NCBI GenBank assembly: GCA_964472625.1
Contig: CAYYLM010000005.1
Span: forward strand, 15,576 to 79,575
Direction of reading: 5' to 3'
DNA from: an uncultured Dehalococcoidales bacterium
GTDB lineage: Bacteria; Chloroflexota; Dehalococcoidia; Dehalococcoidales; UBA5760
Length of the DNA stretch: 64,000 nucleotides
Shown here piece by piece: positions 1 to 64,000 of this stretch. The first letter of the stretch is position 1; each line of letters opens with the position of its first letter. The translations under genes were made by a program, and so were the position numbers. The notes below the pieces were generated by a model, which saw nothing but the letters and a program-made list of their open reading frames with translations, was not told where the DNA came from and did not search any database.

Positions 1-1475
1 ATTCGGGGCACCGGGTCTATCTGGTGGAGAAAAGCCCCAGCATTGGCGGGCACATGATTCAGCTGGATAAGACCTTTCCTACCCTGGACTGCTCATCCTG
101 CATCCTGACCCCGAAGATGACCCAGGTAGGCTCTCATCCCTTTATCGAGCTACTGAGCTATAGCCAAGTCGAGGAGGTCTCCGGCTATATCGGTAATTTC
201 AAGGTCAAAATCAGGAAAAAGGCAAGGCATGTTGACGCCGAAAAGTGCAACGGTTGCGGTTTATGCCAGGAGAAGTGCCCCATTAAGGCCGATAGTGAGT
301 TTGATGCCGGCATGGGTAAGCGGAAGGCAATCTACACCCCGTTCGCTCAAGCGGTGCCCAATATCCCCGTCATTGACACCGAGCACTGCACCTACTTCCG
401 TAAAGGCAAATGCCGCCTCTGCGAGCAACTCTGTGAGAGAAAGGCGATTGACTTTGAGCAGCAGGATGAAATAGTCGAAATTGAGGTCGGCTCGGTAATT
501 GTGGCCACCGGCTTTGAGGTCTTTGACCCGACGCCTATTGCCCAGTACGGCTACGGGCGGCTGGATAACGTTATCACCAGCCTTGAGTTCGAGCGACTGG
601 TCAGTTCCTCCGGGCCCACCGGCGGCAATATCGCGCTTAAAGACGGCACCGTCCCCCAGAGCGTGGCCATCGCCCACTGCGTGGGCAGCCGGGACAAGAA
701 CTACCACGAGTACTGCTCCCGGGTCTGCTGCATGTACGCCCTGAAGTATGCCCACCTGATAAAGGAAAAACTAAACGCCGAGGTATACGACTACTATATC
801 GATATGCGCTGCTTTGGTAAGGGGTATGAGGAGTTCTACCAGCGCCTCTGTGATGAAGGGGTCAGTTTTATTCGGGGCAAGGTGGGCGAGGTTACCGACC
901 AGACGATAAGCGATGAGGAAAAGGGGAAACTGGTGGTGGTCGCCGAGGATACCCTGCTCGGGGTGGTAACCAGGGTGCCGGTGGATATGGTTATCCTCTG
1001 TGTGGCCCTTGAGCCCCAACCAGACGTAGAGACGGTAGGCCGGTTATTCAACATCAGCCGCAGTGCCGATGGCTTTTTCCTGGAAAAGCACCCCAAACTG
1101 GACCCGGTAGCCACCACCACCGACGGCGTCTTTGTCGTCGGCTGCTCTCAGGGGCCCAAGGATATTCCCGATACCGTCGCCCAGGCTTCCGCCGCCGCCG
1201 CCAGGGCACTGGCGCTAATCAGCCGGGGGGAGGTCGAGATTGAGGCGGCGACCGCAGTTATTAACGAAAGAATCTGCTCCGGATGCCAGCTCTGCCTCGC
1301 GATATGTCCCTACAAGGCCATCAGCTTTGACGAGGAGAAAGAGGTCTGCCGGGTCAATGAGGCTCTCTGTAAAGGCTGCGGGGCTTGTGTCAGCGGCTGC
1401 CCGAGTGACGCCATAAGTCTAAGCCACTTCACCAATGAGCAGATCGTAGCCCAGATGGAGGGGATGCTGGTCTAA
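1..1475 (+). CDS. hdrA: HdrA-family FAD/Fe-S flavoprotein (heterodisulfide reductase subunit A-like), 5' end cut by window edge
   Basis: The frame is open from nt 3. GHRVYLVEKSPSIGGHMIQLDKTFPTLDCSSCILTPKM is the HdrA FAD/Cys signature. Three CxxCxxCxxxCP ferredoxin motifs are present (CNGCGLCQEKCP, CSGCQLCLAICP, CKGCGACVSGCP). Confidence 0.85.
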   Translation, partial: SGHRVYLVEKSPSIGGHMIQLDKTFPTLDCSSCILTPKMTQVGSHPFIELLSYSQVEEVSGYIGNFKVKIRKKARHVDAEKCNGCGLCQEKCPIKADSEFDAGMGKRKAIYTPFAQAVPNIPVIDTEHCTYFRKGKCRLCEQLCERKAIDFEQQDEIVEIEVGSVIVATGFEVFDPTPIAQYGYGRLDNVITSLEFERLVSSSGPTGGNIALKDGTVPQSVAIAHCVGSRDKNYHEYCSRVCCMYALKYAHLIKEKLNAEVYDYYIDMRCFGKGYEEFYQRLCDEGVSFIRGKVGEVTDQTISDEEKGKLVVVAEDTLLGVVTRVPVDMVILCVALEPQPDVETVGRLFNISRSADGFFLEKHPKLDPVATTTDGVFVVGCSQGPKDIPDTVAQASAAAARALALISRGEVEIEAATAVINERICSGCQLCLAICPYKAISFDEEKEVCRVNEALCKGCGACVSGCPSDAISLSHFTNEQIVAQMEGMLV

Positions 1476-2344
1476 TACTCGCTGGAGATGAAACTATTTA
1501 TCTCGGCGTAGCTGAAGACCGGGCCGTCGCGGCAGACATAGATATTGCCGATATTACACCGCCCGCACTTGCCGATACCGCACTTCATCCTCTTTTCCAG
1601 CGTGGTGAGCATCTGCTCGGGACTAAAGCCCAGTCTCTCCAGCGCCGGAAAGGTAAAACGGATCATAATCGGCGGGCCGCAGACGATAGCCACGGAACCA
1701 TCCGCTGCGGGCGCTACCTCCTCCAGCACCACCGGCACCAGACCCACCCTACCCCGCCACTTATCATCCCCCTTATCCACGGTGGTTACCATATTCACGG
1801 TCTTATCCTTCTGCCACGCCTTGAGGTCGTAGGTAAAACAGAGGTCAGCCGGGCTGCGCGCCCCGTAGATAATATCTATCCGGCCGTAACTCTCCCGGTT
1901 ATCGATAACATTCCAGATTAGCGACCGCAGCGGCGCCAGTCCGATGCCACCCCCGACAAAAACGAGGTTTTTGCCCGCCAGAAAATCTAGCGGAAAGGAA
2001 TTACCATAGGGCCCCCGGAAGCCTATCTCAGCACCAACCCCGAGACGGTGCAGAGCCCGGGTCAAGCTCCCCACCTGGCGGATGCTGCACTCAAGATGGT
2101 CCCTGCGGGTGGGGCTTGACGAGATGCAGAAGGGGGCTTCACCGATACCCAGGACGGAAAGGAGACAGAACTGCCCCGACTCGAAGGTAAATTCCTCACG
2201 GAGCCCCTCATCCTTGAAGTTAAAGTGAAAGGTCTTGGTATCCGCGGTCTCGTCGACTATCTTCTCGATGACCGCCGGGTGGGGCAGGTAGACATTCCCC
2301 TCCCTTAAAAACCTCGGTCGGTGGCTGATATCACTAAGCGCCAT
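1472..2344 (-). CDS. FAD/NAD(P)-binding oxidoreductase with C-terminal [2Fe-2S] site (AsrB / sulfhydrogenase-gamma / FlxA-like)
   Basis: 290 aa. It has a ferredoxin-reductase-type fold (FVGGGIGLAPLRS, GPPIM) and a PyrK/AsrB-type C-terminal cluster motif CGIGKCGRCNIGNIYVCRDGPVF. It is convergent with hdrA with a 4-nt overlap. Confidence 0.8.
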   Translation of the reverse strand: MALSDISHRPRFLREGNVYLPHPAVIEKIVDETADTKTFHFNFKDEGLREEFTFESGQFCLLSVLGIGEAPFCISSSPTRRDHLECSIRQVGSLTRALHRLGVGAEIGFRGPYGNSFPLDFLAGKNLVFVGGGIGLAPLRSLIWNVIDNRESYGRIDIIYGARSPADLCFTYDLKAWQKDKTVNMVTTVDKGDDKWRGRVGLVPVVLEEVAPAADGSVAIVCGPPIMIRFTFPALERLGFSPEQMLTTLEKRMKCGIGKCGRCNIGNIYVCRDGPVFSYAEINSFISSEY

Positions 2345-2347
2345 GCC

Positions 2348-3391
2348 TTACGTCTCCAGTCTAACTTGCTCCTGAGCCGAGAGGTTAGAGAGCACCTGAG
2401 TTATATCCCAGTTCACCGGGCACAGCCGGATGCAGCGGCCACAACCGGTGCAGGCAATAACCTCAAAGCTATAGGGATAGAATTCATACTTGTGGCACAC
2501 CTTCTGCCTCAAGCGGCGCCATTTTTCCTCCCGCGGGTTTTCCATCGGCATCTTGGTATAGAGCGGGAAGGCACAGCTGTCCCAGCTCCTAAACCGCTCG
2601 CCGTGCTTCTTCAACAGCTCATCACTGATATTGAAGCAGTAGCAGGTCGGACAGAGGAAGGTACAGATACCACAGCTAATGCACTTGGCACTAACCCCCT
2701 CCCAGTAGTCTTTATCTTCAAAACTGGCCTGAAGCTTCTCGGAAATACCATCGACAGCTATCTTCCTGGTTACCTTACTCCGGGCCAACTCCTTCGCCTT
2801 CTTGACTCTAGTCTCATCAGCCTTGGTCGCCGCCTGAGCCAGCTTGGTCTTGGCCATTAGCTTGCTACCCTTATCCGTAACCGCCTCCATCAGGAACTCA
2901 TCACCAATCTGGGTAAGCATCAGGTCGACATTGGCCATATCATCGGGGCCGCTACCCAGAGAAGTGCAGAAGCAGCTATCACAGGGGCTAGTACATACCA
3001 GACCAACCAGCAGCCCGCTTTGCCTCTTGGTTAGGTAGTAGGGATCTTGATAGGCATCCTTGAAGGTCATGTCCAGTACCGCCAGGGCCCTGGCATCACA
3101 GGGCCGGATACCAAAAACGAGCCACCCTTTTTCCGCCGCTGGCGGTAGCTCCGTATGGTAGCCGTCCCCCTCTTTCTGGAAACGGAACATCGTCTCCATC
3201 GGGGGAAGAAAGAGGGCCTTGGGCGGCACAACGGTGTTCCGATACCAGTCCAGAAATCCGCTGTCCTTACCATCCCACTCAGACCACTTAGCTACCCCTT
3301 CCTCACGGGAGGGCACAAAAACAGTGAATTCCTGACCCCACTCGGTGAGTAGTTTAGCGATGTCCTCTTTCTTTATCTTCTTGGTTGTCAT
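2348..3391 (-). CDS. 4Fe-4S dicluster protein (AsrA / sulfhydrogenase-beta / FlxB-like)
   Basis: 347 aa. Cys-rich motifs are CTSPCDSCFCTS, CISCGICTFLCPTCYC and CTGCGRCIRLCP. It lies directly upstream of the AsrB-like gene with a 3-nt gap, the arrangement typical of AsrAB/HydBG pairs. Confidence 0.75.
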   Translation of the reverse strand: MTTKKIKKEDIAKLLTEWGQEFTVFVPSREEGVAKWSEWDGKDSGFLDWYRNTVVPPKALFLPPMETMFRFQKEGDGYHTELPPAAEKGWLVFGIRPCDARALAVLDMTFKDAYQDPYYLTKRQSGLLVGLVCTSPCDSCFCTSLGSGPDDMANVDLMLTQIGDEFLMEAVTDKGSKLMAKTKLAQAATKADETRVKKAKELARSKVTRKIAVDGISEKLQASFEDKDYWEGVSAKCISCGICTFLCPTCYCFNISDELLKKHGERFRSWDSCAFPLYTKMPMENPREEKWRRLRQKVCHKYEFYPYSFEVIACTGCGRCIRLCPVNWDITQVLSNLSAQEQVRLET

Positions 3392-3396
3392 TTTAC

Positions 3397-4353
3397 CTAC
3401 CTGATGAAATCCGCCACATCGGTAGCCTCATAGCAAGCCAGAAGCGGTGGTGCCTCCTTGTCCATCCCCGCCTTATAATGAAAGAGCCCGTCAACAATAT
3501 CGCACATTTCCCGGGCTAGGCTTCTCAGTGGAATATTAACTGGGCAGGCTCTCTCACACTCACCACAGTCGGTGCACCGCCCCGCGACATGAATATTCCT
3601 GGTTATCTGAAAAATGAGGTTATCCTGCCACCGTGGTATCGGCTGCACCCAGGTGGGCTCAGCCTCCTCAACAAAGCAGCGTTCACAGAAACAGGCCGGG
3701 CAGACATTACGGCAGGCATAGCAACGGATACAGCGGCTAAACTCATTCTGCCAGAACTGCCAGCGCTCATCCGGACTCATCGCCTTAAGGCGGTTTATCT
3801 CTTCCTGACTGGCCGCCTTGCTCTCGTCACCAGCCGGCGGGGTCGGTTCTCCCAGCAGCAGATCATATTCCTGGGGAGTGGGTAATTCACAGGCAAGGCA
3901 GTTATCAAAGAGAACATCCTGGGCTGCGAACTCGCTTGCCTTGCCAGCCACGGTCACGGTGACTTTATCCCCGTCCCGGGTAATGTCGTCTATCTCATCC
4001 CGATCCCTGCTCACCAGATTCTCCACCTTAGCCAGGTCAATGATTCCCGAGCAGGGGACACCGATAATAAAGACATCCTCTCTGGCTAACTTATTATCCT
4101 GTAGGAGACTTACGATGGAGCGGCTGTCGCACCCCTTGGCGACAATACCGACCCTTCCCTTGACCCCAGTGAGAAAAACGCTGAGGTTATTGGCGATAAA
4201 CGGGTTAATCACCAAACGGCTGACGTCATCCTTATCGCTGGTAATGAGTGGGCTGGTGGTGAACTTGAGGCTGCCGTCAGCAAAGCCGATAATAAGGTCA
4301 ACCTTACCCTGCTCCAGTAGAGCCGCCGCCTCACGGCGTAGGTTCTGTTCCAT
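3397..4353 (-). CDS. Fe-S protein, FrhB/FlxC-like (4Fe-4S dicluster)
   Basis: The ORF is open to 4407. The ATG at 4353 is preceded by GGGGGGA and minimises overlap with mvhD, so I prefer it. Motifs are CIRCYACRNVCPACFCERC and CTDCGECERACP. Confidence 0.65.
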   Translation of the reverse strand: MEQNLRREAAALLEQGKVDLIIGFADGSLKFTTSPLITSDKDDVSRLVINPFIANNLSVFLTGVKGRVGIVAKGCDSRSIVSLLQDNKLAREDVFIIGVPCSGIIDLAKVENLVSRDRDEIDDITRDGDKVTVTVAGKASEFAAQDVLFDNCLACELPTPQEYDLLLGEPTPPAGDESKAASQEEINRLKAMSPDERWQFWQNEFSRCIRCYACRNVCPACFCERCFVEEAEPTWVQPIPRWQDNLIFQITRNIHVAGRCTDCGECERACPVNIPLRSLAREMCDIVDGLFHYKAGMDKEAPPLLACYEATDVADFIR

Positions 4354-4786
4354 TCCCCCCACTTTCATCGGTGAATAATCTGTTGGGTCCGAGCTCCTCC
4401 AGCTCATGCGTCATTTCAGCGACTAGCTCGGCGAACTTACCCCCTTCGGAAGCGGAAACCCAGCTTGCCTGAAGACGCTTCGGGTTAACACCCAGGTACT
4501 CAAGGAATTTCTTGGTTAGGGCAATCCTTCTCCGGGCGAAGTAGTTTCCCGTTTGATAATGACAATCACCAGGGTGGCAACCGGAAACAAGCACCCCATC
4601 AAAACCAAGACGCAGGGCCTTGAGGATAAAAAGAGGATCCACTCTCCCCGAACAGGGAACCCGGATGATCCTGATATTGGCTGGATATTTCTTACGGCTG
4701 GTACCGGCTAGGTCAGCACCAGCATAGCTACACCATCGACAGAGGAAACCTAGCAGCCTAGGTTTCCACGCTGAATCCTGTTCCAT
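4331..4786 (-). CDS. mvhD: Methyl-viologen-reducing hydrogenase delta subunit-like protein (MvhD/FlxD)
   Basis: 151 aa. FLCRWCSYAGADLAGTSR...IRVPCSGRVDP...DGVLVSGCHPGDCHY is the MvhD family signature. It is the first gene of the minus-strand four-gene Fe-S/flavin operon. Confidence 0.85.
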   Translation of the reverse strand: MEQDSAWKPRLLGFLCRWCSYAGADLAGTSRKKYPANIRIIRVPCSGRVDPLFILKALRLGFDGVLVSGCHPGDCHYQTGNYFARRRIALTKKFLEYLGVNPKRLQASWVSASEGGKFAELVAEMTHELEELGPNRLFTDESGGNGTEPTP

Positions 4787-5009
4787 ATAACCTCGGCAGA
4801 ATGACTAAATAGCCAGCAAAAGCTCTGGTTTTATTATAGCTTACCAAACGGACTAATATCAAGCCGAACTTAGACACCGAAAGCGGCAAATCTACGCTAA
4901 CACTGGGCACAGTGATAATAAAATCGGCTAATTCCTTGCGGTCGCGGGGAGCTGGGCGGTAATATGGTACAGACACAGCAATATAGTGATATAAAGCGGG
5001 GGACCTATT

Positions 5010-5789
5010 GTGACGAGCGAGAACCTGGACACTCTGGCCAAAAAAGTAGCCGACCTGATTCTGGCGGCGCAAAAGGTGATCGTCTTCACCGGTGCCGGGG
5101 TTAGTACCGAATCCGGTCTCCCCGATTTTCGCAGTCCGGGAGGCATCTGGGACCGATTTGACCCGGATGACTTCACCTACCAGAAGTTTGTCAGCCGTCC
5201 TCAAACCAGAAAGCTATGGTGGCAACTGATTTATGAAGGTAGCCTGTCCACAGAAATTAAACCCAATCCCGCTCACTATGCCATTGCTGAGCTGGAGCGG
5301 TCGGGTAAGCTGGACGCAGTCATTACCCAGAATATCGATAACCTGCACCAAGCGGCGGGGGTGCCTGATGAGAAAATGTTTGAATTACACGGCAACCTCA
5401 AATGGGTGGTGTGCCTCGGCTGCGGACAGCGCTACCCCTTCGAACAGGTCAAAATCAAGCTGGCCGAGGGAGAGGGTATTCCTCAATGTCAGGCTTGCTC
5501 TGGCATCTTGAAGCCGAACATCGTCTTTTTCGGCGAGATGCTACCCGAGGGGGTTTTTGAAGCCGCTACCGAGCGTGCCAAAAGCGCTGACCTCTTTATG
5601 GTCATCGGCTCAACCCTGATTGTTTATCCCGCCGCCGATATCCCGGCCCGCGCCTACCGCTCGGGAGCCAAACTGGTTATTATCAATCTCAGCCCCACCC
5701 CGATGGATGATGAAGCCGCCGTCCTCATCAGAGCCAAAGCCGGAGAGACGATGGCTAGGGTAATGGAGCGGGTGAGAGAGAAACAATAA
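5010..5789 (+). CDS. cobB: NAD-dependent protein deacylase, Sir2 family
   Basis: 259 aa. It has FTGAGVSTESGLPDFRSPGGIWD, TQNIDNLH, a zinc ribbon CLGCG...CQAC, and GSTLIVYPAA. The start codon is GTG. Confidence 0.9.
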   Translation: MTSENLDTLAKKVADLILAAQKVIVFTGAGVSTESGLPDFRSPGGIWDRFDPDDFTYQKFVSRPQTRKLWWQLIYEGSLSTEIKPNPAHYAIAELERSGKLDAVITQNIDNLHQAAGVPDEKMFELHGNLKWVVCLGCGQRYPFEQVKIKLAEGEGIPQCQACSGILKPNIVFFGEMLPEGVFEAATERAKSADLFMVIGSTLIVYPAADIPARAYRSGAKLVIINLSPTPMDDEAAVLIRAKAGETMARVMERVREKQ

Positions 5790-5801
5790 TATAGAGCCCG
5801 C

Positions 5802-6296
5802 TTATTTCACCCGGCCAACCGCCACCCAGACACCCAGCGCCACCGCCAGAAGGCTGAGAGCCAAGTTAAGCCCGCCAAGCGGAACCAGCCAATATCCCCA
5901 GGGGGGAAAGATACTGATCAAAAAGCTGAGCACAACGCCGACACCGGCGGTAACGGCTAACCCTCTACCGCGCTTACGGTTAACGGAACGGCCCACCACC
6001 TCCCCGATAACGTAGCCGAAACCAGACGCCAGCAGGAAATCAAGACCGATGGGGAGCCAAAGGGTGTTAATCTTCCACCAGGCGGCACCGCAGGCAAAAG
6101 CCATACCTACCGCGGTACCGATAGCCCGCAGGTAATAACTGGAGGTGACCTGAAAGGTGGGTAGTTTCTGCAGCCGGGCACAATCCCGACACCGGGCACC
6201 AACTGGTGTCTGCACCAGACACTTAGGACATATTGGTTTGCCACACTTACCACACCGGAGATTGGTGTCAACATCGGGATGCGTCGCACATCTCAT
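5802..6296 (-). CDS. Membrane protein with N-terminal B-box/zinc-ribbon (CxxC x4)
   Basis: 164 aa. The N-terminus is MRCATHPDVDTNLRCGKCGKPICPKCLVQTPVGARCRDCA, followed by about four hydrophobic helices. Its start overlaps the plsY stop (ATGA). Confidence 0.6.
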   Translation of the reverse strand: MRCATHPDVDTNLRCGKCGKPICPKCLVQTPVGARCRDCARLQKLPTFQVTSSYYLRAIGTAVGMAFACGAAWWKINTLWLPIGLDFLLASGFGYVIGEVVGRSVNRKRGRGLAVTAGVGVVLSFLISIFPPWGYWLVPLGGLNLALSLLAVALGVWVAVGRVK

Positions 6297-7018
6297 TTGT
6301 TACTGCTAGCCAACCTTCTTCGTTTTTCCTGCTGCTCAACCAAAGACATCCAGGCTTCTTTGTCCCTCATATCCCGGTCAAAAAGGAGGCGATTAATGAG
6401 CACCTGTCTTTTGCTAATTGAGGTGATGCTTACTGGCTGCCGCGCCGTTAAGCGCCTGACAATAAAGACGATAAACAGTCCCAGATAGCCTAAAGTCAAG
6501 GGCAGTGAACCCGTCAGTACCCAGGCAACCGGAGGGAAAATAGCGACAATAATGAACACTCCCAAAGGAAAAAGCCTTAAACGGGAACTAATTATGGCAA
6601 TCGACCCGTAGCCGACGGTAACCAGAATCGACGTCCTCAAGGGAATCAGGTTGTTTATTATGGGAAGCAAAAAACCCACACCCATGGTGGTGATAACCCC
6701 CCGCCCGCCACTGAAACGGAGGAAAACCGGCCAGTTATGCCCAACAACGGCCGCTATGCCCACTACCAGCTGCTCAGTAACCCCCAGACCCAGCTGCCAA
6801 GCCACCGCCAACATTATCATACCCTTAGCCGAATCAAAGATAATGACCGGGAGAGCTACCCGCTTAGAAGTGAAACGCAATAGATTAGTTGCCCCCACAT
6901 TACCGCTACCGTACTGCCGGATATCGATGCCACGAGACCACTTACCCGCCAGATAGGCAGATGGCACTGAGCCCAAGAGATAAGCCCCCACCAGTGTCGG
7001 CCAGAAGTTACCGGACAT
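6293..7018 (-). CDS. plsY: Glycerol-3-phosphate acyltransferase PlsY (with about 45-aa basic C-terminal extension)
   Basis: GSVPSAYLAGKW...YGSGNVGATNLLR is the PlsY signature. The ORF is open to 7033, but the ATG at 7018 follows GAGAGGAGAG. Confidence 0.85.
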   Translation of the reverse strand: MSGNFWPTLVGAYLLGSVPSAYLAGKWSRGIDIRQYGSGNVGATNLLRFTSKRVALPVIIFDSAKGMIMLAVAWQLGLGVTEQLVVGIAAVVGHNWPVFLRFSGGRGVITTMGVGFLLPIINNLIPLRTSILVTVGYGSIAIISSRLRLFPLGVFIIVAIFPPVAWVLTGSLPLTLGYLGLFIVFIVRRLTARQPVSITSISKRQVLINRLLFDRDMRDKEAWMSLVEQQEKRRRLASSNK

Positions 7019-7107
7019 CAGCTCTCCTCTCAAGATTATTTGTCAAGCTCGGTTATCAAATGAGGGATTAATCCTCAAAATATAACAGAATTATACCACA
7101 GGCTACC

Positions 7108-7947
7108 CTAGCTGGGTATGCGCGACTGCGCCAAAGCTATGAGGTGCTCCGCCGCCGAAAGTGGGACCTGAACACCGCCAATCATGATCTCAATTTCGGT
7201 ATCTAGTCCGTGGTAATCACTACCGCCAGTAGCCACGAGATTATACCTCTCCGCCAGCATCAGTAGCTTCCCAACATCATCAGCGCTATAGTCTTTATAG
7301 TAGGCTTCAATGCCTACCAAACCAACCGCCTTGAGTTTAACAACCAGAGCCTCTAGGTCGCTCACCGTCAAGGGGTGGGCCAGTACGGGGAGTCCCTTAA
7401 CCCGCAATATTAGCTCTACCGCCGCTGCCGGGACTAGTTTTCGACGCTCAACATAGGCCGGACCACCCCGACCGATATAACTGGAAAAGGCCTCCTTAAG
7501 CGAGCCAATATAGCCCTTCTCTAACATGGCCTGAGCTAGGTGAGGACGACCCACCGAGCCCTTGCCGGCTATCTCCTGTACTCGCGGCCAGTCAATATTA
7601 ACCCCCAGGTCCCTCAGTTTAGCAACCATCGCCTGAGCTCGCTCTAGCCGAGAATTACGCATTCTCTCCAGTCTCGCCACTAGCTCCCCATCGTTATAAT
7701 CTATAAAGTAGCCTAGAATATGGACCTCGCCCTGGTCGGCATCAGTGCTGAGCTCAACGCCAGGTACTACCCTTAAGTCGGGGAAAGCCTTAGCCGCAGC
7801 TAAGGCGGGAGCCAGGCCACTAATGGCATCATGGTCGGTGAGGGCAATAACGGCTAGTCCCCGCCTTGCCGACTCCCTAACCACCTCTTCCGGGCTGAGT
7901 CGGCCATCGGAAGCGTTGGAATGTATGTGGAGGTCAACCCGGGACAC
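7108..7947 (-). CDS. PHP-domain phosphoesterase (TrpH/YciV-like)
   Basis: 279 aa. VDLHIHSNASDGRLSPEEVV...LTDHD... and GGSDYHG are the metal-binding motifs of the PHP family. Confidence 0.8.
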   Translation of the reverse strand: MSRVDLHIHSNASDGRLSPEEVVRESARRGLAVIALTDHDAISGLAPALAAAKAFPDLRVVPGVELSTDADQGEVHILGYFIDYNDGELVARLERMRNSRLERAQAMVAKLRDLGVNIDWPRVQEIAGKGSVGRPHLAQAMLEKGYIGSLKEAFSSYIGRGGPAYVERRKLVPAAAVELILRVKGLPVLAHPLTVSDLEALVVKLKAVGLVGIEAYYKDYSADDVGKLLMLAERYNLVATGGSDYHGLDTEIEIMIGGVQVPLSAAEHLIALAQSRIPS

Positions 7948-7949
7948 GA

Positions 7950-8717
7950 TTACTCAACCTCCCGAGAGACTCGCTCAATGCTCAGTGCCCGACCGCTAGC
8001 CTCGTCCACCCTAATTAGCACCGCACTGAACAATACCTTACCCTTACCCACCGACAGACGATGAGGTATCATGGTCAGAAAACGGCGGGTTACGGCCTCA
8101 ATGTCATCACCGATAATTGAATCAATGGGTCCAGTCATGCCAATGTCAGTAACATAAGCAGTACCCCCAGGTAGCAGCTGAGCATCGGTGGTGCCCACAT
8201 GGGTATGGGTACCGAGCACAGCGCTAACCCGACCGTCCAGGTAGCGTCCCAGAGCCACCTTCTCCGAGGTCGCTTCAGCATGGAAATCAACAATGATAAC
8301 CGACGGCTTACTCTCAAGCTCGCCAAGCAATCTGTCCATAGTCCGAAACGGGCAATCAAAATTACCCATGAAGGTTCTCCCGATCAGATTGACCACCATC
8401 GCCTGACCCGCCACTAAATAACCCCTACCCGGCACGCCCGGGGGATAGTTCAACGGACGCAGCAGAGGCATCTCACCATCAAGATGGGGGATAATCTCCT
8501 TCTCCGCCCAGATATGGTTTCCCGAGGTCAGCACGTTAACGCCAGCATTTAAGAGTTCCTGAGCCGTGGCACTAGTCACCCCGATACCGCCAGCAGTATT
8601 CTCCGCGTTAGCCACCACCAAGTCCGCCTCGTATTGCTCAATAATACCAGGCAGAAGCTTAGCCACCGCCTGTCTCCCCGGCCGGCCAATTACGTCACCA
8701 ATCGCCAATACTAGCAC
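7950..8717 (-). CDS. ymdB: YmdB-family metallophosphoesterase (2',3'-cyclic-nucleotide phosphodiesterase-like)
   Basis: 255 aa with MLVLAIGDVIGRPGR, NAENTAGG, TSGNHIW, VDFHAEATSEK and GTHTHV. It sits immediately downstream of rny, as in Bacillus. Confidence 0.85.
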   Translation of the reverse strand: MLVLAIGDVIGRPGRQAVAKLLPGIIEQYEADLVVANAENTAGGIGVTSATAQELLNAGVNVLTSGNHIWAEKEIIPHLDGEMPLLRPLNYPPGVPGRGYLVAGQAMVVNLIGRTFMGNFDCPFRTMDRLLGELESKPSVIIVDFHAEATSEKVALGRYLDGRVSAVLGTHTHVGTTDAQLLPGGTAYVTDIGMTGPIDSIIGDDIEAVTRRFLTMIPHRLSVGKGKVLFSAVLIRVDEASGRALSIERVSREVE

Positions 8718-8744
8718 TAAAGGCCCCCCTAACCTCTATCAGAG

Positions 8745-10295
8745 CTACTTAGCATAGTCTACCGCCCTTGTCTCCCGGAGCACGGTAACCTTGATCTGAC
8801 CGGGGTACTGCATCCCTTCCTCTATTTTCTTCACGATGTCCCGGGCCAGCCTCATCGACCCCAGGTCGTCAACCTCCTCCGGCTTGACCAGGATACGGAT
8901 TTCGCGCCCGGCCTGAATGGCAAAGGACTTCTCCACCCCCTTAAAGCTACTGGCTATGTCCTCCAGCGCCTTCAGCCGCTGCAGGTAGCTCTCCAGCGAC
9001 TCACGCCTGGCTCCAGGTCGGGCACTGCTGAGAGCATCAGCCGCCGAGACAACAAAACCCCAGACGCTGGTGGTCTCCGTCTCACCGTGGTGCTCGGAGA
9101 CCCCCTGAACCACCTCGGCAGATTTATCCCATTGCTTAACCAGATCAGCACCGATAGCGGCGTGAGTGCCTTCCACCTCACGGTCTACCGCCTTACCGAT
9201 ATCATGCATTAAGCCCGCTTTCTTGGCAATAGCGACATTAGCGCCTAACTCAGCAGCAATCATACCCGCCAAATGTGCCACCTCAATACTGTGAGTTAAG
9301 ACATTCTGTCCGTAGCTGGTGCGAAACTTAAGGCGTCCCAGAAGTCTAATCAGCTCCGGACGTAAGCCAGCCACGCCAACGTCATAGGCCGCCTGTTCCC
9401 CGGCACTATAGATAGTAGCCTCGACTTCTTCCTTAGCCTTAGCAACCACCTCTTCGATGCGAGCCGGGTGGATACGCCCGTCAAGGATAAGCTTGTTTAG
9501 AGCGATCCGAGCCACCTCCCGCCGCACCGGATCAAAGCTGGACAGGGTCACCGCCTCGGGGGTGTCATCAATAATGAGGTCAACTCCGGTGGCCTGCTCG
9601 ATGGCCCTGATATTGCGACCCTCGCGTCCGATAAGCCGTCCCTTCATCTCATCACTGGGCAAAGGAACACTAGCCACCGTAGCCTCGGCGACAACATCAG
9701 AGGCACAGCGCTGAATAGCCTGAGCTAAAATCTCCTGAGTCTTTCTATTTTCTGCCTCTTTTAGCTCAGCTTCCCAGGCCCGAAGCCGCCGCGAGGTCTC
9801 CTCCCTTATCTCAACCTCCATTGCCTCAAGCAAATACTTTCGCGCCTCATCACTTGACATGCCTGAAATCATCTCCAGCTGCTCCAGTTGCTTGCCTCTA
9901 GCCTCCTCAAGCTGAGTGCGCAGGGACTCTATGCGCTCCTCTTTATTAGTCAGCTCGCGCCCACGCCGTTCCACATCCTCTAGTTTACGCTCCAAGGTAG
10001 CTTCCTTCTGAACCAAGCGGTTCTCGTTACGACTTAACTCAGTTCGCCGCTCCCGGTACTCCGCCTCTGCCGCCACCTTCATCTTATCTGCCTCTGCCCT
10101 AGCTTCACGAATGATGTCCTTAGCTCTGTGTTCCGCCTCAGTGGCAACTTTAGTCGCCTTCCTCTCGGCAAGACGCATCTCCCGGGTAAGCCGGAATCGT
10201 CTAAAAAAGTAGACAAAGGCAGCCCCCGCCACCCCACCGATGATGAAACCAAATAGCGCTAACAGGATATTTATCCGTGTTACATCTAATGGCAT
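8745..10295 (-). CDS. rny: Ribonuclease Y
   Basis: 516 aa. It has an N-terminal TM helix, a long coiled coil, a KH domain ([15 protein letters not shown]) and an HD domain ([10 protein letters not shown]...LMHDIGK). Confidence 0.95.
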
Positions 10296-10358
10296 TTTAT
10301 ACCTCGCTTCCGGTAGCAGCTTTGCCTTAACGAAGGATAGCCCTAAAGACAGCCAAAG

Positions 10359-11015
10359 CTATCCCTGGTCACTCTCCCTCATTTCCCGCCATAGCTGCTC
10401 CACTGTGTTATTTATGACACCATAACTAAAGCCACGTCGCCTAAGATACTCACCGAGCCGGCGGCGAAAGCTCTGATAGTCGGACACTGGCAGTCGGCGA
10501 GCCTTACCGAGGGCAGCCCGATAAGCACTCTCACCATCACTAACAGTGCTAACCACCTGGCCGATAATCTCCTCGGCTACCCCTTTGCGTCGTAGCTCCA
10601 ACCTAGTCAGCGAGCTACTGCGCGGGCTAAATGCCTGCCGATTATCCCGCCAGAACTGAGCAAATTCCGTATCATCCACCAGCCCTCGCTCCTTCAGCCG
10701 GGCCAGCACCTCTTCTACGCTATCGCCATCAAAATTACGCCGGCCAAGCCGCTCCCTCAGCTCAAACTCACTCCGGGGGCGATAGCTAAGATAGTGCAGC
10801 GCAGCATTGAGACAGCGCTGAAAGCTATCGGCCCTGGCCAGCGCCCTAATCTGCTCACTGGTTAGCTCCTGCCCCACCTTTAGCCTCTCGGCTAACACCA
10901 CCTCAGCCTCCAGACTGAAAGCAAACTTACTATCCAGATACACACTCACTCGTTTTCTCCGACCTCCCCCAGAACGGAGGGCAGTAACCTGCTTCACTAG
11001 TCCAATCCTCACCAA
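10359..11015 (-). CDS. recX: Recombination regulator RecX
   Basis: 218 aa with repeated three-helix RecX motifs (CLNAALHYLSYRPRSEFELRERL..., LKERGLVDDTEFAQFW, LRRRGFSYGVI). It lies directly downstream of recA. Confidence 0.8.
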   Translation of the reverse strand: MVRIGLVKQVTALRSGGGRRKRVSVYLDSKFAFSLEAEVVLAERLKVGQELTSEQIRALARADSFQRCLNAALHYLSYRPRSEFELRERLGRRNFDGDSVEEVLARLKERGLVDDTEFAQFWRDNRQAFSPRSSSLTRLELRRKGVAEEIIGQVVSTVSDGESAYRAALGKARRLPVSDYQSFRRRLGEYLRRRGFSYGVINNTVEQLWREMRESDQG

Positions 11016-11091
11016 AATACATAAGGCCGAAGCCTGGGCCTCAGCCTTATTTACTCTTACTGGTCACTAACCGCTATCGGCTAGACTATTC

Positions 11092-12102
11092 TCAGTTTTC
11101 AGACATCGTAATGCGAGTGGTGACGGCTGAGGCTCTTACTTGCTGCTCAATCTCCTGAGCCAGCTCAGGATTCTGACTCAGGTACTGTTTGGCATTCTCC
11201 CTGCCTTGCCCCAGACGAACATCACCATAGGAGAAAAAGGCGCCCGATTTCTTGACCAACCCCATCTCAACACCGAGGTCGATTAGATTACCCTCCCGGC
11301 TGATACCACGAGCAAACATGATATCAAAGTCGGCGCTCCTAAATGGGGGGGCCACCTTATTCTTGACTACCTTGGCTCTAATATGGCTGCCTACCGCCTC
11401 ATTTCCCTCTTTGATTGTTTCGGCACGCCTTAAATCGATTCTGATTGAGCTGTAGAATTTTAAGGCTCTACCACCCGGTGTCACCTCCGGATTGCCAAAG
11501 ACGATGCCAACCTTTTCTCTTAGCTGATTAATAAAGAGCACCGCGGTCCCTGATTTACCAATCGCCGCCGCTAGTTTGCGCAGCGCTTGCGACATCAAGC
11601 GGGCCTGCAACCCGACATGGGCGTCTCCCATCTCGCCTTCAATTTCAGCTCGGGGCACCAAGGCAGCGACGCTATCAACCACGATCACGTCAACCGCCCG
11701 ACTCCTGACCAGAGCCTCGGTAATCTCCAGGGCTTCCTCCCCAGTATCAGGCTGGGATATCAGCAGGTCATCAACGTTGACCCCGCAACGAGCTGCATAG
11801 ACCGGGTCCAGGGCATGCTCGACATCAATATAGGCTGCCAACCCCCCCTGCTTCTGTGCCTCAGCGATTACATGCTGTGCCAGGGTCGTCTTACCCGACG
11901 CCTCAGGGCCGAATACCTCGGTAATCCGTCCCCGGGGGATACCACCCACCCCCAAGGCAAGGTCTAGCGCCAGCGAACCACTGGGGATGGCTTCTATCGG
12001 TGGTGCCACCGCTCCCCCCAGCTTCATCACTGACCCCTTACCATACCGCTTCTCGATCTGGCTGATAACTAGCTCTAGTGCCTTCTCCTTCTCTGTGGTC
12101 AT
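11092..12102 (-). CDS. recA: Recombinase RecA
   Basis: 336 aa with [14 protein letters not shown], Walker [12 protein letters not shown], and [32 protein letters not shown]. Confidence 0.97.
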
Positions 12103-12167
12103 CTTCGTCTCAAATCAATGATAACACACCCCATACCCCAAAACAAGATGACTGCCCTCCCCCAAAA

Positions 12168-13037
12168 TCAGCTTTGGTCGGGCTGCCACTCTTCATCGCT
12201 ATAGAAGCCAAGGCCAAAGAACCCAGGGCCGATATGAGTCCCCAATACCGGCCCGAGTTCAACAATATCTGTCTCGGCGCAGTTAAAAGCAGCCTTAACT
12301 TCCTTTTCCAATTCCAGAGCCCGCTCAAACGCATTAGTGTGCGCCACGCCAACGTGAATTGGCGTATTCCCGGTCACCCGGCTCTCCATAAGCTCCAGTA
12401 TAGACTTGGTCGCCTGAGCGCTGGTCCTTAGCTTAGCCAAGACCCGGACCTCACCACCCCTGAAGTCTAGGAGCGGCTTAATCCTTAGTATGGTGCCCAA
12501 TAAAGCCTTGGCTCCGCCAATACGACCCCCTCTCCAGAGATACTCTAGGGTGTTTAGCACCCCAACAGTAATCATGCAGGCGTTTAGCTTTTCAATAGAT
12601 GCCTTGAGCTGAGGTAAGCTCTGCCCCCCGGCCGCAGCCTTAGCCGCAGGCGCAATCAACATCCTCAGCGCTACGGTACGGGCATCTACTACCTCAATCT
12701 GAGCCTGGGGCAACTCCTGCCTGGCGGACATAGCCGAATTAACCGTGCCGCTCAGCTTGCTGGAGATATGAATGGATAGAATCGGATGGCCACGCTCTGC
12801 CAGCTCACCATACACCCGGGTGAAATCGCTTACCGCTGGCTGTGAGGTAGTAGGCATCGGCCCTCTGGTAGCCAGCCGCCGATAGAACTCCTCACTGGTA
12901 ATATCCACACCCTCACAATAGACCTCAGTCCCGAAGATAACCCGGAGCGGCACCACCTGGACGTCATACCGACTAATCTCCTCTGCTGAGAGGTAAGCGG
13001 TACTATCAGTGACAATTTTGACCTTGCCCGTCGCCAT
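12168..13037 (-). CDS. DegV-family fatty-acid-binding protein
   Basis: 289 aa. KIVTDSTAYL...VVPLRVIF...PTTSQPAVSDF...ILSIHISSKLSGT is the DegV pattern. Confidence 0.85.
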   Translation of the reverse strand: MATGKVKIVTDSTAYLSAEEISRYDVQVVPLRVIFGTEVYCEGVDITSEEFYRRLATRGPMPTTSQPAVSDFTRVYGELAERGHPILSIHISSKLSGTVNSAMSARQELPQAQIEVVDARTVALRMLIAPAAKAAAGGQSLPQLKASIEKLNACMITVGVLNTLEYLWRGGRIGGAKALLGTILRIKPLLDFRGGEVRVLAKLRTSAQATKSILELMESRVTGNTPIHVGVAHTNAFERALELEKEVKAAFNCAETDIVELGPVLGTHIGPGFFGLGFYSDEEWQPDQS

Positions 13038-13052
13038 TCTCAGCTACCTCCA

Positions 13053-13778
13053 CTACAGGCTAGCCACTGGGGGCAAGCAGCGCTTATGGGCGCCAGCCGC
13101 TATCCTAGCCTCAATCTTAGCTCTCAGCTCGCTCGAAGCCTGGCCGGTAACCAGATAGCGGTCAAGATCCTCATAGCTAAAGCCAAGCTCACCTTCATCG
13201 GTCTGCCCCGGCCACAGTCCCGCCGAGGGAGGCTTATCAATAACCGGCTGCGGGATACCCAAAAACTGAGCCAGTTCCTTAACCTGCCCCTTAACCAAAT
13301 TGCCCAGAGGCAGAATGTCTGCCCCACCATCACCATACTTGGTAAAGTAGCCGGCAGCCAGTTCACTCCGGTTACTAGACCCGACCACTATATATCCCAA
13401 CTGATTGGCAAAGTAATAGAGGGTGAGCATTCTTAATCTGACCTTGAGGTTAGCCTTAACACGCTGACTTAAGCTAGGCTCCCCCACAGAAGGCAAAACC
13501 CCGAGCAGGGCATCCAGAACACTATCCAGAACCACTACCTTGGTCGGGAGGGAGAATTTACTGGCTACCAGCTGAGCATGCTCTCCGTCTTCAGGACTAC
13601 TGCAGCAGGGCATAAGCACCCCCAAACAGTCTTTGGGGAAAGCCCGCTGACACAACACCGCGGCTATTGAGGAATCAAGCCCCCCACTCATCCCGAACAC
13701 CACCCCCTTACACCCGGCAGTAGCCACCTGCTCCCTTATCCACAAGGCTAACTTACTAGCTAATTGCGCCCAATCCAT
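13053..13778 (-). CDS. nadE: NH3-dependent NAD+ synthetase
   Basis: 241 aa with the PP-loop VFGMSGGLDSS, GSSNRSELAAGYFTKYGDGGADILPLGNL, and PSAGLWPGQTDEGELG. Confidence 0.85.
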   Translation of the reverse strand: MDWAQLASKLALWIREQVATAGCKGVVFGMSGGLDSSIAAVLCQRAFPKDCLGVLMPCCSSPEDGEHAQLVASKFSLPTKVVVLDSVLDALLGVLPSVGEPSLSQRVKANLKVRLRMLTLYYFANQLGYIVVGSSNRSELAAGYFTKYGDGGADILPLGNLVKGQVKELAQFLGIPQPVIDKPPSAGLWPGQTDEGELGFSYEDLDRYLVTGQASSELRAKIEARIAAGAHKRCLPPVASL

Positions 13779-13852
13779 GCTAGCCCCCTGTATAATCTAA
13801 AGTATACTACCTCAAAGTTAGCTAAGCAAAGATTTAAAATACTTCCCAGCGA

Positions 13853-14962
13853 CTACTTACCAACACAGGAGGGACAGATATCAGCTAGGCAGCAGTCAGG
13901 GCACAGGGGGTGGCGGCGGCAGACATTCTTAGCCAGACAGACGAGCAGGGCATGGTATTCGTTAAACAGCCCAGCATCAGCGGGTAGACTATCCATAAAG
14001 AGGGATTGACAAGCAACGTAACTCATGCCCTGCGGCGCTAGACCGAGCCGGCTTAAGATACGACGGGTGTAGGCATCGATGACGAAGACTGGCTTACCGA
14101 CAGCATACAGCAGTATAGAATCGGCGGTCTCCGCTCCGATACCGTGAATAGAAAGCAGTTGTGCACGCAGGGTGGCTGTATCACTAGCGAAGAGCTGATT
14201 AAGGTCGTCATTACAGACTTCCCCCAGCCACTGGGCCAGGGACTTGAGTTTTACCGCCTTGGCGTTGTAGTAACCACAGGGACGAATAAGGGTAGCTAGT
14301 TCGGCAAGGGGCAGCCGGCGCAACACCCCCGGTGACAGCGCCCCGGCTGCCTTGAGACTGGCTATCGCCCTCTCCACATTACCCCAGGCCGCCGACTGAG
14401 AAAGGATGGCACCAACCATCACCTCAAAGGGTCCCTCAGCCGGCCACCAGTGCTGTGGGCCGTAACCATCCATAAGCCGGCGGTAAATCTCCTTTAGCCA
14501 CTGGCTTATCTGATGCAATTGGTTTACCCAGGGTGGCACTTTGGCTCTAGCTACCGAATCACCCATCGGGATGTAGGGCTTGATGTCAAGCACCGGTGTG
14601 CCGCTAATAGCATCCAGCCCCTCAACCTTCAGGATATTCCCCCGGCGCTCAAGGAGCCTGACGGTGGTTTCTCCGATGGGGTTAGGTCTCTGCGGCGAGC
14701 GGCTGGCAAAAAGCCCCACCAGCGGTAGCTCAACTTTGCCCCTAGGGTGCACTTTGAGTGGCACCTCTCCCGACGTCTTATGCATCCAGAAAAGAACTTT
14801 GACATGAGAGAACTCTTCCAGACCATCTAAAGCCTCAGCAAGGCGACGGTCGATCACAATTTCAGAAATAACCCTTTCCCAACTTTGATGTCGAGGCTCT
14901 CCAATTTCATTTCTGACAGTACCAATAGCCTTAAGAGTCATCCTTGGTTGCTTAATAGCCAC
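13853..14962 (-). CDS. Fusion protein: N-terminal TrmO/TsaA-like (YaeB) domain + C-terminal endonuclease-III-related HhH-GPD domain with Fe-S loop
   Basis: The N-terminal half has EFSHVKVLFWMH...GLFASRSPQRPNPIG...GTPVLDIKPYIP (TrmO). The C-terminal half has WWPAEGPFEVMVGAILSQSAAWGNVERA...HGIGAETADSILLYA (EndoIII-related) and ends CRRHPLCPDCCLADIC. An alternative start is the ATG at 14941. Confidence 0.75.
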   Translation of the reverse strand: MAIKQPRMTLKAIGTVRNEIGEPRHQSWERVISEIVIDRRLAEALDGLEEFSHVKVLFWMHKTSGEVPLKVHPRGKVELPLVGLFASRSPQRPNPIGETTVRLLERRGNILKVEGLDAISGTPVLDIKPYIPMGDSVARAKVPPWVNQLHQISQWLKEIYRRLMDGYGPQHWWPAEGPFEVMVGAILSQSAAWGNVERAIASLKAAGALSPGVLRRLPLAELATLIRPCGYYNAKAVKLKSLAQWLGEVCNDDLNQLFASDTATLRAQLLSIHGIGAETADSILLYAVGKPVFVIDAYTRRILSRLGLAPQGMSYVACQSLFMDSLPADAGLFNEYHALLVCLAKNVCRRHPLCPDCCLADICPSCVGK

Positions 14963-15123
14963 CGTCCCACCCTCAGCTTAAAACGATAAACAGCACCTCA
15001 ATAATAGATTTTAAACTGACTTCGGTCAAGAGCAAACCACCAAGGCTCTTATAAAAACTCAGAGAAAAGCGAAAAAGACAAAGGAAATTAGTTAAATCTA
15101 GGGTGTCTTTGAGCCGCTGCGAT

Positions 15124-15714
15124 TCAGACTAACGCCTTACCCTTGCCAGCAGCACCCAATTTCTCCAGACCGTAGCGATAGCCCTGCTCAAATGCCTTCA
15201 TATTCAACTCTTCAGTCCCCTTGGGCACCGCAGCTAAAAGCGACTCCTTCATTGACTCCACGGTTACCAGACTGGTGACCGCGGTGAGAAATCCCAGCAT
15301 CACCACGTTGGCCACCGCCACCCTGCCCAGCCCCTCCGCGATGCGCCGGGCGGGTATACTCAGCAGCCGCTGGCTAGTTGGCAATGGCTTGACCAGGTCT
15401 TCATCAATAACTACCAGGGTATCATCACGGTTATGAGGGTGATACTTGTCATACCCCCGCTGCGACATGGCTACCAAAACTGAAGGCGCGGTAATGTAGG
15501 GATAGGTCACCAGCTTATCAGAAATAACCAAATCAGCCCGGCAGGCACCACCTCTAGCTTCCGGGCCATAATCCCGAGCAAAAGTTGCCTGCTTATGCTC
15601 AAAGATAGCTACCGCCTGACCGACAATATAGCCCGCCAGGATGATACCCTGCCCCCCATAACCACAGAGTCTCAGCTCCTCTCGCTCAGCCATACCTCTA
15701 CCCTCGATCAACAA
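15124..15714 (-). CDS. 2-oxoacid:ferredoxin oxidoreductase, gamma subunit
   Basis: 196 aa. The subunit order delta-alpha-beta-gamma fits 2-oxoglutarate-type enzymes, but substrate specificity is not provable from sequence. GYGGQGIILAG...YGPEARGG is the gamma-subunit motif. Confidence 0.8.
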   Translation of the reverse strand: MLIEGRGMAEREELRLCGYGGQGIILAGYIVGQAVAIFEHKQATFARDYGPEARGGACRADLVISDKLVTYPYITAPSVLVAMSQRGYDKYHPHNRDDTLVVIDEDLVKPLPTSQRLLSIPARRIAEGLGRVAVANVVMLGFLTAVTSLVTVESMKESLLAAVPKGTEELNMKAFEQGYRYGLEKLGAAGKGKALV

Positions 15715-16480
15715 ATTTCCCCACGATTATCTGCCCGTTAAACTCAATAGCCACCTGTTTAGGGTCAATTCCAGACTTAATAACACTGTTATCACGGTAA
15801 TACTTCATCTGGTCCAGCCCGGTTACCTGCTTATTCATCCGGCCGTAATAGGTTGGGCAGGGACTGATTATCTCCACTAGGCTGAAGCCCTTCTTGAGGA
15901 GCGCCTCAGTGACCGCCTTCTCCAGCCGACGAACATGTGCTGTCGTCCAGCGGGCGACATAGGCAGCACCGCTGGCGGCTGCCAAATACGGGACATTCAA
16001 CGGCTCGTCAACATTACCCCTCAACGAGGTGGTGGTTCGGGCCGTTAGCGGTGTCGTCGGACCCAGCTGCCCCCCGGTCATCCCATAGATAAAGTTATTG
16101 ACGCATAATACCGTCAGGTCGATACTGCGGCGGGCAGCGTGGATAAGGTGATTCCCCCCGATTGCCACTAGGTCGCCATCGCCACTTATTACCACGACCG
16201 TTAGCTCCGGATTAGCTACCTTAAGACCGGTGGCGAAGGGGATAGCCCGCCCGTGAGTGGTATGGAAAGAATCCAGATTGATGTAACCAGCCACCCTGCC
16301 GGTACAGCCTATCCCTGAGACGACGACTACCTTATCTAAATCAAGCCGGGACTTAACTAGCGTCCTGAGAAAGCAGTTAACCACCAAGCCCAAGCCGCAA
16401 CCAGGACACCAGATGTGCGGCACCCGTTCCACTCTCAGGTAATCATCTAGAGGATGCTTTTTTAAACCGACTTCACCCAC
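15698..16480 (-). CDS. 2-oxoacid:ferredoxin oxidoreductase, beta (TPP-binding) subunit
   Basis: 260 aa with WCPGCG, SGIGCTGR, GDGDLVAIGGNH (TPP motif) and NNFIYGMTGGQ. The start is a GTG immediately after a TAA that closes the upstream repeat-encoded frame. Confidence 0.9.
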   Translation of the reverse strand: MGEVGLKKHPLDDYLRVERVPHIWCPGCGLGLVVNCFLRTLVKSRLDLDKVVVVSGIGCTGRVAGYINLDSFHTTHGRAIPFATGLKVANPELTVVVISGDGDLVAIGGNHLIHAARRSIDLTVLCVNNFIYGMTGGQLGPTTPLTARTTTSLRGNVDEPLNVPYLAAASGAAYVARWTTAHVRRLEKAVTEALLKKGFSLVEIISPCPTYYGRMNKQVTGLDQMKYYRDNSVIKSGIDPKQVAIEFNGQIIVGKFVDRG

Positions 16481-16640
16481 TTAATAGCTACTTCCCCCGT
16501 TTGAACTGACTTCGCTCACTCGATAGCTACTTCCCCCGTTTGAACTGACTTCGCTCACTCGATAGCTACTTCCCCCGTTTGAACTGACTTCGCTCACTCG
16601 ATAGCTACTTCACCCTTTTTGAACTGACTTCGCCCATGTG
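16464..16640. repeat. Tandem array with 39-bp period (3 near-identical units + 1 diverged 40-bp unit + the native korB-like start region)
   Basis: Units start at 16484, 16523, 16562 and 16601 on the plus strand (ATAGCTACTTCCCCCGTTTGAACTGACTTCGCTCACTCG). Units 1-3 differ only in the last 2-3 nt. A fifth related copy (16464-16483 region) overlaps the first codons of the beta-subunit gene. Confidence 0.95.
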
Positions 16641-16670
16641 ACAACCTTTGCCATTTTAGATTGTCTTCCT

Positions 16671-17822
16671 CTATCTAACCGCCCGCCTTATTGCTGCCAA
16701 GATGGTCTCGGGAGCATGCACCCCTCCCCCCATATGAGGCACCAAAACTACCTCCGCCCGGCCACAAGCGCACCGCTCTACCTCCAGAGCAATCTGTCCG
16801 TAGTTAATCTCAGGCACGACAAACGCCTTAACCTCACGGGCAATATCCCTGATCCGGTCATCGGGGAAGGGCCAGACGGTGACCAGCCTCAGCATGCCAA
16901 CCCTGATTCCCTCACCCCTGGCCCGCTCGACAGCAATTTGGGAGACCCGGGCTGAAATTCCATAAGTACAGACAACTACCTCAGCACCCCGTATGCCGTC
17001 CTCTTCAAGCTCAATAATTTCGGCCTTATTCTGCTCAATCTTGTCGACCAGCCGCCTCACCAGCCTGTCCTGCGCCTCAGCGGTCATCGCCGGATAACCC
17101 CGCTCATCATGTGTTAGCCCGCTAACATGCAGATGGTAGCCCTCACCAGCGTTAGCCATCGGCGGCACTAAATCAGGGTCAGGCTCGAAGGGCAGATAGT
17201 CGCTGGTAGGCACGGTGGGCTTACGCCGAGGTACAAGTTCTATCTCACCAGGCGACGGGATGACCACCTTCTCATACATGTGCCCGGTAGCCGCTTCGGA
17301 CATAACCAGAACCGGCAGGCGATATTTTTCAGAAAGGTTAAAGGCCTTTATCGTCAGGTCATACAGCTCCTGGGGAGAGCTGGGTGATAGGGCAATGATA
17401 CTGTATACCCCGTGACTACCCCAGCGTGCCTGCATCATGTCCCCCTGACCAGTCAGGGTTGGTAGTCCAGTTGACGGTCCCGCCCGCTGGATGTTCACCA
17501 CGACACATGGGGTCTCGGTCATGATGCCCAAACCGATGTTTTCCATCATCAGGCTAAAGCCTGGCCCAGAGGTAGCCGTCATCGCCTTAACCCCACCCCA
17601 CGAAGCCCCCAGCACCGCCGCCATTGACCCCAGTTCGTCCTCCATCTGGATATAATTACCCCCAACTTCAGGGAGTCGCTCCGCCATCCGCTCCGCAATC
17701 TCGGTAGCCGGTGTGATGGGATAGCCGGCAAAGAAGCGACAACCAGCGCTTATCGCCCCCTCAGCACAGGCATCGTCTCCGCCCAGAAAAAACTCACCAG
17801 CCAGATATTTTCGCTCTGACAC
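16671..17822 (-). CDS. 2-oxoacid:ferredoxin oxidoreductase, alpha subunit
   Basis: 383 aa with FAGYPITPATEI, MEDELGSMAAVLGASWGGVKAMTATSGPGFSLM. Confidence 0.9.
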   Translation of the reverse strand: MSERKYLAGEFFLGGDDACAEGAISAGCRFFAGYPITPATEIAERMAERLPEVGGNYIQMEDELGSMAAVLGASWGGVKAMTATSGPGFSLMMENIGLGIMTETPCVVVNIQRAGPSTGLPTLTGQGDMMQARWGSHGVYSIIALSPSSPQELYDLTIKAFNLSEKYRLPVLVMSEAATGHMYEKVVIPSPGEIELVPRRKPTVPTSDYLPFEPDPDLVPPMANAGEGYHLHVSGLTHDERGYPAMTAEAQDRLVRRLVDKIEQNKAEIIELEEDGIRGAEVVVCTYGISARVSQIAVERARGEGIRVGMLRLVTVWPFPDDRIRDIAREVKAFVVPEINYGQIALEVERCACGRAEVVLVPHMGGGVHAPETILAAIRRAVR

Positions 17823-17831
17823 TTTAAACTC

Positions 17832-18071
17832 CTAGCCTTGGCAAGGACTCTTGGCAGTATCAACCACACCGATGGCAAAGTCAGGACAGACCATCCCGCA
17901 GATATCACACTTGGTACATTTTGAGTTATCACTGATATAGACCGGATGGTACCCCTGGCTATTAATCTCCGTCGATTCAAAGAGAATGTGCTTTGGGCAA
18001 AACTCAATACAGAAGCCACACCCCTTACACCGCTCCGGTATGATAATTACCTCTTTAGTCTCTGGCTTCAT
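17832..18071 (-). CDS. 2-oxoacid:ferredoxin oxidoreductase, delta (2x[4Fe-4S] ferredoxin) subunit
   Basis: Motifs are CKGCGFCIEFCP and CTKCDICGMVCP. The ORF is open to 18125, but the ATG at 18071 follows AAGGGGCAAAGGTGAT. Confidence 0.8.
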   Translation of the reverse strand: MKPETKEVIIIPERCKGCGFCIEFCPKHILFESTEINSQGYHPVYISDNSKCTKCDICGMVCPDFAIGVVDTAKSPCQG

Positions 18072-18241
18072 ATCACCTTTGCCCCTTACTTTCCACAGAA
18101 CATTCCGTGAGGATTTGACAACCACGGCACAATGATAAGAAATCTTAGCATACGCTTACCCCCATCGACAAATCCGGGCTTGGCTTGCTTCTCACCACCG
18201 ATGGAAAATATGCTACAATAGGCTTAATCCTGGAGTGGGAA

Positions 18242-19246
18242 ATGGAACCACAGAAGAGGTTGCGCCGGGGAATAATTATCCTAGCCAGCATCATCGCCGC
18301 TGGTACCATCGGCTATGTGCTCATCGAGGGATGGTCACCTAGCGACGCCATCTACATGACGGTGATAACCATCTCCACAGTAGGCTATGGTGAGGTGCAC
18401 CCGCTCAGTGACGCGGGGCGCATCTTCAGCATTGTCTTAATCATCGGCGGCGTTAGCGGGGCGCTATTTGTCTTCAGCGCCCTTGTCGAATATGCACTAG
18501 CCGGGAGATTCGGCGTAGCGAGGAGGAGGCGACAGATGAAAGCTAAAATAGCTAAACTAAAAGACCACTTTATTCTCTGTGGATACGGCCGGGTCGGGGA
18601 GGATATCGCCCGCACCTTTAGTGAGGAAGGGGTCCCCTTTGTGATTGTCGATAGCCGCCCGGATAACATCACTCTGGCTGAGGAGCAGGGCTACCTCAGC
18701 CTGCTTGGCGACGCCACCAGCGATAAGGTGCTCCTTGAGGCCGGTATTGAGCGAGCCCGGGCCTTGGTCGCCGCTATCGGCAGTGACGCAGACAACACCT
18801 ATATTGTCCTCTCGGCGCGGGGGCTGCGTCCCGACCTGTTTATCGAAGCCAGAGCCAGCGACAAAGAGGCCGAAGCCAAGCTAAAGAGGGCAGGTGCAAA
18901 CCGCATCGTCTCGCCAAACAGCATCGGTGCCCGGCGTATGGCCCTGCTCGCGATACGACCGACGGTGGCTGATTTTATCGACACGGTAACCTTTCGCCGT
19001 GGACGAGAGCTGCAGATGGAAAACATAATCGTCCCTGACAACTCACCGCTTATCGGACAAACGGTTGAGACAGTTCGCCAGCACAGCCAGGCTAACGTCC
19101 TAGCCATCAATAGAAAGAGTGGCAAGCTGCTAACTAACCCTGCCGGCGAAGAGCCTATCGAGCTTGGCGACCGACTTGTTATCATGGGCACCGCCGAGCA
19201 GCTGACCACCCTAGAATCCCTGTGTCAAGGAGAAAAATGCCGATGA
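18242..19246 (+). CDS. Potassium channel with RCK/TrkA-N and TrkA-C domains (MthK/Kch-like)
   Basis: It has two TM helices, the selectivity filter TISTVGYGEV, an RCK domain (ILCGYGRVGEDIA) and a C-terminal TrkA-C domain. The ATG at 18242 follows GGAGTGGGA. The upstream part of the ORF (18185-) contains a TGCTACAAT extended -10-like box. Confidence 0.85.
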   Translation: MEPQKRLRRGIIILASIIAAGTIGYVLIEGWSPSDAIYMTVITISTVGYGEVHPLSDAGRIFSIVLIIGGVSGALFVFSALVEYALAGRFGVARRRRQMKAKIAKLKDHFILCGYGRVGEDIARTFSEEGVPFVIVDSRPDNITLAEEQGYLSLLGDATSDKVLLEAGIERARALVAAIGSDADNTYIVLSARGLRPDLFIEARASDKEAEAKLKRAGANRIVSPNSIGARRMALLAIRPTVADFIDTVTFRRGRELQMENIIVPDNSPLIGQTVETVRQHSQANVLAINRKSGKLLTNPAGEEPIELGDRLVIMGTAEQLTTLESLCQGEKCR

Positions 19247-20283
19247 ATAAGCCCAAGGTAGGTATTATCAACGTTTCCGGTTACACCGGCGTCGAGCTAG
19301 CCCGGCTCCTTTCCCAGCACCCGGGGGTAGCGCTTACCTCGGTTACCGGGCGGAGTAGCGCCGGAAAGAAGTTGGGCGAGGTCTTCCCCCACCTAGCTGA
19401 CCTAGCGCTAACTATTGAGCCCGAGCTGAGTGAGGTTAGCCTCGCTTTCTCCGCCATGCCCCATAAAGAAAGCGCTAAAGAGGTAATACCACTGCTCAGC
19501 CGTGGTATTAAGGTGGTGGACCTGAGCGCCGATTTCCGCCTCAAGGACGCCACCGAGTACCCCGCTTGGTATGGATTTACCCACCCCGAGCCACAATTGC
19601 TCAGTCAAGCGGTATATGGACTACCTGAGCTATACCGCCGTGAGATAGCTGCTGCACAACTGGTGGCTAACCCCGGTTGCTATCCCACCGGGGCGATACT
19701 GGCTCTAGCTCCGGCCGTGAAAGCCGGAATAATTGAGCCGGAGATTATTATTGACAGTAAATCGGGGGCATCAGGTGCCGGTAGAACCCTGAGCCTACCG
19801 ACTCACTTTGCTGAAGCCAACGAAGATGCCAGCGCCTACGCTTTAGACGGGCACCGACATTTAGCTGAGATTACCCAGGAGCTCAGGCTACTTCGTCCCC
19901 AACTGCCAGCTGCGGTAACCTTTGTACCCCATCTCGTACCAATGACCCGGGGGATACTAACCACTGGCTACGCCCATCTAGCCTCGGGCAGGATAGCCAG
20001 TGGCAGGAGGGGAACCGGGGAGGTATTTCAGCTCTACCAAGACTTCTATCGGGATGAGCCCTTTGTCCGGGTGGTGGCGCACCCTCCCCACACCAAACAC
20101 ACCTGGGGCGCTAACACCTGCTTCATCCACCCCACCCTTGACCTGAGGACCGGCCGGCTCATCGTCATTAGCGCTATTGACAATCTGGTTAAGGGAGCAG
20201 CCGGTCAGGCAGTCCAGGACATGAACATCATGCTGGGGCTACCTGAGGCAACCGGACTCGGGGCAGCGGCTATTTACCCGTAA
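19243..20283 (+). CDS. argC: N-acetyl-gamma-glutamyl-phosphate reductase
   Basis: GIINVSGYTGVEL, SADFRL, ANPGCYPTG (active-site Cys) and AIDNLVKGAAGQAVQ are present. The ATG at 19243 overlaps the channel gene stop (ATGA), with AAGGAG 9 nt upstream. Confidence 0.92.
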   Translation: MNKPKVGIINVSGYTGVELARLLSQHPGVALTSVTGRSSAGKKLGEVFPHLADLALTIEPELSEVSLAFSAMPHKESAKEVIPLLSRGIKVVDLSADFRLKDATEYPAWYGFTHPEPQLLSQAVYGLPELYRREIAAAQLVANPGCYPTGAILALAPAVKAGIIEPEIIIDSKSGASGAGRTLSLPTHFAEANEDASAYALDGHRHLAEITQELRLLRPQLPAAVTFVPHLVPMTRGILTTGYAHLASGRIASGRRGTGEVFQLYQDFYRDEPFVRVVAHPPHTKHTWGANTCFIHPTLDLRTGRLIVISAIDNLVKGAAGQAVQDMNIMLGLPEATGLGAAAIYP

Positions 20284-20429
20284 GCGACTCTTACCTAGGA
20301 TCCAGTGGTAACCCTGACCATTTTGTGATAAAATAATAGAGAGCCATCTGGCAATGGCCCTCTCATGATAGTCAAGTTAAAAGAAACCCAGAACTCACTT
20401 AAATTATAACATAGTGAGGAGGGTTTGTC

Positions 20430-21119
20430 ATGTCCACAATCATCGCTGAACGTGGTGCAGAACCTTGGCGACGACGGCTTTTTCTTCCATCTTATACAGT
20501 AGCCGATACTGCTCGCTACGCTAAAACGAAACGACAAACTGTTTACTATTGGCACTTTGGAGGACCAGACGTTGGGCCTGCACTTCCTGGCAGGGAACAT
20601 CGCAGACCATTATCTTACCTTGAACTTATTGAGGCAGCTTTTGTTGCCACCTTTCGAAGACTGGGTTTGTCTTTACAGAAAATCCGTAGGGCAAGGGAGT
20701 ATACAGCACAAATCCTAAATTCAGAATTTCCCTTTGCAGAATACAAGTGGAAAACTGAAGGCCACCATATGCTACTAGACCTATGGAGAACTGAACCCGA
20801 TTCAGAAGCTAAGCTATTGATTCTAGGGGATGTTTACGGACAAGAAACTTGGCAAGAGATGGTGGGGGATAGATTTGCGGAATTTGATTATGAACATGAA
20901 TTAGCTTTAATTTGGCACGTAGCAGGGAGACAATCACGTGTGACTATTGACCCTCGTATTGCATTCGGTGCTCCTATGGTAAGAGGTGTTGCCACGTGGG
21001 TATTGAAGGGGCGTTGGAAAGCTGGGGAAAGCATTGAAGATATTGAAGAGGACTTTGCATTGGACAAGAGTGAAATTGCTCAAGGGCTGCAATTTGAGGG
21101 TATAAAGGTTGCTGTATGA
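20430..21119 (+). CDS. VapB45-like antitoxin: N-terminal HTH + C-terminal DUF433 domain
   Basis: 229 aa. The HTH-like segment is YTVADTARYAKTKRQTVYYW...LSYLELIEAAFVATFRRLGLSLQKIRRA. The C-terminal IDPRIAFGAPMVRGVATWVLKGRWKAGESIEDIEEDFALDKSEIAQGLQF is a DUF433 pattern. GAGGAGGG lies 7 nt upstream of the ATG. Confidence 0.65.
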   Translation: MSTIIAERGAEPWRRRLFLPSYTVADTARYAKTKRQTVYYWHFGGPDVGPALPGREHRRPLSYLELIEAAFVATFRRLGLSLQKIRRAREYTAQILNSEFPFAEYKWKTEGHHMLLDLWRTEPDSEAKLLILGDVYGQETWQEMVGDRFAEFDYEHELALIWHVAGRQSRVTIDPRIAFGAPMVRGVATWVLKGRWKAGESIEDIEEDFALDKSEIAQGLQFEGIKVAV

Positions 21120-21508
21120 TTTTGTTCTTCGACAGAAGCGTTGGAATCGTTGTTCCCAAAGTTCTTCAATGGAAATCTTTAAGATTCCCAATTCAGGTTC
21201 ATTACCATCAGCAACATTTTGATATGGATGAGAAAGATGATATTTGGCTTAATCAAGTTGGACAGTGGGGATGGACAGTAATTGGACACGATAGTAGTTA
21301 CCATAAACGGCCTAGTGAATTATCTGCGATAAAGCAATATAAGATTGGCTGTTTTTATTTATGGGGGGGTGAATCTCCGAGATGGGAAAAACTTAGATGT
21401 TTCGCCCGCGCCTATGACCGCATAATTGAAGCAGAGGCTATTACCCCAAAGCCATTCATCTACAGAGTAAATAAAAGGGGCGGCCTCACTGTCATCCCCA
21501 TACCGTAG
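21116..21508 (+). CDS. PIN-like toxin candidate (VapC45 / DUF433-partner type)
   Basis: 130 aa. There is a 4-nt ATGA overlap with the upstream gene. ILFFDRSVG...DDIWLNQVGQWGWTVIGHDSSYHKRPSELSAI...FYLWGG...PFIYRV resembles PIN-like partners of DUF433 antitoxins. The assignment is from memory of family patterns only. Confidence 0.55.
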   Translation: MILFFDRSVGIVVPKVLQWKSLRFPIQVHYHQQHFDMDEKDDIWLNQVGQWGWTVIGHDSSYHKRPSELSAIKQYKIGCFYLWGGESPRWEKLRCFARAYDRIIEAEAITPKPFIYRVNKRGGLTVIPIP

Positions 21509-21565
21509 ACTCTTTCCTTGTATTTTCCTCCCCTTTGTATATGAAGTAGACAACCCCCCATTTCC

Positions 21566-21594
21566 TTCACTTTATAGCTAAACTGTGCTATAAT
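21566..21594 (+). promoter_or_regulatory. Putative sigma70-type promoter of gyrB (TTCACT-N17-TGC-TATAAT)
   Basis: There is a perfect TATAAT at 21589-21594 with a TGn extension. The 12-mer CTGTGCTATAAT is identical to the one upstream of prfA. It lies about 150 nt upstream of the gyrB start. Confidence 0.45.
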
Positions 21595-21719
21595 AGACTT
21601 GTGGTTACCCTCACAGCATATAAAATTTCCGCAAGGGGGGTGGCCTTGGCTCTTATAACCAGCCACTATATTACACGACTACCTTCGCCCAGGAGCTCGC
21701 TTACTTTTTCTAATCCTAA

Positions 21720-24244
<2,525 letters not shown>

Positions 24245-24274
24245 GACGTAACCTCCTGTCTAAAGCCAGCCAAT

Positions 24275-24883
24275 CTAACTCTGACTGGTATACAGTCCCT
24301 GCTCCACGATATAATCCGCCACTGCCTCGGGGACAAGGTAGCGAATGGATAGTCCCCGGCTCACCCGCCCCCTGATGTCGGAGGCACTAATGTCAATATG
24401 CGGTGTATCGAGCCGGATAAGGCTCTCGGCTAAACCCGGGACAGAAGCCTCCAGAGCTTCTAGGTCAGGCAGTGGATGACCGGGTCGGGGGACAGCCACC
24501 AGACGACACATCCTGACCAACCGTTCCGGCTCCCGCCACCGGGGAAGTCCGGCCAGGTTGTCCTGACCTAAAATGAAATAGAGCTCACCATCCTTATCCA
24601 GTTGCTTTCTCAATTCAGCAACGGTATCCACCGAACAGGATGGACCAGGGCGTTCTATCTCCACAGTGGACAACTTATAGTAAGGACTACCGCTAATCGC
24701 CAAGCGCACCATGTGAAGACGCTGTTCCGGAGTCGCCACCGGGCGGGCAGGCTTTAACCGCGGCCAACCGGCGGGCACAAAGATAACCTCGTCCAGAGAA
24801 AGCTGCCGCCGCACCTCTTCAGTGATAGCCAGATGCCCATTATGCATGGGATCAAAGGTGCCCCCCAAGATACCTTTTTTCAT
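24275..24883 (-). CDS. nadD: Nicotinate-nucleotide adenylyltransferase
   Basis: 202 aa with GILGGTFDPMHNGHL and ISASDIR motifs. Confidence 0.9.
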   Translation of the reverse strand: MKKGILGGTFDPMHNGHLAITEEVRRQLSLDEVIFVPAGWPRLKPARPVATPEQRLHMVRLAISGSPYYKLSTVEIERPGPSCSVDTVAELRKQLDKDGELYFILGQDNLAGLPRWREPERLVRMCRLVAVPRPGHPLPDLEALEASVPGLAESLIRLDTPHIDISASDIRGRVSRGLSIRYLVPEAVADYIVEQGLYTSQS

Positions 24884-24907
24884 GCTACCACCAATACCCC
24901 CTGTTTC

Positions 24908-26176
24908 CTAGTGCCAGTCCCACTCGATACCGCCACAACGGACTTTACTACCGGGCTCTGCCCCCGCCTTTCTCAAAGCCTGGCTGACCCCCAGCCGGTC
25001 AAGCTCTCGTCTCACCTGTGCGTATACTACCGGATGGGATATATCCACCCGGGCCACAATGCGCTCTAGCTCTGGTGCCCCCACGACAAAGGTATCACCG
25101 TCCCTATGCACGCTAACCTTAGCTCTCCGCGGTTGCGGATGAAAAACCTTCTTTTTAACCTTCTCTCCCGCCTCTCTACTAATGGTAATCTGCCCCAGAA
25201 CCTTCACCGCCGCCGCCATAAGCTCGGAAACCCCCTCCCCAGTTACTGCCGAAATGAATCGGGGTGAAATGCCCACCCCTCTAAAGTCATCTGTAATCTT
25301 GGCCCGCCGCCCCCTAACCTCCGCTAGGTCAAGTTTATTAATTGCTACCAGCTGCGGTTTCTTGGCTAGCGCCGAGTCAAAGAGACCCAGCTCAGTATTC
25401 ACCCGCACTAAGTCTTCCACCGGGGATACCGAGCTACCATCTATCAGGTGGATGAGCACCTTGGTGCGGGTAACGTGACGCAGGAAATCATGACCCAGAC
25501 CGCGACCAAGGTGGGCCCCAGCCACCAAGCCAGGAATCTCGGCTACGACCACGCTCTGACCACCACCCTCAGCCACCCCCAACACAGGCTCAAGGGTGGT
25601 GAAGGGATAACTGGCTATCTTAGGCTTAGCCGCCGAAATAGCGGCAAGCAGGGTTGACTTACCGACATTGGGATAGCCAATGATACCGATATCAGCAATA
25701 AGCTTTAGTTCCAGTATCAGCGAGCATTCTTCTCCCGCCTCCCCTTTCTGAGCAATCTGGGGTGCTTGGCTTGTCGCCGAGGCGAAATGGATGTTGCCTA
25801 ATCCCCCCTTCCCACCCCGAGCTACCACCACCCGCTCGCCAGGCTGCTCCAGGTCAGCAATCAAGACATCACTACCTATCTGTGTTTTGGGTAGGACCAC
25901 GGTCCCCAGCGGAACGGATATTATCTGGTCTTTCCCTCTCTTGCCATGCTTCTTCTTCCCGGCGCCGGGCTTCCCATCAGCAGCTCTAAAGAACCGCTTC
26001 TGCTTGAAGAGACGCAGACTAGTAACGTTACTAGCCGCCTCGATAATTACATCGCCGCCGTCGCCTCCATCTCCCCCATCCGGACCACCGAAGGGGACAT
26101 ACTTCTCATGCCGAAAACTTACCGCCCCATCACCACCCCTACCCGCCCTCACCCTTATTCCCGTCCAATCAAACAC
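24908..26176 (-). CDS. obg: GTPase Obg/CgtA
   Basis: It has the glycine-rich Obg fold (AGRGGDGAVSFRHEKYVPFGGPDGGDGGDGGDV), the G domain (GYPNVGKSTLL, DIPGLV-like EIPGLVAGA, NKLD) and a C-terminal OCT-like domain. Confidence 0.95.
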   Translation of the reverse strand: MFDWTGIRVRAGRGGDGAVSFRHEKYVPFGGPDGGDGGDGGDVIIEAASNVTSLRLFKQKRFFRAADGKPGAGKKKHGKRGKDQIISVPLGTVVLPKTQIGSDVLIADLEQPGERVVVARGGKGGLGNIHFASATSQAPQIAQKGEAGEECSLILELKLIADIGIIGYPNVGKSTLLAAISAAKPKIASYPFTTLEPVLGVAEGGGQSVVVAEIPGLVAGAHLGRGLGHDFLRHVTRTKVLIHLIDGSSVSPVEDLVRVNTELGLFDSALAKKPQLVAINKLDLAEVRGRRAKITDDFRGVGISPRFISAVTGEGVSELMAAAVKVLGQITISREAGEKVKKKVFHPQPRRAKVSVHRDGDTFVVGAPELERIVARVDISHPVVYAQVRRELDRLGVSQALRKAGAEPGSKVRCGGIEWDWH

Positions 26177-26473
26177 CGATAACCACCTAGATTTATTGTT
26201 ATCATTTTACCCTAAATTATGTATTAATGTTAGTTGATAGTATTCATAATAGTTATAGAAGTGGTTAAATAGGCAGTAGCTATTAAAAATCGGTAACAAT
26301 TGGGTACATATTCAGAAAAATGTAAGCTAAGGTTTTCCGGACTTTTCAATTTTTTCTCAGGGTTATTGAAAAAACGGAGCCAGTTTTGCAAAAATCGTAC
26401 TGCCGAGAACAGATTGGGTTCGCCACTAAAGAGGGTGCTTTGTGATTGGTAAGGAGCTCTAGCTTCTACTAAC
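26177..26473. other. AT-rich non-coding spacer obg|dnaA: candidate oriC segment / DNA-unwinding region plus obg promoter
   Basis: By eye this is the most AT-rich stretch of the window (for example TTATTGTTATCATTTTACCCTAAATTATGTATTAATGTTAGTTGATAGTATTCATAATAGTTATAG). It has no ORF and lies next to dnaA. Confidence 0.4.
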
Positions 26474-27814
26474 CTACTTCAGGTGGATTTGCTGACGGAT
26501 GTCCGAGATTTTCCGCCTTAGGTGGGGATTAAGACCACTTTCGTTGGTTATCTTTTCACAGGCGTGTCGGACGGTTGACGGGTTGCGGTTGCCGAACTCC
26601 TGACCAATTTGGGCTAGGGGAGCACCGGTTTGCTCGCGGATGAGGTACATGGCTAGCTGCCTTGCTAAAGCAATCTCCTTGTCTCGTTTCAGGCCCATTA
26701 AGTCAGCCGGGGCTAGCTGGAAGCTTTTAGCTACTGTCTCAATCACTAGTGCCGAAGGCGTGGGTGCCTTATCTGGGGATTTGGTGGCGATACTCTCCAG
26801 CGCTTTGGCGGCTAGCTCTGGGGTGGCCCTAGCTCTGAGCAGCTTGGCGTAAGCAATAACCCGGTTGAGGTTACCCTCCAGTTCGCGTATGTTTTGCTGT
26901 ATCTGCCGGGCGATTAACTCTAGGCAGTCTTGGGGTACATCCTCCCCTCGCTGCCTAGCCTTAAGTTGAAGAATGGCGAGGCGTGTTTCCAGGTCAGGTG
27001 GCTGAATGTCAGCGATTAATCCCCACTCAAAGCGGGAGCGCAGTCTCTCAGCAAGCCGGGGGATTGATTTTGGCGGGCGGTCACTGGTGACAATGATCTG
27101 GTGGTTTTGATTGTGGAGCTCGTTAAAGGTGTGGAAGAGGCACTCCTCGGTCTGCTCTTTGCCGCTTATGAAGTGGATATCGTCGATCATCAGCACCTCG
27201 AGGCTCCGATATCGATTACGGAATTCCTCGGTTTGTCTCTCTTGGATAGCCGTGATGAACTCATTGGTAAACTGCTCACAGCTGACGTAGCGAACCTTGA
27301 GGGAGCTATCTAGGGCTTTATGACCAATGGCGTGCAAGAGATGGGTCTTGCCTAAGCCGACACCACCGTAGATAAACAGCGGATTGTAGGCGTGTCCCGG
27401 GCTCGAGGCTACTCCTAGGGCGGCGGCATAAGCCAAGCGGTTTCCGCTACCTTCGATGAAGGAATCAAAGGTGTATCTCGGGTTGAACATCGGTGAGCCT
27501 GCTTTCTGAGCATATGAAACCTCGCTTAGGCTGCCGGGTTCACCTCTCGGGGATTGATCCTGTGTCTCCACCTTGAAGATGACATGGGTATCACGCTGGG
27601 TAAGCCCGATGAGCGTCTTCTCAATTAGGGAGCGCTGGTTTCGGTCTAGGTATTCTGCCACGAAGGTATTGGGCACGCCGATAGTAAACTGGTTATCTTG
27701 GTAGCTTAGGCCGAGCGTTTTTTCCAGCCAGGTCTGGTAGTTATGCTTAGAGACTTGGATTTGTAGCTCCCCCAGAGCGGTTTCCCAGATTCTTTGTGCT
27801 GACTCAGCTTCCAT
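26474..27814 (-). CDS. dnaA: Chromosomal replication initiator DnaA
   Basis: The N-terminus is MEAESAQRIWETALGELQ. The AAA+ core has NPLFIYGGVGLGKTHLLHAIG, MIDDIHF and VTSDRPP. The C-terminal DNA-binding helix has NRNPSTVRHACEKI. The ORF is open to 27847. Confidence 0.95.
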   Translation of the reverse strand: MEAESAQRIWETALGELQIQVSKHNYQTWLEKTLGLSYQDNQFTIGVPNTFVAEYLDRNQRSLIEKTLIGLTQRDTHVIFKVETQDQSPRGEPGSLSEVSYAQKAGSPMFNPRYTFDSFIEGSGNRLAYAAALGVASSPGHAYNPLFIYGGVGLGKTHLLHAIGHKALDSSLKVRYVSCEQFTNEFITAIQERQTEEFRNRYRSLEVLMIDDIHFISGKEQTEECLFHTFNELHNQNHQIIVTSDRPPKSIPRLAERLRSRFEWGLIADIQPPDLETRLAILQLKARQRGEDVPQDCLELIARQIQQNIRELEGNLNRVIAYAKLLRARATPELAAKALESIATKSPDKAPTPSALVIETVAKSFQLAPADLMGLKRDKEIALARQLAMYLIREQTGAPLAQIGQEFGNRNPSTVRHACEKITNESGLNPHLRRKISDIRQQIHLK

Positions 27815-28025
27815 CACATTACCTTTGTTCTTCCCCGCGAGATCCAAGCTTCTATATTCCTCGGTTAGTGGTCAAGGTTTGACTTTAATTACCAGTTACC
27901 TAGTAGCCGCCAAAGAGTGGAAGCTAGAATGGGAACGTTATAATGATAGCAAGCTTCTTTGATGGGGAGGCAACAGTTTCAGCACTGGTTTTGGGATATT
28001 CTCGGGTGCTATTTTCCGTTAAGAG

Positions 28026-28071
28026 GTCTTGAAAACTGGCTTATTTGCCCGATATTAAGCTTTTAGGTTTG
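28026..28071 (+). repeat. 46-bp direct repeat, copy A (promoter-like TTGAAA-N18-TATTAA inside)
   Basis: GTCTTGAAAACTGGCTTATTTGCCCGATATTAAGCTTTTAGGTTTG matches copy B at 41 of 46 positions with a 228-bp offset. Confidence 0.9.
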
Positions 28072-28253
28072 GATTAGCCATTTGGTGGGGAGGTTATCTG
28101 CCCTTGGTATTTAGCTATGGGAGGCTTAATGAGTGCTTTAGGCGACGGATAGCCTTGAAGTTGCCTGGCTAAATACGGGGCGATTTTTGTAAGGTGGCAA
28201 GGTTCTTCAAAGCGGTTTTGGGGCATTTACGGACCCCCTTTTAAGCTTAAAAT

Positions 28254-28299
28254 GTCCTGAAAACTGGCTTATTCGCCCAATATCAAGCTTTTAGCTTTG
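28254..28299 (+). repeat. 46-bp direct repeat, copy B (CTGAAA-N18-TATCAA inside)
   Basis: GTCCTGAAAACTGGCTTATTCGCCCAATATCAAGCTTTTAGCTTTG. It lies about 65 nt upstream of the fmt start. Confidence 0.9.
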
Positions 28300-28340
28300 A
28301 GGTAATCGGGGGTTTACTGGGAATTTCTTTTGGTGTTAAG

Positions 28341-28362
28341 ATTGAGCCGTAGGAGGCTCAAT
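28341..28362 (+). promoter_or_regulatory. Perfect 8-bp hairpin enclosing the fmt Shine-Dalgarno
   Basis: ATTGAGCC-GTAGGA-GGCTCAAT. The AGGAGG at 28351-28356 lies half in the loop and half in the 3' arm. The hairpin ends one nt before the TTG start at 28363. Confidence 0.5.
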
Positions 28363-29310
28363 TTGCGCCTAGTTTTTATGGGTAGCCCAGAATTTGCTGT
28401 GCTGCCTCTGGAGTACCTAGTTCGTAACCACTGGCACGTCGTGGCCGTTTACACCCAGCCTGACCATCCGGCGGGTAGGGGGCGTGCTCTTTTACCCTCT
28501 CCCGTGAAAAGGAAAGCGGCGGCATGGAAATTACCCGTGGTGCAGCCCGCCAGTCTTAAAAGGCCAGAGGCAGTGGTGGAGCTAGAGAGCTTTCACCCGG
28601 ATGTTATCGTGGTAGCTGCCTTTGGCCAGATTCTGCCTCATTCGGTTTTGGCTATCCCCCGCTACGGGTGTCTCAATATTCACCCCTCCCTACTACCCAG
28701 GTCTCGGGGTGCCTCACCGGTAGCGGCCGCGATTTTAGCCGGGGATGAATTTACCGGAGTCAGCATCATGCTGATGGACGAGGGCTTGGATACCGGCCCC
28801 GTCTTAGCCCAGGCGCAGATTCCTATTGCCGGAATGGATACTAGCGGCACGCTTGCGTCTAAACTCTCGCGAATAGGGGCTCAATTACTGCTTGAGGTGC
28901 TGCCCCGCTGGCTAGGAGGGGAGCTTACCCCGCGCCCTCAGGATGAAGCTTTAGCCAGCTACTACCGCCCGATTTCTAAGGAGGCGGGCGAGATTGATTG
29001 GCAACTAGCGGCAACTAGTATCTGGCGGCGGGTGCGAGCCTATAGTCCCTGGCCCGGGTGTTATACCAGCTGGCAGGGTAAGCGACTGAAGATTATTGAG
29101 GCGGTGCCTCTCCCTGGCGAAGAGGGGGTTCGGGTAGGGCAGGTGGTGGCGCTTGCTGGTGGGGAAGCAGCCCCGGCATTCGGTGTCACTACCGGGGAGG
29201 GAATTTTAGGTGTGCTTAAGCTTCAGCTAGCGGGGAAGCGGGTGACGGGAGCCGCTGACTTTTTGCGGGGACAGAGAGGCTTTGTCGGCGCGCAGCTAGG
29301 TTTGAGTTGA
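28363..29310 (+). CDS. fmt: Methionyl-tRNA formyltransferase
   Basis: A TTG start lies 6 nt after AGGAGG and gives MRLVFMGSPEFAV, the canonical Fmt N-terminus. Also present are QPDHPAGRG, LNIHPSLLPRSRGASP, and a C-terminal domain. The ORF is open from 28330. Confidence 0.93.
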   Translation: MRLVFMGSPEFAVLPLEYLVRNHWHVVAVYTQPDHPAGRGRALLPSPVKRKAAAWKLPVVQPASLKRPEAVVELESFHPDVIVVAAFGQILPHSVLAIPRYGCLNIHPSLLPRSRGASPVAAAILAGDEFTGVSIMLMDEGLDTGPVLAQAQIPIAGMDTSGTLASKLSRIGAQLLLEVLPRWLGGELTPRPQDEALASYYRPISKEAGEIDWQLAATSIWRRVRAYSPWPGCYTSWQGKRLKIIEAVPLPGEEGVRVGQVVALAGGEAAPAFGVTTGEGILGVLKLQLAGKRVTGAADFLRGQRGFVGAQLGLS

Positions 29311-29320
29311 GAAAGGGATT

Positions 29321-29344
29321 AACGTAGAATTAAACGTAGAATTA
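29321..29344 (+). repeat. Perfect 12-bp tandem duplication AACGTAGAATTA x2
   Basis: It is seen directly between the fmt stop and the mazG start, about 34 nt upstream of the mazG TTG. Confidence 0.9.
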
Positions 29345-29377
29345 CATGTTTAGCATAAGGATTGGAGGGAAGCCAGT

Positions 29378-30160
29378 TTGTTGCCACCGCAGAACCTGGA
29401 CCAGTTCGCCACCCTGGTGGATATTATCGCTAAGCTGAGAGCGCCGGATGGCTGTCCCTGGGATAGAAAGCAGACCCACCGTTCACTGCGAGAAAACCTA
29501 CTTGAGGAGTGCTATGAGGTGCTTGAGGCTCTGGACGGGGGGGACTCAGAGCGGCTTAGTGATGAACTGGGCGACCTCTTGATGCAGGTGGTGCTTCATG
29601 CCCAGATAGCTCGTGAGGCCGGTGAGTTTGAGCTCGGGGATGTCTTGCACAAGATAAACACCAAGCTCATTCACCGTCATCCTCATATCTTTGGCTCCCA
29701 GAAGGTAAAGGATGCCGACGAGGTGACCCATAACTGGGAACTCCTCAAGCGGGAGGAGAGAGAAGCCGGTGCCTCTCTGCTGGATGGCGTCCCCAAGGAG
29801 ATGCCGGCTTTGTCCTTTAGCCAGCGGGTTCAGGGTCGGGTGGCCCGGGTTGGCTTTGACTGGAAGGACTTAAGCGGCGTTATCGATAAACTGGCTGAGG
29901 AGGTTACCGAGCTGAGACAGGCCGCTAACCAAGAGGAAAAGGCAGCGGAGTTTGGTGACCTGCTCTTTACCCTAGCCAATGTTGCCCGGCGGGAGGGGGT
30001 TGATCTGGAGTCAGCGCTCCGCGAGGCAAACGAGCGCTTTTATAAGCGCTTTACCGGTATGGAGGAGCTCTGCCGAAAACGGGGGCTAAAATTTAGCGAG
30101 CTATCCTTTGACGAGCAGAACGAGCTCTGGGAAGAGGCGAAGCGGAAAGTAGATAGATGA
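29378..30160 (+). CDS. mazG: Nucleoside triphosphate pyrophosphohydrolase MazG
   Basis: 260 aa. It has tandem MazG domains (CPWDRKQTHRSLRENLLEECYEVLEA...ELGDLLMQV and EEVTEL...EFGDLLFTLAN). The TTG start follows GGAGGGA. Confidence 0.9.
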   Translation: MLPPQNLDQFATLVDIIAKLRAPDGCPWDRKQTHRSLRENLLEECYEVLEALDGGDSERLSDELGDLLMQVVLHAQIAREAGEFELGDVLHKINTKLIHRHPHIFGSQKVKDADEVTHNWELLKREEREAGASLLDGVPKEMPALSFSQRVQGRVARVGFDWKDLSGVIDKLAEEVTELRQAANQEEKAAEFGDLLFTLANVARREGVDLESALREANERFYKRFTGMEELCRKRGLKFSELSFDEQNELWEEAKRKVDR

Positions 30161-30165
30161 AGCGT

Positions 30166-30242
30166 TGGTCGGGGTGAGAGGACTTGAACCTCCGACCTCA
30201 GCGTCCCGAACGCTGCGCGCTACCAGGCTGCGCTACACCCCG
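30166..30242 (-). tRNA. tRNA-Pro (anticodon CGG), CCA encoded
   Basis: The reverse complement CGGGGTGTAGCGCAGCCTGGTAGCGCGCAGCGTTCGGGACGCTGAGGTCGGAGGTTCAAGTCCTCTCACCCCGACCA folds as a cloverleaf. The acceptor pairs CGGGGTG/CACCCCG, the anticodon loop is TTCGGGA and the T-loop is TTCAAGT. Confidence 0.93.
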
Positions 30243-30285
30243 CTCAAGATATTATAGGCGGATTTTAACGGTGGGGCAACCCTCC

Positions 30286-30314
30286 TTGACTACTAAAGGT
30301 TATTATGGTATTGA
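30286..30314 (+). promoter_or_regulatory. Putative promoter TTGACT-N17-TATTGA placing the TSS at or near the ATG (possible leaderless mRNA)
   Basis: The -10-like hexamer ends 6 nt before the ATG at 30321. No convincing SD lies between them. Confidence 0.4.
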
Positions 30315-30320
30315 GAACCC

Positions 30321-31517
30321 ATGAAGTACTGCGTTTTGATAATTGACGGGGCTTCAGGCCTGCCGCTATCTGAGCGAGATGGTAAGACAACATCTCTAGG
30401 GCTGGCGAGCACCCCCAATTTGGATTCTATAGCGTCTCAGGGCATACTGGGGCTCTGCCGCACGGTGCCTGAGGGGATGGAGCCCTCCAGTGCCTGTGCC
30501 TGTATCTCGGTACTCGGTTATGACCCCAAGGTCTACTACCGGGGCCGGAGCGCTATTGAAGCCAAGAGCATGGGCATCCCGGTTAGTGCTGGAGAGGTTA
30601 CCTTTCGCTGTAACCTGGTGGCGGTTAAGGACGGCCGGATGTGGGACTATAGCTCGGGTCATATCAGCACCGAGGAAGCGCGAGAGCTTATCTCGGCTTT
30701 AAATGAGAGCCTGGGTGATGATAGAACATGTTTCTACCCCGGGGTGAGTTACCGTCATATCTTGAAACTGGGAGGAGAGGAGGCTAGCCTAAAGGCGACC
30801 TGTACGCCACCTCATGATATACCTGATAAGCCCGTCAGTGAGTTTCTGCCCCAGGGGCCGGGGAGTGAGCTGCTAAGGGACCTGCTGAGACGCTCCGAAG
30901 CACTGCTTCGGAATCACCCTGTAAACGTAAGGCGAAGGTCTCGAGGTGAGGTCCCGGCTACGATGATATGGCTCTTCTGGGGTAGTGGCCAGGTGCCTGA
31001 TATGCCGCCTTTCCAGCAGGTTTATGGCCTTACGGCGGCCATAACCTCCGGGGTTGACCTGCTACGGGGGTTGGGGAGGATGGTGGGCATGGATGTCTTG
31101 GAAATACCAGGGGTTACCGATGGCCTGGACAATGACTATGCGGCCCAGGCGGCCGGTGCTCTGGCGGCTCTTGAGGAATACGACCTGGCCGTTATCCATG
31201 TTGAGGCGCCGGATGAGGCGGCTCATGCCGGCTCGATTGATGATAAAGTGGCGGCTATCGAAAGAGTAGATAGCGAGGTGGTCAAGCAGCTCCGTTGCTG
31301 GGAAGGAGATTCCCTCCGGGTTCTGGTTATGCCTGACCACCCCACCCCGATAGTGACCCGGACCCATTCCCCCGCCCCGGTGCCATTTGTGCTCTGGGGG
31401 CCGGGGTTTGAGGCTAACGGGGCGGTTAGATTTACCGAGGCTGAGGCCGAAAAAACCAATTTACTTATTGACCCGGGTTATAGTATTATGAGCCGATTGG
31501 TGGAGGTTGAGGATTAA
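30321..31517 (+). CDS. Cofactor-independent phosphoglycerate mutase family protein (ApgM-like; the subgroup proposed as alternative homoserine kinase)
   Basis: 398 aa with LIIDGASG, the metalloenzyme-superfamily motifs HVEAPDEAAHAG and MPDHPTP. Its stop abuts the aspartate kinase start (TAAATG). Confidence 0.8.
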   Translation: MKYCVLIIDGASGLPLSERDGKTTSLGLASTPNLDSIASQGILGLCRTVPEGMEPSSACACISVLGYDPKVYYRGRSAIEAKSMGIPVSAGEVTFRCNLVAVKDGRMWDYSSGHISTEEARELISALNESLGDDRTCFYPGVSYRHILKLGGEEASLKATCTPPHDIPDKPVSEFLPQGPGSELLRDLLRRSEALLRNHPVNVRRRSRGEVPATMIWLFWGSGQVPDMPPFQQVYGLTAAITSGVDLLRGLGRMVGMDVLEIPGVTDGLDNDYAAQAAGALAALEEYDLAVIHVEAPDEAAHAGSIDDKVAAIERVDSEVVKQLRCWEGDSLRVLVMPDHPTPIVTRTHSPAPVPFVLWGPGFEANGAVRFTEAEAEKTNLLIDPGYSIMSRLVEVED

Positions 31518-32738
31518 ATGGCTTTAGTCGTGCAGAAGTATGGTGGCACCTCGGTGGCGGATGCTGAGAGGATTAAGAACGTCGCCCGGCGCATTGCGGC
31601 TACTAAAGACAAGGGTAATCAGGTGGTCGTCGTCGTCTCGGCGATGGGCGATACCACCGACGAACTCATTGAGCTGGCTTACCAGTTGGCTGAGGAACCC
31701 AGCGCCCGGGAGCTTGACCTTCTCCTCTCCACCGGTGAGATTGTTTCCAGCACTCTGCTAGCTATGGCGCTTCGGGATATGGGCTGTGAAGCCATTAGCC
31801 TGAGCGGGGCTCAGGCTGGGATACAGACTGATTCTGCTCACCGACAGGCTCGTATCCTTAAGGTTGAAGCTAAGCGGGTGATCAAGGAGCTGGAGGCAGG
31901 GAAGATTGTCATTGTGGCTGGCTTTCAGGGGGTTACCGGTGAGATGGATATAACTACCCTGGGGCGGGGTGGCTCAGACACGACCGCAGTGGCTCTGGCG
32001 GCAAGCCTCGGCGCCAGTGTCTGTCAGGTATATACCGATGTTGACGGTGTCCACACTGCCGACCCGCGGCTTACCCCTGAGGCCAAGCCGCTAACCGAGA
32101 TTGGCTATGAGGAGATGCTGGAGCTAGCCACCTATGGGGCTAAGGTGGTACACCCCCGGGCGGTGGAGCTGGGGGAGCTCTATGATATTCCCATCCTAGT
32201 AGCCTCAAGCTTTAGTGATACGCCGGGGACTCTAATTCACGGAGGAGCGTCTATGGAAGTGCGAAATAAAGTAATGGGTATCGCTCACGACCTTGATGTC
32301 GCCAAGATAACCGTCGTTGGTGTTCCTGACCGACCGGGCATTGCCGCTGCCATCTTCCAGCCTTTAGCTCAGGCTGGTATCAGCGTTGACACCATTGTTC
32401 AGAACGCCAGTATTGAGAATATTACCGATTTAACCTTTACCGTGGCTAAGAGTGAACTGGCGGGGGCGATGCGGGTCGTGGAGCCAATCGCCAAACAGAT
32501 TAAAGCTAGGGAGTGCCTTAGCGATTCCAAGCTGGGCAAGGTCAGCATTATTGGTACCGGCATGCAGAATAATCCGGGCTATGCCGCACGCATGTTTACC
32601 ACCCTTAGTGAACGGGGCATCAATATTCAGCTCATCACGACCTCGGAGATAAGGATAACCTGCATTATTGATGCGGCTAGGGTTGAGGATGCGGTGCGTG
32701 CCCTGCACCGGGCTTTTGAGCTGGAAACCGTGGCGTAA
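31518..32738 (+). CDS. lysC: Aspartate kinase (with two C-terminal ACT domains)
   Basis: VVQKYGGTSV, VVVVSAMGDTTD, LGRGGSDTTAVALAA and YTDVDGVHTADPR are present, followed by the ACT pair (KITVVGVPDRPGIAA..., VSIIGTGM). Confidence 0.93.
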   Translation: MALVVQKYGGTSVADAERIKNVARRIAATKDKGNQVVVVVSAMGDTTDELIELAYQLAEEPSARELDLLLSTGEIVSSTLLAMALRDMGCEAISLSGAQAGIQTDSAHRQARILKVEAKRVIKELEAGKIVIVAGFQGVTGEMDITTLGRGGSDTTAVALAASLGASVCQVYTDVDGVHTADPRLTPEAKPLTEIGYEEMLELATYGAKVVHPRAVELGELYDIPILVASSFSDTPGTLIHGGASMEVRNKVMGIAHDLDVAKITVVGVPDRPGIAAAIFQPLAQAGISVDTIVQNASIENITDLTFTVAKSELAGAMRVVEPIAKQIKARECLSDSKLGKVSIIGTGMQNNPGYAARMFTTLSERGINIQLITTSEIRITCIIDAARVEDAVRALHRAFELETVA

Positions 32739-32786
32739 GCTTGTTTTAGCTCTCGCTTGTCGCGGCTTCCCGTGGTTGGTTTTAAC

Positions 32787-32815
32787 TTGTGATGCTAGGT
32801 GGACTGGAATATAAT
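32787..32815 (+). promoter_or_regulatory. Putative promoter TTGTGA-N17-TATAAT
   Basis: A perfect -10 lies at 32810-32815, about 35 nt upstream of the GTG at 32849, which follows GGAGG. Confidence 0.45.
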
Positions 32816-32848
32816 TATCAAAAGTAGATAAGTGGAGGTCTTCAGGCG

Positions 32849-33658
32849 GTGGTGGAGACGGAGGCAGCCGGATTAAGGCAGCGTCGTAGCAAGCAGGCTG
32901 TTGAGCTGGCGATGCAGGGTCGGTGGCGGGAGGCGGCGGCCATTAATCAAAGCCTGGTGGAGAGCTTTCCCAGCGATGTCAGTGCTTATAATCGGCTCGG
33001 CAGGGCATATATGGAGATCGGCGATTTCTCTCATGCTTGGGAAGCCTATAGCCGGGCAATAGAGCTTGACCCCTATAATAATATTGCCCGAAAGAATCTT
33101 GATCGGCTGTCTCGTTTAAGGGAGGTCATTATCGGTGCGCCGGACGATTCTCGCGTTGAACCCCTGCACTTCATCGAGGAAACGGGTAAGGCGGGGGTAG
33201 TTAATCTTTATCACCTTGGGCCGCCGGAGGTAGTGGCTAATATGGTGGCCGGTGATAGGGTGTATTTGAAGGTAAAAGGAAATGGTTTAGCGGTTGAGAA
33301 TGGTCGCGGTGAGTATCTGGGGCAGGTCGAACTCAAGCATGCTCAGCGGCTTATTAGATTAATGGCGGGCGGCAATGAGTATACTGCGGCTGTCGTCAGT
33401 ACGACAGAGGACACCGCAGCCATAATTATTAGGGAGGTATTCCAGCACCCCAGTCAGGTCGGGCGTCTTTCCTTCCCCGCCAAGGAATTCAAGAGCCCCC
33501 GGCCTTACATCAGTGATAGAGTGACCAAGCACGAGCCTGAGCCTGAGCTGGAATATGAGGAGGAGCCCGAGGTTGAGGAGGAGTCGGGTTACACTATTGT
33601 CGGTGTTGAGGGTAAAGAACCTATGTCTGAGGAGCCTGCCGGCGGGCAGGTGGGCTGA
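32849..33658 (+). CDS. TPR-repeat protein with uncharacterised middle domain and acidic tail
   Basis: 269 aa. The N-terminal part has TPR-like helices (AYNRLGRAYMEIGDFSHAWEAYSRAIELDPYNNIARKNL). The C-terminal tail is EPEPELEYEEEPEVEEE. I recognised no catalytic motif. Confidence 0.55.
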   Translation: MVETEAAGLRQRRSKQAVELAMQGRWREAAAINQSLVESFPSDVSAYNRLGRAYMEIGDFSHAWEAYSRAIELDPYNNIARKNLDRLSRLREVIIGAPDDSRVEPLHFIEETGKAGVVNLYHLGPPEVVANMVAGDRVYLKVKGNGLAVENGRGEYLGQVELKHAQRLIRLMAGGNEYTAAVVSTTEDTAAIIIREVFQHPSQVGRLSFPAKEFKSPRPYISDRVTKHEPEPELEYEEEPEVEEESGYTIVGVEGKEPMSEEPAGGQVG

Positions 33659-33688
33659 TAACAGTGAAGAATAAGGGGTCAGGTAAGC

Positions 33689-36127
33689 ATGGTTTCGGGT
33701 AAGATCAAGCCAGTCAACATTGAAGATGAGATAAAGAGTTCTTATCTCGACTACGCGATGAGTGTCATCGTTTCCCGGGCTTTACCCGATGTGCGGGATG
33801 GGTTAAAGCCAGTCCACCGGCGTATTCTTTATGCCATGCAGGGCCTCGGACTAACTCATACCAGCCCACATCGGAAGAGTGCCCGTGTCGTCGGTGAGGT
33901 GCTGGGTAAATATCACCCCCACGGCGATACCTCGGTTTATGATGCCATGGTGCGTATGGCGCAGGATTTCTCCATGCGCTACGTGCTCATCGATGGGCAG
34001 GGTAATTTCGGTAGTGTCGATAATGACCCTCCGGCCGCGATGCGTTATACCGAAGTAAGGCTAGCGCCCATTTCTCAGGAGATGCTCGCTGACATTGATA
34101 AGGATACTGTGGACTTCATGCCCAACTTTGACAGTAGCCTGGAGGAGCCCACGGTTCTCCCCGCTCGGCTACCTAATTTGCTTATTAGTGGCAGCTCCGG
34201 TATTGCGGTTGGTATGGCCACCAATATCCCGCCTCACAATCTGGGCGAGGTCTGTGATGCTATCTCTTATCTCGTTGATAACCCCGAAGCCACCGTTAAT
34301 GAACTTATCCAGTTTGTTAAGGGGCCTGATTTTCCTACCGCAGGCGTCATTCTGGGGCGGGATGGTATCAAGAGTGCCTACGCTACCGGGCATGGCAAGG
34401 TAGTCATTCAAGCTAAGGCTCACACGGTAGATACCCCAGAAGCCGGGCGTCGCCAGATAGTGGTTACTGAGCTTCCCTACCAGACGAACAAGGCGGCCCT
34501 TATCGAGCGGATAGCGGAGCTGGTTAAGGACAAGAAACTCAAGGGCATTAGTGACATTCGTGATGAGTCAGACCGTCAGGGTATGCGTATTGTTATTGAA
34601 CTGAGGAAGGATACCCAGCCCCGGCCGGTGCTTAATAACCTCTATAAGTTTACCGCCATGCAGTCGGCTTTCTTCATCAACATGCTGGCTCTGGTCGATG
34701 GGCAGCCCCGGGTAATCAGCCTTAAAGAGGCGCTTCAGCACTATATTGACTTCCGTAGCGAGGTTATCACCCGTCGCTCTCGTTTTGAGCTTAAGGAGGC
34801 TAAAGCCAGAGCCCATATTCTGGAAGGGCTTAAGATTGCCCTAGACCAGATTGATAAGGTAATTAGCACCATCCGAAAATCGGAGACGGCTGAGGCAGCC
34901 CGCCAGAACCTGATGACTAATTTCAGCTTATCTCAGGCGCAGGCACAGGCGATTCTTGATATGCCGCTGCGTCGTCTGGCTAACCTGGAGCGGCAGAAGA
35001 TACTCGACGAGTATGCTGAGGTGATACAGAGAATCGCTTATCTGGGAGAGCTTTTGGCTAATCCCAAGCGGATACTTATCTTGGTGCAGGAAGAGGTGGC
35101 TGATCTGAAGTCCAAATATGCTGACCCGCGGCGGACGGAGATACAGGAGCAGGGGTTAATCGAGTTCAGCGAGGAGGACCTGATTCCGCACCAGAGAATG
35201 GTGGTGACCTTAAGCAAGCGGGGCTTTGTCAAGAGGGTAGCCTCTCAGGCCTATAGGGTGCAGCATCGTGGTGGTAAGGGGATCATCGGCATGGTGACCC
35301 GGGAGCAGGATGCCGTCAGGCTCCTGGTGGTGGCTGATACCCATGACCGGCTCTACTTCTTCACCAACCGGGGTAAGGTCTTTTGCCTCAAGTGCCATGA
35401 AATTCCAGCGGACAGTTCTCGTACCGGTAAAGGGACGGCGGTGATTAATCTTTTCCCGGTGGCTGAGGGAGAGCGGGTGACCGCTATGGTCGCGGTCAGC
35501 GATTTCAAACGGGGCGATTACCTTATCATGGCGACCTGTGGTGGGGAGGTGAAAAAGACGGCGGTGCAGAGTTTCATTCAGGTGCGCTCCAGCGGGCTTA
35601 TCGCTATGGATTTGGAAGAAGGCGATGAGCTGTGTGCTACTAATCTGGCCAACGATCAGGACGAACTCGTTCTGGTGACGAGGAAAGGGCAGTCTATCAA
35701 GTTTGCGGTTTCTGAACTGAGGGCAAGCTTGAGAACCAGCGGTGGTGTGCGTGGTATCCGGCTAGCCTCTGATGACCGGGTGGTTAGCATGGGGATTGTC
35801 TATCCGGATACCTTCTTACTGGTCGTTACCACTAACGGCTTCGGTAAGCTTACTAAAGTGGGTGACTACCCCCGTCAGCACCGGGCGGGTAGTGGGGTAA
35901 AGACTTTTAGGGTCGTTGAGAAAACGGGTGAGGTTATTGATGCTAAGATCGTTTCCAGATCCCAGCAGCTGATGATAATATCGGCTGAGGGCATCATCAC
36001 GCGCACGCTGGTAAAGGGGAAAGGCCCCAAGAAGGGTATTTCTATTCAGGGTAGGAGTACCCAGGGGGTGAGGCTGATGAGGCTGGAGGAAGGCGATCAG
36101 GTAGTGGCCATCGCCTGTTTTGAGTAG
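33689..36127 (+). CDS. gyrA: DNA gyrase subunit A
   Basis: [32 protein letters not shown] and [20 protein letters not shown] (QRDR region) are present, with the active-site AAMRYTE and C-terminal beta-pinwheel repeats. Confidence 0.97.
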
Positions 36128-36163
36128 TAGACCGAGCTAATCCCTCCCTAGAGGAGAGTTCAG

Positions 36164-36853
36164 ATGAAGCTAGTTTTTATCCCTGGAGCCGCTTGTGGTA
36201 AGAGGGCGTGGCTGTGTCAGGCCCTATATTTTGCTGATTCGGAAGTGATTGCCCTGCCTGGTCATCCTGAAGGTAAGCCCTGCTCCAGCGTTGATGGTTA
36301 CGTGGCGTGGCTGCGGGGCTACCTTGAGGAGCAGTCGCATCAGGATGTCGTTCTAGCCGGTCATTCTATGGGGGGTGCTGTGGTTCAGCAGTACGGGCTG
36401 AAGCATGGCGATGGGATAAAGGCTTTGGTTTTAATTGGCACCGGAGCTAGACTCAGGATTCACCCTGACCTGCTTGAGGCAATTAGGGGTATGATCGATA
36501 GTAAGCGGGCATGGCGGGAGTATTTGGAAGAGCGTCATCGTAACGCAGTGCCTGAAGTTAGGCGGACCATAATTGAAGAGCGGCTGCGCATTGGGCCGGC
36601 GGTGATGCTGAACGACCTGCTCGCCTGTGATAAGTTTGACATGCTGGCGGAGGTCCATAATATCAAGCTGCCGACGCTGGTTATCGGTGGCAGTGAAGAC
36701 GACCTGACACCCGTAAAATATGCGCACTATCTAACGAGCCAGATTAAGGGAGCCCGTGAGGTTATCGTTCCCGGGGCAGCTCACTGGGTGCTCACCGAGA
36801 AACCGAAAGAGGTTAATCAGGCGATAGAGCGCTTTCTTGCCGAGCTTGCCTGA
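36164..36853 (+). CDS. Alpha/beta-fold hydrolase
   Basis: 229 aa with the nucleophile elbow GHSMGG and a C-terminal His (GAAHW) typical of the fold. Confidence 0.7.
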   Translation: MKLVFIPGAACGKRAWLCQALYFADSEVIALPGHPEGKPCSSVDGYVAWLRGYLEEQSHQDVVLAGHSMGGAVVQQYGLKHGDGIKALVLIGTGARLRIHPDLLEAIRGMIDSKRAWREYLEERHRNAVPEVRRTIIEERLRIGPAVMLNDLLACDKFDMLAEVHNIKLPTLVIGGSEDDLTPVKYAHYLTSQIKGAREVIVPGAAHWVLTEKPKEVNQAIERFLAELA

Positions 36854-38681
36854 GTGCAGCGTGTTTCTGCCGGCAGGCTGGATGACGGCGCTGGAGACCA
36901 CAGGCACTGCAGTCCCGATAACGGCAATCTGGGGTTTCCTGGTTTTTGAGGGCGTTTTTAAATTCTCGCTTGAGGAAGGCTTGGGTTACTCCAATATCTA
37001 TGTGAGCCCAGGGTAACGGCTCGTCCAGGGATAGTTCCCGCTGGGCATAGAAACTAGGTTCAAGTCCGGTCTCCTGGAAGGCACGGAGCCAGTTTTCGTA
37101 ATTAAAGTGCTCGCTCCAGCCGTCGAAGGTGTTACCCAGTTGCCAGGCGTGATGGATAACCCTGCCTAACCGGCGGTCGCCTCGTGACATAGCGGCTTCA
37201 AGCTGGCTTACCTTTGGGTCGTTCCAGGATAGCCTGACCTCCTTACGGCGCAGCCTCTGTTTCAGAAGCTCAATCTTGGCGTTTAGCTGCTCTTCGCTTT
37301 CCTGAGTCACCCACTGAAAGGGGGTGTGCGGTTTGGGCACGAAGGTGGACAGGCTGACCCTTATCTGGGGTCTCCGGCCCCTGGTTCTTTTCCCTAGGGA
37401 GCTGATTTTGTCTATCAGGTCGGCTATTGCCTCAATATCGTCCCTAGTCTCGTTAGGCAGGCCAAGCATAAAGTAGAGCTTGAGAGCGTTCCAGCCACGG
37501 CTGAAGGCTTCGGCAGCGGTTCCCAGGATGGTATCCTCGGAGGTGTTCTTGTTGATTGCTTGCCTGAGTCGCTGGCTACCGGCCTCAGGGGCAAAGGTGA
37601 GCCCGGTTCTTTTGTGGGTGGCTAGAGAGTCGAGTAATCTAAGCGATAGGTTATCAATCCGCAGACTGGGCAGTGACAGGATGAGATTCTGGTCTTGATA
37701 GCGTTGGAACAGGCTGGCTACCAGCTCGTCAAGGTGGGGGTAGTCGCTGGTGCTTAAGGAAACCAGGGAGAATTCGTTATAGCCACAGTTAGCAATAAGC
37801 TCACCGACTGCCCTGAGCACCTCCTCTGGGGAGCGTTCCCGCACCGGACGGTATATGTTTCCCGCCTGGCAGAAGCGGCAGCCGCGGCTACAGCCCCGCT
37901 GAATCTCAACGGCTCCCCGGTCGTGGGTAATCTCGATATAGGGGACAACCGGTCTGGTGGGTGGTGGTGGTAACTCGTTTACTAGCTGCCTTTCAATACG
38001 GGGTCTAGCCTCGGTTACAGTGGGGGTGATGCTTTGGAAAAGACCGCTGGCCTCGTAGGCTACCTGGTAGAGACTGGGTACGTAGATACCGGCTACCTGC
38101 GCCAGCCGGCGCAAGCGCTCTTCTCTAGGGGCCATCTCCTTTTTCCAGTCCCGGAGGGAGCTAAGTAGCTCAAGGACAGCCTCTTCGCCGTCCCCGATTA
38201 CGAAGCCGTCAATGAAGTCTGCCATCGGCTCGGGGTTTAGGGCGCAGCTACCACCGGCGATGACCAGGGGGTGGGAGACACTTCTTTCTGAGGCGAGCAG
38301 TGGAATCCGGGCGAGGTCGAGCATATTGAGCACGTTGGTATAGGTGAGTTCGTAGCCCAGGGAAAAGCCGATGATGTCGAAATCCTGCAAGGGGTGCTTG
38401 GATTCCAAGCTGAAGAGCGGAATACCGCTACTGCGGAGTTGGGCAGCCATATCGGGCCAGGGAGCAAAGGCCCTTTCCGCTAGTACATCCGGCTGGCTAT
38501 TGAGTAGCTCGTAGAGGATGTGTATCGCCAGGGTGGACATCCCGAGCTCGTACAGGTCCGGGTAGGAGAGGACAATCCGGAGCGGGGTCTTGTCCCAGTC
38601 TTTGGTGACGCTGTTCCACTCGCCGCCGGTATAGCGGGCGGGCTTAATCACTTGGCTCAAAACATTATCGAGCTCGGTCAA
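36813..38681 (-). CDS. B12-binding-domain radical SAM protein
   Basis: 622 aa. It has an N-terminal B12-binding-like domain (FDIIGFSLGYELTY) and a radical SAM site (EIQRGCSRGCRFCQAG). The TTG start follows AGGAG. The 3' end overlaps the convergent hydrolase gene by 41 nt. Confidence 0.85.
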   Translation of the reverse strand: MTELDNVLSQVIKPARYTGGEWNSVTKDWDKTPLRIVLSYPDLYELGMSTLAIHILYELLNSQPDVLAERAFAPWPDMAAQLRSSGIPLFSLESKHPLQDFDIIGFSLGYELTYTNVLNMLDLARIPLLASERSVSHPLVIAGGSCALNPEPMADFIDGFVIGDGEEAVLELLSSLRDWKKEMAPREERLRRLAQVAGIYVPSLYQVAYEASGLFQSITPTVTEARPRIERQLVNELPPPPTRPVVPYIEITHDRGAVEIQRGCSRGCRFCQAGNIYRPVRERSPEEVLRAVGELIANCGYNEFSLVSLSTSDYPHLDELVASLFQRYQDQNLILSLPSLRIDNLSLRLLDSLATHKRTGLTFAPEAGSQRLRQAINKNTSEDTILGTAAEAFSRGWNALKLYFMLGLPNETRDDIEAIADLIDKISSLGKRTRGRRPQIRVSLSTFVPKPHTPFQWVTQESEEQLNAKIELLKQRLRRKEVRLSWNDPKVSQLEAAMSRGDRRLGRVIHHAWQLGNTFDGWSEHFNYENWLRAFQETGLEPSFYAQRELSLDEPLPWAHIDIGVTQAFLKREFKNALKNQETPDCRYRDCSACGLQRRHPACRQKHAALRQARQESALSPD

Positions 38682-38710
38682 TTAAAAACTCCTAACCCAA
38701 AGTTGCCTTT

Positions 38711-38810
38711 GTAGTCAGTTCCAAAAACTTGCCGAAGTATGCTGCCTCATGAAGTCAGCCCAAAGACTTATTGAAGTATGCTACCTCATGAAGTCAGTTT
38801 AAAAACTCTG
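38711..38810 (+). repeat. Second 39/40-bp-period tandem repeat (2 full + 1 partial unit), related to the 16.5-kb array but in opposite orientation relative to flanking genes
   Basis: Units begin at 38711 (GTAGTCAGTTCCAAAAACTTGCCGAAGTATGCTGCCTCAT), 38751 (GAAGTCAGCCCAAAGACTTATTGAAGTATGCTACCTCAT) and 38790 (GAAGTCAGTTTAAAAACTCTG...). Confidence 0.85.
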
Positions 38811-38874
38811 ATGGCTAATTATAGTTTAAGATGGGGAAGTAATCCAGCCTCGCGCTCAGTATCGGTTAGTTCCC

Positions 38875-39672
38875 TTAGCTATCTAGCTGTGCCAAATCAA
38901 ACCTCATGCCGTCCCGGGCGCTAATTACCCTGACCCCGGTCTCCTGAGAGAGACTCTGGGCTACCTCCCAGGGTCGGGCCCGCCACACGGACATCCCGAA
39001 GTGGGTCAGTATGGCAACCTTTGGCTTGAGTTCGGTAATAAGGCGCTTGGCGTCGGGCACGGAGAGGTGGTCAACGGGCGGCTTGGGTTCGAAGAAGACG
39101 ACGTTGATGATGAGCAGCTCGCCGCCGTAGCTCTCAAGCAGGCCGTCAAAGTAGCGGGTATCGGCGATATAGGAAAAGGTGTGCTCAGCCGTCTTAAAGA
39201 CAAAGCCGTAGGTTTCTACCGGGTGGACGTGGCGGATGGGGGTGGTGAAGGATAGGTTCCCGACGGTGTAGGACTTTCCTTCCTTTAGAAGCTCAATACC
39301 CTCGAGGTAGTCTCGCAGGTAGGAAAAGATAACCGGCTCGTTTTCCAGGGCATCAGCGGGGGTAAAGAGCCAGCCGCGGTGCTTGAAGCCTCCCTGGGTC
39401 ATTGCCTCAACCATAACGTTAATATCTCCGGCATGGTCCAGGTGGCGGTGGGACAGGATAATGGCGCTCAGCCTATCGGCTCTGAGCTTCCTCTTGGTGG
39501 ACTGGACAATGCAGCCGGGACCGGGGTCAACTAGTATCTCGGTACCGCTCAGGTTAAGCCACATGCCCCCCGAAGCCAGAATCTGGGTGGCCACCATGAT
39601 TCGGGCGCCGCCCGTTCCCAGAAAAGTGATGGTATCTGCGGGAGTCTTTTTATCCTCCATGGCTATAGACAC
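38875..39672 (-). CDS. MBL-fold metallo-hydrolase
   Basis: 265 aa. It has the HxHxDH motif (SHRHLDHAGD) and downstream His/Asp ligands. Confidence 0.8.
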   Translation of the reverse strand: MSIAMEDKKTPADTITFLGTGGARIMVATQILASGGMWLNLSGTEILVDPGPGCIVQSTKRKLRADRLSAIILSHRHLDHAGDINVMVEAMTQGGFKHRGWLFTPADALENEPVIFSYLRDYLEGIELLKEGKSYTVGNLSFTTPIRHVHPVETYGFVFKTAEHTFSYIADTRYFDGLLESYGGELLIINVVFFEPKPPVDHLSVPDAKRLITELKPKVAILTHFGMSVWRARPWEVAQSLSQETGVRVISARDGMRFDLAQLDS

Positions 39673-39750
39673 TATAAGGTATGAGGGTGCTTTATGACAA
39701 TCTCTTTATTTCTGAGGTTATTTTGTGTATGATATCTTATATAGAGTGAA

Positions 39751-39944
39751 ACCCGGTTAATTACCTGAAAGGGAAGGAGGTGAGAGCTGTGCTCTGGATG
39801 ATACGTCTTAACCTTGCTGGTAGCTGATGCCAGAGTTGCGGCACAGGTTCTGTGCCGGTCAGGCTCGAAGACCTCCCTTCCGCCTCTGAGCAGATTACAG
39901 GTTAGCACCGTAATCTTCCGGTTAAGATAATTTGGCACTTACTG
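39751..39944 (+). promoter_or_regulatory. Structured 5' leader RNA (riboswitch/attenuator candidate, class not recognised)
   Basis: An outer helix pairs GGGAAGGAGGT (39771-81) with ACCTCC(C)TTCC (39871-81). It encloses hairpins AGAGC-TGT-GCTCT (39783-95), CTGGT-AGCTGAT-GCCAG (39817-33) and CGGCACAG-GTT-CTGTGCCG (39839-57). GATTAC-N11-GTAATC follows at 39893-39915. Confidence 0.5.
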
Positions 39945-39985
39945 AGCGGTGGTGCGGAGTTCTTCGGCCACCGCTTATTTATTTT
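39945..39985 (+). terminator. Intrinsic terminator-like hairpin + U-tract immediately upstream of the operon start
   Basis: AGCGGTGG (39945-52) pairs with CCACCGCT (39968-75), with an inner CGGA/TTCG extension and a GTTC loop. TTATTTATTTT follows. The U-tract is present only in the plus-strand orientation. Confidence 0.6.
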
Positions 39986-40005
39986 AAGAAAGGATTAGAA
40001 ATATC

Positions 40006-41286
40006 GTGACTACTGATTATAGACCAATGTGGACTAGTCTCGGCCTGGACCTTGAGGCGCATGATATCCTCCTGAACGTTCTGGGGCAGGCCTATCAGGA
40101 CACCTTCCTCTCCCAGAAGAACCGTCCTGAGGGCATGAGCTATCTTGACTTCGTGATGAGTGAGGTTCATGGTCTCCGGATTAAGGAGTTACAGGATGCC
40201 AGAAGTGAGGGGCGAAAGGTCATCGGCACCTTTTGCGTCTTTGTCCCGGATGAGCTTATTCTAGCCGTCGATGCCATTTCGGTGGGGCTGTGTGCCGGGG
40301 CTGAATTCGGGTTTGATGAGGCGGAGAGGCTGCTGCCTCGTAATACCTGTTCCCTGATAAAGTCCTTTTTTGGCTTTAAGCTGAACCGGGTTTGCCCCTA
40401 TATGGAGGCTGCCGACCTCTTGGTGGGCGAGACCACCTGCGACGGCAAGAAAAAGGCCTATGAAATCTTTAAGGGTATCCAGCCCAATATCTATGTCATG
40501 GAAGTCCCCCAGATGAAGACGGCCCAGGATAGAGCTTTGCTTAAGAGTGAGTATTTACGCTTCAAAGGAGAGCTGGAGAGGCTAACTGGTGTAACCATCA
40601 CTGCGGAGCGGCTTAAAAAGGGTATCAGCTTAGTCAACAGTCGCCGCGAGGCACTCTCCCGCTTGGCGGCGCTGCGGGCGGCTCGCCCGGCGCCCATCTC
40701 CGGTCTGGATGCCCTGCTCATAAATCAGGTTGCCTTCTATGACGACCCGGTGCGCTTCACTGGTGCCGTGAACAAAATCTGTGACGAGCTTGAGGGGCGG
40801 GTTGGCGCTGGCGAGGGGGTGTCTCCTAAAGGGACGCCCCGTATACTCGTCTCCGGCTGCCCTATGGCGGTGCCTAACTGGAAGCTAGCGGCAATTATCG
40901 AGGGCTCCGGCGGGGTAATCGTTGGGGAAGAGTCGTGTGTCGGGGAGCGGGGCACCAGGAACCTGGTGGTGGAGACCGGTAGCGATGTTGATACCCTGAT
41001 GGAGGCTATCGTGGACCGCTACTTCAAGGTTGATTGCGCCATCTTCACCCCCAACCCGGAGCGGCTCGACAATGTGGTCGATATGGTGGCGAGATATAAG
41101 GCTGACGGGGTTATCCACTACGCCCTTCAGTTCTGCTCACCCTATACGGTGGAGTCCTACCGGGTGGAGCAGGAGATATCTAGCCGGGGAATACCGGTAC
41201 TCAGGATTGAGACGGACTACTCTCCGGAGGATGTCGGTCAGCTAAAGACGCGAGCCGAAGCCTTTCTGGAGATGATACGGAAGTGA
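40006..41286 (+). CDS. 2-hydroxyacyl-CoA dehydratase/BcrC-family Fe-S protein, single-subunit type (double-cubane cluster protein DCCP-like reductase)
   Basis: 426 aa. Family motifs are KVIGTFCVFVPDELILA and VGETTCDGKKKAYE. Conserved Cys residues occur in SGCPMAV, EESCVGE and LQFCSPY. The GTG start follows AAGAAAGGA. Confidence 0.8.
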   Translation: MTTDYRPMWTSLGLDLEAHDILLNVLGQAYQDTFLSQKNRPEGMSYLDFVMSEVHGLRIKELQDARSEGRKVIGTFCVFVPDELILAVDAISVGLCAGAEFGFDEAERLLPRNTCSLIKSFFGFKLNRVCPYMEAADLLVGETTCDGKKKAYEIFKGIQPNIYVMEVPQMKTAQDRALLKSEYLRFKGELERLTGVTITAERLKKGISLVNSRREALSRLAALRAARPAPISGLDALLINQVAFYDDPVRFTGAVNKICDELEGRVGAGEGVSPKGTPRILVSGCPMAVPNWKLAAIIEGSGGVIVGEESCVGERGTRNLVVETGSDVDTLMEAIVDRYFKVDCAIFTPNPERLDNVVDMVARYKADGVIHYALQFCSPYTVESYRVEQEISSRGIPVLRIETDYSPEDVGQLKTRAEAFLEMIRK

Positions 41287-42029
41287 CTAGCGCCGGGCTT
41301 GATGTGGGCTCACGCACCATTGGCCTCGTTCTGTTTGACGGCGGGGTTGTGGACTCGGTGGTTACGGATACCGGGATTAAGCCTCTTGAGCGGTGCCAGC
41401 AGCTTCTTGACGGCCGGGGCTACCGCCGGCTTGTGGTGACCGGTTACGGTCGCCACCTGGTAGCCCCCTTGTTGGGCGGCGAGGTTATCTCCGAGATCAG
41501 CGCTTATGCCGCGGGTGCCCATTACCTCTATCATGACTCGGGCACGGTGATCGATATCGGCGGTCAGGACAGTAAGGTTATCCGGCTCTCCGACCAGGGA
41601 GCGGTGGTCAGGTTTGAGATGAACGACCGCTGTGCCGCCGGTACCGGTAAGTTCCTGGAGGTAATGGCACATACCCTGGAGGTCAGCTTGAGTGAGTTCG
41701 CTGAGCTTGCCTTAAGCGCTTCAAAATTTGTTCAGATAAACAGCCTGTGCACCGTTTTCGCCGAATCGGAGGTGGTCTCCCTTATTGCGCGCGGTGAGGA
41801 GGCTAGCGCCATCGCGCTGGCGTTACATCAGGCTGTTGCCAAACGTATCACGGGCATGGTTCACCGGGTCGGGCTTAAGGAAAGGGTCATCTTCGCTGGT
41901 GGGGTGGCCCGGAATCAGTGTCTTCACGAGCTTCTCAGCGACATGCTGGGTGTTGAGATTACTGTCCCTAGTGAGCCGCAGATTGTCGGCGCTCTTGGTG
42001 CTGCTCTCATGGCTGGCGGTGGGATATAA
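41283..42029 (+). CDS. BcrAD/BadFG/HgdC-type ATPase (CoA-enzyme activase / electron-transfer activator)
   Basis: 248 aa. It has ASKHA motifs GLDVGSRTIGLV, IDIGGQDSKVI and NDRCAAGTGKFLE (bridging-cluster Cys). A GTGA overlap couples it to the upstream gene. Confidence 0.88.
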   Translation: MTSAGLDVGSRTIGLVLFDGGVVDSVVTDTGIKPLERCQQLLDGRGYRRLVVTGYGRHLVAPLLGGEVISEISAYAAGAHYLYHDSGTVIDIGGQDSKVIRLSDQGAVVRFEMNDRCAAGTGKFLEVMAHTLEVSLSEFAELALSASKFVQINSLCTVFAESEVVSLIARGEEASAIALALHQAVAKRITGMVHRVGLKERVIFAGGVARNQCLHELLSDMLGVEITVPSEPQIVGALGAALMAGGGI

Positions 42030-42046
42030 ATACGGGCGGAGGTATT

Positions 42047-42589
42047 ATGCAGGTTTCAAACGGTAAGGCAGAGGAACGTTTTGAGGGTGGGGGCATAGTG
42101 CTTTTCTCGGCGGTGCGCCAGGCGCTGGATGCGCATCAGGTTCTTCGGGACGCTGGCTATGAGGCTCGGCTGGTTGCCCCGCCACCCCAGCTACGTAAGG
42201 GCTGTGATCTGGCGGTAGAGGTAAAGCTGGTGGAAAAGCCGGCTATTGAGCGGCTGCTCGGGCAGAAGGGCGTCGATTACCTGAGCCTTGAGCCGCTAAA
42301 GGTAAGCACTTCCCAGCTTCTGGAAATCGTGACGGTGACTGATTTCGGCAGGTGGCTCATGGTCAAGGCGGGCAATATGAAACTCACCTTCGCTAAGGAC
42401 AGTGGCGAGATTATGAACACCTCCGGTGGCGGCTGTCCTGACATTCCCTATCTCCACGCTGAGCTAGTTGGTAAATCGCTTACTGAGGCACCGCGACCAA
42501 GGCAAATCGGTTTTACTCTCTGTGCCCTGATGCTGGAGCAGGCGCTGCTTGAGGGTCTGAGGCTCTACGAAGGAGGTAGCCAGCGATGA
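42047..42589 (+). CDS. DUF3343 (putative Se/S carrier-like) domain fused to an uncharacterised C-terminal domain
   Basis: 180 aa. The N-terminal GIVLFSAVRQALDAHQVLRDAGYEARLVAPPPQLRKGCDLAVEV matches the DUF3343 pattern (conserved Cys in ..GC..A). I did not recognise the C-terminal roughly 95 aa (NTSGGGCPDIPYLHAEL). Confidence 0.6.
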   Translation: MQVSNGKAEERFEGGGIVLFSAVRQALDAHQVLRDAGYEARLVAPPPQLRKGCDLAVEVKLVEKPAIERLLGQKGVDYLSLEPLKVSTSQLLEIVTVTDFGRWLMVKAGNMKLTFAKDSGEIMNTSGGGCPDIPYLHAELVGKSLTEAPRPRQIGFTLCALMLEQALLEGLRLYEGGSQR

Positions 42590-43488
42590 TGCTTATTGCG
42601 GGCACTATCCCGATTAAAGACCTACCTCTGGTCGCGGGCAGGATGAAGAGGGAAGGCGATACCTTGGTTATCGCTGACTACAGTCTTCCCTGCGCTCAGG
42701 GAACTGGGGCAATGATTAGCGCCGCTCAAGCAACTACTGACTATCTCAAGCTTGCCCCACCGCAGGTAGTGGTCGCTGGGGATATTGGTGAGGGCGGGGG
42801 CAGTCGCCAGATTTACCAGTATCTTATCCAGAATGTGGCCCGGCTTTCCCCCAGGGTGCTGGCGCTACACTACTGCCTGCCGGATATGGCTCTAGCCAGG
42901 AGACTCTGTCGGGCGGTGGGAGAGTGTCACCCGAGACCGCTCCTGATTGCTGATGCCGGGTCGATGTACGCCGCTAAGGCCGCCGGTCTGGCTAGGGAGT
43001 TTGATGTTTTTACCCCGGATGCTACTGAGCTTGCCTTCCTGGCTGATGGGGAGGCGACCCATCCGGCTTATATTAACCGGCACCTATTTTGTGCTGATAT
43101 TACCCGGGTCCCAAGACTGATAGTAGCTGCTTATCGCCAGCGCAGTGCTGCCCGGCTGCTGCTGGTCAAGGGAGCCACTGACTATATCGCGCGCCACGGG
43201 GAGATTCTGGCTACTGTCGCCGAACCCGACGTTCCCGAGCTGGAGGCAATCGGCGGCACCGGTGATACCATCACTGGGCTACTTTCGGCGTTTGTCGCTT
43301 GTGGACTTGAGCTTCATGAGGCAGCCATAATCGCTGCCCGGGTAAACCGTACGGCGGGAAAATTGGCTCGGGTGACGGTAGCCAGCGGGGTCAAGCAGGT
43401 TATCAGCCAGTTTCCGGCGGTTTTTAAAGAGTATCTTTGTCGCTGGAGTGGAGTATGCTCAATCAAGGGAGGTAGCTACCATGAGTGA
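42586..43488 (+). CDS. Ribokinase-fold protein, YjeF_C / NAD(P)HX-dehydratase-like (or small-molecule kinase)
   Basis: 300 aa. FTPDATELAFLA, LLVKGATDYIA and EAIGGTGDTITGLLSAFVACGL correspond to YjeF_C/ThiM-type motifs. An ATGA overlap couples it to the upstream gene. Confidence 0.65.
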   Translation: MMLIAGTIPIKDLPLVAGRMKREGDTLVIADYSLPCAQGTGAMISAAQATTDYLKLAPPQVVVAGDIGEGGGSRQIYQYLIQNVARLSPRVLALHYCLPDMALARRLCRAVGECHPRPLLIADAGSMYAAKAAGLAREFDVFTPDATELAFLADGEATHPAYINRHLFCADITRVPRLIVAAYRQRSAARLLLVKGATDYIARHGEILATVAEPDVPELEAIGGTGDTITGLLSAFVACGLELHEAAIIAARVNRTAGKLARVTVASGVKQVISQFPAVFKEYLCRWSGVCSIKGGSYHE

Positions 43489-44056
43489 AATTGATGCCCG
43501 GGGGCTTCCCTGCCCCCACCCGGTTACTAAAACCAAGAAGGCACTGGAGGAAATAGAGTCGGGGCAAATCACCGTCCTGGTTGATAGCCCGGAGAGCTGT
43601 GAGAACGTGCGGCGGTTTGCCCAGAGCCAGGGCTGTCAGGTAGCGGTCAGGGAGGGGGAAGGGGTCTTTTATCTGGATATTACCAAAGGAGTTTCACCTC
43701 AAACTGAACTGAAGACAGGGGGTGGCGAGGTTGTTCTTATTACCAGCGACCAGTTCGGTGTCGGGGACGAGAGATTGGGTGAAATCCTGATGAATGCCTT
43801 CTTAAATACCCTGTGGGACTATGAGCCGAAGCCCGCTAAGCTACTCTTTATCAATAACGGCGTCCGGCTGACTACGGAGGGCTCTGAGGTCTTGGAGAGC
43901 CTAGCGCTACTTGAGAAAAAGGGGGTTCAGGTATTTTCTTGCGGTACCTGCTTGGAGTATTATAACCTTGGAGACAAGCTTAAGGTGGGGCTGGTGAGTA
44001 ACATGTATGCGACAGTAGATGCCCTGCTACAAGCGACTAAGGTTATTAAAATCTGA
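43481..44056 (+). CDS. yedF: YedF-type protein: TusA/SirA-like CPxP domain + DsrE-like domain (selenium/sulfur metabolism protein YedF family)
   Basis: MSEIDARGLPCPHPVTKTKKALEEI is the TusA-like active Cys. The C-terminal half has VVLITSDQFG...LFINNGVRL...CGTCLEYY. The ATG at 43481 follows AGGGAGG and overlaps the upstream stop by 8 nt. The ORF is open from 43448. Confidence 0.8.
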   Translation: MSEIDARGLPCPHPVTKTKKALEEIESGQITVLVDSPESCENVRRFAQSQGCQVAVREGEGVFYLDITKGVSPQTELKTGGGEVVLITSDQFGVGDERLGEILMNAFLNTLWDYEPKPAKLLFINNGVRLTTEGSEVLESLALLEKKGVQVFSCGTCLEYYNLGDKLKVGLVSNMYATVDALLQATKVIKI

Positions 44057-44066
44057 GGGGGGTTAA

Positions 44067-44555
44067 ATGGAGCAGATCTGGGCGCCGTGGCGTATTCAGT
44101 ACATCCAGATGGAGAAGCCGCCCGGCTGCATTCTATGTGAGAAACCAGGGGAGAATAGCGATGCTCAAAATTACATTCTCTATCGCGGGAGCCAGAACTT
44201 TGTCATCATGAATAGCTATCCCTATAACCCGGGGCATCTAATGGTGGCGCCCTATCGCCACGTGGCTAACCTTGACGGACTAGCCGATGATGAGCTTTGC
44301 GAACACTTCAAGATAGTCAGCCGGTGCAGTAAGCTGCTACGCGAGGTATTCAACCCCCAGGGTTTTAACATCGGCATAAACCTGGGTAAGGTAGCCGGGA
44401 CTGGTATCGATGAGCATGTCCATACTCACATCGTGCCCCGGTGGCAGGGAGACACCAACTTCATGCCGGTGATATCAAATATACGGGTAGTGCCGGAAGC
44501 CCTAGCCGAAACCTACCAGAAGCTTAAGGACAAGTTTCGAGCTGAGAAGCCTTGA
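44067..44555 (+). CDS. HIT-family nucleotidyl hydrolase/transferase (Ap4A-phosphorylase-like subgroup)
   Basis: 162 aa with APWRIQYI, NSYPYNPGHLMVAPYRH and the histidine triad HVHTHIVPRW. GAGGGGGG lies upstream, and the gap after yedF is 10 nt. Confidence 0.85.
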   Translation: MEQIWAPWRIQYIQMEKPPGCILCEKPGENSDAQNYILYRGSQNFVIMNSYPYNPGHLMVAPYRHVANLDGLADDELCEHFKIVSRCSKLLREVFNPQGFNIGINLGKVAGTGIDEHVHTHIVPRWQGDTNFMPVISNIRVVPEALAETYQKLKDKFRAEKP

Positions 44556-44563
44556 GTTATTGC

Positions 44564-45307
44564 TCAGTCCCCGAAGTAGCCTTTGTCTAGGTCGGCGCTG
44601 TTGGAATAGCCCCGGCTTTCCCAGAAACCCCGGTAATTAAGGTCGCTGGATAGCTCGATTTCGGTGATCCATTTTATCCACTTATATCCCCATTTGCTCT
44701 CGGCAACAAGCTCAAAGGGGAACCCCCGCTCCGGGGGCAGCGTCACGCCGTTCATCTTGTAGGCCATCAGAATGTCGTTGTCCATGATGTAATTGATGGG
44801 TAGCGAGGTGGTATAGCCGTCGTAGGCGTGAAAGATGATCACCTCGGTCTCGGGTTGAGGGCTTGCCTCCGAAATCAGGTCTCTAACTAGGACTCCCTCC
44901 CAGAGAAGCTTGACACTCCACCCCTCAACACAGTTGAGGGTGACCACTTTCTCATACTGCTGATGGTTGCTTACGACCTCGTCGTAGGTGAAGGCTTGGG
45001 GCTTGCTTACCAGACCGCTTATCTTAAGATTGTAGCTCTCAATGTCTACCTGCTGCGGTCCCTTTATTGAGTTCTCCCGGAAGTCGTTTATTGACGAAAG
45101 CGGTTCGCCCTCATATTCTCTAATCTCTACCGGTTCTAGCGGTACTGGTTCTTGAGCACCTTGGTCAGTACTGCAGCCGGCTATACCCAGCACGCCGGTG
45201 CCGAGGGCAATGGCCAAAACGATAAGGCTAATGTCAGTGATTATTCTCTTCACTTTATAACAAATCTCCTCCTTAGTAGGGTACAAACGGGCAAAATAAT
45301 AACCCAT
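44564..45307 (-). CDS. Molybdopterin-dependent oxidoreductase domain lipoprotein (sulfite-oxidase/YedY-fold)
   Basis: VVTLNCVEGWSVKLLWEGVLVRDLI and GFPFELVAESKWGYKWIKWITEIEL are present. The signal/lipobox is LGIAGC. An alternative start is the GTG at 45253. Confidence 0.8.
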   Translation of the reverse strand: MGYYFARLYPTKEEICYKVKRIITDISLIVLAIALGTGVLGIAGCSTDQGAQEPVPLEPVEIREYEGEPLSSINDFRENSIKGPQQVDIESYNLKISGLVSKPQAFTYDEVVSNHQQYEKVVTLNCVEGWSVKLLWEGVLVRDLISEASPQPETEVIIFHAYDGYTTSLPINYIMDNDILMAYKMNGVTLPPERGFPFELVAESKWGYKWIKWITEIELSSDLNYRGFWESRGYSNSADLDKGYFGD

Positions 45308-45544
45308 ACCCTACTTTCATTATACGGCTTTTTGAACAAATGGACTAAAAATTGTGCTGAGCCATTTTGGGGGATTGGCAAGTGGTGTCGCATATGATAC
45401 CACCTCTAGGACTTCTCACTTGTTCAAGTCTTTTGTTGCCCTAGCATCTATCCTTAGTTCTCATTCTATTCATACAATTCTTGCTGAATATTAAGGCGAT
45501 TGATAGAATTGACTTAGTACAGGGGTTAGGGATTTATTGGAAGA

Positions 45545-46060
45545 ATGTATAAGGAAAAGGGACTAAGATTAGATAGACTCATTTTATGGTTAATTCCTTT
45601 ACTGACGCTAGCCTTATTGACACCCCTAGTATTGAAAACGGAGCCAGCGGAAGCTGGCTGAGGTGGTATATCTTGGCTAGCCGTGGACGTTAGCCCTGGC
45701 ATTGGAGGTCATGTTATCTTTCATGGGGTCAAAGAATTGACGTCCTATCCCTCATATGAACCCCTTTGGCCTGGCGAGGAAGTAACAATTGAGGCAGTGC
45801 CAACTCTGGGCTATCGTTTCAATTACTGGAGCAGAGAGATTCGTAGCATTAATCAAAGAGAAATTTACAGCACCAACCGAATAGCAAAAGTGAAAGCGGG
45901 GAGCGACAATTGGATTACCGCTAATTTCTCACCGATACTGCCTGGTTGGCTAATTGCTGTTATCGTAGTTTCAATAACTGTTCCCTTGTTACTCAGGTGG
46001 CGAATAAGGCGTTCGAAATTCCTCACAGAGACAAGCCCTTATGACAACAGTGCCTCATAA
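45545..46060 (+). pseudogene. Secreted/anchored InlB-B-repeat-like protein interrupted by one in-frame TGA (45659-45661)
   Basis: The ATG at 45545 encodes a signal-peptide-like MYKEKGLRLDRLILWLIPLLTLALLTPLVLKTEPAEAG, followed by TGA. The same frame continues GGISWLAVDVSPGIGGHVIF...EEVTIEAVPTLGYRFNYWS and a C-terminal TM helix with RWRIRRSK. The tracked ORF 45683-46060 is only the distal part. Confidence 0.5.
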
Positions 46061-46224
46061 AACTTCAGGCTGTCATGGGCTGTTTTGCTCTAAGGCTTCC
46101 AGTAGCCTTTCCGATGGCGGTCTCGTACCGTGCTTTACTTGGGAAATGTAGGCTTTGCTTAACTCTACTGAGTGGGAAACGGTCAATTTGTTAAGCAGTT
46201 TGGCGGCGTTTTGAATACGGTTAT

Positions 46225-46300
46225 TGGTGCCCCCAAGGGAATTCGAATCCCTGTTGCCGGCTTGAAAGGCCGGTGTCCTAGGCCTCTAGACGATGGGGGC
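46225..46300 (-). tRNA. tRNA-Glu (anticodon UUC), CCA encoded
   Basis: The reverse complement is GCCCCCATCGTCTAGAGGCCTAGGACACCGGCCTTTCAAGCCGGCAACAGGGATTCGAATTCCCTTGGGGGCACCA. The acceptor pairs GCCCCCA/TGGGGGC, the anticodon loop is CTTTCAA and the T-loop is TTCGAAT. Confidence 0.93.
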
Positions 46301-46352
46301 GTGCCGTTAAATTATAGCAGAGACAGGAGCGGTATGCTACTATAGAGACCAA

Positions 46353-46976
46353 ATGCACAGCATCTTTAGTCGCCTTAAGCCGCCGGGTGGCACGGGGAAA
46401 AGAGACTGGCTGGGTGTAGTCCTCAAAGGGAGGGCGCTCCCGATACTGGGTATTACCCTGGTCGTGGTCATTACGGTTGGCATCTTTCTATATCGCGACC
46501 GGATTAGCGAGCTCGGGGTCTTGGGCTATCCCGGAGTCTTTGTGGTCAGCATGGTGTGGAACTCTACCGTGCTGGTGCCGATTCCCAGTTTCTGGACCTA
46601 TTTCTTTCTGGGTCAAATGTTTCAGCCGGCCCTGGTCGGGCTGGCTGGGGGGAGCGGAGCGGCGGTTGGTGAGCTGACTAGTTACCTAGCCGGGTATAGC
46701 GGACGGGTAATCCTGCAGGGGCAAAGGCGAATAAAGATGTACGATCGGGTGGAGAACTGGGTAAAGAAGTGGGGCTTTATTGTTATCTTTGGGTTTAACC
46801 TGGTGCCCTTCTTCCCCTTTGACCTAGTGGGGATAGCGGCTGGGGCCACCCGTTTCCCGCTGTGGAAGTTCTATCTTGCATGTCTGGCGGGCAGAACCTT
46901 ATCTTATGGTTTTATCGCTTGGTTTGGCTCTCAGGGGTGGGTGCCCCCGTTACCGTTTCTTAATCCTCCAGAGTAA
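46353..46976 (+). CDS. DedA/VTT-superfamily membrane protein (YqaA-like)
   Basis: 207 aa with multiple TM helices. GLAGGSGAAVGELTSYLAGYSGR resembles the YqaA/SNARE-associated-domain glycine-rich motif. Confidence 0.6.
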   Translation: MHSIFSRLKPPGGTGKRDWLGVVLKGRALPILGITLVVVITVGIFLYRDRISELGVLGYPGVFVVSMVWNSTVLVPIPSFWTYFFLGQMFQPALVGLAGGSGAAVGELTSYLAGYSGRVILQGQRRIKMYDRVENWVKKWGFIVIFGFNLVPFFPFDLVGIAAGATRFPLWKFYLACLAGRTLSYGFIAWFGSQGWVPPLPFLNPPE

Positions 46977-48209
46977 TACTGAGCTGGCAATAAGAGAGGC
47001 AAAAGAGGTTGAGAGCATCGCAGTGTAGCCCAGCCCGAATTGGCGGGCGTTAAAGAAGTCAATCATTGGCCCTTTGAGGCGGGCGAGGGCTGAGCCGCCG
47101 GCTGAAGCCAGATTGGTGAGGCCGATATACTTCCCGGCCTCACCCTTGGGAACCACGTCTACGGCCAGCGCCCAGTTGGTGCTCATCAGGCCGCCGAAGC
47201 CAATCCCCATCAGGATGGCACTGGTCAGGATGAACTGGTCGCTACGGAAGAAGAAGAGGAGTCCGATTCCCAGAGCGCCGATGAGTCCGGAAATAAGGCC
47301 AATGGATCTGCGCCCGAACCTGTCAGACAGGTGCCCGGCCGGGTAGACCATGCCGAGCATGCACAGGGAAGACACCAGGGTGAAGCTGCCCATGACGGCA
47401 GCCGGATTGGCGACCCCGAGATAGTCCCGGAAGAAGTAAAGCCCGAATGCCTGGAAGGCAGTCAGGGGAACGACGAAGAAGAGGCGGCACAGTACAAAGC
47501 GGATGAAATCAGGGTTTGCCTGAATGTCAATCCGGAAAGTTTTACGCAGGATCGATACCAGAGGTAGCTTGGGCCCACCGGCTCCAGGTGGCTCCTTAAC
47601 CAGAAACACGGTGGCGAGCATGGTGCCCAGAAAGACGGCACCCAGTATCCCTAGGCTCAGCCAGAGCCACCGGCTTCCCTCACCAAGAGAATAGTTCCCC
47701 ATTAGCTGACCTACTGCCCAGATGGCGATGCCCGCCCCCGCTATCTCGAGCAGTCCCTTCACCCCGGAGGCTAGTCCCCTTTTTCCCTCTGGTACTAGAT
47801 CGGGGAAAAGGGTGAGATAGGGCCCCAGCGCGGTATTGGCGCTAATCTGCAGCAGGTAGTAGATGGCAAAGAGGACGGCTAGGCTACCGGCTAGGCTGAT
47901 GCCGGGCAGAAACGCTAGCGTCAGTATCGCCCCGATGAGGATATAGGGTCGCCTTCGTCCCCATCTTGAGCCAGAGCGGTCGCTCATGGCGCCGGCTATG
48001 GGCTGGGTAACTATCGCCAGGATGAGGCCGGTAACGGTAAGCAGCCCGAGGTAGGTAGCCTGTCGGCCCGCCGGAACGAAGTCAGCGATGCGCAGGGGCA
48101 GAATGATGCTGTGCAGGCTGCTCCATAGCGCCGTCATCGCCAGGCCAAAGATGGTAATCTTGGCATAATCGAGGGGGCGAAACTCTCCCTTCTTGACGCT
48201 GGCATCCAT
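46950..48209 (-). CDS. MFS transporter
   Basis: 419 aa with about 12 predicted TM helices. MFS loop motifs are GAMSDRSGSRWGRRRP and LSDRFGRR. Confidence 0.8.
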   Translation of the reverse strand: MDASVKKGEFRPLDYAKITIFGLAMTALWSSLHSIILPLRIADFVPAGRQATYLGLLTVTGLILAIVTQPIAGAMSDRSGSRWGRRRPYILIGAILTLAFLPGISLAGSLAVLFAIYYLLQISANTALGPYLTLFPDLVPEGKRGLASGVKGLLEIAGAGIAIWAVGQLMGNYSLGEGSRWLWLSLGILGAVFLGTMLATVFLVKEPPGAGGPKLPLVSILRKTFRIDIQANPDFIRFVLCRLFFVVPLTAFQAFGLYFFRDYLGVANPAAVMGSFTLVSSLCMLGMVYPAGHLSDRFGRRSIGLISGLIGALGIGLLFFFRSDQFILTSAILMGIGFGGLMSTNWALAVDVVPKGEAGKYIGLTNLASAGGSALARLKGPMIDFFNARQFGLGYTAMLSTSFASLIASSVLLWRIKKR

Positions 48210-48362
48210 ATCTTGGCGGACCTCTAGCTAGTTACGGTTAAAGCATAGCAGAGGCAGGGCCACGAAACAATACGGTAATTTAGCCACGGTGCTTACAGCT
48301 CAAGTTTGCTTTTGTCCGATGCCATCAGCTATACTTTGGGGAGTCTGTGCCGGGGTTATCTT

Positions 48363-49406
48363 ATGAGTGAAATCAAGTCTCCTTATCTGGTGGATTGGGC
48401 AATAACCGGAAAGTGTGACCTTAGCTGCCGCCACTGCCGCGGTTTTCCTGAAGGAGAAATCTCTACGGCTAGAGCCAGCCGGCTCACCAGTGAGATAGCC
48501 GAGCTTAAGCCCGGCTGGGTGATTATTGAGGGCGGCGAGCCATTGCTGCGGGAGGACATCTTTGAGTTGTTGGGCTTGCTGCGAGAGCGTGGGCTTGAGG
48601 TTCACCTGATTACCAATGGTATGCTGATAAGCCCGGAGATAGTTAGCGGCCTTAAGCGGCTTGGGATAAGGGTGATGGTGAGCATTGATGGCGCCACCCC
48701 GGAAACCTATGAGAGGGTGAGACACGGCGCCAGCTTTGAGCAGGTGGTTCGCTCAGCGCGCGAATATGCCAGGGCCGGACTTCTGGAAGCAATTAACTTC
48801 TCTATTTTGAGGATGAACTACCCGGAAATAACGGCGGTTTTCAGATTGGCAAGCTCAATTGGGGCACCCAAGGTTACCCTGATCGGGCTTAAGCCGTGTG
48901 AGGACTATGCTGCCGAGCTTCTCTCTCCTCGAGAGTACAAAGAGGCCATCAGGCTTACCTGCCAGGCAGCACAGGAAACGGGGATTGAGTTTTTCTTTGA
49001 CGAGCCCTTCTTCTGGGCTACGGTGAAGGAGCGTAAGCTTAGCGCCAGGCTGCCAGACGAAGGTGCTGGCATCGTCGTTGCCGCTACCTCAGCCTGTGCC
49101 TTTGGCGACTACATTTTTATTGAGGTTAACGGCGATGTCAAGCCCTGCAGCTATACCTCGATGGTCGTCGGTAACGTCAGTGAAAAGTCACTGGTTAGAA
49201 TCTGGGATGAGATGCTGGCCTCCCGACTTATTAACCAGATTAAAGACCCGAAGACTAGAACCGGAGCCTGTCTCAATTGTAGATATCTGGAGGAGTGTAA
49301 GGGGTGTCGCTCCCGCACCTTTGCCCTTACCGGTGACTGGTTTGCCTCTGATCCCGTCTGCCCTTTGCACACTAAGATAACTTCAGTTAAGGAGGGGATT
49401 AAGTGA
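48363..49406 (+). CDS. Radical SAM enzyme with C-terminal SPASM domain
   Basis: The radical SAM site is WAITGKCDLSCRHCRG (CxxxCxxC), with GGEPLL. The SPASM Cys motifs are CAFGDYIFIEVNGDVKPCSY, GACLNCRYLEECKGCRSR and DPVCP. The ORF is open from 48306. The ATG at 48363 gives a typical N-terminus. Confidence 0.85.
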   Translation: MSEIKSPYLVDWAITGKCDLSCRHCRGFPEGEISTARASRLTSEIAELKPGWVIIEGGEPLLREDIFELLGLLRERGLEVHLITNGMLISPEIVSGLKRLGIRVMVSIDGATPETYERVRHGASFEQVVRSAREYARAGLLEAINFSILRMNYPEITAVFRLASSIGAPKVTLIGLKPCEDYAAELLSPREYKEAIRLTCQAAQETGIEFFFDEPFFWATVKERKLSARLPDEGAGIVVAATSACAFGDYIFIEVNGDVKPCSYTSMVVGNVSEKSLVRIWDEMLASRLINQIKDPKTRTGACLNCRYLEECKGCRSRTFALTGDWFASDPVCPLHTKITSVKEGIK

Positions 49407-50458
49407 GAGTTATTGGGATTGACCCGGGAACAGGCAGCTTTGATTTCTTTGGTATGGAGGGGGAGGAGGTTATCATAGATACTACCGTGCCGGTGCCTGA
49501 GGTTGCCCGGAACCCCAAGGTGCTCCTGGATACCGTAAGAAGTGTTTTCCCACTGGATATGATCGTCGGCCCTTCTGGTTATGGCATGCCGGTAACCCCG
49601 ATCAAGGGTATCACCGAGCGGCAACTAACGATGATGGTGCCCGATGACAAGAGCATCCCGCTATATGATGGTATCCGGATGGTGGTTCGGCTGATGCAGA
49701 AAGAGGGCTTCCCCCTCTATTTCACCCCGGGGGTAATTCATCTCCCCACCGTACCCCTCTACCGCAAGGCGAACAAGATGGACATGGGCACCGCCGATAA
49801 GGTCTGCTGCACCGTCCTGGCGGTGAGAGATCAGGCAGAGCGCTACGGCATTGATTACACGGAGACCTCCTTTATCCTGGCTGAGGTCGGCTATGCCTTT
49901 AACGCCGTCATCGGGGTTAAGGGGGGTAAGATAGTCGATGGGCTGGGAGGGACCGCCGGTGGCCCCGGGTTTATCACCGTGGGTAACATGGACTCCGAGC
50001 TGGCGGTGAGGTTGGGAAAGTTTCCTGGGGTGGTGCTTTATAGTGGCGGGGCCAAAGACGTGAGTGGCCAGGAGGATTTAACCCCCGAGGAGCTAGCACG
50101 CCATCCCGAGAGATACGCTGGCGCCTGGAACATGCTCCTAGAGAGCATTGCCAAAGGCGTAGCGGCGATGATGGTTAGCGTGGCCAAGCCGAGGGAGATT
50201 CTCCTTTCCGGCCGGCTTTCCCGGGTTCCCGAGATTGCCCGGGCGCTGGAGGTTAAGCTGGCTCAATTTGGAAAGGTGCGTCGGCTGGGGAGGCAGGCTA
50301 GAATCGCCAAGGAGGCAGCGGAAGGAGCCTATATTATCGGGGAGGGGTTAATGGGTGGCAAGTATCAGGGCATTATTGACTCTCTGGAGCTTAAGGGCGC
50401 CCGCGGCACAATGTATGATTATGTCCTGCTCAAAGGGGTTAAGGTCGAGCGGCCGTAG
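49403..50458 (+). CDS. DUF1464-family ASKHA-fold (sugar-kinase/Hsp70/actin, butyrate-kinase-like) protein
   Basis: 351 aa with MRVIGIDPGTGSFD (phosphate-1), DMGTADK and GLGGTAGGPGF. The GTG start overlaps the radical SAM stop (GTGA). Confidence 0.7.
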   Translation: MRVIGIDPGTGSFDFFGMEGEEVIIDTTVPVPEVARNPKVLLDTVRSVFPLDMIVGPSGYGMPVTPIKGITERQLTMMVPDDKSIPLYDGIRMVVRLMQKEGFPLYFTPGVIHLPTVPLYRKANKMDMGTADKVCCTVLAVRDQAERYGIDYTETSFILAEVGYAFNAVIGVKGGKIVDGLGGTAGGPGFITVGNMDSELAVRLGKFPGVVLYSGGAKDVSGQEDLTPEELARHPERYAGAWNMLLESIAKGVAAMMVSVAKPREILLSGRLSRVPEIARALEVKLAQFGKVRRLGRQARIAKEAAEGAYIIGEGLMGGKYQGIIDSLELKGARGTMYDYVLLKGVKVERP

Positions 50459-50578
50459 GCATTTCTTTTAAAGTCTCCCCATTTGAGCTTGTTGCGAAAC
50501 TCTCCCTATAATGAGTGCTTATCATCGTCACAGTCCCGCCTATTCATTAAAGGAGAGGCAATCCTCAACATCTTTATT

Positions 50579-50608
50579 TTCAACCCCTCTCTTTGGCTGT
50601 GCTATAAT
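50579..50608 (+). promoter_or_regulatory. Putative prfA promoter TTCAAC-N18-TGC-TATAAT
   Basis: A perfect TATAAT lies at 50603-50608 with a TGn extension, 18 nt upstream of the ATG at 50627. The 12-mer CTGTGCTATAAT is shared with the gyrB promoter. A second TTGAGC-N18-TATAAT lies at about 50484-50513. Confidence 0.5.
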
Positions 50609-50626
50609 ATTCGTGGTGAAGTAATT

Positions 50627-51703
50627 ATGGGTATGCTAGACAGGCTGGCTGAAATCGAGAAGCGTTACCAGGAGCTGGCTGGTGAGATGGCACGTCCCGA
50701 GGTAGCCTCGGATGTCAGGCGGCTGCAGGCACTGGCGCAGGAGAGAGCCAGTGTCGAAGACCTGGTGACCAAGTACCGGGAGTATAAGGCTACCGCCAGG
50801 TCTCTTAAAGAGACCAGGGCTATGCTGAGCGACAGCTTGGACGAGGAGATGCGGGCTCTGGTTAAGCAGGAGATAGAGGGCCTGGAAGCAAAACAGGAGC
50901 TTCTGCTCTCCGAGCTAAGGCTGGGCCTTTTGCCCAAGGATGCCAACGATGAGCGAGACGTCATCATGGAGATTCGGGCTGGGGCAGGGGGTGACGAAGC
51001 GGCCCTGTTCGCCGCTGACCTCTTCCGGATGTACAGCCGCTATGCTCAATCTAAGGGCTGGGCGGTAGACATTATTGACCGTAATGCGAGCTCAATTGGT
51101 GGCTTTAAGGAAATCATATGTGAGGTGAAGGGTCGGGGTGCTTTCAGCCGTCTCAAGTATGAGCGTGGCGTCCACCGAGTACAGCGGGTACCGGTTACCG
51201 AGTCTTCGGGGAGGATTCATACCTCGACGGCAACCGTAGCCGTTCTCCCTGAGGCAAACGAGGTGGAGGTGGTGGTTAACCCCGATGACTTAAAGATTGA
51301 CTTTTACCACAGCCGTGGGGCGGGGGGACAGAATGTCAATAAGGTAGCCACTGCGGTGCGTCTAACTCACCTGCCGACGGGCATCGTAACTACCTGTCAG
51401 GACGAGCGTTCCCAGCTCCGGAACCGGCAGAAGGCGATGGCGGTGCTCCGGGCTCGACTATTGGATATTGAGCAGCGTAAACAGGAAGAGGCGATAACTG
51501 CTCAGCGCCGCTCGCAGGTGGGTAGCGGAGACCGGTCGGAAAAGATACGGACCTATAACTTTCCTCAGGATCGGATTACTGACCATCGTATCGGTCTCAG
51601 CCTCCATAGCCTGCCCCAGGTTCTGGAGGGCGAGCTGGACCAGCTGATTGACGCCTTGGCTACCGATGAGCAGGCAAAACAGTTAGAAAAGCAACTGGTA
51701 TGA
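50627..51703 (+). CDS. prfA: Peptide chain release factor 1
   Basis: [17 protein letters not shown] is the N-terminus. The PVT tripeptide region is [17 protein letters not shown] and the GGQ motif is [12 protein letters not shown]. The upstream part of the tracked ORF (50483-) is low-complexity and overlaps the promoter. Confidence 0.95.
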
Positions 51704-52575
51704 AGCTTAATCAGGCTCTCCATCAGGCAAGGGAGGTCCTTGCCCATCAAGACATCGAAGATTCTGCCTTAGAGTCCGAGCTGCTTTTGCGGCAGGCGCT
51801 GGGCATAAGCCGGGTTGAGCTCTATCAAGACCTTAACCGTGAGCTGAGCTCTGGGGAAGAGGCAGGTTTCGAGCGGCTGATTAGCCGCCGCCTGAGCGGG
51901 GAGCCGATAGCCTATATCACCGGGCACCGTGAGTTTTTCGGGCTTGATTTCTATGTTGACGCTAGGGTCTTAATCCCGCGACCGGAGACTGAGCTACTGG
52001 TAGAGAAGGCACTATCCCTTGCCCGGGAGCGACCGATAGCCACTATTGCGGATATTGGTACCGGCTCCGGTGCCATTGCTGTTAGTCTGGCGCTAAACCT
52101 CCCCCAGGCTAAAGTCTTTGCCACCGATGTCTCAGCGTCTGCTCTCAAGGTTGCTCGGTTTAACTCTCAGAGACACGGCGTATTGGATAGAGTCTGCCTC
52201 CGGCAGGGTGATCTGCTTAGCCCCTTGCCGGAGGCGGTTGACCTGATAATTGCCAACCTCCCTTACGTCAAGCAAGAAGAGGTCTCTCGGCGAGGCCTGG
52301 CCAGTTTTGAGCCTGAGCTAGCGCTAGCCGGGGGTTACGATGGGCTGGGGAAGATACGAGAGTTATGCCATAAGCTGGACGATAGGCTTTCTCCCGGGGG
52401 TAGCCTGCTTCTTGAGGTGGGGATAGGTCAGAGCTGGGCCGTAGCCAGTCTGCTGCATAGTCTCTTCCCTTTCACCAAGATCGAAATCACCCCTGATTTA
52501 AGCGGTATTGACCGCGTGATAAGTCTAACTCTGGGTTTGACACCAGTCTGCCCTGATGCTAAACTATCTTGCTAG
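51700..52575 (+). CDS. prmC: Release-factor glutamine N5-methyltransferase PrmC/HemK
   Basis: The SAM site is [11 protein letters not shown] and the catalytic motif is ANLPYV (an NPPY variant). An ATGA overlap couples it to prfA. Confidence 0.9.
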
Positions 52576-52641
52576 GCTTTCAGCCTAAGCCCACCGCTAG
52601 AAGTCCAAGAATAAATTCTATAGAGAGGGGTTACGGATGCT

Positions 52642-53442
52642 ATGAACATGATAGTCTGTGTTAAGCAGGTGATTGACCCTGAGGCGCCGCCGGCCAGCTT
52701 CAAGGTTGATGCCGCTAAGAACACGGTAACGCTACCGCCGAGCATATCGCCGGTAATCGATCCTTACGCTGAATATGCGGTGGAGGCAGCCCTGAGAATC
52801 AGAGATGCCCAGGATGGTAAGATCACCGCCATAAGCCTAGGCACTAACCTCTTACGGGATGTGGTCAAGAAGCCACTTTCTATGGGGGCTGATGAGCTTA
52901 TCCTGCTTGAAGACGAGTCCTTTAGTGATGGTGATAGCTACTCAACAGCCTATGCCCTGGCCATGGCCATCAAGAAGGTTGGTGACTACGATCTCATCTT
53001 CTGCGGTCGGCAGGCTTCTGACTGGGATGCCGGGCAGGTGGGCTTGGGTATTGCTGAGGTATTGGGCCTGCCCAGTGTAACCCTGGCCCAGAAAATAGAG
53101 GTCACCGACGGCAAGGCGAGGGTGGAGAGAGTCACCGATGATGGTTATGAGGTGATTAGCGTAGCTTTACCGGCCGTGATTACGGTAAGTAACGAACTTG
53201 GGGAGCCTCGCTATCCCACCATAAAGGGGATCATGGCTGCCAAGAAGAAGGAGCCGGTTATCTGGAAACCGGCTGATATTGGGGCTACGCCGGCTCAGGT
53301 TGGGGCTTCAGGTCGGCGCACTAAACTCATGAAGCTGTTTCAACCGGTTCGCGAGGGGAAGTGTGAGATTATGGAGGGAGAGACCCCTGAAGAGGCAGCG
53401 GCTAATCTAGCCCTGAAGCTCAGGGAGGCTAAAGTAGTATGA
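52642..53442 (+). CDS. etfB: Electron transfer flavoprotein, beta subunit
   Basis: 266 aa with MNMIVCVKQVIDPE, DLIFCGRQASDWDAGQVG and PRYPTIKGIMAAKKK. Confidence 0.9.
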   Translation: MNMIVCVKQVIDPEAPPASFKVDAAKNTVTLPPSISPVIDPYAEYAVEAALRIRDAQDGKITAISLGTNLLRDVVKKPLSMGADELILLEDESFSDGDSYSTAYALAMAIKKVGDYDLIFCGRQASDWDAGQVGLGIAEVLGLPSVTLAQKIEVTDGKARVERVTDDGYEVISVALPAVITVSNELGEPRYPTIKGIMAAKKKEPVIWKPADIGATPAQVGASGRRTKLMKLFQPVREGKCEIMEGETPEEAAANLALKLREAKVV

Positions 53443-53475
53443 AAATCCTTTGGTTTGTTAAGGAGGCAGGTTCTA

Positions 53476-54474
53476 ATGGCGGAATATAATGGGGTTATGG
53501 TTTTCGGTGAAGCTAAGGAGGGGAAGCTAGCGGTAATCACCACCGAGCTTTTGGGTTGTGGTCGCCGGCTGGCAAGCGAACTAGGGCAGGAACTGTCGTG
53601 CCTTTTGGTCGGTAGTGATGTAAGCGGTCTGGCTCAAGAAGCGATTAGCTTTGGGGCTGATAAGGTATATGTGGTTAGCGATCCACTCCTTAAAAACTAC
53701 CAGACGGATACCTATGTTTTCGTTACGGAGAAAGTAGCCAAGCAGGTTATGCCCAAGATACTCCTGCTGGGGCATACCGCTCTCGGTCGTGACCTGGCCC
53801 CCCGGCTGGCTTTCCGACTGGGTACTGCACTTACTACCGACTGTGTCGAATTAGCTATTGACCCGGACTCAAAAGCGCTCCTTATGACTAAGCCAGTTTA
53901 CGGGGGTAATGCCCAGGCTATCTTCGCCAGTGAGTCCCTTCCCCAAATAGCTACGGTGAGGACTAAAGCCATGTCCCCCCTTGAGCGCGATGACTCAAGG
54001 CAGGGAGAGATAATTACTATTGAGGCTGGCTTAGACCCATCGTCCCTGAGAACGGAGTTTTTGGAGAGGGTGGTAGCTGAGGTGGAGGGGATAAGGCTCG
54101 AGGATGCCGAGGTCGTCGTTGCCGGTGGTCGGGGGATTGGTAGTGCTGAGGGCTTTGAGCAGCTGGAGGAACTGGCTAAGATACTGAAGGGAGCTGTGGG
54201 CGCCAGCCGACCGCCCTGTGATAATGGCTGGGTGCCATCCGGTTATCAGGTCGGTCTTACCGGTAAGATTATCGCCCCCGACCTTTATATTGCGGTAGCC
54301 ATATCCGGGGCCAGTCAGCACATAACCGGTTGTTCTGGTGCCAAGACGATTGTGGCCATCAATAAAGACCCGGAGTCAAACATCTTCCGGGAAGCCAGCT
54401 TTGGGGTGGTCGGGGACTGGAAAAAGGTGCTGCCCGCTTTCACTGCCAAGGTTAAGGAACTTCTCACCGATTAA
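53476..54474 (+). CDS. etfA: Electron transfer flavoprotein, alpha subunit
   Basis: The ATG follows AAGGAGG. The FAD-binding C-terminus has VVAGGRGIGSAEGF, GASRPPCDNGWVPSGYQVGLTGKIIAPDLYIAVAISGASQH. Confidence 0.9.
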   Translation: MAEYNGVMVFGEAKEGKLAVITTELLGCGRRLASELGQELSCLLVGSDVSGLAQEAISFGADKVYVVSDPLLKNYQTDTYVFVTEKVAKQVMPKILLLGHTALGRDLAPRLAFRLGTALTTDCVELAIDPDSKALLMTKPVYGGNAQAIFASESLPQIATVRTKAMSPLERDDSRQGEIITIEAGLDPSSLRTEFLERVVAEVEGIRLEDAEVVVAGGRGIGSAEGFEQLEELAKILKGAVGASRPPCDNGWVPSGYQVGLTGKIIAPDLYIAVAISGASQHITGCSGAKTIVAINKDPESNIFREASFGVVGDWKKVLPAFTAKVKELLTD

Positions 54475-54542
54475 ACTTAGCGCTGAGTATTAGGCATCGT
54501 TACCGAAGCTAACTAGGTGGAGTATGGGCGTGGGGTAGTCGT

Positions 54543-56603
54543 TTAGCCCTCCTTTTCGGCCTGCCTTTCGGCGATGATGCGCTGGCTGATTTGAGGTGGC
54601 GTCTCCTCGTAGTGGCTAAATTCGGCACTGAAGCTGCCCCGCCCCTGGGTTATTGACTTCAGGTCAATTGCGTAGCGCAGAATCTCAGCCTGCGGCACCT
54701 GGGCTTCAATAGCATTCATCCCATTCTCCGGGTTCATGCCCAGCACCCGGGCCCTTTTGGCGTTTAAGTCGCCGATAATATCACCTGTGAAGTCCTCAGG
54801 AACCCTTACCCGGAGGTTCATTATCGGTTCTAGGAGGATTGGTTGCCCCCCGGCTAGACCCCTCTTCAGTGCCCCGGCGCCAGCAATCTTGAAGCAGATG
54901 TCTGAGGAATCAACCGGGTGAAAGCTACCGTCGTAAAGGGTGGTTCTAATGTCTACCACCGGGTAGCGGGCTAGTGTGCCCTCACCGGCGGCTTCCTTAA
55001 CCCCCTTCTCGACCGACGGAATATAGTTCTTGGGGATGGTGCCGCCCACTATCCGGTCAATAAACTCGTGACCACTACCGCGGGGCAAGGGCTCTAGCTC
55101 CAGAAAGACGTGCCCGTACTGACCATGACCTCCGGTCTGTTTCTTGTGCTTATATTCGGCTTTGGCCGGTACGGTGATGGTCTCTTTATAGGGAACCTTG
55201 GGGGTCTTGAGCTCGACATTGACCCCGAATTTACGCTGCATCTTATCGGCGGCTACCTCCAGTTGAGTCTCACCGAGGCCAGATAGAATAGTTTCATTAG
55301 TATCTGCCTCTCGGTGAATCCGGAGAGTGGGGTCTTCCTCAATTATACGGGAGAGGGCTACCCCCAGCTTGTCTACGTCAGCCTTGGTCTTGGGGTGTAC
55401 TGCCTCGCCGAAGGCCGGCTCCGGGAATTGGGCTGGGGCGACTTTCAGCGGCTTATCGCGAGTGCCCAGAGTATCTCCGGTGTTGGTCAGGCTTAATTTG
55501 GCGACCCCGCCGATGTCCCCGGCGCTAAGCCGGGCTACCGGTTCCTGATTCTTACCCCTCAGGATGAAGAGCTGACCGAGGCGCTCCTGCTCCCCGCGCG
55601 TTGTGTTCCATACCTGGGAATTGCTCTCAATGGTGCCGCTGTAGACCCGAAAGTAGGTGAGCTTGCCGACATACGGGTCGGCGCTGGTCTTGAACACCAG
55701 GGCAGCCAGGGGACCGTCAGGGTTTGGCTTAATCCTCGGCTCACCTTTCTCAGCGAGAAGGATTACGTCCGGCTCTTTGGGTGAGGGTAGGTAGTGATGT
55801 ATCGTGTCGAGCAGCGGCTTAATGCCTATATTCTGGGTTGCCGAACCGGCGAGGATAGGTACAATCCGCCGGCTCACCACCCCCTCACGTAGGCCATTAG
55901 TTAGCTCCTCAAGGCTGAGTTCCTCACCACCGAGGTATTTCTCAATCAGCTCATCACTAGTCTCAGCGATGGCCTCAATCAGTTTCTCCCGAAAGGAGTT
56001 GACCTCGGTCTGTAGCGAAGAAGGTATCTCCCCCTCTTTAGGTGGGGCGCCGGTATAGCTTTTCAGGGTGATAAGGTCCACTATGCCTTGAAAATCGTGC
56101 TGAGCACCGATGGGTAGCTGGATGGGGGTACATTTAGAACCGAATTTTGCCTGAATCTGCTTTACCGTTTGGAAAAAGTCGGCATTCTCGCGATCCATTT
56201 TATTAACGAGGATGAGCTTGGCTAGGCTTGCCGCCTCACTGTATCCCCAGACCTGCTCCGTGCCGACCTCAACGCCGGAGGCGGCACAGACCGTAATTAC
56301 CGCTGCCTCGCTGACCCGGATGGCAGCTTTGACTTCGCCGACAAAGTCGGCATAGCCCGGGGTATCAAGCAGGTTTATCTTGACATCCTGCCACTCGGCG
56401 GGGAGTATGGTCAGGTTAAGACTAATCTTGCGCTTTATCTCATCAGGGTCATAATCTGAGACCGTCGTCCCGTCATCGACCCTACCCAGTCGGGTGGTGG
56501 CGCCAGCCGTAAACAGCGCTGCCTCAGCTAGTGATGTCTTGCCGGCACCACAATGAGATAGCAAAACGACGTTACGAATATTCTCCAGTCCATACTGTTT
56601 CAT
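54543..56603 (-). CDS. fusA: Elongation factor G family GTPase (stand-alone paralogue, not in an str operon)
   Basis: 686 aa with G motifs SHCGAGKTS, DTPGYADF and NKMD, followed by EF-G domains II-V. Confidence 0.9.
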   Translation of the reverse strand: MKQYGLENIRNVVLLSHCGAGKTSLAEAALFTAGATTRLGRVDDGTTVSDYDPDEIKRKISLNLTILPAEWQDVKINLLDTPGYADFVGEVKAAIRVSEAAVITVCAASGVEVGTEQVWGYSEAASLAKLILVNKMDRENADFFQTVKQIQAKFGSKCTPIQLPIGAQHDFQGIVDLITLKSYTGAPPKEGEIPSSLQTEVNSFREKLIEAIAETSDELIEKYLGGEELSLEELTNGLREGVVSRRIVPILAGSATQNIGIKPLLDTIHHYLPSPKEPDVILLAEKGEPRIKPNPDGPLAALVFKTSADPYVGKLTYFRVYSGTIESNSQVWNTTRGEQERLGQLFILRGKNQEPVARLSAGDIGGVAKLSLTNTGDTLGTRDKPLKVAPAQFPEPAFGEAVHPKTKADVDKLGVALSRIIEEDPTLRIHREADTNETILSGLGETQLEVAADKMQRKFGVNVELKTPKVPYKETITVPAKAEYKHKKQTGGHGQYGHVFLELEPLPRGSGHEFIDRIVGGTIPKNYIPSVEKGVKEAAGEGTLARYPVVDIRTTLYDGSFHPVDSSDICFKIAGAGALKRGLAGGQPILLEPIMNLRVRVPEDFTGDIIGDLNAKRARVLGMNPENGMNAIEAQVPQAEILRYAIDLKSITQGRGSFSAEFSHYEETPPQISQRIIAERQAEKEG

Positions 56604-56637
56604 CTAATCACCTGTTCTCCCTAGTTTATTCCCTCAT

Positions 56638-56667
56638 ATTATAGTCGTAGTTGGCTAGAGGCGGCAA
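56638..56667 (-). promoter_or_regulatory. Putative promoter TTGCCG-N18-TATAAT for the EF-G gene
   Basis: On the minus strand there is a perfect TATAAT (56643-56638), about 35 nt upstream of the ATG at 56603, which follows GGGAGAACAGG. Confidence 0.45.
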
Positions 56668-56699
56668 GTAACCCTGTCTTGGTTACTTATGCGTCTTGA

Positions 56700-57614
56700 C
56701 TACAGCCCGAAGGTGGACTTAAGAAAGTGGAGGATTTTTCGCTTAAGTAACGGGTACCACAGCCAGATAGTGGCATGGCCACCGGGGAACCAAGAGATAG
56801 CTGGCTTGCCACTTGCCTTCCAGAAGTCAAGCGTTGCCTCTCGGGGAATGACCTCATCCCAGCGGGCGTTTATCAGTAGCAGGGGGCGGTTACGGAGCAG
56901 GTGAGCGTAGGTCATAGCGTCAATGAGAAAACCTCTCTCCGGCGGGTTGACCGTCTCAATCCCCTTCTCGGCTACTTCATTGAGGTATCGGGAGTAGCGG
57001 TGCTGTTGGGTGGTGAATTCCGCTTTAGTGTGCCTAAATCCCCACCTTTTGGGTAGGGTCTTACTCATAAAGGCAATCTTTTCCAGATTGCCTCCGCTAG
57101 CTACCAGCACCCCGGCTCTAATCCGGCTATCTATCCCCATGGCGATTGCTGAGATGAAGCCGCCGAAGCTTATCCCGATGACCCCAATCTGCTCTTTATT
57201 TAGCTCGGCTCTGGTCTCGGCCCAGTCGATTACCTGGCGCACATCAATTACGGAGATTCGGTAGTTCTCAAACCACTCATCTGAGCTGAGGCGGCTCGGT
57301 CCGCTGGGGGGCATACGGCTGGAGTGCAGCACCAGGTACAGGATAAAGCAGGCTATTCCCCTTCTCACCAGAGACCGGGCCAGGAGTTTTAAGGGAATTA
57401 CGCTCCGGTCACCCAGCCCGTGAATTAGAATCGCTAGAGGCAGCTTACGGCCAGTTTTGGGTCTGAAGTATTCGCCCCAGACGGTGTTACTTTTCTCATA
57501 GTGGGTGGGGTGGGCCGTAGGAAAACTAACCGTATAACGCTGCCAGCTACGATTTTCCTTGGCTAGCTTAACGTTGAAACCTGGATTATCGGCCTGATAA
57601 CTATATAGATTCAT
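56700..57614 (-). CDS. Alpha/beta hydrolase (dienelactone-hydrolase/peptidase S9-like)
   Basis: 304 aa with the nucleophile elbow GISFGG, and downstream Asp and His (GGHATIW). Confidence 0.65.
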   Translation of the reverse strand: MNLYSYQADNPGFNVKLAKENRSWQRYTVSFPTAHPTHYEKSNTVWGEYFRPKTGRKLPLAILIHGLGDRSVIPLKLLARSLVRRGIACFILYLVLHSSRMPPSGPSRLSSDEWFENYRISVIDVRQVIDWAETRAELNKEQIGVIGISFGGFISAIAMGIDSRIRAGVLVASGGNLEKIAFMSKTLPKRWGFRHTKAEFTTQQHRYSRYLNEVAEKGIETVNPPERGFLIDAMTYAHLLRNRPLLLINARWDEVIPREATLDFWKASGKPAISWFPGGHATIWLWYPLLKRKILHFLKSTFGL

Positions 57615-57638
57615 TATTTATAAACCAGTAAGTAGCTG

Positions 57639-58487
57639 TCACGGCCTTTGCTGACGCTCCCGGTAGGCTCCGATGTAACGCCGGGCATAGGCGTCTTGGT
57701 TAAGGAGAAGGTCAGCGGCTAAAACCGCCGGGCGCACTTTGGCTACGTCCACAATGAGGCAGGTTACGCCGGTGGCAATAGCCATGGCCACCAAGTTGCT
57801 ATTGAGCAGATTGCGGTCAGGTAAGCCGAAGGAGATGTTACTTACGCCCAGTGTCAGGTTTACGCCCAGTTCAGCCTTAATACGCCCTATTGTTTCCAGG
57901 GTGACCAAGCCCGACCCGGGGTCGGCTGCCACCGCCAGAGCCAGGCAATCAATGATAATGTCCTCGGGGGGGATGCCCACCGCCCCGGCACGCTCGATAA
58001 TCTTGCGGGCGATGGCAAGTCGTCGCTCAGCGTCTTTGGGGACGCCCTGTTCGTCCTGCGCGAGACCGATAACCGCCGCCCCGTATTCCTTGACCAGGGG
58101 CAAAACCTTCTTTAGGGAGTGCTCTTCACCGGTTACCGAGTTAATGAGCGGCTTACCCTGGTAGACCTTAAGGGCTGCTTCCAGGGCCTCAGGATTGGGG
58201 CTATCAAGGCATAGTGGTACCTCGACTGTTTCCATTACCAGTTGCACTGCTTGGGGGAGCCGGCTTACCTCGTCAATCCCGACACTAGCGACATTAATAT
58301 CGATGATGTCCGCCCCGGCTTGAACCTGAGATAGGGCCTCCTCACGGACAATCTCCAGATCGCCGGCCCTGAGGGCTTCAGACATCCTTTTCTTACCCGT
58401 AGGGTTAATCCGTTCCCCAATAAGTACGGTGGGGTGGCCGTGACCAATGATTACCTCCCTGGTGGCACTTGAAACCCTAGTTTCCAT
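57639..58487 (-). CDS. Methyltetrahydrofolate:corrinoid methyltransferase (pterin-binding, AcsE/MeTr-like)
   Basis: 282 aa with IGERINPTGKK, ADIIDINV, LCLDSPNPEALEAAL, PLINSVTGE and GVSNISFGLP. Confidence 0.85.
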   Translation of the reverse strand: METRVSSATREVIIGHGHPTVLIGERINPTGKKRMSEALRAGDLEIVREEALSQVQAGADIIDINVASVGIDEVSRLPQAVQLVMETVEVPLCLDSPNPEALEAALKVYQGKPLINSVTGEEHSLKKVLPLVKEYGAAVIGLAQDEQGVPKDAERRLAIARKIIERAGAVGIPPEDIIIDCLALAVAADPGSGLVTLETIGRIKAELGVNLTLGVSNISFGLPDRNLLNSNLVAMAIATGVTCLIVDVAKVRPAVLAADLLLNQDAYARRYIGAYRERQQRP

Positions 58488-60337
58488 TAGCCAATCCCCT
58501 TTCTCTTCCCGTGTGCCAGTCGGTATTCCCCTAAGGAGCTTGCCTGGATGAAGGTGTGCCTGAAATCAGGGGCGCTGGCTAGTTCAATATAGTTGACTCT
58601 AGCAGCCACAGCTTGAGCACTAGCTCGCTGCTGGTGGGAAATAAGAGCCAGCTTGGCACCCATACCGGCCGCATTGCCTACCTGCCGGAAGTGGCCCAGA
58701 GGCAGCGAGGGCAGCAGACCAATAGTTATGGCGCTGGCCACATCGATGTAACTACCGAAGGCACCGGCGATTATTACCCGGGTGATTTCCGCTTCGGTGC
58801 GCTGGTTAGCCTCTAACAGTACCTGAATGCCGGTGCGGATGGCGGCCTTAGCCAGCTGTAACTGGCGCACGTCCTGCTGGGTGATGACGATAGCTGGCTT
58901 GCCTCCCCTTTCCTTCTCACTGACCAGGACGAACTCGCGTTGCTTCTGGCGGTGGCGCAGGCGGGGGTGGTTATCCATCATGTGGCCGTCTTCAGCGATG
59001 ATGCCAGCCAGGTGAAGTTGGGCAATAGCGTCCAGAATACCTGAGCCGCAGAGACCCACCGGTGGTGCCCCCTCAATGGTCTGATACTGGATGTCGTCAC
59101 CAGCAATGCGTAGCCGCTCGATAGCCCCGCGGGCCGCCCGCATTCCGTCCTTGATGTGACCACCCTCGAAGGCAGGGCCGGAGGCACAGGAAACGCTGCT
59201 TATCTGGCCGCCATCGATTAGGGAGACCTCGGTATTGGTTCCGATGTCTATGGCGAGTAGTATGCCCTCAGCCTGCCAAGCTGCGGTGGCCAGCAGCATA
59301 GCCACGTGGTCAGCGCCAACAAATCCGGCGATGTTGGGTAGTAGGTGAGCGTAGGCGCCGGGAGCCATCTTGAGTCCCAGGTCACGGGCCTTTAAGTCTA
59401 TTGCCTGGCTAGCGGCGGGCACGAAGGGAGAGCGGGCAAGTTGGGTTAGCGGCAGACCCAGTAATAGGTGGTGCATGGCGGTGTTACCGACGATTACGAC
59501 GTCCGTGATTTCAGCCACTCTAGCCTCAACTTGGGCGCATAGCTTGCTGGCTAGCTGGTTAATAGCCTTAGCGGCTAGCCTTTGCAGTCGCCTCCCTTCA
59601 GTCGCTGAGCTTAAAGCGTGGGTAATACGGCTGACGACGTCCTCGCCGTAGCCTATCTGGGGGTTCATCATGCCTTGAGCCGCCAGAATCCGACCCTGGC
59701 TCAGGTCAACTAGGTAGCCGGCAATCTTGGTGGTGCCCAGATCTATCGCTAGCCCTAGCTTATGGCTTGGCCAGGGGCCAATGGCTACTACCTCGTCGTC
59801 GCGAACCGTAACCTGACACTGCCACTCCCAAGAACGGAGCTGTGTCGAAAGCTGCCGCCGGACATCGATGTCAATAGTGCGGCAGGCTAGCTGGTGCTGC
59901 TGGTTCAGCGTCGCTAGCAGGCGCTCGCCATCTCCTCGCAGGTCTGATAGCGACGGGGCGGTTAGTTTCACTCGATAGGCGGTGACTACCGGCTCCGGTG
60001 GGACTGCTATCTCCAGTCCTTCTACCTGGGTGCGTTGGGGGGTGGTCATCGACTCGGTAGGCACACTCACCCTGACATTACTGGTGGGGTAGGTTTGACA
60101 GGCGAGGCGCCAGCCAGCCGCCAGTTCTTGAGGTGAAAAGACCTCCCGCTCAATAGCGGTGGCTTCTGAAACCGTACCGTCTAGGACTTTTACCCTGCAG
60201 GCATGGCAGGTCCCTCTACCGGCGCATAGGCTTACGATGTCGGCACCTACTTGGCGAGCACAGGTTAGCAGAGACTTGCCCACCCGGCACTCCCCTCGGC
60301 GACCGATCGGCACAAAATCAACGTTATAAGCTGTCAT
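58487..60337 (-). CDS. ASKHA-domain corrinoid reductive activase (RACo-like) with N-terminal plant-type [2Fe-2S] ferredoxin
   Basis: 616 aa with CAGRGTCHACRVKV and LACQT. The large C-terminal ASKHA/DUF4445-type region has LAIDLGTTKIAG, AIDIGTNTE and GPAFEGG. Its stop overlaps the downstream ATG (TAATG). Confidence 0.8.
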   Translation of the reverse strand: MTAYNVDFVPIGRRGECRVGKSLLTCARQVGADIVSLCAGRGTCHACRVKVLDGTVSEATAIEREVFSPQELAAGWRLACQTYPTSNVRVSVPTESMTTPQRTQVEGLEIAVPPEPVVTAYRVKLTAPSLSDLRGDGERLLATLNQQHQLACRTIDIDVRRQLSTQLRSWEWQCQVTVRDDEVVAIGPWPSHKLGLAIDLGTTKIAGYLVDLSQGRILAAQGMMNPQIGYGEDVVSRITHALSSATEGRRLQRLAAKAINQLASKLCAQVEARVAEITDVVIVGNTAMHHLLLGLPLTQLARSPFVPAASQAIDLKARDLGLKMAPGAYAHLLPNIAGFVGADHVAMLLATAAWQAEGILLAIDIGTNTEVSLIDGGQISSVSCASGPAFEGGHIKDGMRAARGAIERLRIAGDDIQYQTIEGAPPVGLCGSGILDAIAQLHLAGIIAEDGHMMDNHPRLRHRQKQREFVLVSEKERGGKPAIVITQQDVRQLQLAKAAIRTGIQVLLEANQRTEAEITRVIIAGAFGSYIDVASAITIGLLPSLPLGHFRQVGNAAGMGAKLALISHQQRASAQAVAARVNYIELASAPDFRHTFIQASSLGEYRLAHGKRKGIG

Positions 60338-60385
60338 CTGCCTCGTCTGACATTACAACACTATTTGCCCTTAGCGGCGTCTCTT

Positions 60386-61282
60386 TTATCCTGGTTGCCT
60401 GACCTCGACACCAGCGAGGCGCTCCAGAGCCTTAACCAGGACCTGAGTGCCGCTTCCGCCCTCACTGGAGTCTTGAAGCGAATAATAAAGCTGGTTTACG
60501 AAGCTCGTTACCGGCAGGGGTAGCTTCATCTCGGCGGCGGCTTCCATAACCAGTCTCAGGTCTTTCTGCACCAGGTCGACCATGAATCCAGGGCTGAAAT
60601 CCCTTTTGATAATGCGTGGGCCCAGATTAGCCAGCTGCCATGAGTCGGCGGCGCCACCCTTGACGGCGTCAATGGCTTTCTCTAGGTCGGCTCCTGACTT
60701 CTGGGCGAATACTAGTGCCTCAACCACTGCATTGAGAGTGCCCACCACCAGGATCTGGTTCATCAGTTTTACTGTCTGCCCCATGCCGTTACCACCGACG
60801 TGGACGATGTTCTTCCCCAGCACCCCAAAGATAGGTCGGCAGCGCTGAAATACTTCGCCGTCACCACCGACCATGATGGCTAAGGTCGCCTTGACGGCAC
60901 CGACGTCTCCCCCACTCACCGGGGCGTCCAGCATGCTGACCCCCTTTTCCTTAAGACGGGCGGCAATCTCCCGGGTTGCCTTGGGGGAGATGGTACTCAT
61001 GTCAATGACCACCGAGCCGGGTCTAGCGCCCTCGATAACGCCATCCTTACCCAGAATCACCGCTGCTACATCTTTCGTATCGGAGACTATGGTAATGACT
61101 ACCGGGCACTCCATAGCCAGTTCTTTCGGTGAGCTTGCCTTCCGAGCCCCTTCTTTGGCTATGGCTTCTGCCTTGGACGCCGTGCGGTTATAGGCGACGA
61201 CCTCAAAGCCGGCCTTGAGCAGGTTACGGGCCATGGGCATCCCCATGATGCCGAGGCCAATGAAGCCAACCTTTTCGGACAC
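60386..61282 (-). CDS. NAD(P)-dependent beta-hydroxyacid dehydrogenase (3-hydroxyisobutyrate / 2-hydroxy-3-oxopropionate reductase family)
   Basis: 298 aa with the Rossmann motif GFIGLGIMGMPMARNL, DAPVSGG and GNGMGQTVKLMNQ. Confidence 0.85.
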   Translation of the reverse strand: MSEKVGFIGLGIMGMPMARNLLKAGFEVVAYNRTASKAEAIAKEGARKASSPKELAMECPVVITIVSDTKDVAAVILGKDGVIEGARPGSVVIDMSTISPKATREIAARLKEKGVSMLDAPVSGGDVGAVKATLAIMVGGDGEVFQRCRPIFGVLGKNIVHVGGNGMGQTVKLMNQILVVGTLNAVVEALVFAQKSGADLEKAIDAVKGGAADSWQLANLGPRIIKRDFSPGFMVDLVQKDLRLVMEAAAEMKLPLPVTSFVNQLYYSLQDSSEGGSGTQVLVKALERLAGVEVRQPG

Positions 61283-61380
61283 AACTAAAACTCCTTCCCC
61301 CTTTTACTAGAGACAGGGCTTAAACGGCTGAGGGATACTCTAGCCATGACTCGAATATTTATTCCTTCGGATTTATCCCT

Positions 61381-62232
61381 TTATTTATATTCGTAGAATC
61401 CCTGACCTGTCTTGCGTCCCAGCTTACCGGTGGTAACCAGCTTCTTGAGCAGAACTGGGGGAATAAACCGTGAATCCTTGAGTTCTTGGTACATGGCATT
61501 GGTTATTAGAAGCAGGACATCAAGCCCGATAAAATCAGATAGTGCCAGTGGTCCTATCGGGTTATTTAATCCCAGCTTTACAGCGGTGTCAATGTCCTCT
61601 CTGGTGGCGATACCGGCTTCCAGCATGCGGATAGCGTCGAGCAGGTAAGGCACCAGCAGGCGGTTGCCAATGAAACCCGGAAGGTCTTGGACGATGATGA
61701 CCGTCTTTCCTAGGGATTCTGCGAAGCGTCGGCTAGTTTCCAGAGTTTCCGGACTGATGACGATGGTCTTGACAATTTCGAGTAGTTTCATCATTGGTGC
61801 CGGGTTCCAGAAGTGAAGCCCCACCACCTTGTCTGGTCGGCGGGAGGCTATGGCCATGTCAGTCACTGATAGGCAGGAGGTATTGGTTGCCAGGAGAGCA
61901 TGCTTGGGACATACCTTGTCCATCTCGGCAAATATCTGCTTCTTTAACTCTAGGTTCTCGTTAGCGGCTTCTATGACTAGGTCGCGGTCACCAAGGTCCT
62001 TGGTATTGGTCGTGCCCTTGATGCGGCTAAGGATAGCCTCCATCTCCTGCTGGGAAAACGCGCCCTTGGCTACCCTTCTGGTTAGTACCGAGTTAATTAG
62101 TGACAGCCCTTTATTTAAAAGCTCATCATTTATTTCCGCGACCATCACCTGGTAGCCCGATTGGGCGCACACCTGAGTAATGCCGCTACCCATGGTGCCA
62201 CAACCAATTACGCCTACCTTCTTGATCTCCAT
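61381..62232 (-). CDS. hbd: 3-hydroxyacyl-CoA (3-hydroxybutyryl-CoA) dehydrogenase
   Basis: 283 aa with VGVIGCGTMGSGI, TNTSCLSVT, HFWNPAPMMKLLEIV and PGFIGNRLL. Confidence 0.88.
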   Translation of the reverse strand: MEIKKVGVIGCGTMGSGITQVCAQSGYQVMVAEINDELLNKGLSLINSVLTRRVAKGAFSQQEMEAILSRIKGTTNTKDLGDRDLVIEAANENLELKKQIFAEMDKVCPKHALLATNTSCLSVTDMAIASRRPDKVVGLHFWNPAPMMKLLEIVKTIVISPETLETSRRFAESLGKTVIIVQDLPGFIGNRLLVPYLLDAIRMLEAGIATREDIDTAVKLGLNNPIGPLALSDFIGLDVLLLITNAMYQELKDSRFIPPVLLKKLVTTGKLGRKTGQGFYEYK

Positions 62233-62401
62233 AGTCTTCTCCTCTTAGTCTCACATTTTTGGTGTCACGAGCATTGATGTAACCTAGTAATAGCGCTGAA
62301 GGTAGCCGATTGTTTTCTTTAAGCCTCGCCAGCGTCTTTCTTGGTTTTTCTATTATAGCGGTTTTAATTTTGGGATTACAAAACAGAGTGAGCGTGGGGA
62401 C

Positions 62402-62422
62402 GGGGTAGCTAGCAAGCTCCCC
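62402..62422 (-). terminator. GC-rich hairpin about 45 nt downstream of the rpoD stop (weak terminator candidate)
   Basis: On the minus strand GGGGGAGCT-TGCT-AGCT(A)CCCC forms 8 bp with one bulge. No U-tract follows immediately (TGTTTTGT lies about 18 nt further on), so confidence is low. It is adjacent to a GAAGTCAG motif copy. Confidence 0.3.
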
Positions 62423-62465
62423 CATAGGGTCTGACTTCCGCATCCATACTACGAGCGGAGAGTTA

Positions 62466-63911
62466 TCACTCTAGGTAATCCTTCAATCTGCGGCTGCGGC
62501 TGGGATGGCGCAGTTTGCGGAGCGCCTTAGCTTCGATCTGGCGGATTCGCTCCCGGGTGACATTAAACTCCTTGCCCACTTCCTCAAGGGTGCGGCTTCG
62601 CCCATCCTCGAGCCCAAATCTGAGTTGCAGTACCCGCTGCTCGCGGGGCGTGAGGGTGGATAGCACATCATCGATTTGCTCCTTGAGTAGCTGCCGGGAG
62701 GCAGCGTCGGGGGGTGGCAGAGCATTACGGTCCTCAATGAAGTCGCCGAGGTGGCTGTCCTCCTCCTCACCTATGGGTGACTCTAGCGATATGGGTAGTT
62801 GAGCTACCTTGATTATCTCTCTTACCTTTTCTGGGGGGGTAGCCATCTCCTCACCGATTTCTTTGGGGGTAGGCTCTCGTCCCCGCTCTTGGGCTAGGCG
62901 GCGGCTTATTCTTAACAGCTTGTTGATGGTCTCAATCATGTGAACCGGGACACGAATGGTGCGGGCTTGGTCAGCAATAGCTCGAGTAATCGCTTGGCGA
63001 ATCCACCACGTGGCATAGGTACTGAATTTATACCCCCGGCGGTAGTCGAATTTCTCCACTGCTTTGATTAGCCCGATGTTTCCTTCTTGAATGAGGTCGA
63101 GTAGTGACATGCCCCGACCGACATGCTTCTTGGCTACGCTGACCACCAAACGTAGGTTGGCTTTAATAAGGTGGTCTTCGGAGGCTTCTGCCTCACGCTC
63201 TATTCTGTTCAGATGGGTATGAAGCTGCGTCTCATAACCCTCCATGGAGCTGCGAAAATCATCGCTGGCTACCCTTTTCTCCAGGTCGGCGAGGCAAACT
63301 CTATCCCCGATGGCATCAAGGACTTCCTCAGGGATGAGGCTGCTATTTAAAGAAAAATTGATAAGAAGTTGTTCTATTTCCGGTACCGCACTGCCTGTCT
63401 GGTAGGCAATAGTCTGGAGCAGTGGTTGGATTATTTCACCATCAATGCTGTCACGCAGTTCAGCGTTGGAGATCAGTTCCTTAAAGCCGGTGTCGGGTGG
63501 CAAATCAAGCTGTTCCAGCAGGAGTTGGATGGTAGTGGCATTCTGTGCTATCTCCTCGAGCAAGGTGAGTATGACCTCGGTTGCCGATGGGTGTCTTAAA
63601 TATCTCTGGAAGTAATCTTGCTTGATTTCGTCGATACGTTTACCCTCCGCGATCTTTCGAGATAGAAACTGCTCATCCTTGGCAGTGAGGAGGGACACCC
63701 TACCGATTTCGTGAAGGTAGATGCGAACCGGGTCATCGGCTATCTCGTGTTCCTCCAGCTGTGGTAGCGGTATTGCCAGCCCGGAGTTGTTCGTGCCACG
63801 GAGTTCACTGCTCACCTTCTCCGAGGTGGTTAGTTCTTCTTCCTCTTCATCATCATTATTATGATTTTCGGGTGAGAATTCCGGGGACTCTTCAGAGTTG
63901 TCCAGTTTCAT
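62466..63911 (-). CDS. rpoD: RNA polymerase primary sigma factor (sigma-70 family)
   Basis: 481 aa. It has an acidic N-terminus, region 1.2 ([11 protein letters not shown]), region 2 ([13 protein letters not shown]...[29 protein letters not shown]), region 3 and region 4 ([20 protein letters not shown]). Confidence 0.95.
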
Positions 63912-64000
63912 TTCTTGGCTCCTTGGCTTTACGCCTCGTTTGCCTAAATACCTCCAGCAGTTGAGTGCTGGGTTCTATGCCCTCTGCTTTCAGTTTGGTC
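63892..64000 (-). CDS. 3' end of an upstream minus-strand ORF (possibly primase, given the common dnaG-rpoD linkage)
   Basis: The frame is open from the window edge (..[35 protein letters not shown]), and its stop overlaps the rpoD start region. It is too short to identify, so the dnaG suggestion rests on synteny only. Confidence 0.3.

Follow-up and report, generated by a model that had tools for sequence, protein, structure and literature searches.

A short repeat family with a 16-nt core in a Dehalococcoidia chromosome: a plausible MIRU-like minisatellite of translation-initiation regions

What is the short T-rich motif that recurs in the intergenic DNA of an uncultured Dehalococcoidales bacterium: a promoter element, an operator, or a repeat? 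The 64-kb stretch analysed here (the window) is part of a Dehalococcoidia (Chloroflexota) chromosome and includes the replication origin; homologues are named Dehalococcoidales/Chloroflexota, and GC skew changes sign at 26–28 kb, adjoining dnaA. A preliminary description had proposed one dispersed family, concentrated in non-coding DNA and flanking dnaA on both sides. Rescanning the window reproduces the motif coordinates, but the proposed family mixes three unrelated things.

The core of the genuine family is a 16-nt box, TTTTTAAACTGACTTC, present at three loci. Specifically, AACTGACTTC matches exactly at 15014, 16504, 16543, 16582 and 16622 on the plus strand and at 38790 on the minus strand, and with one mismatch at 16465, 38711 and 29369, while CTGACTTC adds matches at 38751 (minus) and 62431 (plus). 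Allowing at most one mismatch, the 10-mer has nine matches in the window against 2.8 expected, a number reached by none of 100 shuffles. Two tandem arrays supply seven of these matches as their units, so the independent loci number only three. The concentration in non-coding DNA is genuine, although in a sample of three: non-coding sequence makes up roughly 8% of the window, and all three loci lie in it. A single coding copy of the 8-mer had been reported at about 48058–48065; it lies at 48078–48085, and a second occurs at 60694. Outside the arrays and the solo box, the 8-mer copies at 48078, 60694 and 62431 are close to the chance expectation of about two. No long-period arrays other than these two occur in about 200 kb of window and relatives, and a strict two-box scan of JGI metagenomes returns, besides one unrelated satellite, nothing but this clade's korB and radical-SAM loci.

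The remaining sequences fall outside the family. The variant at 28031 and 28259 belongs to a repeat pair of its own, which is conserved, 53 nt long and 87% identical and has only AAACTGGCTT in common with the box, and the sequence at 26378 differs from the core of that pair at 4 of 15 positions. The similarity shared between 26365–26383 and 45631–45647 is genuine (26366 against 45632) but constitutes a third, separate two-copy match; as family copies, 26378, 45631 and 62438 are chance or unrelated. The placement on both sides of dnaA rested on unrelated sequences.

Array 1 (16461–16633, minus strand) lies within an operon between korA (16671–17822, minus; Pfam POR_N and PFOR_II) and korB (15698–16480, minus; Pfam TPP_enzyme_C), the alpha and beta subunit genes of a 2-oxoacid:ferredoxin oxidoreductase. 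The korA homologues are named 2-oxoglutarate/2-oxoacid:ferredoxin oxidoreductase alpha subunit in Dehalococcoidales/Chloroflexota. TRF reports a period of 39 nt, 4.4 copies and 93% match, and the array carries five box copies; its unit reads TTTGAACTGACTTCGCTCACTCGATAGCTACTTCCCCCG on the plus strand and GAAGTCAGTTCAAACGGGG GAAGTAGCTATCGAGTGAGC on the sense (minus) strand. The true korB start is the GTG at 16480, with the N-terminus M(G/S)(E/Q)V(S/G)L(K/E)KHPLDDY aligned over four relatives, and codons 3–8 are the last, degenerate box copy, GAAGTCGGTTTAAAAAAG. At the other end of the array, a relic of the ancestral korB start is recognizable by translation and flank match: the ATG at 16637, which follows AAAGG-N7, is now the start codon of a 10-codon uORF1 (16605–16637, minus; MGEVSSKRVK*), and its flank GTCACATGGGCGAAGTCAGTT matches the single-copy korB start of the relative L122, GTCACATGAGCGAAGTCAGTT. 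A second reading frame, uORF2 (16481–16597, minus; 38 codons in the ORF list and translation), runs through three in-frame units, (VSEVSSNGGSSYR)x3, and its TAA stop (16483–16481) directly abuts the korB GTG.

Boxes at korB number 1 to 5 in the window and its relatives, apart from L123, which has none. The array is missing from L122 and L123, the closest relatives with conserved synteny: in L122 the korA–korB gap is 33 nt and korB begins ATG AGC GAA GTC AGT TTA AAA AAG, and L123, lacking a box, encodes this N-terminus with changes of synonymous type. Counterparts with three boxes (L126) and four boxes (L135) all hold the 39-nt spacing. The TAA–GTG abutment occurs in the window only, and the last in-frame stop of L135 lies 33 nt upstream of the korB GTG; on the sequences compared, termination–reinitiation coupling is therefore not a conserved design. 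Neither the rest of the window nor the fetched loci contain a source for the inter-box sequence CGGGGGAAGTAGCTATCGA. Contigs from short reads of this organism begin within the last array 1 unit, 33 nt before korB starts.

Array 2 (38711–38807, minus strand) comprises 2.4 units of 39–40 nt in the 5' leader of a TIGR03960-type B12-binding radical-SAM gene (36813–38693 including the Shine-Dalgarno sequence, minus; Pfam Radical_SAM_N2 and Radical_SAM, and source names). TRF (38713–38807) gives a period of 39, 2.4 copies and 78% match, and the sense-strand units read TTTTTAAACTGACTTCATGAGGTAGCATACTTCAATAAGTC, TTTGGGCTGACTTCATGAGGCAGCATACTTCGGCAAGTT and TTTGGAACTGACTAC... The gene starts with TTG at 38681 (N-terminal alignment MTELD...), and its Shine-Dalgarno sequence, AGGAG at 38693–38689, is provided by the last unit of the array. 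Upstream, a conserved promoter, TGGATT-17-TATAAT (38818–38846, minus), places array 2 within the transcribed leader; a consensus scan missed it, the -35 hexamer agreeing at only 3 of 6 positions, but TGGATTAC...AACTATAAT is kept in relatives as far as 71% protein identity. Orthologous leaders contain no unit (L167, L170, L171), one (L129, L130), two (L131), three (L128) or four (L133). Distant relatives, at 71–82% radical-SAM protein identity, have no unit, keep the upstream promoter and have a leader of about 20 nt. AGGAG recurs at unit ends in L128, L130, L131 and L133. In sequence, the L129 unit TTTTAAACTGACCGTC falls between the box and the initiation region native to the gene, TTTTGAATTGACCGAG.

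The third locus carries a solo box (15008–15023) upstream of a TrmO_N + HhH-GPD fusion gene (13853–14962, minus; Pfam). It corresponds to the 17-nt spacer, GAAGTCAGTTTAAAATC, of a sigma-70-type promoter, TTGACC-17-TATTAT (15001–15029, minus), which agrees at 10 of 12 positions in a promoter scan. Across four genomes both hexamers are invariant, and the spacer has two substitutions in L126, within the box core. Other 5'-region tandem duplications occur in the lineage, at nadD and the trmO promoter in L126.

With moderate confidence, we interpret the family as a copy-number-variable, MIRU-like tandem-repeat minisatellite of translation-initiation regions rather than as alternative-sigma promoters. 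The repeat unit is small and lineage-specific, 37–41 nt long with the conserved 16-nt core, and comparison with array-free relatives indicates that both arrays are insertions or amplifications within translation-initiation regions. The arrays most likely grow and shrink through slippage during replication or through unequal recombination from one box to another. At korB, the array has displaced the ancestral Shine-Dalgarno sequence and ATG 156 nt upstream, and korB would probably be reached by a ribosome relay, in which the ancestral start opens the 10-codon uORF1, a GTG 7 nt past the uORF1 stop opens uORF2, and the stop of uORF2, followed at once by the korB GTG, could allow termination–reinitiation. 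At the radical-SAM gene, units extend a leader of about 20 nt to between 60 and 170 nt; in relatives each unit closes with an SD-like AGGAG, a U-rich spacer and CUG, an arrangement that mimics an initiation region, the working Shine-Dalgarno sequence coming from the last unit. The solo copy is simply a promoter spacer. Because initiation signals are regenerated beside the gene body, the arrays are probably tolerated and may tune translation by copy number.

The 16-mer at korB is identical to that at the radical-SAM locus, and the unit parts flanking the box are more similar between the two arrays than expected by chance (P about 0.007 and 0.002 by shuffling). By whatever route the units may have spread, the box lies in opposite orientations relative to the downstream gene at array 1 and array 2, so that simple copying of a sense-strand initiation region cannot account for every unit. 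The recurrence of the identical 16-mer in three 5' regions of several genomes suggests some constraint beyond the minisatellite model, and it also favours a somewhat unlikely alternative, in which a lineage-specific DNA-binding regulator binds the box as its operator and co-controls the kor operon together with the radical-SAM and trmO-like genes, tandem copies raising occupancy. Such a role fits the position of one copy inside a conserved promoter, flanked by its -35 and -10 elements, and of another immediately downstream of the radical-SAM promoter, the compatibility of both orientations with DNA binding, and the location of every independent locus in non-coding DNA or at a gene start. It sits poorly with a copy number as unstable as 0 to 5 in close relatives, with the absence of boxes at L123 korB and in the radical-SAM leaders of L167, L170 and L171, and with the substituted core of the L126 promoter copy beside invariant hexamers. 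Moreover, the box is neither a palindrome nor a regular direct repeat, coding constraint accounts for the korB copy, and a search beside the loci found no candidate regulator.

The same instability, together with unit decay within arrays (array 2 at 78% match), the other 5'-region duplications and the intermediate L129 unit, is what neutral slippage would leave behind. That the arrays are by-products with no role in expression, the shared box reflecting ectopic gene conversion or AT-rich initiation regions that converged by chance, is nevertheless unlikely: an exact 16-mer at three loci is far beyond chance (an estimated ~3e-5 per 64 kb), a working initiation signal is regenerated beside the gene every time, and all korB arrays hold an in-frame 39-nt period. 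Very improbable is RNA–RNA cross-talk, in which GAAGUCAGUUUAAAA at the korB start of the kor mRNA pairs with its complement in the radical-SAM leader, or in a leader-derived small RNA, to regulate korB translation. The transcribed-strand boxes of the two loci are exact reverse complements, and the korB copy lies inside the region covered by the ribosome at initiation; however, this complementarity follows automatically from the inverted orientation, the promoter-spacer copy is left unaccounted for, and in the genome containing L123 and L129 the korB box has diverged and, among about 36 start regions ranked as duplex partners of the leader, korB comes 23rd.

Hardly credible, and largely refuted, are the proposals that ECF or other alternative sigma factors recognize the boxes as -35 elements or that the arrays encode structured cis-regulatory RNA. 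GAAC/AAAC does occur within the box, but array 1, read in the plus orientation, has 14 nt between GAAC and the following CGAT, where ECF promoters typically space these elements by 16–17 nt, and this orientation runs antisense into the 3' end of korA; array 2 units have no CGT-type -10, box orientation differs between loci, the solo copy is a spacer rather than a -35, and relatives at 71–82% identity keep the same radical-SAM promoter without any unit. The array 1 transcript folds better than shuffles (z = -3.6), a value inflated by unit–unit pairing, whereas array 2 folds no better (z = -1.3); an Rfam search gave no match, the kor region having none even at E up to 10.

Of the three earlier suggestions, REP/MITE-like repeats come nearest in spirit to the minisatellite reading: a small, lineage-specific repeat family is indeed present, but its anatomy is that of a minisatellite in translation-initiation regions and fits neither a REP palindrome nor a MITE with terminal inverted repeats. 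Like REPs and BIMEs, it is intergenic, can cluster and sometimes lies inside operons; REPs, however, are GC-rich imperfect palindromes with a GTAG-type head, present in hundreds of copies with a cognate RAYT transposase, whereas this box is AT-rich and non-palindromic, inverted repeats are missing from array 1, and very few copies are seen. Paenibacillus leader repeats of about 40 nt share the 11-mer CGAAGTCAGTT, a period of ~39–42 nt and units ending at the downstream Shine-Dalgarno sequence, but they have uniform orientation, a covarying hairpin AGUUUU(GC)/(GC)AAAACU and dozens of loci per genome; since the shared 10-mer and period were imposed by the search pattern and control 10-mers gave similar background counts, the likeness is no evidence of relatedness. 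Neisserial intergenic mosaic elements (NIMEs), in which dRS3 boxes alternate with RS units, and pneumococcal BOX elements, boxA-(boxB)n-boxC, resemble the arrays in their (A-B)n-A layout, with a short conserved box, inter-box segments varying by locus and lineage, and a variable unit number. Phage integrases use the dRS3 box, an inverted repeat of 20 bp, and BOX modules of 45–59 nt form extended hairpins; unlike the arrays here, neither system is known to lie within initiation regions or to contain a gene's own first codons.

The closest analogues are MIRU-type intercistronic minisatellites. According to Supply et al., MIRUs are reportedly tandem short units, intercistronic or 5' of co-oriented genes, at several loci and with variable copy number. 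The present family differs in belonging to another phylum, where no sequence relation is expected, in its 37–41-nt units against 40–100 nt in MIRUs, in carrying the box in both orientations relative to the gene where MIRUs are co-oriented, in showing stop–start abutment in one genome only, and in its 2–4 known loci. Insertion at a start codon and coupling behaviour are described for MIRUs (PMC12548453). The likeness extends to short tandem units at start codons, intercistronic or 5' of co-oriented genes, to a small ORF that reads through the repeat units and terminates where the downstream gene begins, and to a copy number that varies between close relatives at more than one locus.

The 10-mer AACTGACTTC, counted together with its one-mismatch variants, occurs nine times in the window against 2.8 expected, a number reached by 0 of 100 shuffles. 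Seven of the nine copies are units of two tandem arrays identified by TRF, array 1 at 16461–16633 (period 39, 4.4 copies, 93% match) and array 2 at 38713–38807 (period 39, 2.4 copies, 78% match), and the eighth stands solo at 15014, so that the enrichment resolves into three independent loci, all within the ~8% non-coding part of the window. The ninth copy, at 29369, carries G in place of A and is positioned between the Shine–Dalgarno (SD) sequence and the TTG start of mazG. Both arrays are built as (A-B)n-A, in which A is a T-rich box, (T)TTTRAACTGACTTC, of 14–16 nt and B an inter-box segment of 21–25 nt; the inter-box segments of array 1 are mutually identical. The preliminary description had drawn these copies and others into a single dispersed intergenic family. 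The enrichment and the three non-coding loci stand, but the sites at 28031/28259, 26378 and 45632 are separate sequences and the site at 62431 is a chance-level 8-mer, the number of exact 8-mer copies (48078, 60694 and 62431) fitting chance expectation (~2).

Array 1 lies between korA (16671–17822, minus strand) and korB (15698–16480, minus strand), whose products are 2-oxoacid:ferredoxin oxidoreductase subunits. Syntenic relatives, designated here by L-numbers, were obtained via KorA homologues, and homologues place the organism in Dehalococcoidales/Chloroflexota. In L122, whose KorA is 92% identical, the korA–korB gap is 33 nt and korB starts with ATG AGC GAA GTC AGT TTA AAA AAG CAT, so that the box corresponds to korB codons 3–8 on the opposite strand. 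The korB of L123 has the N-terminus MSQVSLEK, like that of L122, with synonymous-type differences, and the box is absent. Neither L122 nor L123 carries an array at korB; three boxes are present at the same place in L126 and four in L135, with a 39-nt spacing (19 + 20 substructure) and inter-box parts unlike those of the window, giving box numbers by genome of 1, 1 (diverged), 3, 4 and 5. In the window, the 5' flank of array 1 retains the ancestral AAAGG-N7-ATG GGC GAAGTCAGTT, and the working korB start is a GTG at 16480 supplied by the last array unit, in agreement with the N-terminal alignment. Two short ORFs occupy the intervening sequence: uORF1 (MGEVSSKRVK*) runs from an ATG at 16637 to a stop at 16605, and uORF2 begins with a GTG at 16597, seven nucleotides past that stop, and comprises 38 codons made of three in-frame units, (VSEVSSNGGSSYR)x3. 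The TAA of uORF2 (16483–16481) immediately adjoins the korB GTG, an abutment that would permit termination–reinitiation, although this predicted coupling is confined to the window. In L135, 33 nt separate the last in-frame stop from the korB start downstream of it, and a GAAGG stands 4 nt ahead of the GTG.

Array 2 has a metallo-beta-lactamase-fold gene on one side and, on the other, a TIGR03960-type radical-SAM gene (36813–38681, minus strand), whose start codon is backed by alignment. In three more distant relatives (L167, L170 and L171; 82–71% protein identity), a conserved promoter, TGGATTAC-N-AACTATAAT, is followed by TAGCCAyyGGAG, ~8 nt and TTG, forming a leader of ~20 nt with 0 units. 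The leaders of closer relatives contain 1 (L129, L130), 2 (L131), 3 (L128) and 4 (L133) units with periods of 37–41 nt, and the overall series, including the window with 2.4, is 0, 1, 1, 2, 2.4, 3 and 4. The units are insertions placed downstream of the ancestral SD and ahead of the start codon. In the closer relatives the unit reads TTTT(T)AAACTGACTTC ... AGGyArCAT ... cAGGAG and thus terminates in an SD-like sequence; the next unit opens with a U-rich spacer and CTG, imitating the true initiation region AGGAG TTTTTAA TTG ACC. In the window, the internal units lack AGGAG and only the last unit retains it.

Identical copies of the 16-mer TTTTTAAACTGACTTC occur at korB in L122 and L135, in the radical-SAM leader of the window, L130, L131 and L133, and at trmO, a TrmO/HhH-GPD fusion gene, in L122; the trmO box of the window is one base off. 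Chance falls far short of accounting for such identity across three loci. Outside the box the likeness between the korB and radical-SAM loci is weak, consisting of TAGC(A)TACTTC shared by the two arrays of the window (P ~0.007) and GACTTC..CAGGCAG shared by L135 and L133 (P ~0.002). Apart from these arrays, no other long-period array occurs in ~200 kb of the window and its relatives, and JGI metagenomes, scanned under a strict two-box requirement, gave the korB and radical-SAM loci of this clade and one unrelated 21-nt satellite, nothing else. The box is absent altogether from the radical-SAM regions of L167, L170 and L171. A source of the inter-box sequence was sought in the window and fetched loci without success, plasmid and phage collections showed no similarity, and a full-text literature search for the 10-mer found primers only.

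The solo box, downstream of korG and upstream of trmO, forms the 17-nt spacer of a minus-strand promoter, TTGACC-17-TATTAT (promoter score 10/12). In a four-genome alignment both hexamers and ~15 nt downstream are invariant, and the spacer has two core substitutions in L126. The box could possibly serve as the operator of some regulator, but this spacer is less conserved than the hexamers that frame it, a pattern that fits a promoter and not a separately constrained operator.

At korB and trmO the sense strand carries GAAGTCAGTT, and at the radical-SAM gene AACTGACTTC, so the boxes of the kor mRNA and the radical-SAM leader are complementary. RNA–RNA pairing between them found no support when tested in an independent genome. 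The GC skew changes sign at 26–28 kb beside dnaA, with a cumulative minimum at ~27–28 kb, placing the replication origin inside the window. With respect to this origin each of the three loci has its box on the leading strand and the arrays are approximately symmetric, yet a replication-oriented polar motif was rejected as not significant (P ~0.25), the loci numbering no more than three and two of these being separated by 1.5 kb. An AT-rich stretch occurs near dnaA at 26190–26300, and no DnaA box (TTATCCACA, up to 1 mismatch) was found in either intergenic region flanking dnaA.

Of the options offered by the preliminary description, a repeat family holds in spirit, but in neither of the forms named, REP or MITE. 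REP/BIME elements are imperfect palindromes of 20–40 nt that share a conserved head, occur in many copies and have a RAYT transposase; here three loci occur in 64 kb, with no inverted repeat in the units of array 1 and just 5-bp arms in array 2. MITEs have terminal inverted repeats around 100–400 bp and a target-site duplication; no inverted-repeat pair flanks either array, and the flanks run without a break into the single-copy arrangement of L122. An ECF promoter combines a GGAAC/AAC -35, a spacer of ~16–17 nt and a CGT-type -10 facing the downstream gene. The suggestion that the box is such a -35 is not supported: on the plus strand array 1 offers GAAC, 14 nt and CGAT, directed antisense into korA; array 2 lacks CGT; and the solo box is a spacer. 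Nor is the motif conserved as such a promoter would be, given the unit-free radical-SAM leaders of L167, L170 and L171 and the array-free korB of L122 and L123. If read as an array of other promoters, array 1 offers TTGAAC-17-TAGCTA on its plus strand, with no gene ahead of it, and the spacing is not preserved in array 2. Coding repeats were rejected as well, for the plus frames of array 1 are all closed and its single open minus frame is interrupted by the TAA before korB, and array 2 has stops in every sense frame. A structured RNA reading of the arrays is not supported, the window yielding two tRNAs only with Rfam 15 at gathering threshold and the kor region (14900–16800) nothing relevant at E up to 10. 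CRISPR arrays have identical repeats, unique spacers of similar length and usually nearby cas genes; the identical inter-box segments of array 1 and the lack of a Cas domain in the neighbouring ORFs scanned dismiss them.

Several sequences fall outside the family. The dnaA–fmt intergenic region contains, on the fmt strand, a separate pair of 53-nt repeats (28019–28071 and 28247–28299) that share 87% identity at a distance of 228 nt. The pair is promoter-like (TTGAAA-N18-TATTAA) and has only AAACTGGCTT in common with the box. It is kept as a pair in L122/L128 and L123/L129, and the joint alteration of both copies in L123 suggests concerted evolution; the pair may have to do with oriC or with the promoter of fmt. 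Against its core, the 10-mer at 26378 shows 4 mismatches in 15. A third item, unrelated to the box, is the sequence TTGAAAA(AA)CGGAGCCAG truly common to 26366–26383 and 45632–45647: L122 retains the first copy with two changes, and after the second comes a hairpin, GCCAGCggaaGCTGGC, ahead of a small gene encoding a Flg_new_2 domain. The copies near dnaA thus belong to unrelated sequences, and a regulon of a sigma factor centred on dnaA can no longer be upheld. In the rpoD–hbd intergenic region (62395–62440), the hairpin GGGGTAGCTAGCAAGCTCCCC adjoins the 8-mer CTGACTTC, resembling the array-1 B–A junction TAGCTA...CCCCC...CTGACTTC; a terminator together with a coincidental match is the probable explanation. 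L126 (GCA_004196295) has the nadD initiation region in tandem, with GAAGTCAGTAT twice, 22 nt apart, the second copy running directly into the ATG and GAAGTCAGT immediately 5' of it, and an ~85-nt duplication of the trmO promoter region (loci L126:3570–3665 and L126:12690–12850). Both are missing from the window, and together they indicate a lineage in which 5' regions readily undergo short tandem duplication.

Scanning GTDB species representatives for two AACTGACTTC words 24–34 nt apart gave at least 119 loci, and among the matches listed about half form a coherent Paenibacillus family, the others being unrelated tandem repeats, some of them coding. Three 10-mers of matching composition, used as controls on viral contigs, gave 5, 13 and 10 loci against 3 for AACTGACTTC, which thus has no general significance, and by this control the tandem pairs outside Paenibacillus were rejected as background tandem repeats, several of them coding. 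The resemblance of the Paenibacillus repeats to the box arrays is a product of the search pattern. In their own right, these comprise at least 44 loci in ~25 Paenibacillus/Paenibacillaceae genomes (within L003–L121, e.g. L047:3537–3740, L079:6659–6870 and L010:1828–1910), with 2–5 tandem units of ~36–44 nt in constant orientation. The last unit adjoins the downstream SD as (A)TGCTTACGAAGTCAGTTTT(GC)-loop-(GC)AAAACT-N2-4-AGGAGG-N5-9-ATG, one hairpin pair covaries (CG 11, GC 10, UA 4), GAAGUCAG is a putative 5'-end processing site, and the downstream genes are varied (ABC permeases, PTS, MetRS, BirA, DapA, HU, RuvB, Ndk, CopZ). Eight loci had no Rfam match and a literature search found nothing relevant; the repeat appears to be an RNA element of leaders or intercistronic regions that is so far undescribed.

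The best-supported reading of the box arrays is a lineage-specific minisatellite residing in translation-initiation regions. Arrays would grow and shrink by slippage between boxes, would be tolerated because a functioning initiation signal is always regenerated beside the gene body, and may modulate translation. Such an intergenic minisatellite tied to start codons is a type already described; the shared box, unexplained by it, leaves a small chance of something more unusual. It seems rather improbable that the 37–41-nt unit is a mobile or conversion-spread Dehalococcoidia minisatellite that colonises initiation regions in either orientation, carrying or regenerating its own SD and start, with array length as a heritable, rapidly mutable translation dial for central-metabolism genes, korB among them, and possibly with trans pairing of the kor mRNA box with the radical-SAM leader. 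If the minisatellite arrays do tune translation, they would amount, in an uncultivated Dehalococcoidia lineage, to a MIRU-like dial that sets expression by copy number; the enzyme it would act on, 2-oxoacid:ferredoxin oxidoreductase, belongs to the core of anaerobic carbon metabolism. The arrays also break short-read assemblies precisely at the gene start: Logan contigs of the same organism (L001/L002) begin in the last array-1 unit, 33 nt upstream of the korB start, and automatic gene calls beside arrays choose differing starts (korB of 267 aa in L126, radical-SAM protein of 612 aa in L128), so that both assembly and start-codon annotation are disturbed. As markers, they might be used to type strains in these populations.

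The closest described analogue is the mycobacterial MIRU. According to a recent review, MIRUs are apparently mobile and insert at start codons, the unit ORF then being coupled to the gene (PMC12548453). The arrays resemble MIRUs in consisting of tandem units of tens of nucleotides at a start codon or in the gap separating co-oriented genes, array 1 being situated in the gap that follows the korA stop and precedes the start of korB, and in being polymorphic in copy number among close relatives, at both korB and the radical-SAM gene. Unlike MIRUs, the units are not co-oriented with the flanking genes at all loci. For the ORF coupling of MIRUs, the TAA/GTG junction of uORF2 in the window would be a candidate counterpart; L135 has no such junction, nor does array 2, which has stops in all frames. 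Membership is not claimed, since orientation is mixed, the coupling geometry occurs in one genome only and few loci were seen in the 64 kb and the syntenic loci covered, and the comparison is drawn as one of analogy.

Follow-up and report, generated by a model that had tools for sequence, protein, structure and literature searches.

The stretch of DNA that we analysed (64 kb in full length, from an uncultured member of the Dehalococcoidales, called the window below) carries on its minus strand the genes of a 2-oxoacid:ferredoxin oxidoreductase, and between korA and korB there is an array of short repeats (Table 1). The korA gene ends with a TAG stop codon (16673-16671). The GTG at 16480 is the start of korB, and the N-termini of KorB proteins from relatives align from the same position; a longer korB ORF is excluded because a TAA sits directly upstream of the GTG. 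The prediction gave neither a promoter nor a terminator for the korA-korB gap, from which we infer that the array is co-transcribed with its flanking genes.

Table 1. Genes, repeats and signals discussed in the text, with positions in the window
Feature	Position	Strand	Basis and remarks
trmO/HhH-GPD gene	13853-14962		Downstream of the site C promoter
Site C, sigma-70-like promoter TTGACC-17 nt-TATTAT	15001..15029	-	Upstream of trmO; promoter scan 10/12
korG, gamma subunit	15124..15693 (Pfam POR listing: 15124-15714)	-	Pfam POR 2.4e-31; 189-aa gene call in L081
korB, beta (TPP-binding) subunit	15698..16480	-	Pfam TPP_enzyme_C 1.1e-33; GTG start at 16480
39-bp minisatellite	16461..16637	-	4.4 copies; between korA and korB
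uORF 2, 38 codons	16481..16597	-	GTG start; three times VSEVSSNGGSSYR, final Arg codon replaced by a TAA stop
Short ORF 1, distal unit	16605..16637	-	ATG GGC GAA GTC...; encodes MGEVSSKRVK, then stop
Old degenerate core-like unit GAAGACAATCTAAAA	16654..16668	-	Fuzzy and PWM scans; L205 alignment
korA, alpha subunit of 2-oxoacid:ferredoxin oxidoreductase	16671..17822	-	Pfam POR_N 1.2e-70, PFOR_II 1e-20; ORF listing
Fer4 delta subunit	17832-18125	-	Pfam
Radical SAM gene	36813-38681	-	Downstream of array B
Array B, period 40/39	38711..38807	+	Cores at 38711, 38751 and 38790; opposite orientation to the radical SAM gene

Tandem Repeats Finder placed the korB array at 16461-16633 (period 39, 4.4 copies, 93% matches, 0% indels, score 281), and a second repeat search (family D1) gave the identical register. 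Every unit has a GTG, codons resembling the N-terminus of KorB and a Shine-Dalgarno-like run, GGGGGAAG, which is placed 10 nt before each GTG. Units 2 and 3 are identical (GTGAGCGAAGTCAGTTCAAACGGGGGAAGTAGCTATCGA at 16597-16559 and 16558-16520). Unit 1 (16519-16481) differs from them solely by the change of ATCGA into ATTAA, which makes a TAA, and the GTG of korB directly abuts this stop codon (TAAGTG). The distal unit starts with ATG GGC GAA GTC at 16637 and has one extra base, hence a 40-nt step. A 15-nt core, GAAGTCAGTTTAAAA, recurs through the array with starts at 16631, 16591, 16552, 16513 and 16474 (spacings of 40, 39, 39 and 39), and the last core makes up codons 3-7 of korB. The degenerate unit GAAGACAATCTAAAA comes just after the korA stop, ahead of the distal unit; the closest genome, L205, has it too. 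The minus-strand reading, the repeat finders and the ORFs agreed in every detail with the repeat structure described in the initial annotation (the units and their starts, the TAAGTG junction, the 38-codon frame and the distal peptide). A CRISPR array was rejected, since the units are contiguous and have no unique spacers between them.

We compared this junction with that of relatives. The KorB of L205 is 94% identical to that of the window, and a single unit lies upstream of it (ATG AGC GAA GTC AGT TCA AAA GGG GGA AGT AGC TAT TAA, followed directly by GTG GGT). It encodes the unframeshifted version of short ORF 1, MSEVSSKGGSSY, ending in a stop. When the two sequences are aligned, the window has a clean insertion of 117 nt (3x39). 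Two metagenome contigs, L136 and L198, are elsewhere 97.6-98.4% identical in nucleotides, and here they differ by a clean indel of exactly one 39-nt unit (+39 nt in L198), which bears out the earlier suggestion that the array could vary in copy number. The units of these two contigs end in an in-frame TAG and mostly lack starts, and their last stop lies 33 nt from the korB start. In L208, whose contig begins inside the array, at least three perfect units of 40 nt, a period that is not a multiple of 3, lie at the korA-korB junction. Across the arrays the copy number ranges from 1 to 5, without a preferred number. L001 and L206/L207 have a single korA-korB gap of 35-37 nt and no array, and in L002 and L003 the two genes share an ATGA overlap.

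The relatives without an array have the KorB N-terminus M(Q/S)(K)SEVSLK. Judged by the N-termini of relatives (MSEVSLK, MQKSEVSLKS and MSQVSLEK), the core corresponds to the native codons E-V-S-L-K. Since array-less relatives encode them, the first codons that recur in the units are native to korB. Together with the single unit of L205 and the 117-nt insertion, this supports an amplification of the korB initiation region, as the initial annotation had inferred. A protein of 419 aa (P0002) was considered as a repeat-extended KorB and rejected, as it is made of two fused KorB-like halves.

With its head-to-tail units of 10-100 bp without spacers and its whole-unit copy changes, the korB array has the properties of bacterial VNTRs, or minisatellites. 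It probably arose when the translation-initiation region of korB was duplicated in tandem, and it changes by whole units of 39 nt, which would be gained and lost via replication slippage or unequal recombination. The comparison shows that in this order korA and korB ancestrally have either the ATGA overlap or some 35 nt between them. A segment of 39 nt, reaching from korB codon 2 back through the start codon and the Shine-Dalgarno region, was then duplicated in one clade of the Dehalococcoidales, so that the old start was displaced upstream and the new GTG became the working korB start. Short ORF 1 is this displaced start of the ancestral type. The lineage of the window later gained three more units. 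The relatives thus offer a clean, phylogenetically resolved case of an initiation region in a heteromeric-enzyme operon turning into a minisatellite, with states that run from the ATGA overlap over a 35-nt gap and one duplicated unit to five.

The amplification had been called recent, which fits the last expansions only: units 2 and 3 are identical, and this argues for a recent duplication. The array as such is old and variable in copy number. An array with a period of 39-40 is common to lineages that are about 85-90% identical in protein (window/L205, L208 and L136/L198), and its unit sequences have turned over between them. The non-core parts of the korB units of the window show no similarity to those of L198, while the similarity to the L208 korB array was significant in the same kind of test.

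That the array was mis-assembled or over-expanded, with one unit in the true genome, is extremely improbable. The two identical internal units and the breaks of short-read contigs within the array are what an artefact could produce, but the ends of Logan contigs hold both the distal-to-internal and the internal-to-proximal junction, which requires at least one internal unit. Moreover, the array is anchored by substitutions private to its distal and to its proximal unit, these unique anchors are about 120 nt apart and so within one short read, and diverged arrays lie at the orthologous site in independent projects (L136, L198 and L208). In two Logan assemblies from separate sequencing runs, whose KorA and KorB are identical to those of the window, the contigs end within the array. 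Their breaks fit a genuine repeat longer than the assembler k-mer, and the copy number given here for the window is that of the assembly. The exact 38-aa product of uORF 2 was looked up as a sign of the full array in another assembly, and nothing was on record for it.

Next, we considered what the repeated initiation signals could do. The run GGGGGAAG has a duplex energy of -8.6 kcal/mol with a generic anti-Shine-Dalgarno sequence, a measure that takes no account of spacing. The 52 long ORFs of the window have a median of -7.0, and random windows give -3.2; for the uORF the energy is -6.9 to -8.6 kcal/mol. uORF 2 has its own GGGTGAAG/GGGGGAAG Shine-Dalgarno-like run and is in frame with korB, with a spacing of 0 nt from its TAA to the korB GTG. 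The full chain is the korA stop, 33 nt, the 10-codon short ORF 1, 7 nt, the 38-codon uORF 2, 0 nt and korB. L205 has a uORF of 12 codons with the same TAA/GTG junction. As every unit copies an initiation region, decoy starts would be present on the mRNA of korA and korB. Translational coupling is efficient at a spacing of -4 to +3 nt and mostly lost past about 30-40 nt (PMC12548453). Termination-reinitiation along this relay of short ORFs probably brings ribosomes over the 190 nt between korA and korB, a distance that coupling would otherwise not span. Since it has a predicted ribosome-binding site of its own and its stop falls into the range of -4 to +3 nt from the next start, the uORF of the window looks like a coupled uORF of the termination-reinitiation type, and one ending in TAAGTG could deliver ribosomes to korB (PMC12548453 for coupling). 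In contrast to known uORF coupling systems, the korB arrangement is predicted from the sequence and lineage-specific, and it resembles a by-product of the duplication of an initiation region.

The initial annotation had proposed that the stacked starts and the terminating uORF could tune the alpha:beta ratio. An array selected to set KorB translation, and with it the stoichiometry of the two subunits, is plausible for the window and L205: the Shine-Dalgarno-like runs and starts are credible, the TAA/GTG junction is retained in both, copy number differs among close relatives, and KorA and KorB form a heteromer whose genes are ATGA-coupled in more distant relatives. However, the uORF stop abutting the korB start is not conserved in L136/L198 and L208, where the units have an in-frame TAG, no starts and 33 nt from the last stop to korB, or a period of 40. 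Array B, which is inverted relative to its gene and so leaves no room for an explanation by uORFs, changes in the same manner, and other relatives manage with a plain gap of 35-37 nt. We consider selection for such tuning unlikely. We regard the predicted uORF relay as a tolerated or compensating by-product of the repeat expansion and not as a dedicated regulator; during expansion, translation of the downstream subunit may be maintained by such short relay ORFs. The relay is missing or altered in L136/L198 and L208, which makes its functional relevance uncertain.

The comparison to a contingency locus was overstated. A phase-variable locus was rejected: at every copy number the proximal Shine-Dalgarno run and GTG stay as they are, all variants have an intact korB, and the gain or loss of 39 nt does not turn the gene on or off. 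Simple-sequence contingency loci are similar in having a repeat tract at the 5' end that changes length by slippage, but their units of 1-9 nt switch genes by frame or promoter spacing, whereas the 39-nt units preserve the frame. A REP, BIME or MITE element was also rejected. The repeat search listed no inverted repeats for the array or its surroundings, and the RNA fold of the region is only modestly more stable than that of shuffled sequences (z = -2.4), with weak 5-bp hairpins; no conserved hairpin was found there. In Rfam searches, the window gave only 2 tRNAs at gathering score, 14900-16800 gave no match at E<=1, and 11 related loci gave nothing relevant. The BrickBuilt minisatellite MITE of Porphyromonas gingivalis shares with our locus spacer-less tandem repeats, multiple intergenic loci and promoter-like segments (PMC4596501). 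It is built, however, of 23-nt units together with leader and tail modules that have inverted-repeat ends, and it is present 19 times per genome; our locus showed none of this. Generic slipped-strand VNTRs are alike in their head-to-tail units of 10-100 bp, their whole-unit gain and loss and their recent identical copies beside older diverged ones. They are mostly locus-specific, whereas here three loci have a common 15-nt core and a similar period.

The closest analogue of the korB array is the MIRU-VNTR (mycobacterial interspersed repetitive units). The host belongs to a Chloroflexota lineage, so sequence homology to the mycobacterial MIRU classes is not to be expected. MIRU minisatellites are located at start codons, and the ORF inside them is translationally coupled (PMC12548453; PMC3184786). 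They are co-transcribed with flanking genes (Supply et al. 1997, via PMC3184786, PMC12548453), as the korB array would be. The stop of their short ORF is coupled to the start that follows, as predicted for the uORF of the korB array, with a stop/start spacing of -4 compared with 0 nt at korB. They also have, as here, a strain-variable copy number and several loci with related units. The korB array has the position and orientation of a MIRU, while array B is opposite in orientation to its gene. There are 40-50 MIRU loci per Mycobacterium genome against three loci in the 64-kb window, where we found neither dispersal to tens of loci nor target-site duplications. Unlike MIRUs, the korB array gives no evidence of mobility or of 4-nt direct repeats, and its units can be shown to have been copied from the initiation region of korB itself.

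Two more loci of the window, site C and array B, contain the core as well; array B is a second array of period 39/40, and the initial annotation had missed both. With up to 2 mismatches allowed, the window gave 9 matches to the 14-mer core, where 0.23 would be expected. A PWM scan of the 64 kb gave no further copies beyond the three loci, and other hits with a score of at least 9 were at background level. At site C the core fills the promoter spacer (15009-15023). Both hexamers are conserved in L136, L198, L205 and L206. Good hexamers occur at site C only and not in internal units, and the idea that the arrays are tandem promoters was dropped. Array B (Tandem Repeats Finder: period 39, 2.4 copies, 78% matches) sits 30-125 nt upstream of the radical SAM gene. 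On the sense strand of that gene its units resemble the gene's own initiation region (RGAGTTTTTAAACTGAC compared with GGAGTTTTTAATTGACC). The korB array belongs to a small family with a period of 37-40 bp in the 5' regions of genes around the replication origin. Local slippage alone does not account for an identical 15-mer both within the spacer of the trmO promoter and at a distance of 22 kb, in array B, nor for a constant core amid non-core sequence that is unrelated between lineages at the same locus.

One explanation for this sharing is a mobile repeat family: a dispersed MIRU- or MITE-like repeat would target initiation regions in either orientation and then expand by slippage, the korB array being one site among many. 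The excess of core matches at three loci within 64 kb, two of them arrays of period 37-40, is consistent with it, as is the resemblance of the array-B units to the radical SAM initiation region. Site C and the array-B units of L149 also share a non-core stretch, ATTGAGGTGCTG (p<0.0005, shuffle test), L001 lacks site C and the intergenic region is about 100 nt longer in the window, and MIRUs are reported to insert at start codons (PMC12548453). However, the occupied loci are the same three, without any other, in all lineages compared (window, L136/L198, L149, L205, L206/L209 and L211-L213), and about 64+42+22 kb showed no new insertion site. We saw neither terminal inverted repeats nor target-site duplications nor a stable hairpin, there is no nearby transposase and no match to Rfam or a known family, and the core is native korB coding sequence in array-less relatives. 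Past the core, the similarity of the korB array and array B did not reach significance in shuffle tests (p about 0.5), and a by-eye impression of a common GAAGTA-GCT was dropped. We find a mobile origin rather unlikely, and duplication of the korB initiation region in place remains our preferred reading of the korB array.

The core could instead be the site of a DNA-binding protein, either a repressor or an origin-proximal organising or partition factor, with clusters selected at about 39 bp and the korB copy acting as a roadblock or titration site. In the information profile, conservation of the core far exceeds that of its flanks, both between loci and between lineages, and the units stay 37-40 bp long even as their non-core parts are exchanged. 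At site C the core lies exactly in the promoter spacer, a classic operator position. A double variant, GGAGTTAG, is found both at site C of L136/L198 and in the terminal array-B unit of L149. A GC-skew switch adjoining dnaA is flanked on both sides by these loci, at a distance of 11-13 kb, with the motif on the leading strand each time, and the window has no canonical parS (none within 3 mismatches). On the other hand, three leading-strand positions out of three are expected by chance one time in four, DnaA boxes do not cluster near the GC-skew switch, and there is no candidate binding protein. The L205 spacer at site C has diverged to GAAGTCTTTACAAAA despite intact hexamers, the three sites of the array-less L206/L209 differ mutually at about a third of positions, and internal array-B cores drift (AGTCAGCCCAAAG, AGTCAGTTAAAAG). 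The motif is asymmetric, a spacing of 39 bp is not an integral number of helical turns, and a copy number of 1 to 5 gives no sign of a preferred number. Taken together, we hold selected arrays of binding sites to be quite improbable.

In a broader form, the core might be a functional strand-oriented recognition element of this Dehalococcoidales clade, either an origin-proximal protein site (for an operator-type, partition-like or fork-related factor) or, in array B, a multi-copy antisense RNA seed complementary to the korB initiation region. The latter is conceivable because array B is transcribed antisense in the 5' UTR of the radical SAM gene. To either role we give little credence. Pairing of the array-B RNA with the korB start was rejected, as the two are complementary in the window, but this is not kept in L206/L209. 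A pattern scan of metagenomes returned 120 loci, of which only L136, L149 and L198 were relevant; the others were unrelated repeats containing GAAGTCAGTT. Bacterial minisatellites are already known as a general kind, but the presence of one 15-nt core at three origin-flanking loci makes a small, well-defined puzzle.

Array B changes its copy number as well, with one core in L212, two in L213, three in the window and four in L149. The korB array and array B explain the short-read assembly breaks at this operon, and both are natural strain markers for uncultured Dehalococcoidales populations.

The repeat architecture that the initial annotation described at the korA-korB gap was correct, as judged from the minus-strand sequence, Tandem Repeats Finder, the ORF listing and Pfam. 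Tandem Repeats Finder reported 16461-16633 with a period of 39, 4.4 copies, 93% matches and a score of 281. According to Pfam, the operon encodes the delta (Fer4), alpha (POR_N/PFOR_II), beta (TPP_enzyme_C) and gamma (POR) subunits of a 2-oxoacid:ferredoxin oxidoreductase. Each GTG in the array is preceded, 10 nt 5', by a GGGGGAAG run, whose pairing with a generic anti-Shine-Dalgarno was -8.6 kcal/mol against a median of -7.0 for 52 long window ORFs and -3.2 for random windows, in a crude comparison that ignores spacing.

Features of the korA-korB junction and the two other core loci (window positions)
Feature	Position	Strand	Description
korA stop TAG	16673-16671	minus	sequence read
degenerate old unit GAAGACAATCTAAAA	16654-16668	minus	inside 33-nt stretch 3' of korA stop
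distal 40-nt unit	ATG at 16637	minus	starts ATG GGC GAA GTC; encodes MGEVSSKRVK*
two identical 39-nt units GTGAGCGAAGTCAGTTCAAACGGGGGAAGTAGCTATCGA		minus	after distal unit; sequence read
third unit		minus	ATCGA to ATTAA change; immediately before korB start
uORF 2 (38-codon ORF)	16481-16597	minus	ORF listing, re-derived
korB start GTG GGT GAA GTC GGT TTA AAA	16480	minus	abuts third unit
korB	15698-16480	minus	ORF listing, re-derived
site C	15009-15023	minus	core fills 17-nt spacer of sigma-70-like promoter TTGACC-N17-TATTAT
array B	38711-38807	plus	3 cores, spacing 40/39 nt

The korB repeat is real. In an exact-protein look-up, exact matches to the window KorB and KorA were found only on Logan short-read contigs, from the runs SRR14802573 and SRR14802574. 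Those with KorB start at GAAGTCAGTTCAAACGGGGGAAGTAGCTATTAAGTGGGT and those with KorA finish at ...GCTATCGAGTGAGCGAAGTCAGTT; therefore, both independent assemblies break within the korB array, with junctions that require internal units. We regard an assembly artefact as highly improbable. The Logan contigs leave the unit number unfixed, and the copy number in the window is as assembled. A look-up of the exact 38-aa uORF product found no record of it.

The best genome hits assign the source organism to an uncultured Dehalococcoidales bacterium, and its relatives differ in the state of the junction. In the more distant Dehalococcoidales L002 and L003 (KorB 66% identical to the window) korA and korB overlap by ATGA (5970-5980 in both, -4 spacing), which is presumably the ancestral, translationally coupled state. 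The korA end of these two (GAAGAAGTCCGATGACAAAAAC) bears a faint likeness to the later repeat core. The gap is 35 nt in L001 (KorB 90% identical, N-terminus MQKSEVSLKS) and 37 nt in L206/L207 (88%, MSQVSLEK), and further KorB N-termini in the clade are MSEVSLK, MSKVTLE and MAKCEDGLK. The E-V-S-(L/S)-K codons of the repeat are therefore native korB codons. A separate KorB homologue, P0002 (JGI, 419 aa), consists of two tandem KorB-like TPP-binding halves. Its contig is 1.4 kb long, and the protein may stem from a gene fusion or from chimeric assembly; it is unrelated to the repeat array.

L205 (GCA_975956745.1; KorB 94% identical) has one additional unit, CAC ATG AGC GAA GTC AGT TCA AAA GGG GGA AGT AGC TAT TAA/GTG GGT GAA CTC, with a 12-codon uORF and the TAA/GTG junction of the window. 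Aligned with it, the window carries one clean 117-nt (3x39) insertion, and the unit boundary (…TAA GTG / AGC GAA…) is what would be produced if a 39-nt stretch, beginning at codon 2 of the upstream ORF and including the korB start codon at its end, were duplicated. L136 and L198 (KorB 90% identical; period 39; 3 and 4 cores, respectively) share 97.6-98.4% nucleotide identity and differ by one clean 39-nt unit, whose non-core part (GACTTYGGCAGGCAGGCTCTAG) is unrelated to that of the window unit. L208 (88%) has at least 3 perfect 40-nt units, recognisably of the window type in shuffle tests, and its contig begins inside the array. Comparison of these relatives shows that the korB array is a minisatellite that originated in the korB initiation region and that it changes by whole units, gained or lost, even among close relatives. 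We conclude that an array of period 39-40 predates the split of these lineages (about 85-90% protein identity), its units having been turned over and its copy number still changing. The proposal of a recent amplification of the initiation region thus holds for the window, which carries a recent expansion, but not for the array itself, which is older than the split.

Unequal recombination or slipped-strand mispairing would account for the gain and loss of units. The korA-korB gap has no predicted promoter or terminator, so the units are probably transcribed within the kor operon mRNA, which would carry decoy starts because every unit copies an initiation region. In the window, the korA stop is followed after 33 nt by short ORF 1 (10 codons), after a further 7 nt by uORF 2, and then, at 0 nt, by korB. 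Termination-reinitiation coupling is best at -4 to +3 nt spacing and mostly disappears once the spacing exceeds 30-40 nt (PMC12548453), so the 190-nt gap would abolish direct coupling; the short-ORF relay could restore ribosome delivery to korB. The L136/L198 units have an in-frame TAG at their end and are mostly without starts, and the period in L208 is 40. The relay is thus lineage-specific, and we therefore take it to be a result of expansion that is tolerated or compensates for it, and no conserved regulator. This picture, a korB-derived minisatellite with the relay as its by-product, is the one we consider likely. That the array is a selected translational tuner of alpha:beta stoichiometry, as initially suggested, has in its favour the TAA/GTG junction that the window and L205 share, but the uORF architecture is not conserved in L136/L198 and L208 and array B behaves identically in the opposite orientation, and we find this reading unlikely.

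Among known systems, MIRUs occupy start codons and contain an ORF that is coupled (PMC12548453; PMC3184786). The relay logic here is that proposed for MIRUs, and the korB array works like a MIRU-type VNTR; however, it does not belong to the MIRU family, as it shares no homology with it, is not dispersed over tens of loci and gives no indication of being mobile. Membership tests rejected a REP/MITE element, a CRISPR array and an Rfam RNA, and the suggested contingency-locus-like behaviour was not borne out in the test for phase-variable loci. A full-text search of one paper collection for Dehalococcoidia intergenic tandem repeats found no account of such repeats. In our judgement the korB array is a genuine, well-resolved and fundamentally ordinary kind of feature. 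Six metagenome contigs (L097, L108, L165, L184, L187, L199) carry tandem repeats of what seems to be an unrelated family, with a period of 39-43 bp, mostly 39-40; each unit has a hairpin, CGAAGTCAGTTTTGC-TTCG-GCAAAACT, without an Rfam match, and the arrays stop directly at an AGGAGGT Shine-Dalgarno.

The initial account of the repeat held for the korB array but overlooked the core at two other loci, site C and array B: the core 14-mer has 9 matches in the window against 0.23 expected. A PWM scan found no fourth locus in the window. Across 24 aligned sites, the column-wise information profile has a sharp conservation peak at the 15-nt core and weak flanks.

The site C promoter lies 45 nt upstream of the trmO/HhH-GPD gene. 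Both hexamers are kept in L136, L198, L205 and L206, while the spacer drifts to GGAGTTAGTTTAAAA in L136/L198 and GAAGTCTTTACAAAA in L205; site C is absent altogether from L001. Upstream of the trmO promoter in L205 (1560-1700), two more ~38-40-nt copies of a CTTGNCC-GAAGT...TATAAGAGC module are apparent by eye, unflagged by Tandem Repeats Finder; if real, they would weakly suggest that site C is also duplication-prone. The gene itself (13853-14962, minus), which follows the kor operon, encodes TrmO_N and HhH-GPD fused in one protein of 363-369 aa in the window, L205 and L206, and appears as two overlapping ORFs (~145-150 aa + 223 aa) in L001 (3979-5072) and L136 (4214-5319); the difference is due either to a frameshift or to a fusion or split specific to a lineage.

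Array B precedes a radical SAM gene of the TIGR03960 type by 30-125 nt, on its upstream side, and is inverted relative to it. Its orthologues have one core in L212 (94%), two in L213 (period 38), three diverged in L211, four in L149 (period 37) and one diverged in L209/L210. On the radical SAM-sense strand the units look similar to the initiation region of the radical SAM gene itself (RGAGTTTTTAAACTGAC vs GGAGTTTTTAATTGACC). A ~60-nt intergenic block, GATGGCTAATTATAGTTTAAGATGGGGAAGTAATCCAGCC, adjoins the terminal B unit (window 38805-38860; L149 5750-5800) and is almost invariant in six lineages (window, L149, L209, L211, L212, L213). The block has a -10-like box on each strand (TATAGT plus, TATAAT minus) and probably contains the promoter of the radical SAM gene; array B would then be transcribed as antisense core copies in the radical SAM 5' UTR.

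A mobile MIRU/MITE-like family would fit the shared core and its positions at initiation regions. However, every lineage examined has the core at these same three loci, a search for inverted repeats and target duplications found none, and at korB the core belongs to the native coding sequence, so we hold such a family to be quite improbable.

The identical 15-mer GAAGTCAGTTTAAAA is found at site C and array B and is kept at three window loci, the remainder of each unit being replaced; the duplication step is 37-40 bp at all three. In shuffle tests, similarity outside the core was not significant between korB array and array B units (p about 0.5) and was significant between site C and L149-B units (p<0.0005). 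The double substitution GAAGTCAG to GGAGTTAG occurs both at site C (L136 4153-4167, L198 2679-2693) and in the terminal B unit (L149 5737-5751), in contigs of a non-window lineage or lineages; gene conversion between loci, or their co-selection, could be the cause. In L206/L209, an array-less genome, the three sites are much less alike, which hints at homogenisation between loci in array-bearing lineages. The core common to three loci is the one real loose end of an otherwise ordinary feature.

GC skew switches sign at ~27-28 kb, beside dnaA (26474-27847, minus), and the chromosomal origin of replication is probably located at 26474-28400. To the left of this probable origin, at 11-13 kb, lie the korB array and site C, and array B is ~11 kb to its right, with the core on the leading strand at 3/3 loci (chance expectation one in four). 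This layout, the conserved core, the constant period and the operator-like position of site C would suit arrays selected as protein-binding sites. Yet the core has drifted in several copies, as it has at site C of the closest relative, the number of copies varies widely and there is no known binding protein; we give selection for binding little credence, roughly a one-in-ten sort of outside chance. No parS was found in the window and no E. coli-type DnaA-box cluster near dnaA or the skew switch. The intergenic region upstream of dnaA contains two 53-nt direct repeats, at 28019-28071 and 28247-28299, that share 87% identity; a 21-mer related to them is found at 22981.

Follow-up and report, generated by a model that had tools for sequence, protein, structure and literature searches.

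Classical leader-peptide attenuators are those of the trp, his, leu, thr, ilv, and pheA leaders of Proteobacteria, and ribosome-stalling attenuators with very short upstream ORFs are known from the antibiotic-responsive leaders found by Term-seq and from mgtL/mgtA of Salmonella. Leader peptides generally drift in sequence. The terminator/antiterminator concept has been reviewed (PMC5314783). Among selenium-related systems, the leader of E. coli selAB carries a regulatory SECIS-like hairpin and is subject to SelB-dependent repression (PMC13449736). The consensus for bacterial SECIS elements comprises a stem of 4–16 bp, a loop of 3–9 nt with a G followed by G or U, and a UGA-to-loop distance of 16–37 nt (PMC13188914), while the geometry described by Haft for the SECIS of SaoC is a UGA, 10 nt, a 7-bp stem, and a GGU loop (bioRxiv 10.1101/2022.07.06.499078). 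According to the same 2022 preprint, 955 of 970 DCCP genes are found in selD-containing genomes, a near-universal co-occurrence that is so far without explanation, and the physiological substrate of DCCP is not known (bioRxiv 10.1101/2022.07.06.499078). In the literature we found nothing on the leaders of DCCP operons and no description of a Sec-dependent leader-peptide attenuator, and we encountered no leader-peptide attenuator from the Dehalococcoidia, a class that was not searched specifically. The leader presented here, located just before a DCCP operon, is very probably a real and conserved cis-regulatory element acting by conditional termination, and on balance its sequence features favor a ribosome-sensed (leader-peptide) transcription attenuator of this DCCP/selenium-metabolism operon.

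The window, by which we mean the whole stretch of 64,000 nt analysed, has a G+C content of ~55%, and the DNA most closely related to it comes from uncultured Dehalococcoidales/Dehalococcoidia MAGs. The leader (265 nt, all its features on the plus strand) lies upstream of a double-cubane reductase/selenium-metabolism operon, inside a 345-nt gap that separates two divergent units, with an MBL-fold hydrolase gene at the other side (38875–39660/72, minus strand). The regulated operon (40006–44555, plus strand) was annotated by Pfam and NCBIfam matches above curated cut-offs and encodes, in this order, DCCP, a double-cubane-cluster reductase (NF040772, 479 bits, with a cut-off of 350), an ATP-dependent activase, a DUF3343 Se/S carrier, a YjeF_C/Carb_kinase-like protein, YedF (TIGR03527, 223 bits, with a cut-off of 110), and a HIT-family protein. 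TIGR03527 is described as a "sulfurtransferase-like selenium metabolism protein," and the annotation of YedF and DUF3343, together with the co-occurrence of DCCP and selD, indicates that the regulated genes are selenium-associated. The double-cubane reductase gene has its own SD (AAAGGA, 39989–94) and a GUG start at 40006 (39989–40008 for the whole initiation region).

A putative sigma-70-type promoter is found at 39705–39733, with a weak −35 box (TTTATT, 39705–10), a 17-nt spacer, and a −10 box (TATGAT, 39728–33). This promoter (GTATGATATC) is kept in relatives; the promoters of L001 and L081 read TTGCCA-17 nt-TATGAT/TATTAT, and in clade D there is a TATACT at a similar distance. The conserved −10 element places the probable transcription start near 39740, that is, upstream of 39750, where the original prediction needed it to be. 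A plain promoter/terminator scanner found neither the leader promoter nor its terminator, which can be explained by the weak −35 box and by a bulge in the 15-pair terminator stem that may not suit a plain stem-and-loop pattern.

To find homologous leaders, DCCP loci were retrieved by a protein-guided approach and then searched with nhmmer and with a covariance model (R1). The leader was found in 12 contigs of five lineages, all of them Dehalococcoidales-like: lineage A comprises the window, L090, L161, L162, and L081; lineage B, L163, L001, and L082; lineage C, L164 and L181; and lineage D, L083, L177, L178, and L180. In all homologues the leader adjoins the DCCP gene, in four different upstream contexts in which the neighbors are radical-SAM and MBL genes, a tRNA-Ser, or a TOBE protein. 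Applied to the 181 retrieved loci and the window, R1 gave no extra copies (the window has one) and no match upstream of the DCCP operons with another gene order (Se_S_carrier, Carb_kinase, DCCP); relatives with another gene ahead of DCCP in the cluster are devoid of the leader. The upstream region of L002 is short and plain and that of L005 is long and AT-rich, and R1 matches neither of them. The element is so far restricted to a narrow clade of uncultured Dehalococcoidales, and its phylogenetic depth is shallow.

The minimum-free-energy fold of positions 39740–40010 (271 nt) consists of a multi-stem junction and a terminator, reproducing the architecture put forward in the original prediction, with an energy of −91.2 kcal/mol (z = −2.4) that was equalled or improved by 3 of 200 shuffles. 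Conservation of the helices in relatives, on which that prediction had staked itself, is also seen: in an alignment of 10 sequences (A5), standard pairs occupy 94% of the cells, compared with 34–49% when the partners are slid by 1–3 columns, and 13 pairs have changed on both sides, a number reached by none of 500 shuffles. The covariation support comes mostly from hairpin P4 (four of eight pairs) and the terminator (5 of 15 pairs), with helices P1 and P2 being almost invariant. All the helices originally proposed are present in the window, and the main ones are conserved.

The outer helix P1, predicted to have 10 bp and one bulge, pairs 39771–81 with 39871–81 and leaves C39877 bulged. Its 5' arm belongs to what we call segment 1 (39771–39788), which contains the SD AAGGAGGUGA (39774–83) followed by the 5' arm of the inner helix P2 (GAGCU, 39784–88). 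The presumed SD/anti-SD character of the outer helix was borne out, AAGGAGGU facing ACCUCC. Segment 1 is nearly invariant in the 12 sequences, and its SD is the sole AGGAGGUGA/AGGAGGTGA of the 64-kb window. Over about 10 nt, AAGGAGGUGA is complementary to the 3' end of 16S rRNA. Helix P2 is formed by GAGCU with GGCUC (39862–66) and encloses P3 and P4; the junction contains these two conserved hairpins and this inner helix, and not the three independent hairpins originally listed. Helix P3 (39792–39835) pairs CUCUGG (39792–97) with CCAGAG (39830–35) and encloses most of a mini-ORF (see below); it is kept in clades A and B only and is broken or shifted in L164, L083, and L177, so that its expected conservation does not extend to the divergent lineages. 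Hairpin P4 (39839–39857), foreseen as a perfect 8-bp stem with a GTT loop, pairs 39839–46 with 39850–57 around a GUU loop and is SECIS-like. Its pairing is retained in 98.8% of the cells, with compensatory changes in the four covarying pairs, and its apex (CAG-G[U/G]N-CUG) does not vary, in contrast to the covarying lower stem, the loops found across homologues being GUU, GGU, and GUC.

Downstream of the junction, the hairpin proposed at 39893–39915 appears in the window fold and in its own clade only, and is not part of the consensus structure. The two copies of CCGGTTAA (39753–60 and 39918–25), suggested to allow alternative pairings, do occur, although solely in the window and the near-identical L090, and were discarded in that role. 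The predicted intrinsic terminator (39943–39985) has its 5' arm at 39943–58, its loop at 39959–62, its 3' arm at 39963–77, and a U-rich tract at 39975–85. Its core pairs AGCGGUGG (39945–52) with CCACCGCU (39968–75), making 15 pairs with the upper part included, and UUAUUUAUUUU ends at 39985, 20 nt before the GUG at 40006, as had been noticed from the window sequence. The stem has an energy of −18.7 kcal/mol and is paired in 96% of the cells, five of its 15 pairs having changed on both sides, and a U-rich tail follows it in all lineages.

The central piece of the leader is segment 2 (39862–39887, GGCUCGAAGACCUCC…), composed of the 3' arm of P2 (GGCUC, 39862–66), GAAG, the 3' arm of P1 or cis anti-SD (ACCUCC-C-UUCC, 39871–81), and an extension. 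It is complementary both to segment 1 and to segment 3 (39945–69), which corresponds to the terminator 5' arm together with its loop. We compared the duplex energies of nine distinct sequences with 1000 shuffles each. The 2:3 duplex has −24 to −33 kcal/mol in eight of them and −19 kcal/mol in L164, and it was equalled by at most 4% of the shuffles in all nine; in the window it has 20 pairs and −30.8 kcal/mol (one shuffle of 1000 was as good), and the value of L164 beats its shuffles only marginally (40 of 1000). The 1:2 duplex ranges from −20 to −26 kcal/mol, equalled by at most 3.2% of the shuffles. When the whole upstream leader was scanned for partners of the terminator 5' half, segment 2 came out at the top in eight of the nine homologues. 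The antiterminator core is paired in 90% of the cells, and its covariation is almost nil because both strands are nearly invariant. The dual pairing of segment 2 accounts for the conservation of both strands and of the terminator loop sequence.

Folding successive prefixes of the leader, the 1:2 pairing forms first, once segment 2 appears, the 2:3 pairing is the minimum-free-energy structure just before the last terminator bases emerge, and at full length the minimum is 1:2 plus the terminator. With segment 1 masked, the antiterminator is the minimum of the equilibrium fold in only two of the nine homologues (L163 and L001), so that the switch would have to be kinetic, as the prefix folds also suggest. 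These models point to a four-segment attenuator, kinetically decided and of classical layout.

The leader mini-ORF (39789–39827) has a GUG start, 12 codons (MLWMIRLNLAGS), and a UGA stop (39825–27). The start codon, GUG or (in L164 and clade D) AUG throughout the lineages, lies 8 nt downstream of the SD in 12 of 12 sequences. The ORF has 12 codons, except in clade D, where it has 10. Neither the Trp at codon 3 nor the UGA stop varies across lineages; in the window, TGA is the commonest stop codon (22 of 58). The leader peptides are MLWMIRLNLAGS, MLWRLRLNIAVS, MLWILRFCLAVN, MLWIARLYLASN, MLWIARLFLASS, MIWIPHRNFART, MTWITRTNFHQT, MTWLSYPMIT, and MTWLSHPMIT. Seven within-clade comparisons gave 18 synonymous changes in 50 sites and 22 non-synonymous changes in 169 sites, with a pN/pS of 0.36 in the ORF frame vs. 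1.72 and 1.14 in the other two frames. The ORFs of L083 and L177 have four synonymous and no non-synonymous differences and encode an identical peptide, in spite of pairs lost by the partner strand of P3. Peptide conservation is poor when lineages are compared (minimum numbers of changes of 11, 10, and 12 for the three codon positions). In L083, L177, and L164 the start codon takes part in base pairing, and the G/A change there could thus reflect RNA pairing rather than start identity. From its coding signature we conclude that the mini-ORF is probably translated. No frame-specific coding signal was found downstream of the UGA, and a longer selenoprotein read through it was discarded, there being no constraint past the UGA, no conservation of the frame, and a second UGA in L177 and L178. 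An antisense ORF (39938–39672, 88 aa) was rejected as well, its stop-free length varying from 43 to 88 codons among homologues. As to regulatory codons, there is the one invariant Trp, and tandem codons or a cluster for an amino acid related to the operon are absent. We know of no link between this operon and tryptophan.

The mechanism that we propose would start with transcription from near 39740. Segment 1 (39771–88) would provide a very strong SD and GAGCU right before the start of the leader ORF, segment 2 (39862–87) would act both as the cis anti-SD strand and as the 5' strand of the antiterminator, segment 3 (39945–69) would be the 3' strand of the latter, and segment 4 would be the terminator 3' arm. 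By default, the 1:2 pairing (P1/P2, closing the junction of P3 and P4) would form immediately upon synthesis of segment 2, the 3:4 terminator would follow, and RNA polymerase would stop at the U tract (39975–85), leaving the operon OFF. A ribosome present at the SD and the initial codons during transcription of segments 2 and 3 would mask segment 1, and the 2:3 antiterminator could then form, allowing readthrough into the operon (ON). Such a ribosome might be held there by initiation, by queuing behind another one paused at the UGA, or by stalling when the A site contains the Trp codon, and candidate inputs are pausing at Trp codon 3, events at the UGA beside P4, and general initiation capacity. 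That the position of a ribosome decides the outcome, and in this direction, is what we infer from the arrangement of SD, start codon, and competing pairings.

The mechanism is of the familiar leader-peptide attenuator kind, although the element itself is absent from Rfam. Like the trp, his, leu, thr, ilv, and pheA leaders, this one has a short ORF, mutually exclusive 1:2, 2:3 (antiterminator), and 3:4 (terminator) helices, and, as proposed, termination by default when no ribosome is on the leader. Unlike in those, where segment 1 lies inside the coding region, here it coincides with the SD and start of the leader ORF and has a cis anti-SD as its partner, and the body of the ORF occupies the loop that segments 1 and 2 delimit. 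One invariant Trp is present instead of a run of regulatory codons, the operon is not devoted to amino-acid biosynthesis, and a SECIS-like hairpin follows the UGA. With the stalling attenuators such as mgtL/mgtA it shares an upstream ORF of ~10 codons and, in our proposal, a choice of leader structure by ribosome occupancy leading to premature termination; unlike them, it has no resistance or Mg2+ transport gene downstream, its peptide contains neither a Pro-rich nor a known arrest motif, and its intrinsic terminator is combined with an SD/anti-SD anti-antiterminator. The design is unusual for an attenuator, in that the leader ORF's own strong SD is the anti-antiterminator strand, paired in cis with a mimic of the 16S anti-SD.

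The 1:2/2:3/3:4 layout is equally expected for an OFF riboswitch or a protein-bound leader, and the original prediction had opted for attenuation controlled by a ligand or protein. Its conditional termination is well supported, but the ligand or protein sensor is weaker, the leader ORF providing a better fit. In such an OFF switch the P1-P2-P3-P4 junction would be the aptamer, stabilized by a small molecule (e.g., a sulfur or selenium compound) or by a protein, segment 2 would be held in P1/P2, the terminator would form, and the presence of a mini-ORF would be a coincidence. The closing helix does share its 3' strand with the antiterminator, and an intrinsic terminator follows, as in the canonical expression platform of three-way-junction OFF riboswitches, the fold is more stable than its shuffles, and P4, with its invariant apex and covarying lower stem, looks as a recognition site should. 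We nevertheless regard this as unlikely. As the original prediction had anticipated, no known riboswitch class was recognized: none of the 4227 families of Rfam 15 matched the window at the gathering threshold, and even at E <= 10 positions 39640–40060 and 39815–39870 gave only a terminator-like Xoo2 match and chance-level fragments. Besides, little is left that could serve as a binding core. Nearly all the conserved nucleotides of the junction can be accounted for by the SD complementarity, by the start codon, or by the two pairings (2:3 among them), which ranks a metabolite aptamer below a ribosome sensor; the P4 apex is the only conserved part of the junction without such an explanation. 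One of the "stems," P3, is not conserved as a structure, yet its reading frame and peptide are, under purifying selection, and the frame-specific pN/pS of 0.36 would not be expected for a non-coding stem. Still less credible is the absence of any regulation, that is, a constitutive or leaky insulating terminator, or a ~240-nt transcript that is a free-standing small RNA or small-peptide gene. The terminated transcript would certainly be a discrete, stable, and structured RNA encoding a peptide, but the element always accompanies the DCCP gene in spite of its four upstream contexts, no separate DCCP promoter was seen in the 20 nt after the terminator, and the conserved dual complementarity of segment 2 would be purposeless; we consider this very improbable.

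A different sensor would be one of selenium through the selenocysteine machinery, with P4 as a SECIS or SECIS-like hairpin bound by SelB. In one version, when Sec-tRNA(Sec) is available the UGA at 39825–27 would be read as Sec, the ribosome would cover segment 2, and the terminator would form; in the other, SelB on P4 would stabilize or destabilize the junction, and the operon would track the selenium status. All lineages end the mini-ORF with UGA, even clade D, whose stop is placed independently, though TGA is already the commonest stop of the window. P4 begins 10–12 nt after it in clades A–C (11 nt in the window), and its G[U/G]N loop, 7–8-bp stem, and UGA-to-loop distance of 18–20 nt (28 nt in clade D) fit the bacterial consensus (PMC13188914), which is loose and permissive, and resemble the SaoC element (bioRxiv 10.1101/2022.07.06.499078). 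As in the selAB leader, which is the precedent (PMC13449736), the hairpin is found in the leader of a selenium-linked operon, here with YedF, the DUF3343 Se/S carrier, and DCCP, whose association with selD was mentioned above. In contrast to bacterial SECIS elements and the selAB hairpin, P4 is not beside the SD of the regulated gene, its distance from the UGA is 20 nt in clade D vs. 11 nt elsewhere, and coding sequence conserved on both sides of the UGA, as a SECIS requires, was not seen: the frame beyond the UGA has no coding signal, its register relative to P4 and segment 2 differs between lineages, and another in-frame UGA occurs two codons on in L177 and L178 (TGA AAC TGA). Relative to the threshold used for SECIS hairpins (a minimum free energy <= −7.5 kcal/mol), P4 has −13.6 kcal/mol in clade A (window), −14.7 in clade B, −13.8 in L083, and −7.3 in L164, and in L181 and L177 it is not the minimum-free-energy fold, so the hairpin is weak in L164 and L181. 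The Rfam SECIS families did not match, and neither selA, selB, selC, or selD nor a tRNA-Sec or a selenoprotein gene was found in the 64-kb window or the retrieved related loci. A scan of the window for an in-frame TGA followed by a SECIS-like hairpin gave one match, which was spurious and located on the opposite strand of another gene. Overall, a selenocysteine-based sensor seems to us quite doubtful, more so than the ligand- or protein-bound OFF switch and less so than a leader without regulation.

The leader-peptide attenuator that we favor would be a conserved switch placed before an operon of DCCP, activase, YedF, and DUF3343 genes, which makes it an experimental handle on this pathway; whatever activates it would be a lead to the pathway signal and to the substrate of DCCP. 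If the UGA and the SECIS-like hairpin were functional, the leader would represent a new way of sensing a trace element by translational recoding, in which readthrough by Sec-tRNA(Sec)/SelB, or SelB bound to the hairpin, would decide between antiterminator and terminator before a selenium-handling operon.

In the clade D loci, the leader (the putative attenuator 5' of the double-cubane reductase, DCCP, gene) is found in a different gene context, in which a molybdopterin oxidoreductase of 690 aa replaces the Se-carrier genes 3' of the DCCP-activase pair (L177 2880-3614, L178 3082-3833). In L177 a gene for a TOBE (molybdate-binding) protein (274-483) lies 5' of the pair. The leader thus tracks DCCP-activase and not the remaining operon genes. 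The leaders of two clade D loci, L177 (621-629) and L178 (841-849), carry a double stop, TGA AAC TGA, at the end of the leader ORF. Since the second TGA falls where clades A-C have their stop, clade D appears from the aligned leaders to have acquired a new stop, two codons ahead of the old one, which in L083, also of clade D, has since changed to CGG.

Near the inferred transcription start of the operon, about 10 nt after it, there is a 7-nt palindrome, ACC(C/G)GGT (window 39751-39757; ~3286-3292 in the clade B locus L001), with the central base flipped between clade A, to which the window belongs, and clade B. It is missing from clades C and D, and may be a small operator or due to chance. 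On the minus strand, a promoter-like site for the divergent MBL-fold gene (TTGTCA-18 nt-TATAGT, within 39660-39700) ends at 39671, and only ~10 nt separate it from the conserved ATG (39660). This short distance suggests, judging from sequence, that the mRNA of this gene is leaderless or nearly so. Both ATGACAAT and CTATAAGG are kept in L001.

The DCCP, activase, DUF3343 (Se_S_carrier), Carb_kinase-like and TusA/YedF genes (window 40006-44555) look like a conserved, uncharacterised selenium/sulfur-handling module. The same set was found repeatedly in many contigs of Dehalococcoidia and Desulfobacterota (among them loci L167, L169, L172, and L174), in an order differing from that of the window: Se_S_carrier, Carb_kinase, (TusA), DCCP, activase, YedF.

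Convergent with the operon end is a gene for a short (247 aa), MsrP/SorA-like molybdopterin-binding Oxidored_molyb protein (44564-45307, minus), scoring below curated cut-offs. The region is bracketed by two radical-SAM genes, one B12-binding of the TIGR03960 family (36813-38681, minus; 786 bits) and the other with a SPASM domain (48306-49406, plus), adjoining a DUF1464 gene. Further along (52642-60337) we found genes for ETF alpha and beta, an EF-G paralogue, a pterin-binding (CdhD/AcsE-like) protein and a RACo corrinoid-activase, a set that would fit an organism with a Wood-Ljungdahl-type methyl branch.

Follow-up and report, generated by a model that had tools for sequence, protein, structure and literature searches.

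In the structure of HgdC, two conserved cysteines per subunit ligate an inter-subunit [4Fe-4S] cluster, and ASKHA-type reactivases are also associated with radical enzymes that depend on B12. BlsE is a twitch-type radical SAM enzyme and not a full SPASM protein. To our knowledge, several steps of tetrahydromethanopterin (H4MPT) biosynthesis, as well as the archaeal or anaerobic origin of the p-aminobenzoate-derived moiety, have no assigned genes. The DUF1464 family (PF07318, COG2441) is mentioned only incidentally in the searchable literature, with no function described. The same literature holds no description of a role for DUF1464 in the H4MPT pathway, nothing relevant that links methanopterin or p-aminobenzoate to radical SAM or to butyrate kinase, and no description of a pairing between radical SAM and DUF1464 genes, which the earlier note on this DNA had also held to be undescribed. 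Here we describe the genes, translational coupling, conservation, fold and family context of such a pair, carried by a 64,000-nucleotide stretch of DNA (the window) from an uncultured Dehalococcoidales bacterium (Table 1).

Table 1. Features of the radical SAM/SPASM and DUF1464 locus, in window coordinates
Feature	Position	Strand	Remarks
Radical SAM/SPASM gene	48363..49406	+	347 aa, ATG start, TGA stop; Pfam Radical_SAM and SPASM
DUF1464 (PF07318) gene	49403..50458	+	351 aa, GTG start; ASKHA fold, butyrate/acetate-kinase-like
Shine-Dalgarno AAGGAGG of the DUF1464 gene	49389..49395	+	Read from the sequence; putative function
Possible promoter TTGCTT-18 nt-TATACT	48306..48335	+	Comparison of the upstream regions of the window and L002; weakly suggested
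15-codon ORF (MPSAILWGVCAGVIL)	48319..48366	+	Judged not to be a gene

The two genes are as described in the earlier note, as confirmed by the Pfam matches given below, and they are translationally coupled by a GTGA overlap, in which the TGA of the radical SAM gene (49404-49406) shares nucleotides with the GTG of the DUF1464 gene (49403-49405). The AAGGAGG motif lies inside the 3' end of the radical SAM gene, 7 nt before the GTG. The mechanically called open reading frame of the radical SAM gene begins further upstream, at TTG 48306; the start at 48363 is supported by the presence of start codons at the same position in two relatives (GTG in L002, TTG in L003). The possible promoter is retained in L002, a 90%-identical relative; it scores under the threshold of the consensus promoter scan, which called nothing upstream of the radical SAM gene, and a consensus terminator scan gave none after the DUF1464 gene. 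The consensus scan also marks a TTGAGC-18-TATAAT site at 50483-50512, just past the DUF1464 stop codon and upstream of prfA. The 15-codon open reading frame pointed out earlier does exist, and shares sequence with the putative promoter and 5' UTR and, through ATGA, with the radical SAM start. Conservation is lost already in the closest relative, L002, which has CTG for its ATG and a 1-nt indel that disrupts the frame, and more distant orthologous loci hold no open reading frame in a comparable position.

The radical SAM protein matches Pfam Radical_SAM (PF04055; 66 bits, cut-off 29.5) and SPASM (PF13186; 35 bits, cut-off 21.5), which are the only domains detected. Only 17 residues precede its cluster motif, CDLSCRHC (CX3CX2C, residues 18-25), which is invariant in 10 orthologues. 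The SPASM assignment relied on the C-terminal seven-Cys auxiliary-cluster motif (CX9-16GX4C ... CX2CX5CX2-3C ... C), and all seven cysteines are invariant in the alignment of the 10 orthologues. The best NCBIfam match is AhbD (TIGR04545), with 196 bits for a cut-off of 500; the NirJ2 and NirJ1 models give 156 bits (cut-off 500) and 126 bits (cut-off 650), respectively. Orthologues score 138-172 bits on the AhbD model, on which the unlinked paralogue L092 outscores the window protein with 307 bits. The equivalog models of RiPP maturases are all far under their cut-offs, with 109 of 265 bits for MftC and 86 of 381 for PqqE, and the same is true of StsB, WgkB and ScmE/F. The protein thus lies outside every characterised clade, AhbD, NirJ, MftC, PqqE and the sactisynthases included, as the earlier note's reading of the pair supposed. 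It belongs to a distinct subfamily nearest to AhbD/NirJ, with no N-terminal RRE-type extension. Its structure prediction is poor (pLDDT 62), with disordered Fe-S regions, and does not inform on the pocket; therefore, the Foldseek neighbours, among which are BlsE, SkfB, PqqE, anSME and SuiB, confirm only the superfamily.

The DUF1464 protein matches PF07318 with 316.8 bits (E = 2e-94, cut-off 23.5), residues 5-342 covering profile positions 1-326 of 327, and identities range from 78 to 100% across its best 120 homologue clusters, which are mostly metagenomic. When its AF2 model (pLDDT 92.3) was submitted to Foldseek, the top matches were butyrate kinase 2 (Buk2; 1saz/1x9j) and acetate/propionate kinases, with TM values of 0.55-0.65 and a probability of 1.0, and all top matches were ASKHA kinases. 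Indeed, the protein has the duplicated RNase-H-like fold and the N-terminal DxGxT phosphate-1 loop by which we define ASKHA proteins, and GIDPGT is invariant. A PDB search with the single sequence gave no match, while a search with the family profile reached Buk2 as the sole family (E = 1e-3). The motifs read earlier as phosphate-binding (GIDPGTGS, DMGTADK and GGTAGGPGF) are all found in the protein, but the Buk2 profile alignment places the phosphate-2 strand at ILAEVGY (residues ~158-164) and not at DMGTADK, which is a family-specific invariant motif. In the same alignment the His of VVAHMGGG in Buk2 faces the invariant E161 of ILAEVGY. Acetate and butyrate kinases carry their catalytic His in an (A/C)H(L/M)G(N/G)G motif, and with this residue replaced by Glu161 and a score of 15 bits on the NCBIfam butyrate kinase model (cut-off 222), we rejected membership of the acetate/butyrate kinase family. 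Since the catalytic His is absent, classical carboxylate-kinase chemistry is not guaranteed. The invariant set comprises D7, R121, K122, N124, D127, D132, K133, C135, E161, D197 and E199. Cys135, beside DMGTADK, is kept in 85 of 86 sequences; the frequency falls to 71% for C136 and to 59% for C16, a position that is Phe in the window protein.

DUF1464 adjoins the radical SAM orthologue in 9/9 genome loci with enough flank (L002, L003, L005-L007, L009, L010, L022 and L066) and in 10 metagenome contigs with enough flank (L081-L088, L090 and L093), and the overlap or gap between the two genes is at most 14 nt in eight of the nine genome loci. The carriers belong to Dehalococcoidia, Auribacterota, unclassified bacteria and one euryarchaeon; the pairing is conserved across phyla, which supports the earlier note's reading of the two genes as a pair. 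We found no clear exception, that is, no member of the radical SAM subfamily without DUF1464, among the informative loci, and DUF1464 is never near the paralogues that score below 220 bits on the orthologue profile. The flanks vary and contain unrelated housekeeping genes (MFS, ftsE/ftsX, coaX, a Cu-ATPase, alaS), and the neighbour survey revealed no third conserved gene at the radical SAM-linked loci. Strict linkage from the radical SAM side, together with variable flanks, counts for an autonomous two-gene module. At these loci, MFS and VTT/DedA genes are repeated only in close relatives, apart from one VTT gene in the distant L090, and neither was counted as part of the module. An apparent fusion of the two genes in L009 proved to be a read-through open frame, with the radical SAM gene in a different frame. 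Beside the pair, the related loci share no conserved small gene, transporter or protease, and no RRE/PqqD-type domain or gene was found in the radical SAM protein or in the scanned neighbours. The lack of both an RRE domain and a conserved small open reading frame counts against a peptide substrate.

The linkage supposed in the earlier note holds in one direction only: the radical SAM subfamily goes with DUF1464, with no clear exception, but DUF1464 as a family has no general link to radical SAM genes. The linked group amounts to 11 of 79 species-level DUF1464 loci, the other 68 having no such radical SAM gene nearby. H4MPT or methanofuran genes are present within 6 kb of DUF1464 in 39/79 loci, and include MptH-like, MptG, MptA, MptE, DUF447, Ftr, Mch and Mtd genes. 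Pfam and NCBIfam confirmed such neighbours as DUF6513/Pterin_bind (TIGR00284-like), MptE-like, DUF447, FTR, MCH, Mpt_N and MptN-like RimK proteins, with 219 bits for the beta-RFAP synthase family (cut-off 113.5) and 306 bits for MptA (cut-off 220). The taxa that carry DUF1464 include archaea (methanogens, Methanoperedens, Bathyarchaeota) and bacteria (Chloroflexi, Deltaproteobacteria, NC10), groups that appear in a published list of carriers of H4MPT/methanofuran-linked genes (PMC5020050). At 73 positions, conservation reaches at least 85% in each of the two DUF1464 clades, and only eight positions discriminate between the clades; the archaeal radical SAM-linked protein of L066 has the H4MPT-type residues. 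Neither the window nor most radical SAM-linked loci have H4MPT or folate genes beside the pair. In L006, folK (HPPK), a PTPS/QueD-like gene and a TyrA-like open reading frame (read by eye, with no family scan) are located 1.7-4 kb downstream, and in L088 the gene order is aroE, radical SAM, DUF1464, S49 peptidase, aroC. These folK/PTPS and aroE/aroC neighbours are weak hints of a pterin pathway, and their presence at two linked loci is close to chance level (as a rough estimate, ~0.9 expected among 17). In Chloroflexota, H4MPT-type DUF1464 loci likewise contain genes for PTPS and for HPPK, the latter fused to MptA. A methyl-THF:corrinoid/Fe-S protein methyltransferase is encoded in the window (286 bits for a cut-off of 259), indicating that the host uses a folate-type carrier.

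We tentatively favour, at somewhat less than even confidence, a reading in which the pair is a small-molecule cofactor-pathway module tied to the biosynthesis of pterin C1 cofactors (folate/methanopterin-type), and not a peptide maturase with its activase. The two genes would form an autonomous bicistronic module whose products both act on a small molecule and not on a ribosomal peptide. From its fold, we infer a kinase-type activity for DUF1464: this ATP-dependent ASKHA protein, with a catalytic set of its own, may phosphorylate a metabolite, or otherwise activate it with ATP, at a hydroxyl or carboxyl group. The radical SAM protein, being related to AhbD, NirJ and BlsE, which decarboxylate tetrapyrrole side chains or sugar acids, might catalyze radical oxidation or decarboxylation of the same metabolite, in a reaction directly preceding or following the ATP-dependent one. 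The pathway served would most likely be one that makes a pterin-type C1 carrier or a building block of such a carrier, because the other members of the DUF1464 family are encoded within H4MPT biosynthesis clusters and because essentially all conserved polar residues are common to both clades. In this folate-using Dehalococcoidales host, this would be the part that folate and methanopterin have in common. Against this reading count the lack of H4MPT or folate genes beside most pairs, the replacement of the kinase catalytic His by Glu, and the apparent absence of the radical SAM protein from organisms with H4MPT-type DUF1464, so that the two clades cannot run an identical pair of reactions.

A more specific version of this proposal, which we consider rather improbable, takes DUF1464 as one of several missing enzymes of the arylamine branch (p-aminobenzoate/ribofuranosyl-aminobenzene), which methanopterin and folate biosynthesis share, where PabABC is absent; in Dehalococcoidales and a few other anaerobes, a dedicated AhbD-like radical SAM protein would have been recruited to it, and the two would provide an O2-independent radical route to this folate building block. 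DUF1464 could, for example, perform an ATP-dependent activation in a phenol-to-aniline or dehydroquinate-derived route, of the kind reportedly proposed for methanogens by White and by Porat et al.

The earlier note took DUF1464 for an ATP-dependent partner or activase of its radical SAM neighbour, a reading that may be widened to a reductive activator, a reactivase or a chaperone. This remains unlikely: translational coupling and strict adjacency from the radical SAM side, the ASKHA ATPase fold and the missing acetate-kinase His all agree with such a role, for which the reactivases of B12 radical enzymes would be a possible analogue, but most species-level DUF1464 loci (68/79) have no such radical SAM gene, the H4MPT clusters that contain DUF1464 encode non-radical enzymes, and the same residues are conserved in both clades. 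Its specific form, a BcrAD/HgdC-type activase, did not stand. DUF1464 shows no BcrAD_BadFG match (PF01869 and TIGR00241, none at E <= 0.01), its closest structures are small-molecule kinases and not HgdC, and a single Cys is conserved, which rules out a bridging [4Fe-4S] cluster of the HgdC type. A genuine HgdC-type activase is encoded 7 kb upstream with its own partner, a double-cubane reductase, the two together spanning 40006-42029, and the activase gene (41283-42029) scores 171 and 228 bits on PF01869 and TIGR00241, respectively. An HgdC-like role was thus rejected on both the profile and the two-Cys tests.

It is quite unlikely that the radical SAM/SPASM protein is instead a maturase that post-translationally modifies the adjacent DUF1464 enzyme, as anSME does for sulfatases or as radical SAM maturases do beside tungsten or quinohemoprotein enzymes. 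The nearly invariant Cys135 next to DMGTADK could offer a site, there is no clear case of the radical SAM protein apart from DUF1464, and SPASM enzymes often target proteins or peptides, with anSME, SkfB and SuiB among the structural neighbours. Most DUF1464 proteins, however, keep Cys135 and the other conserved residues yet have no such radical SAM partner; no residue conserved in the radical SAM-linked clade and missing from L066-type sequences marks a modification site, and the best sequence relatives of the enzyme (AhbD, NirJ and BlsE) use small molecules.

That the enzyme is a divergent AhbD/NirJ of the siroheme-dependent heme or heme d1 pathway, with DUF1464 as an unrelated neighbour, is very improbable. 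AhbD, NirJ2 and NirJ1 are its best NCBIfam matches and align over the full length, but at 138-196 bits for cut-offs of 500-650 and below the unlinked paralogue L092. Adjacency kept across phyla indicates that DUF1464 is not a random neighbour, and no siroheme, ahb, nir or tetrapyrrole genes occur among the Pfam-scanned neighbouring open reading frames of the window and related loci, a scan that covered some but not all flanking frames. With scores under the equivalog cut-off and no such context in the scanned frames, an AhbD identity was rejected. Finally, a RiPP system, in which the radical SAM protein would mature a small precursor such as the 15-codon product with DUF1464 as an accessory, is extremely improbable and was rejected: SPASM domains are common among RiPP maturases and the mini-ORF with its ATGA overlap exists, but it is lost in the closest relative and absent from the others, no RRE/PqqD-type domain or gene and no conserved transporter or protease accompanies the pair, and every RiPP-maturase equivalog model is far below cut-off.

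Its gene context makes DUF1464 a strongly linked candidate for the unassigned steps of H4MPT biosynthesis. The pair also defines a radical SAM/SPASM subfamily that is new, is obligately associated with an ASKHA protein and probably has no peptide substrate, and it may add to the few SPASM enzymes with small-molecule substrates. Dehalococcoidales are not readily cultured, and their ecology depends on the supply of cofactors; a cofactor-related module as highly conserved as this would help to tell the vitamins they synthesise from those they have to acquire. The analysis also corrects automatic names given in some sources, namely "predicted butyrate kinase" for DUF1464 and "putative mycofactocin maturase MftC" for the radical SAM protein.

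Compared with described systems, the pair resembles HgdC/BcrAD in that an ASKHA ATPase is encoded beside an Fe-S radical or low-potential enzyme, and differs in that DUF1464 has no PF01869 match, no conserved Cys pair and different structural neighbours. Its best structural matches, butyrate kinase 2 and the acetate/propionate kinases, share 13-16% identity with it and lack its invariant motifs RKxNxxDMGTADKxC and GPSGYG. In H4MPT biosynthesis clusters, DUF1464 often stands immediately after an MptH-like, MptG or ATP-grasp gene, whereas the window and the other radical SAM-linked loci lie outside such clusters, L006 with its folK and PTPS-like genes being a partial exception.

The closest solved structures to the radical SAM protein, by sequence (E ~1e-12) and fold search, are BlsE (cytosylglucuronate decarboxylase; 7vob), whose substrate is a small molecule, and PqqE (6c8v), with 24-25% identity over partial alignments; PqqE requires PqqD and a peptide, and the locus has neither. 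AhbD and NirJ/AhbC, the former and NirJ being the best profile matches across the full length, likewise have ~340 aa, CX3CX2C at the extreme N-terminus, a full seven-Cys SPASM region and no RRE domain. Unlike them, the radical SAM protein and its orthologues stay well below the curated cut-offs, carry invariant motifs of their own (DWAIT and FFDEPFF), and are found outside a tetrapyrrole gene context, obligately paired with DUF1464.

The pair consists of a radical SAM/SPASM gene (gene 1), which carries CDLSCRHC close to its N-terminus, and a DUF1464 gene (gene 2). The likely start of gene 1 is the ATG at 48363, since the GTG and TTG codons found at that position in its closest relatives (GTDB genome loci L002 and L003, respectively) align exactly with it; the mechanical ORF list places the start at TTG 48306. 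The GTG of gene 2 begins over the TGA of gene 1, so that the junction reads GTGA, and AAGGAGG lies 7 nt 5' of this GTG. All of the DUF1464 motifs quoted in an earlier note, made from the sequence alone, are present in the gene 2 product, and the window belongs to a Dehalococcoidales MAG. Proteins identical to those of the pair, or 94% identical, are encoded on Dehalococcoidales contigs. From the flanking genes and the promoter-like site ahead of prfA, the pair looks like a bicistronic unit of its own.

Features of the window (window coordinates) and of DUF1464 loci in other genomes and contigs (locus coordinates)
Feature	Coordinates	Strand	Description
Second radical SAM protein	36813-38681	-	TIGR03960-family, B12-binding (786 bits)
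Operon-like run	40006-44056	+	Five genes
Run gene 1			Double-cubane-cluster anaerobic reductase (NF040772, 479 bits)
Run gene 2	41283-42029		Genuine BcrAD/HgdC-type activase (TIGR00241, 228 bits)
Run gene 3			Se/S-carrier-like protein
Run gene 4			Carbohydrate-kinase/NnrD-like protein
Run gene 5			YedF, TusA-DsrE selenium-metabolism protein (TIGR03527, 223 bits)
VTT/DedA gene			Upstream flank of pair
MFS transporter	46950-48209	divergent	Upstream flank of pair
15-codon ORF	48319-48366		Rejected as precursor gene
Gene 1, radical SAM/SPASM	48363-49406	+	347 aa; likely ATG 48363, TGA 49404-49406; Pfam Radical_SAM 66 bits, SPASM 35 bits
Gene 2, DUF1464	49403-50458	+	351 aa; GTG 49403; end-to-end match to PF07318, 317 bits
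Promoter-like site	50483-50512		Consensus-like; just past DUF1464 stop, upstream of prfA
prfA, prmC, etfBA			Downstream flank of pair
Methyltransferase and AcsV-like activase	57639-60337	-	Methyl-THF:corrinoid/Fe-S protein methyltransferase (NF005719, 286 bits, cut-off 259); corrinoid reductive activase (421 bits, under cut-off of 800)
DUF1464 paralogues, L015	9606-10976; 17968-19356		Anaerolineae; 7 kb apart
MptA-HPPK, L016	6513-8000		Apparent fusion
MptA-HPPK, L017	1197-2675		Apparent fusion
MptA-HPPK, L028	7110-8567		Apparent fusion
MptA-HPPK, L030	6150-7622		Apparent fusion
MptA-HPPK, L036	4895-6403		Apparent fusion
DUF2193, L037	4342-5901		520 aa
Pair, L090	833-2913		Reversed order
Pair, L093	2-2089		Two radical SAM copies

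The 15-codon ORF present at the start of gene 1 was rejected as a precursor gene: in L002, whose radical SAM protein is 90% identical, its ATG reads CTG and its frame is shifted by a 1-nt indel, and nothing comparable was found in more distant orthologous loci. The conserved bases at this site (TTGCTT, 18 nt, TATACT) may rather resemble a promoter. Elsewhere in the window, the five-gene run may represent a selenium- or sulfur-linked reductase system, and the second radical SAM protein is unrelated to the DUF1464-linked one and has no assigned function.

An alignment of 67 diverse DUF1464 proteins (A1) was used to scan GTDB, one genome per species, where at least 595 stretches encode relatives of this small family (560 representatives upon clustering at 50% identity); the best 79 stretches, with flanks of up to 10 kb, formed the locus set. 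An orthologue of the window radical SAM protein (318-712 bits, phmmer) lies directly 5' of DUF1464 in nine of them (L002, L003, L005, L006, L007, L009, L010, L022 and L066), and its C-terminal end is visible at the contig edge in L004, while L008 is cut. Hosts are Dehalococcoidales/Dehalococcoidia, a Candidatus Auribacterota MAG, three MAGs labelled "bacterium" and Euryarchaeota archaeon UBA186. In 8 of the 9 loci the genes overlap by 4 nt or more or are separated by 14 nt at most (about 110-130 nt in L022). Around the pair in these loci no other gene is conserved: it sits between ftsE and ftsX-coaX in L022, and between a Cu-ATPase and a Band-7/PRPP-synthetase stretch in L066, while L009 and L010 have in common an unannotated divergent gene.

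The reverse test, in which JGI metagenome contigs were searched with a profile (A3, headed by the archaeal sequence) of 10 radical SAM orthologues, again keeping the best 80 loci or fewer, gave a bimodal distribution, with 13 contigs at 249-566 bits (L081-L091, L093, L094) and the others at 220 bits or below. The latter look like generic AhbD/NirJ proteins, and L092 reaches 307 bits on the AhbD model, above the score of the window protein; no DUF1464 was found near these low-scoring paralogues. DUF1464 adjoins the radical SAM gene in L081-L088, L090 and L093 (only its first 34 codons fall on the L083 contig), L091 and L094 stop within the radical SAM gene, and L089 shows no DUF1464 in 366 nt downstream, its upstream flank being just 68 nt. 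Thus, this radical SAM subfamily is accompanied by DUF1464 at every locus with sufficient flank, and the two-gene pairing put forward in the earlier note is real and conserved in genomes and metagenomes; as far as we found, it had not been described in the literature. We also observed that DUF1464 precedes the radical SAM gene in L090, directly downstream of a VTT/DedA gene as near the window pair, and that in L093 it follows one of two divergently oriented radical SAM copies. The window DUF1464 is 77-100% identical to its 120 best-scoring homologue clusters (P0001-P0120), an unusually high conservation, those with a source name being from Dehalococcoidales/Chloroflexota or subsurface metagenomes; the co-transcribed radical SAM protein shows 64-94% identity over its own best 120 matches.

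When every ORF lying up to 6 kb from DUF1464 in the 79 loci was included in a clustering, at least one tetrahydromethanopterin (H4MPT)/methanofuran marker was found in 39, and a strict marker in 34. Recurrent neighbours are a DHPS-like protein (DUF6513, Pterin_bind and DUF4346; TIGR00284, 186 bits), a beta-ribofuranosylaminobenzene-5'-phosphate synthase family protein (TIGR00144, 219 bits, cut-off 113.5), GTP cyclohydrolase MptA (306 bits, cut-off 220; in bacteria often fused to HPPK), an MptE-like kinase, DUF447, an ATP-grasp_3 protein, an MptN-like RimK ligase, the H4MPT-dependent enzymes Ftr, Mch and Mtd, putative formylmethanofuran dehydrogenase subunits A/B (ORFs assigned by eye) and DUF2193. 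The same-strand gene directly before DUF1464 is MptH-like in 7 of the 79 loci, ATP-grasp in 6 and MptG in 5. Loci with no such marker belong mostly to Methanoperedens, Methanosarcinales and Nitrososphaeria. DUF1464 is held by methanogens, ANME, Bathyarchaeia, Asgard groups, Nitrososphaeria, Anaerolineae, Desulfobacterota, Methylomirabilis, Thermoleophilia and Gemmatimonadota. Several of these taxa are among those for which H4MPT/methanofuran-linked genes have been reported (PMC5020050): Bathyarchaeota, an Asgard group, Chloroflexi, Deltaproteobacteria, Actinomycetes and NC10.

In bacterial H4MPT-type loci, a PTPS/QueD-like gene comes after the apparent fusion of MptA with an HPPK (FolK) domain of bacterial type, an arrangement that suggests a hybrid archaeal/bacterial pterin branch. 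DUF2193, described in Pfam as conserved in archaea, repeatedly adjoins a methylene-H4MPT dehydrogenase-like gene (Mpt_N) near DUF1464 in Chloroflexota loci (L014, L018, L024, L026, L027, L032, L035, L037, L039) and is, like DUF1464, an uncharacterised protein linked with C1 metabolism of the H4MPT type. Both DUF1464 paralogues of L015 have an H4MPT-type context.

In a neighbour-joining tree, built without support values, the bacterial radical SAM-linked DUF1464 proteins form one clade, sister to all others, and the archaeal radical SAM-linked L066 falls among archaeal H4MPT-type sequences. At 73 alignment positions the same residue is conserved at 85% or more in both groups (including R121, K122, N124, D127, T130, D132, K133, C135, E161, D179, D197, E199 and K303), and only 8 positions discriminate between them, L066 carrying the H4MPT-type residue at all 8. 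The two groups thus have the same catalytic apparatus and probably also the same kind of substrate. H4MPT-cluster proteins used as tblastn queries matched neither the 64-kb window nor the radical SAM-linked loci. In L006 (Dehalococcoidia), folK (HPPK, 137 bits) and PTPS/QueD-like and TyrA-like ORFs, the latter two assigned by sequence reading, lie 1.7-4 kb downstream of the pair, and L088 reads aroE, radical SAM, DUF1464, S49 peptidase, aroC; these are hints only and not evidence alone, because chance alone would, as roughly estimated, give about one locus of this kind in 17.

The AlphaFold2 model of DUF1464 (88-sequence alignment A2; pLDDT 92.3, pTM 0.92) matched butyrate kinase 2 (1saz, 1x9j) best in a Foldseek search of the PDB, then acetate and propionate kinases (TM 0.55-0.65 and 13-16% identity for these three kinases), followed by ROK/NagK sugar kinases. 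The sequence profile retrieved only Buk2 from the PDB (E = 1e-3). In that alignment, the catalytic His of VVAHMGGG in Buk2 corresponds to an invariant Glu161, and the butyrate-kinase NCBIfam model gives 15 bits (cut-off 222). C135 is the sole conserved Cys, which excludes a bridging [4Fe-4S] cluster as in HgdC-type activators, and no such activator was among the top 50 Foldseek matches. DUF1464 therefore constitutes an ASKHA family of its own, kinase-like in architecture and with a distinct set of catalytic residues. That many of its charged residues are invariant suggests that it is not a chaperone but an enzyme acting on a defined small substrate.

The radical SAM protein has no N-terminal extension, with Radical_SAM and SPASM as sole domains in a Pfam scan, and all seven of its SPASM cysteines are invariant among the orthologues, as are the motifs DWAIT and FFDEPFF, which are specific to the family. 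It scores below the cut-offs of its best family models (AhbD 196/500, NirJ2 156/500, TIGR04053 153/395, MftC 109/265, PqqE 86/381; NirJ1, GeoRSP and AhbC are also among them), as do orthologues of other phyla. Among solved structures, BlsE and PqqE are nearest in sequence (E about 1e-12); owing to the low quality of the AF2 model (pLDDT 62), its structure match was taken as superfamily membership only.

Our tentative reading, held at somewhat under even chances, is that the pair forms a two-step small-molecule module that helps to make a pterin C1 carrier or a building block of such a carrier. DUF1464 would perform an ATP-dependent (phospho)activation step, and the AhbD/NirJ/BlsE-like radical SAM protein a radical oxidation or decarboxylation. 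The methyltransferase and AcsV-like activase of the window are Wood-Ljungdahl-type methyl-branch components, from which the host appears to use a folate-type carrier; the pterin or arylamine part common to the carriers would thus be the natural candidate. Gene context could suggest that DUF1464 fills the gap in the arylamine (pABA-type) branch of organisms lacking PabABC, a reading that is quite doubtful.

The earlier note had proposed, for the same conserved pair, that DUF1464 is an ATP-dependent partner or activase of a radical SAM maturase. This is unsupported and has a small likelihood, as in most lineages DUF1464 operates without such a radical SAM protein, resembles small-molecule kinases and lacks the hallmarks of activases. 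Maturation of DUF1464 itself by the adjacent radical SAM enzyme seems improbable. There is no sign of a peptide substrate for the radical SAM protein, and a RiPP role of the pair is unlikely. A heme role is likewise unlikely for this protein; AhbD and NirJ provide its nearest family models, yet their cut-offs lie well above its scores.
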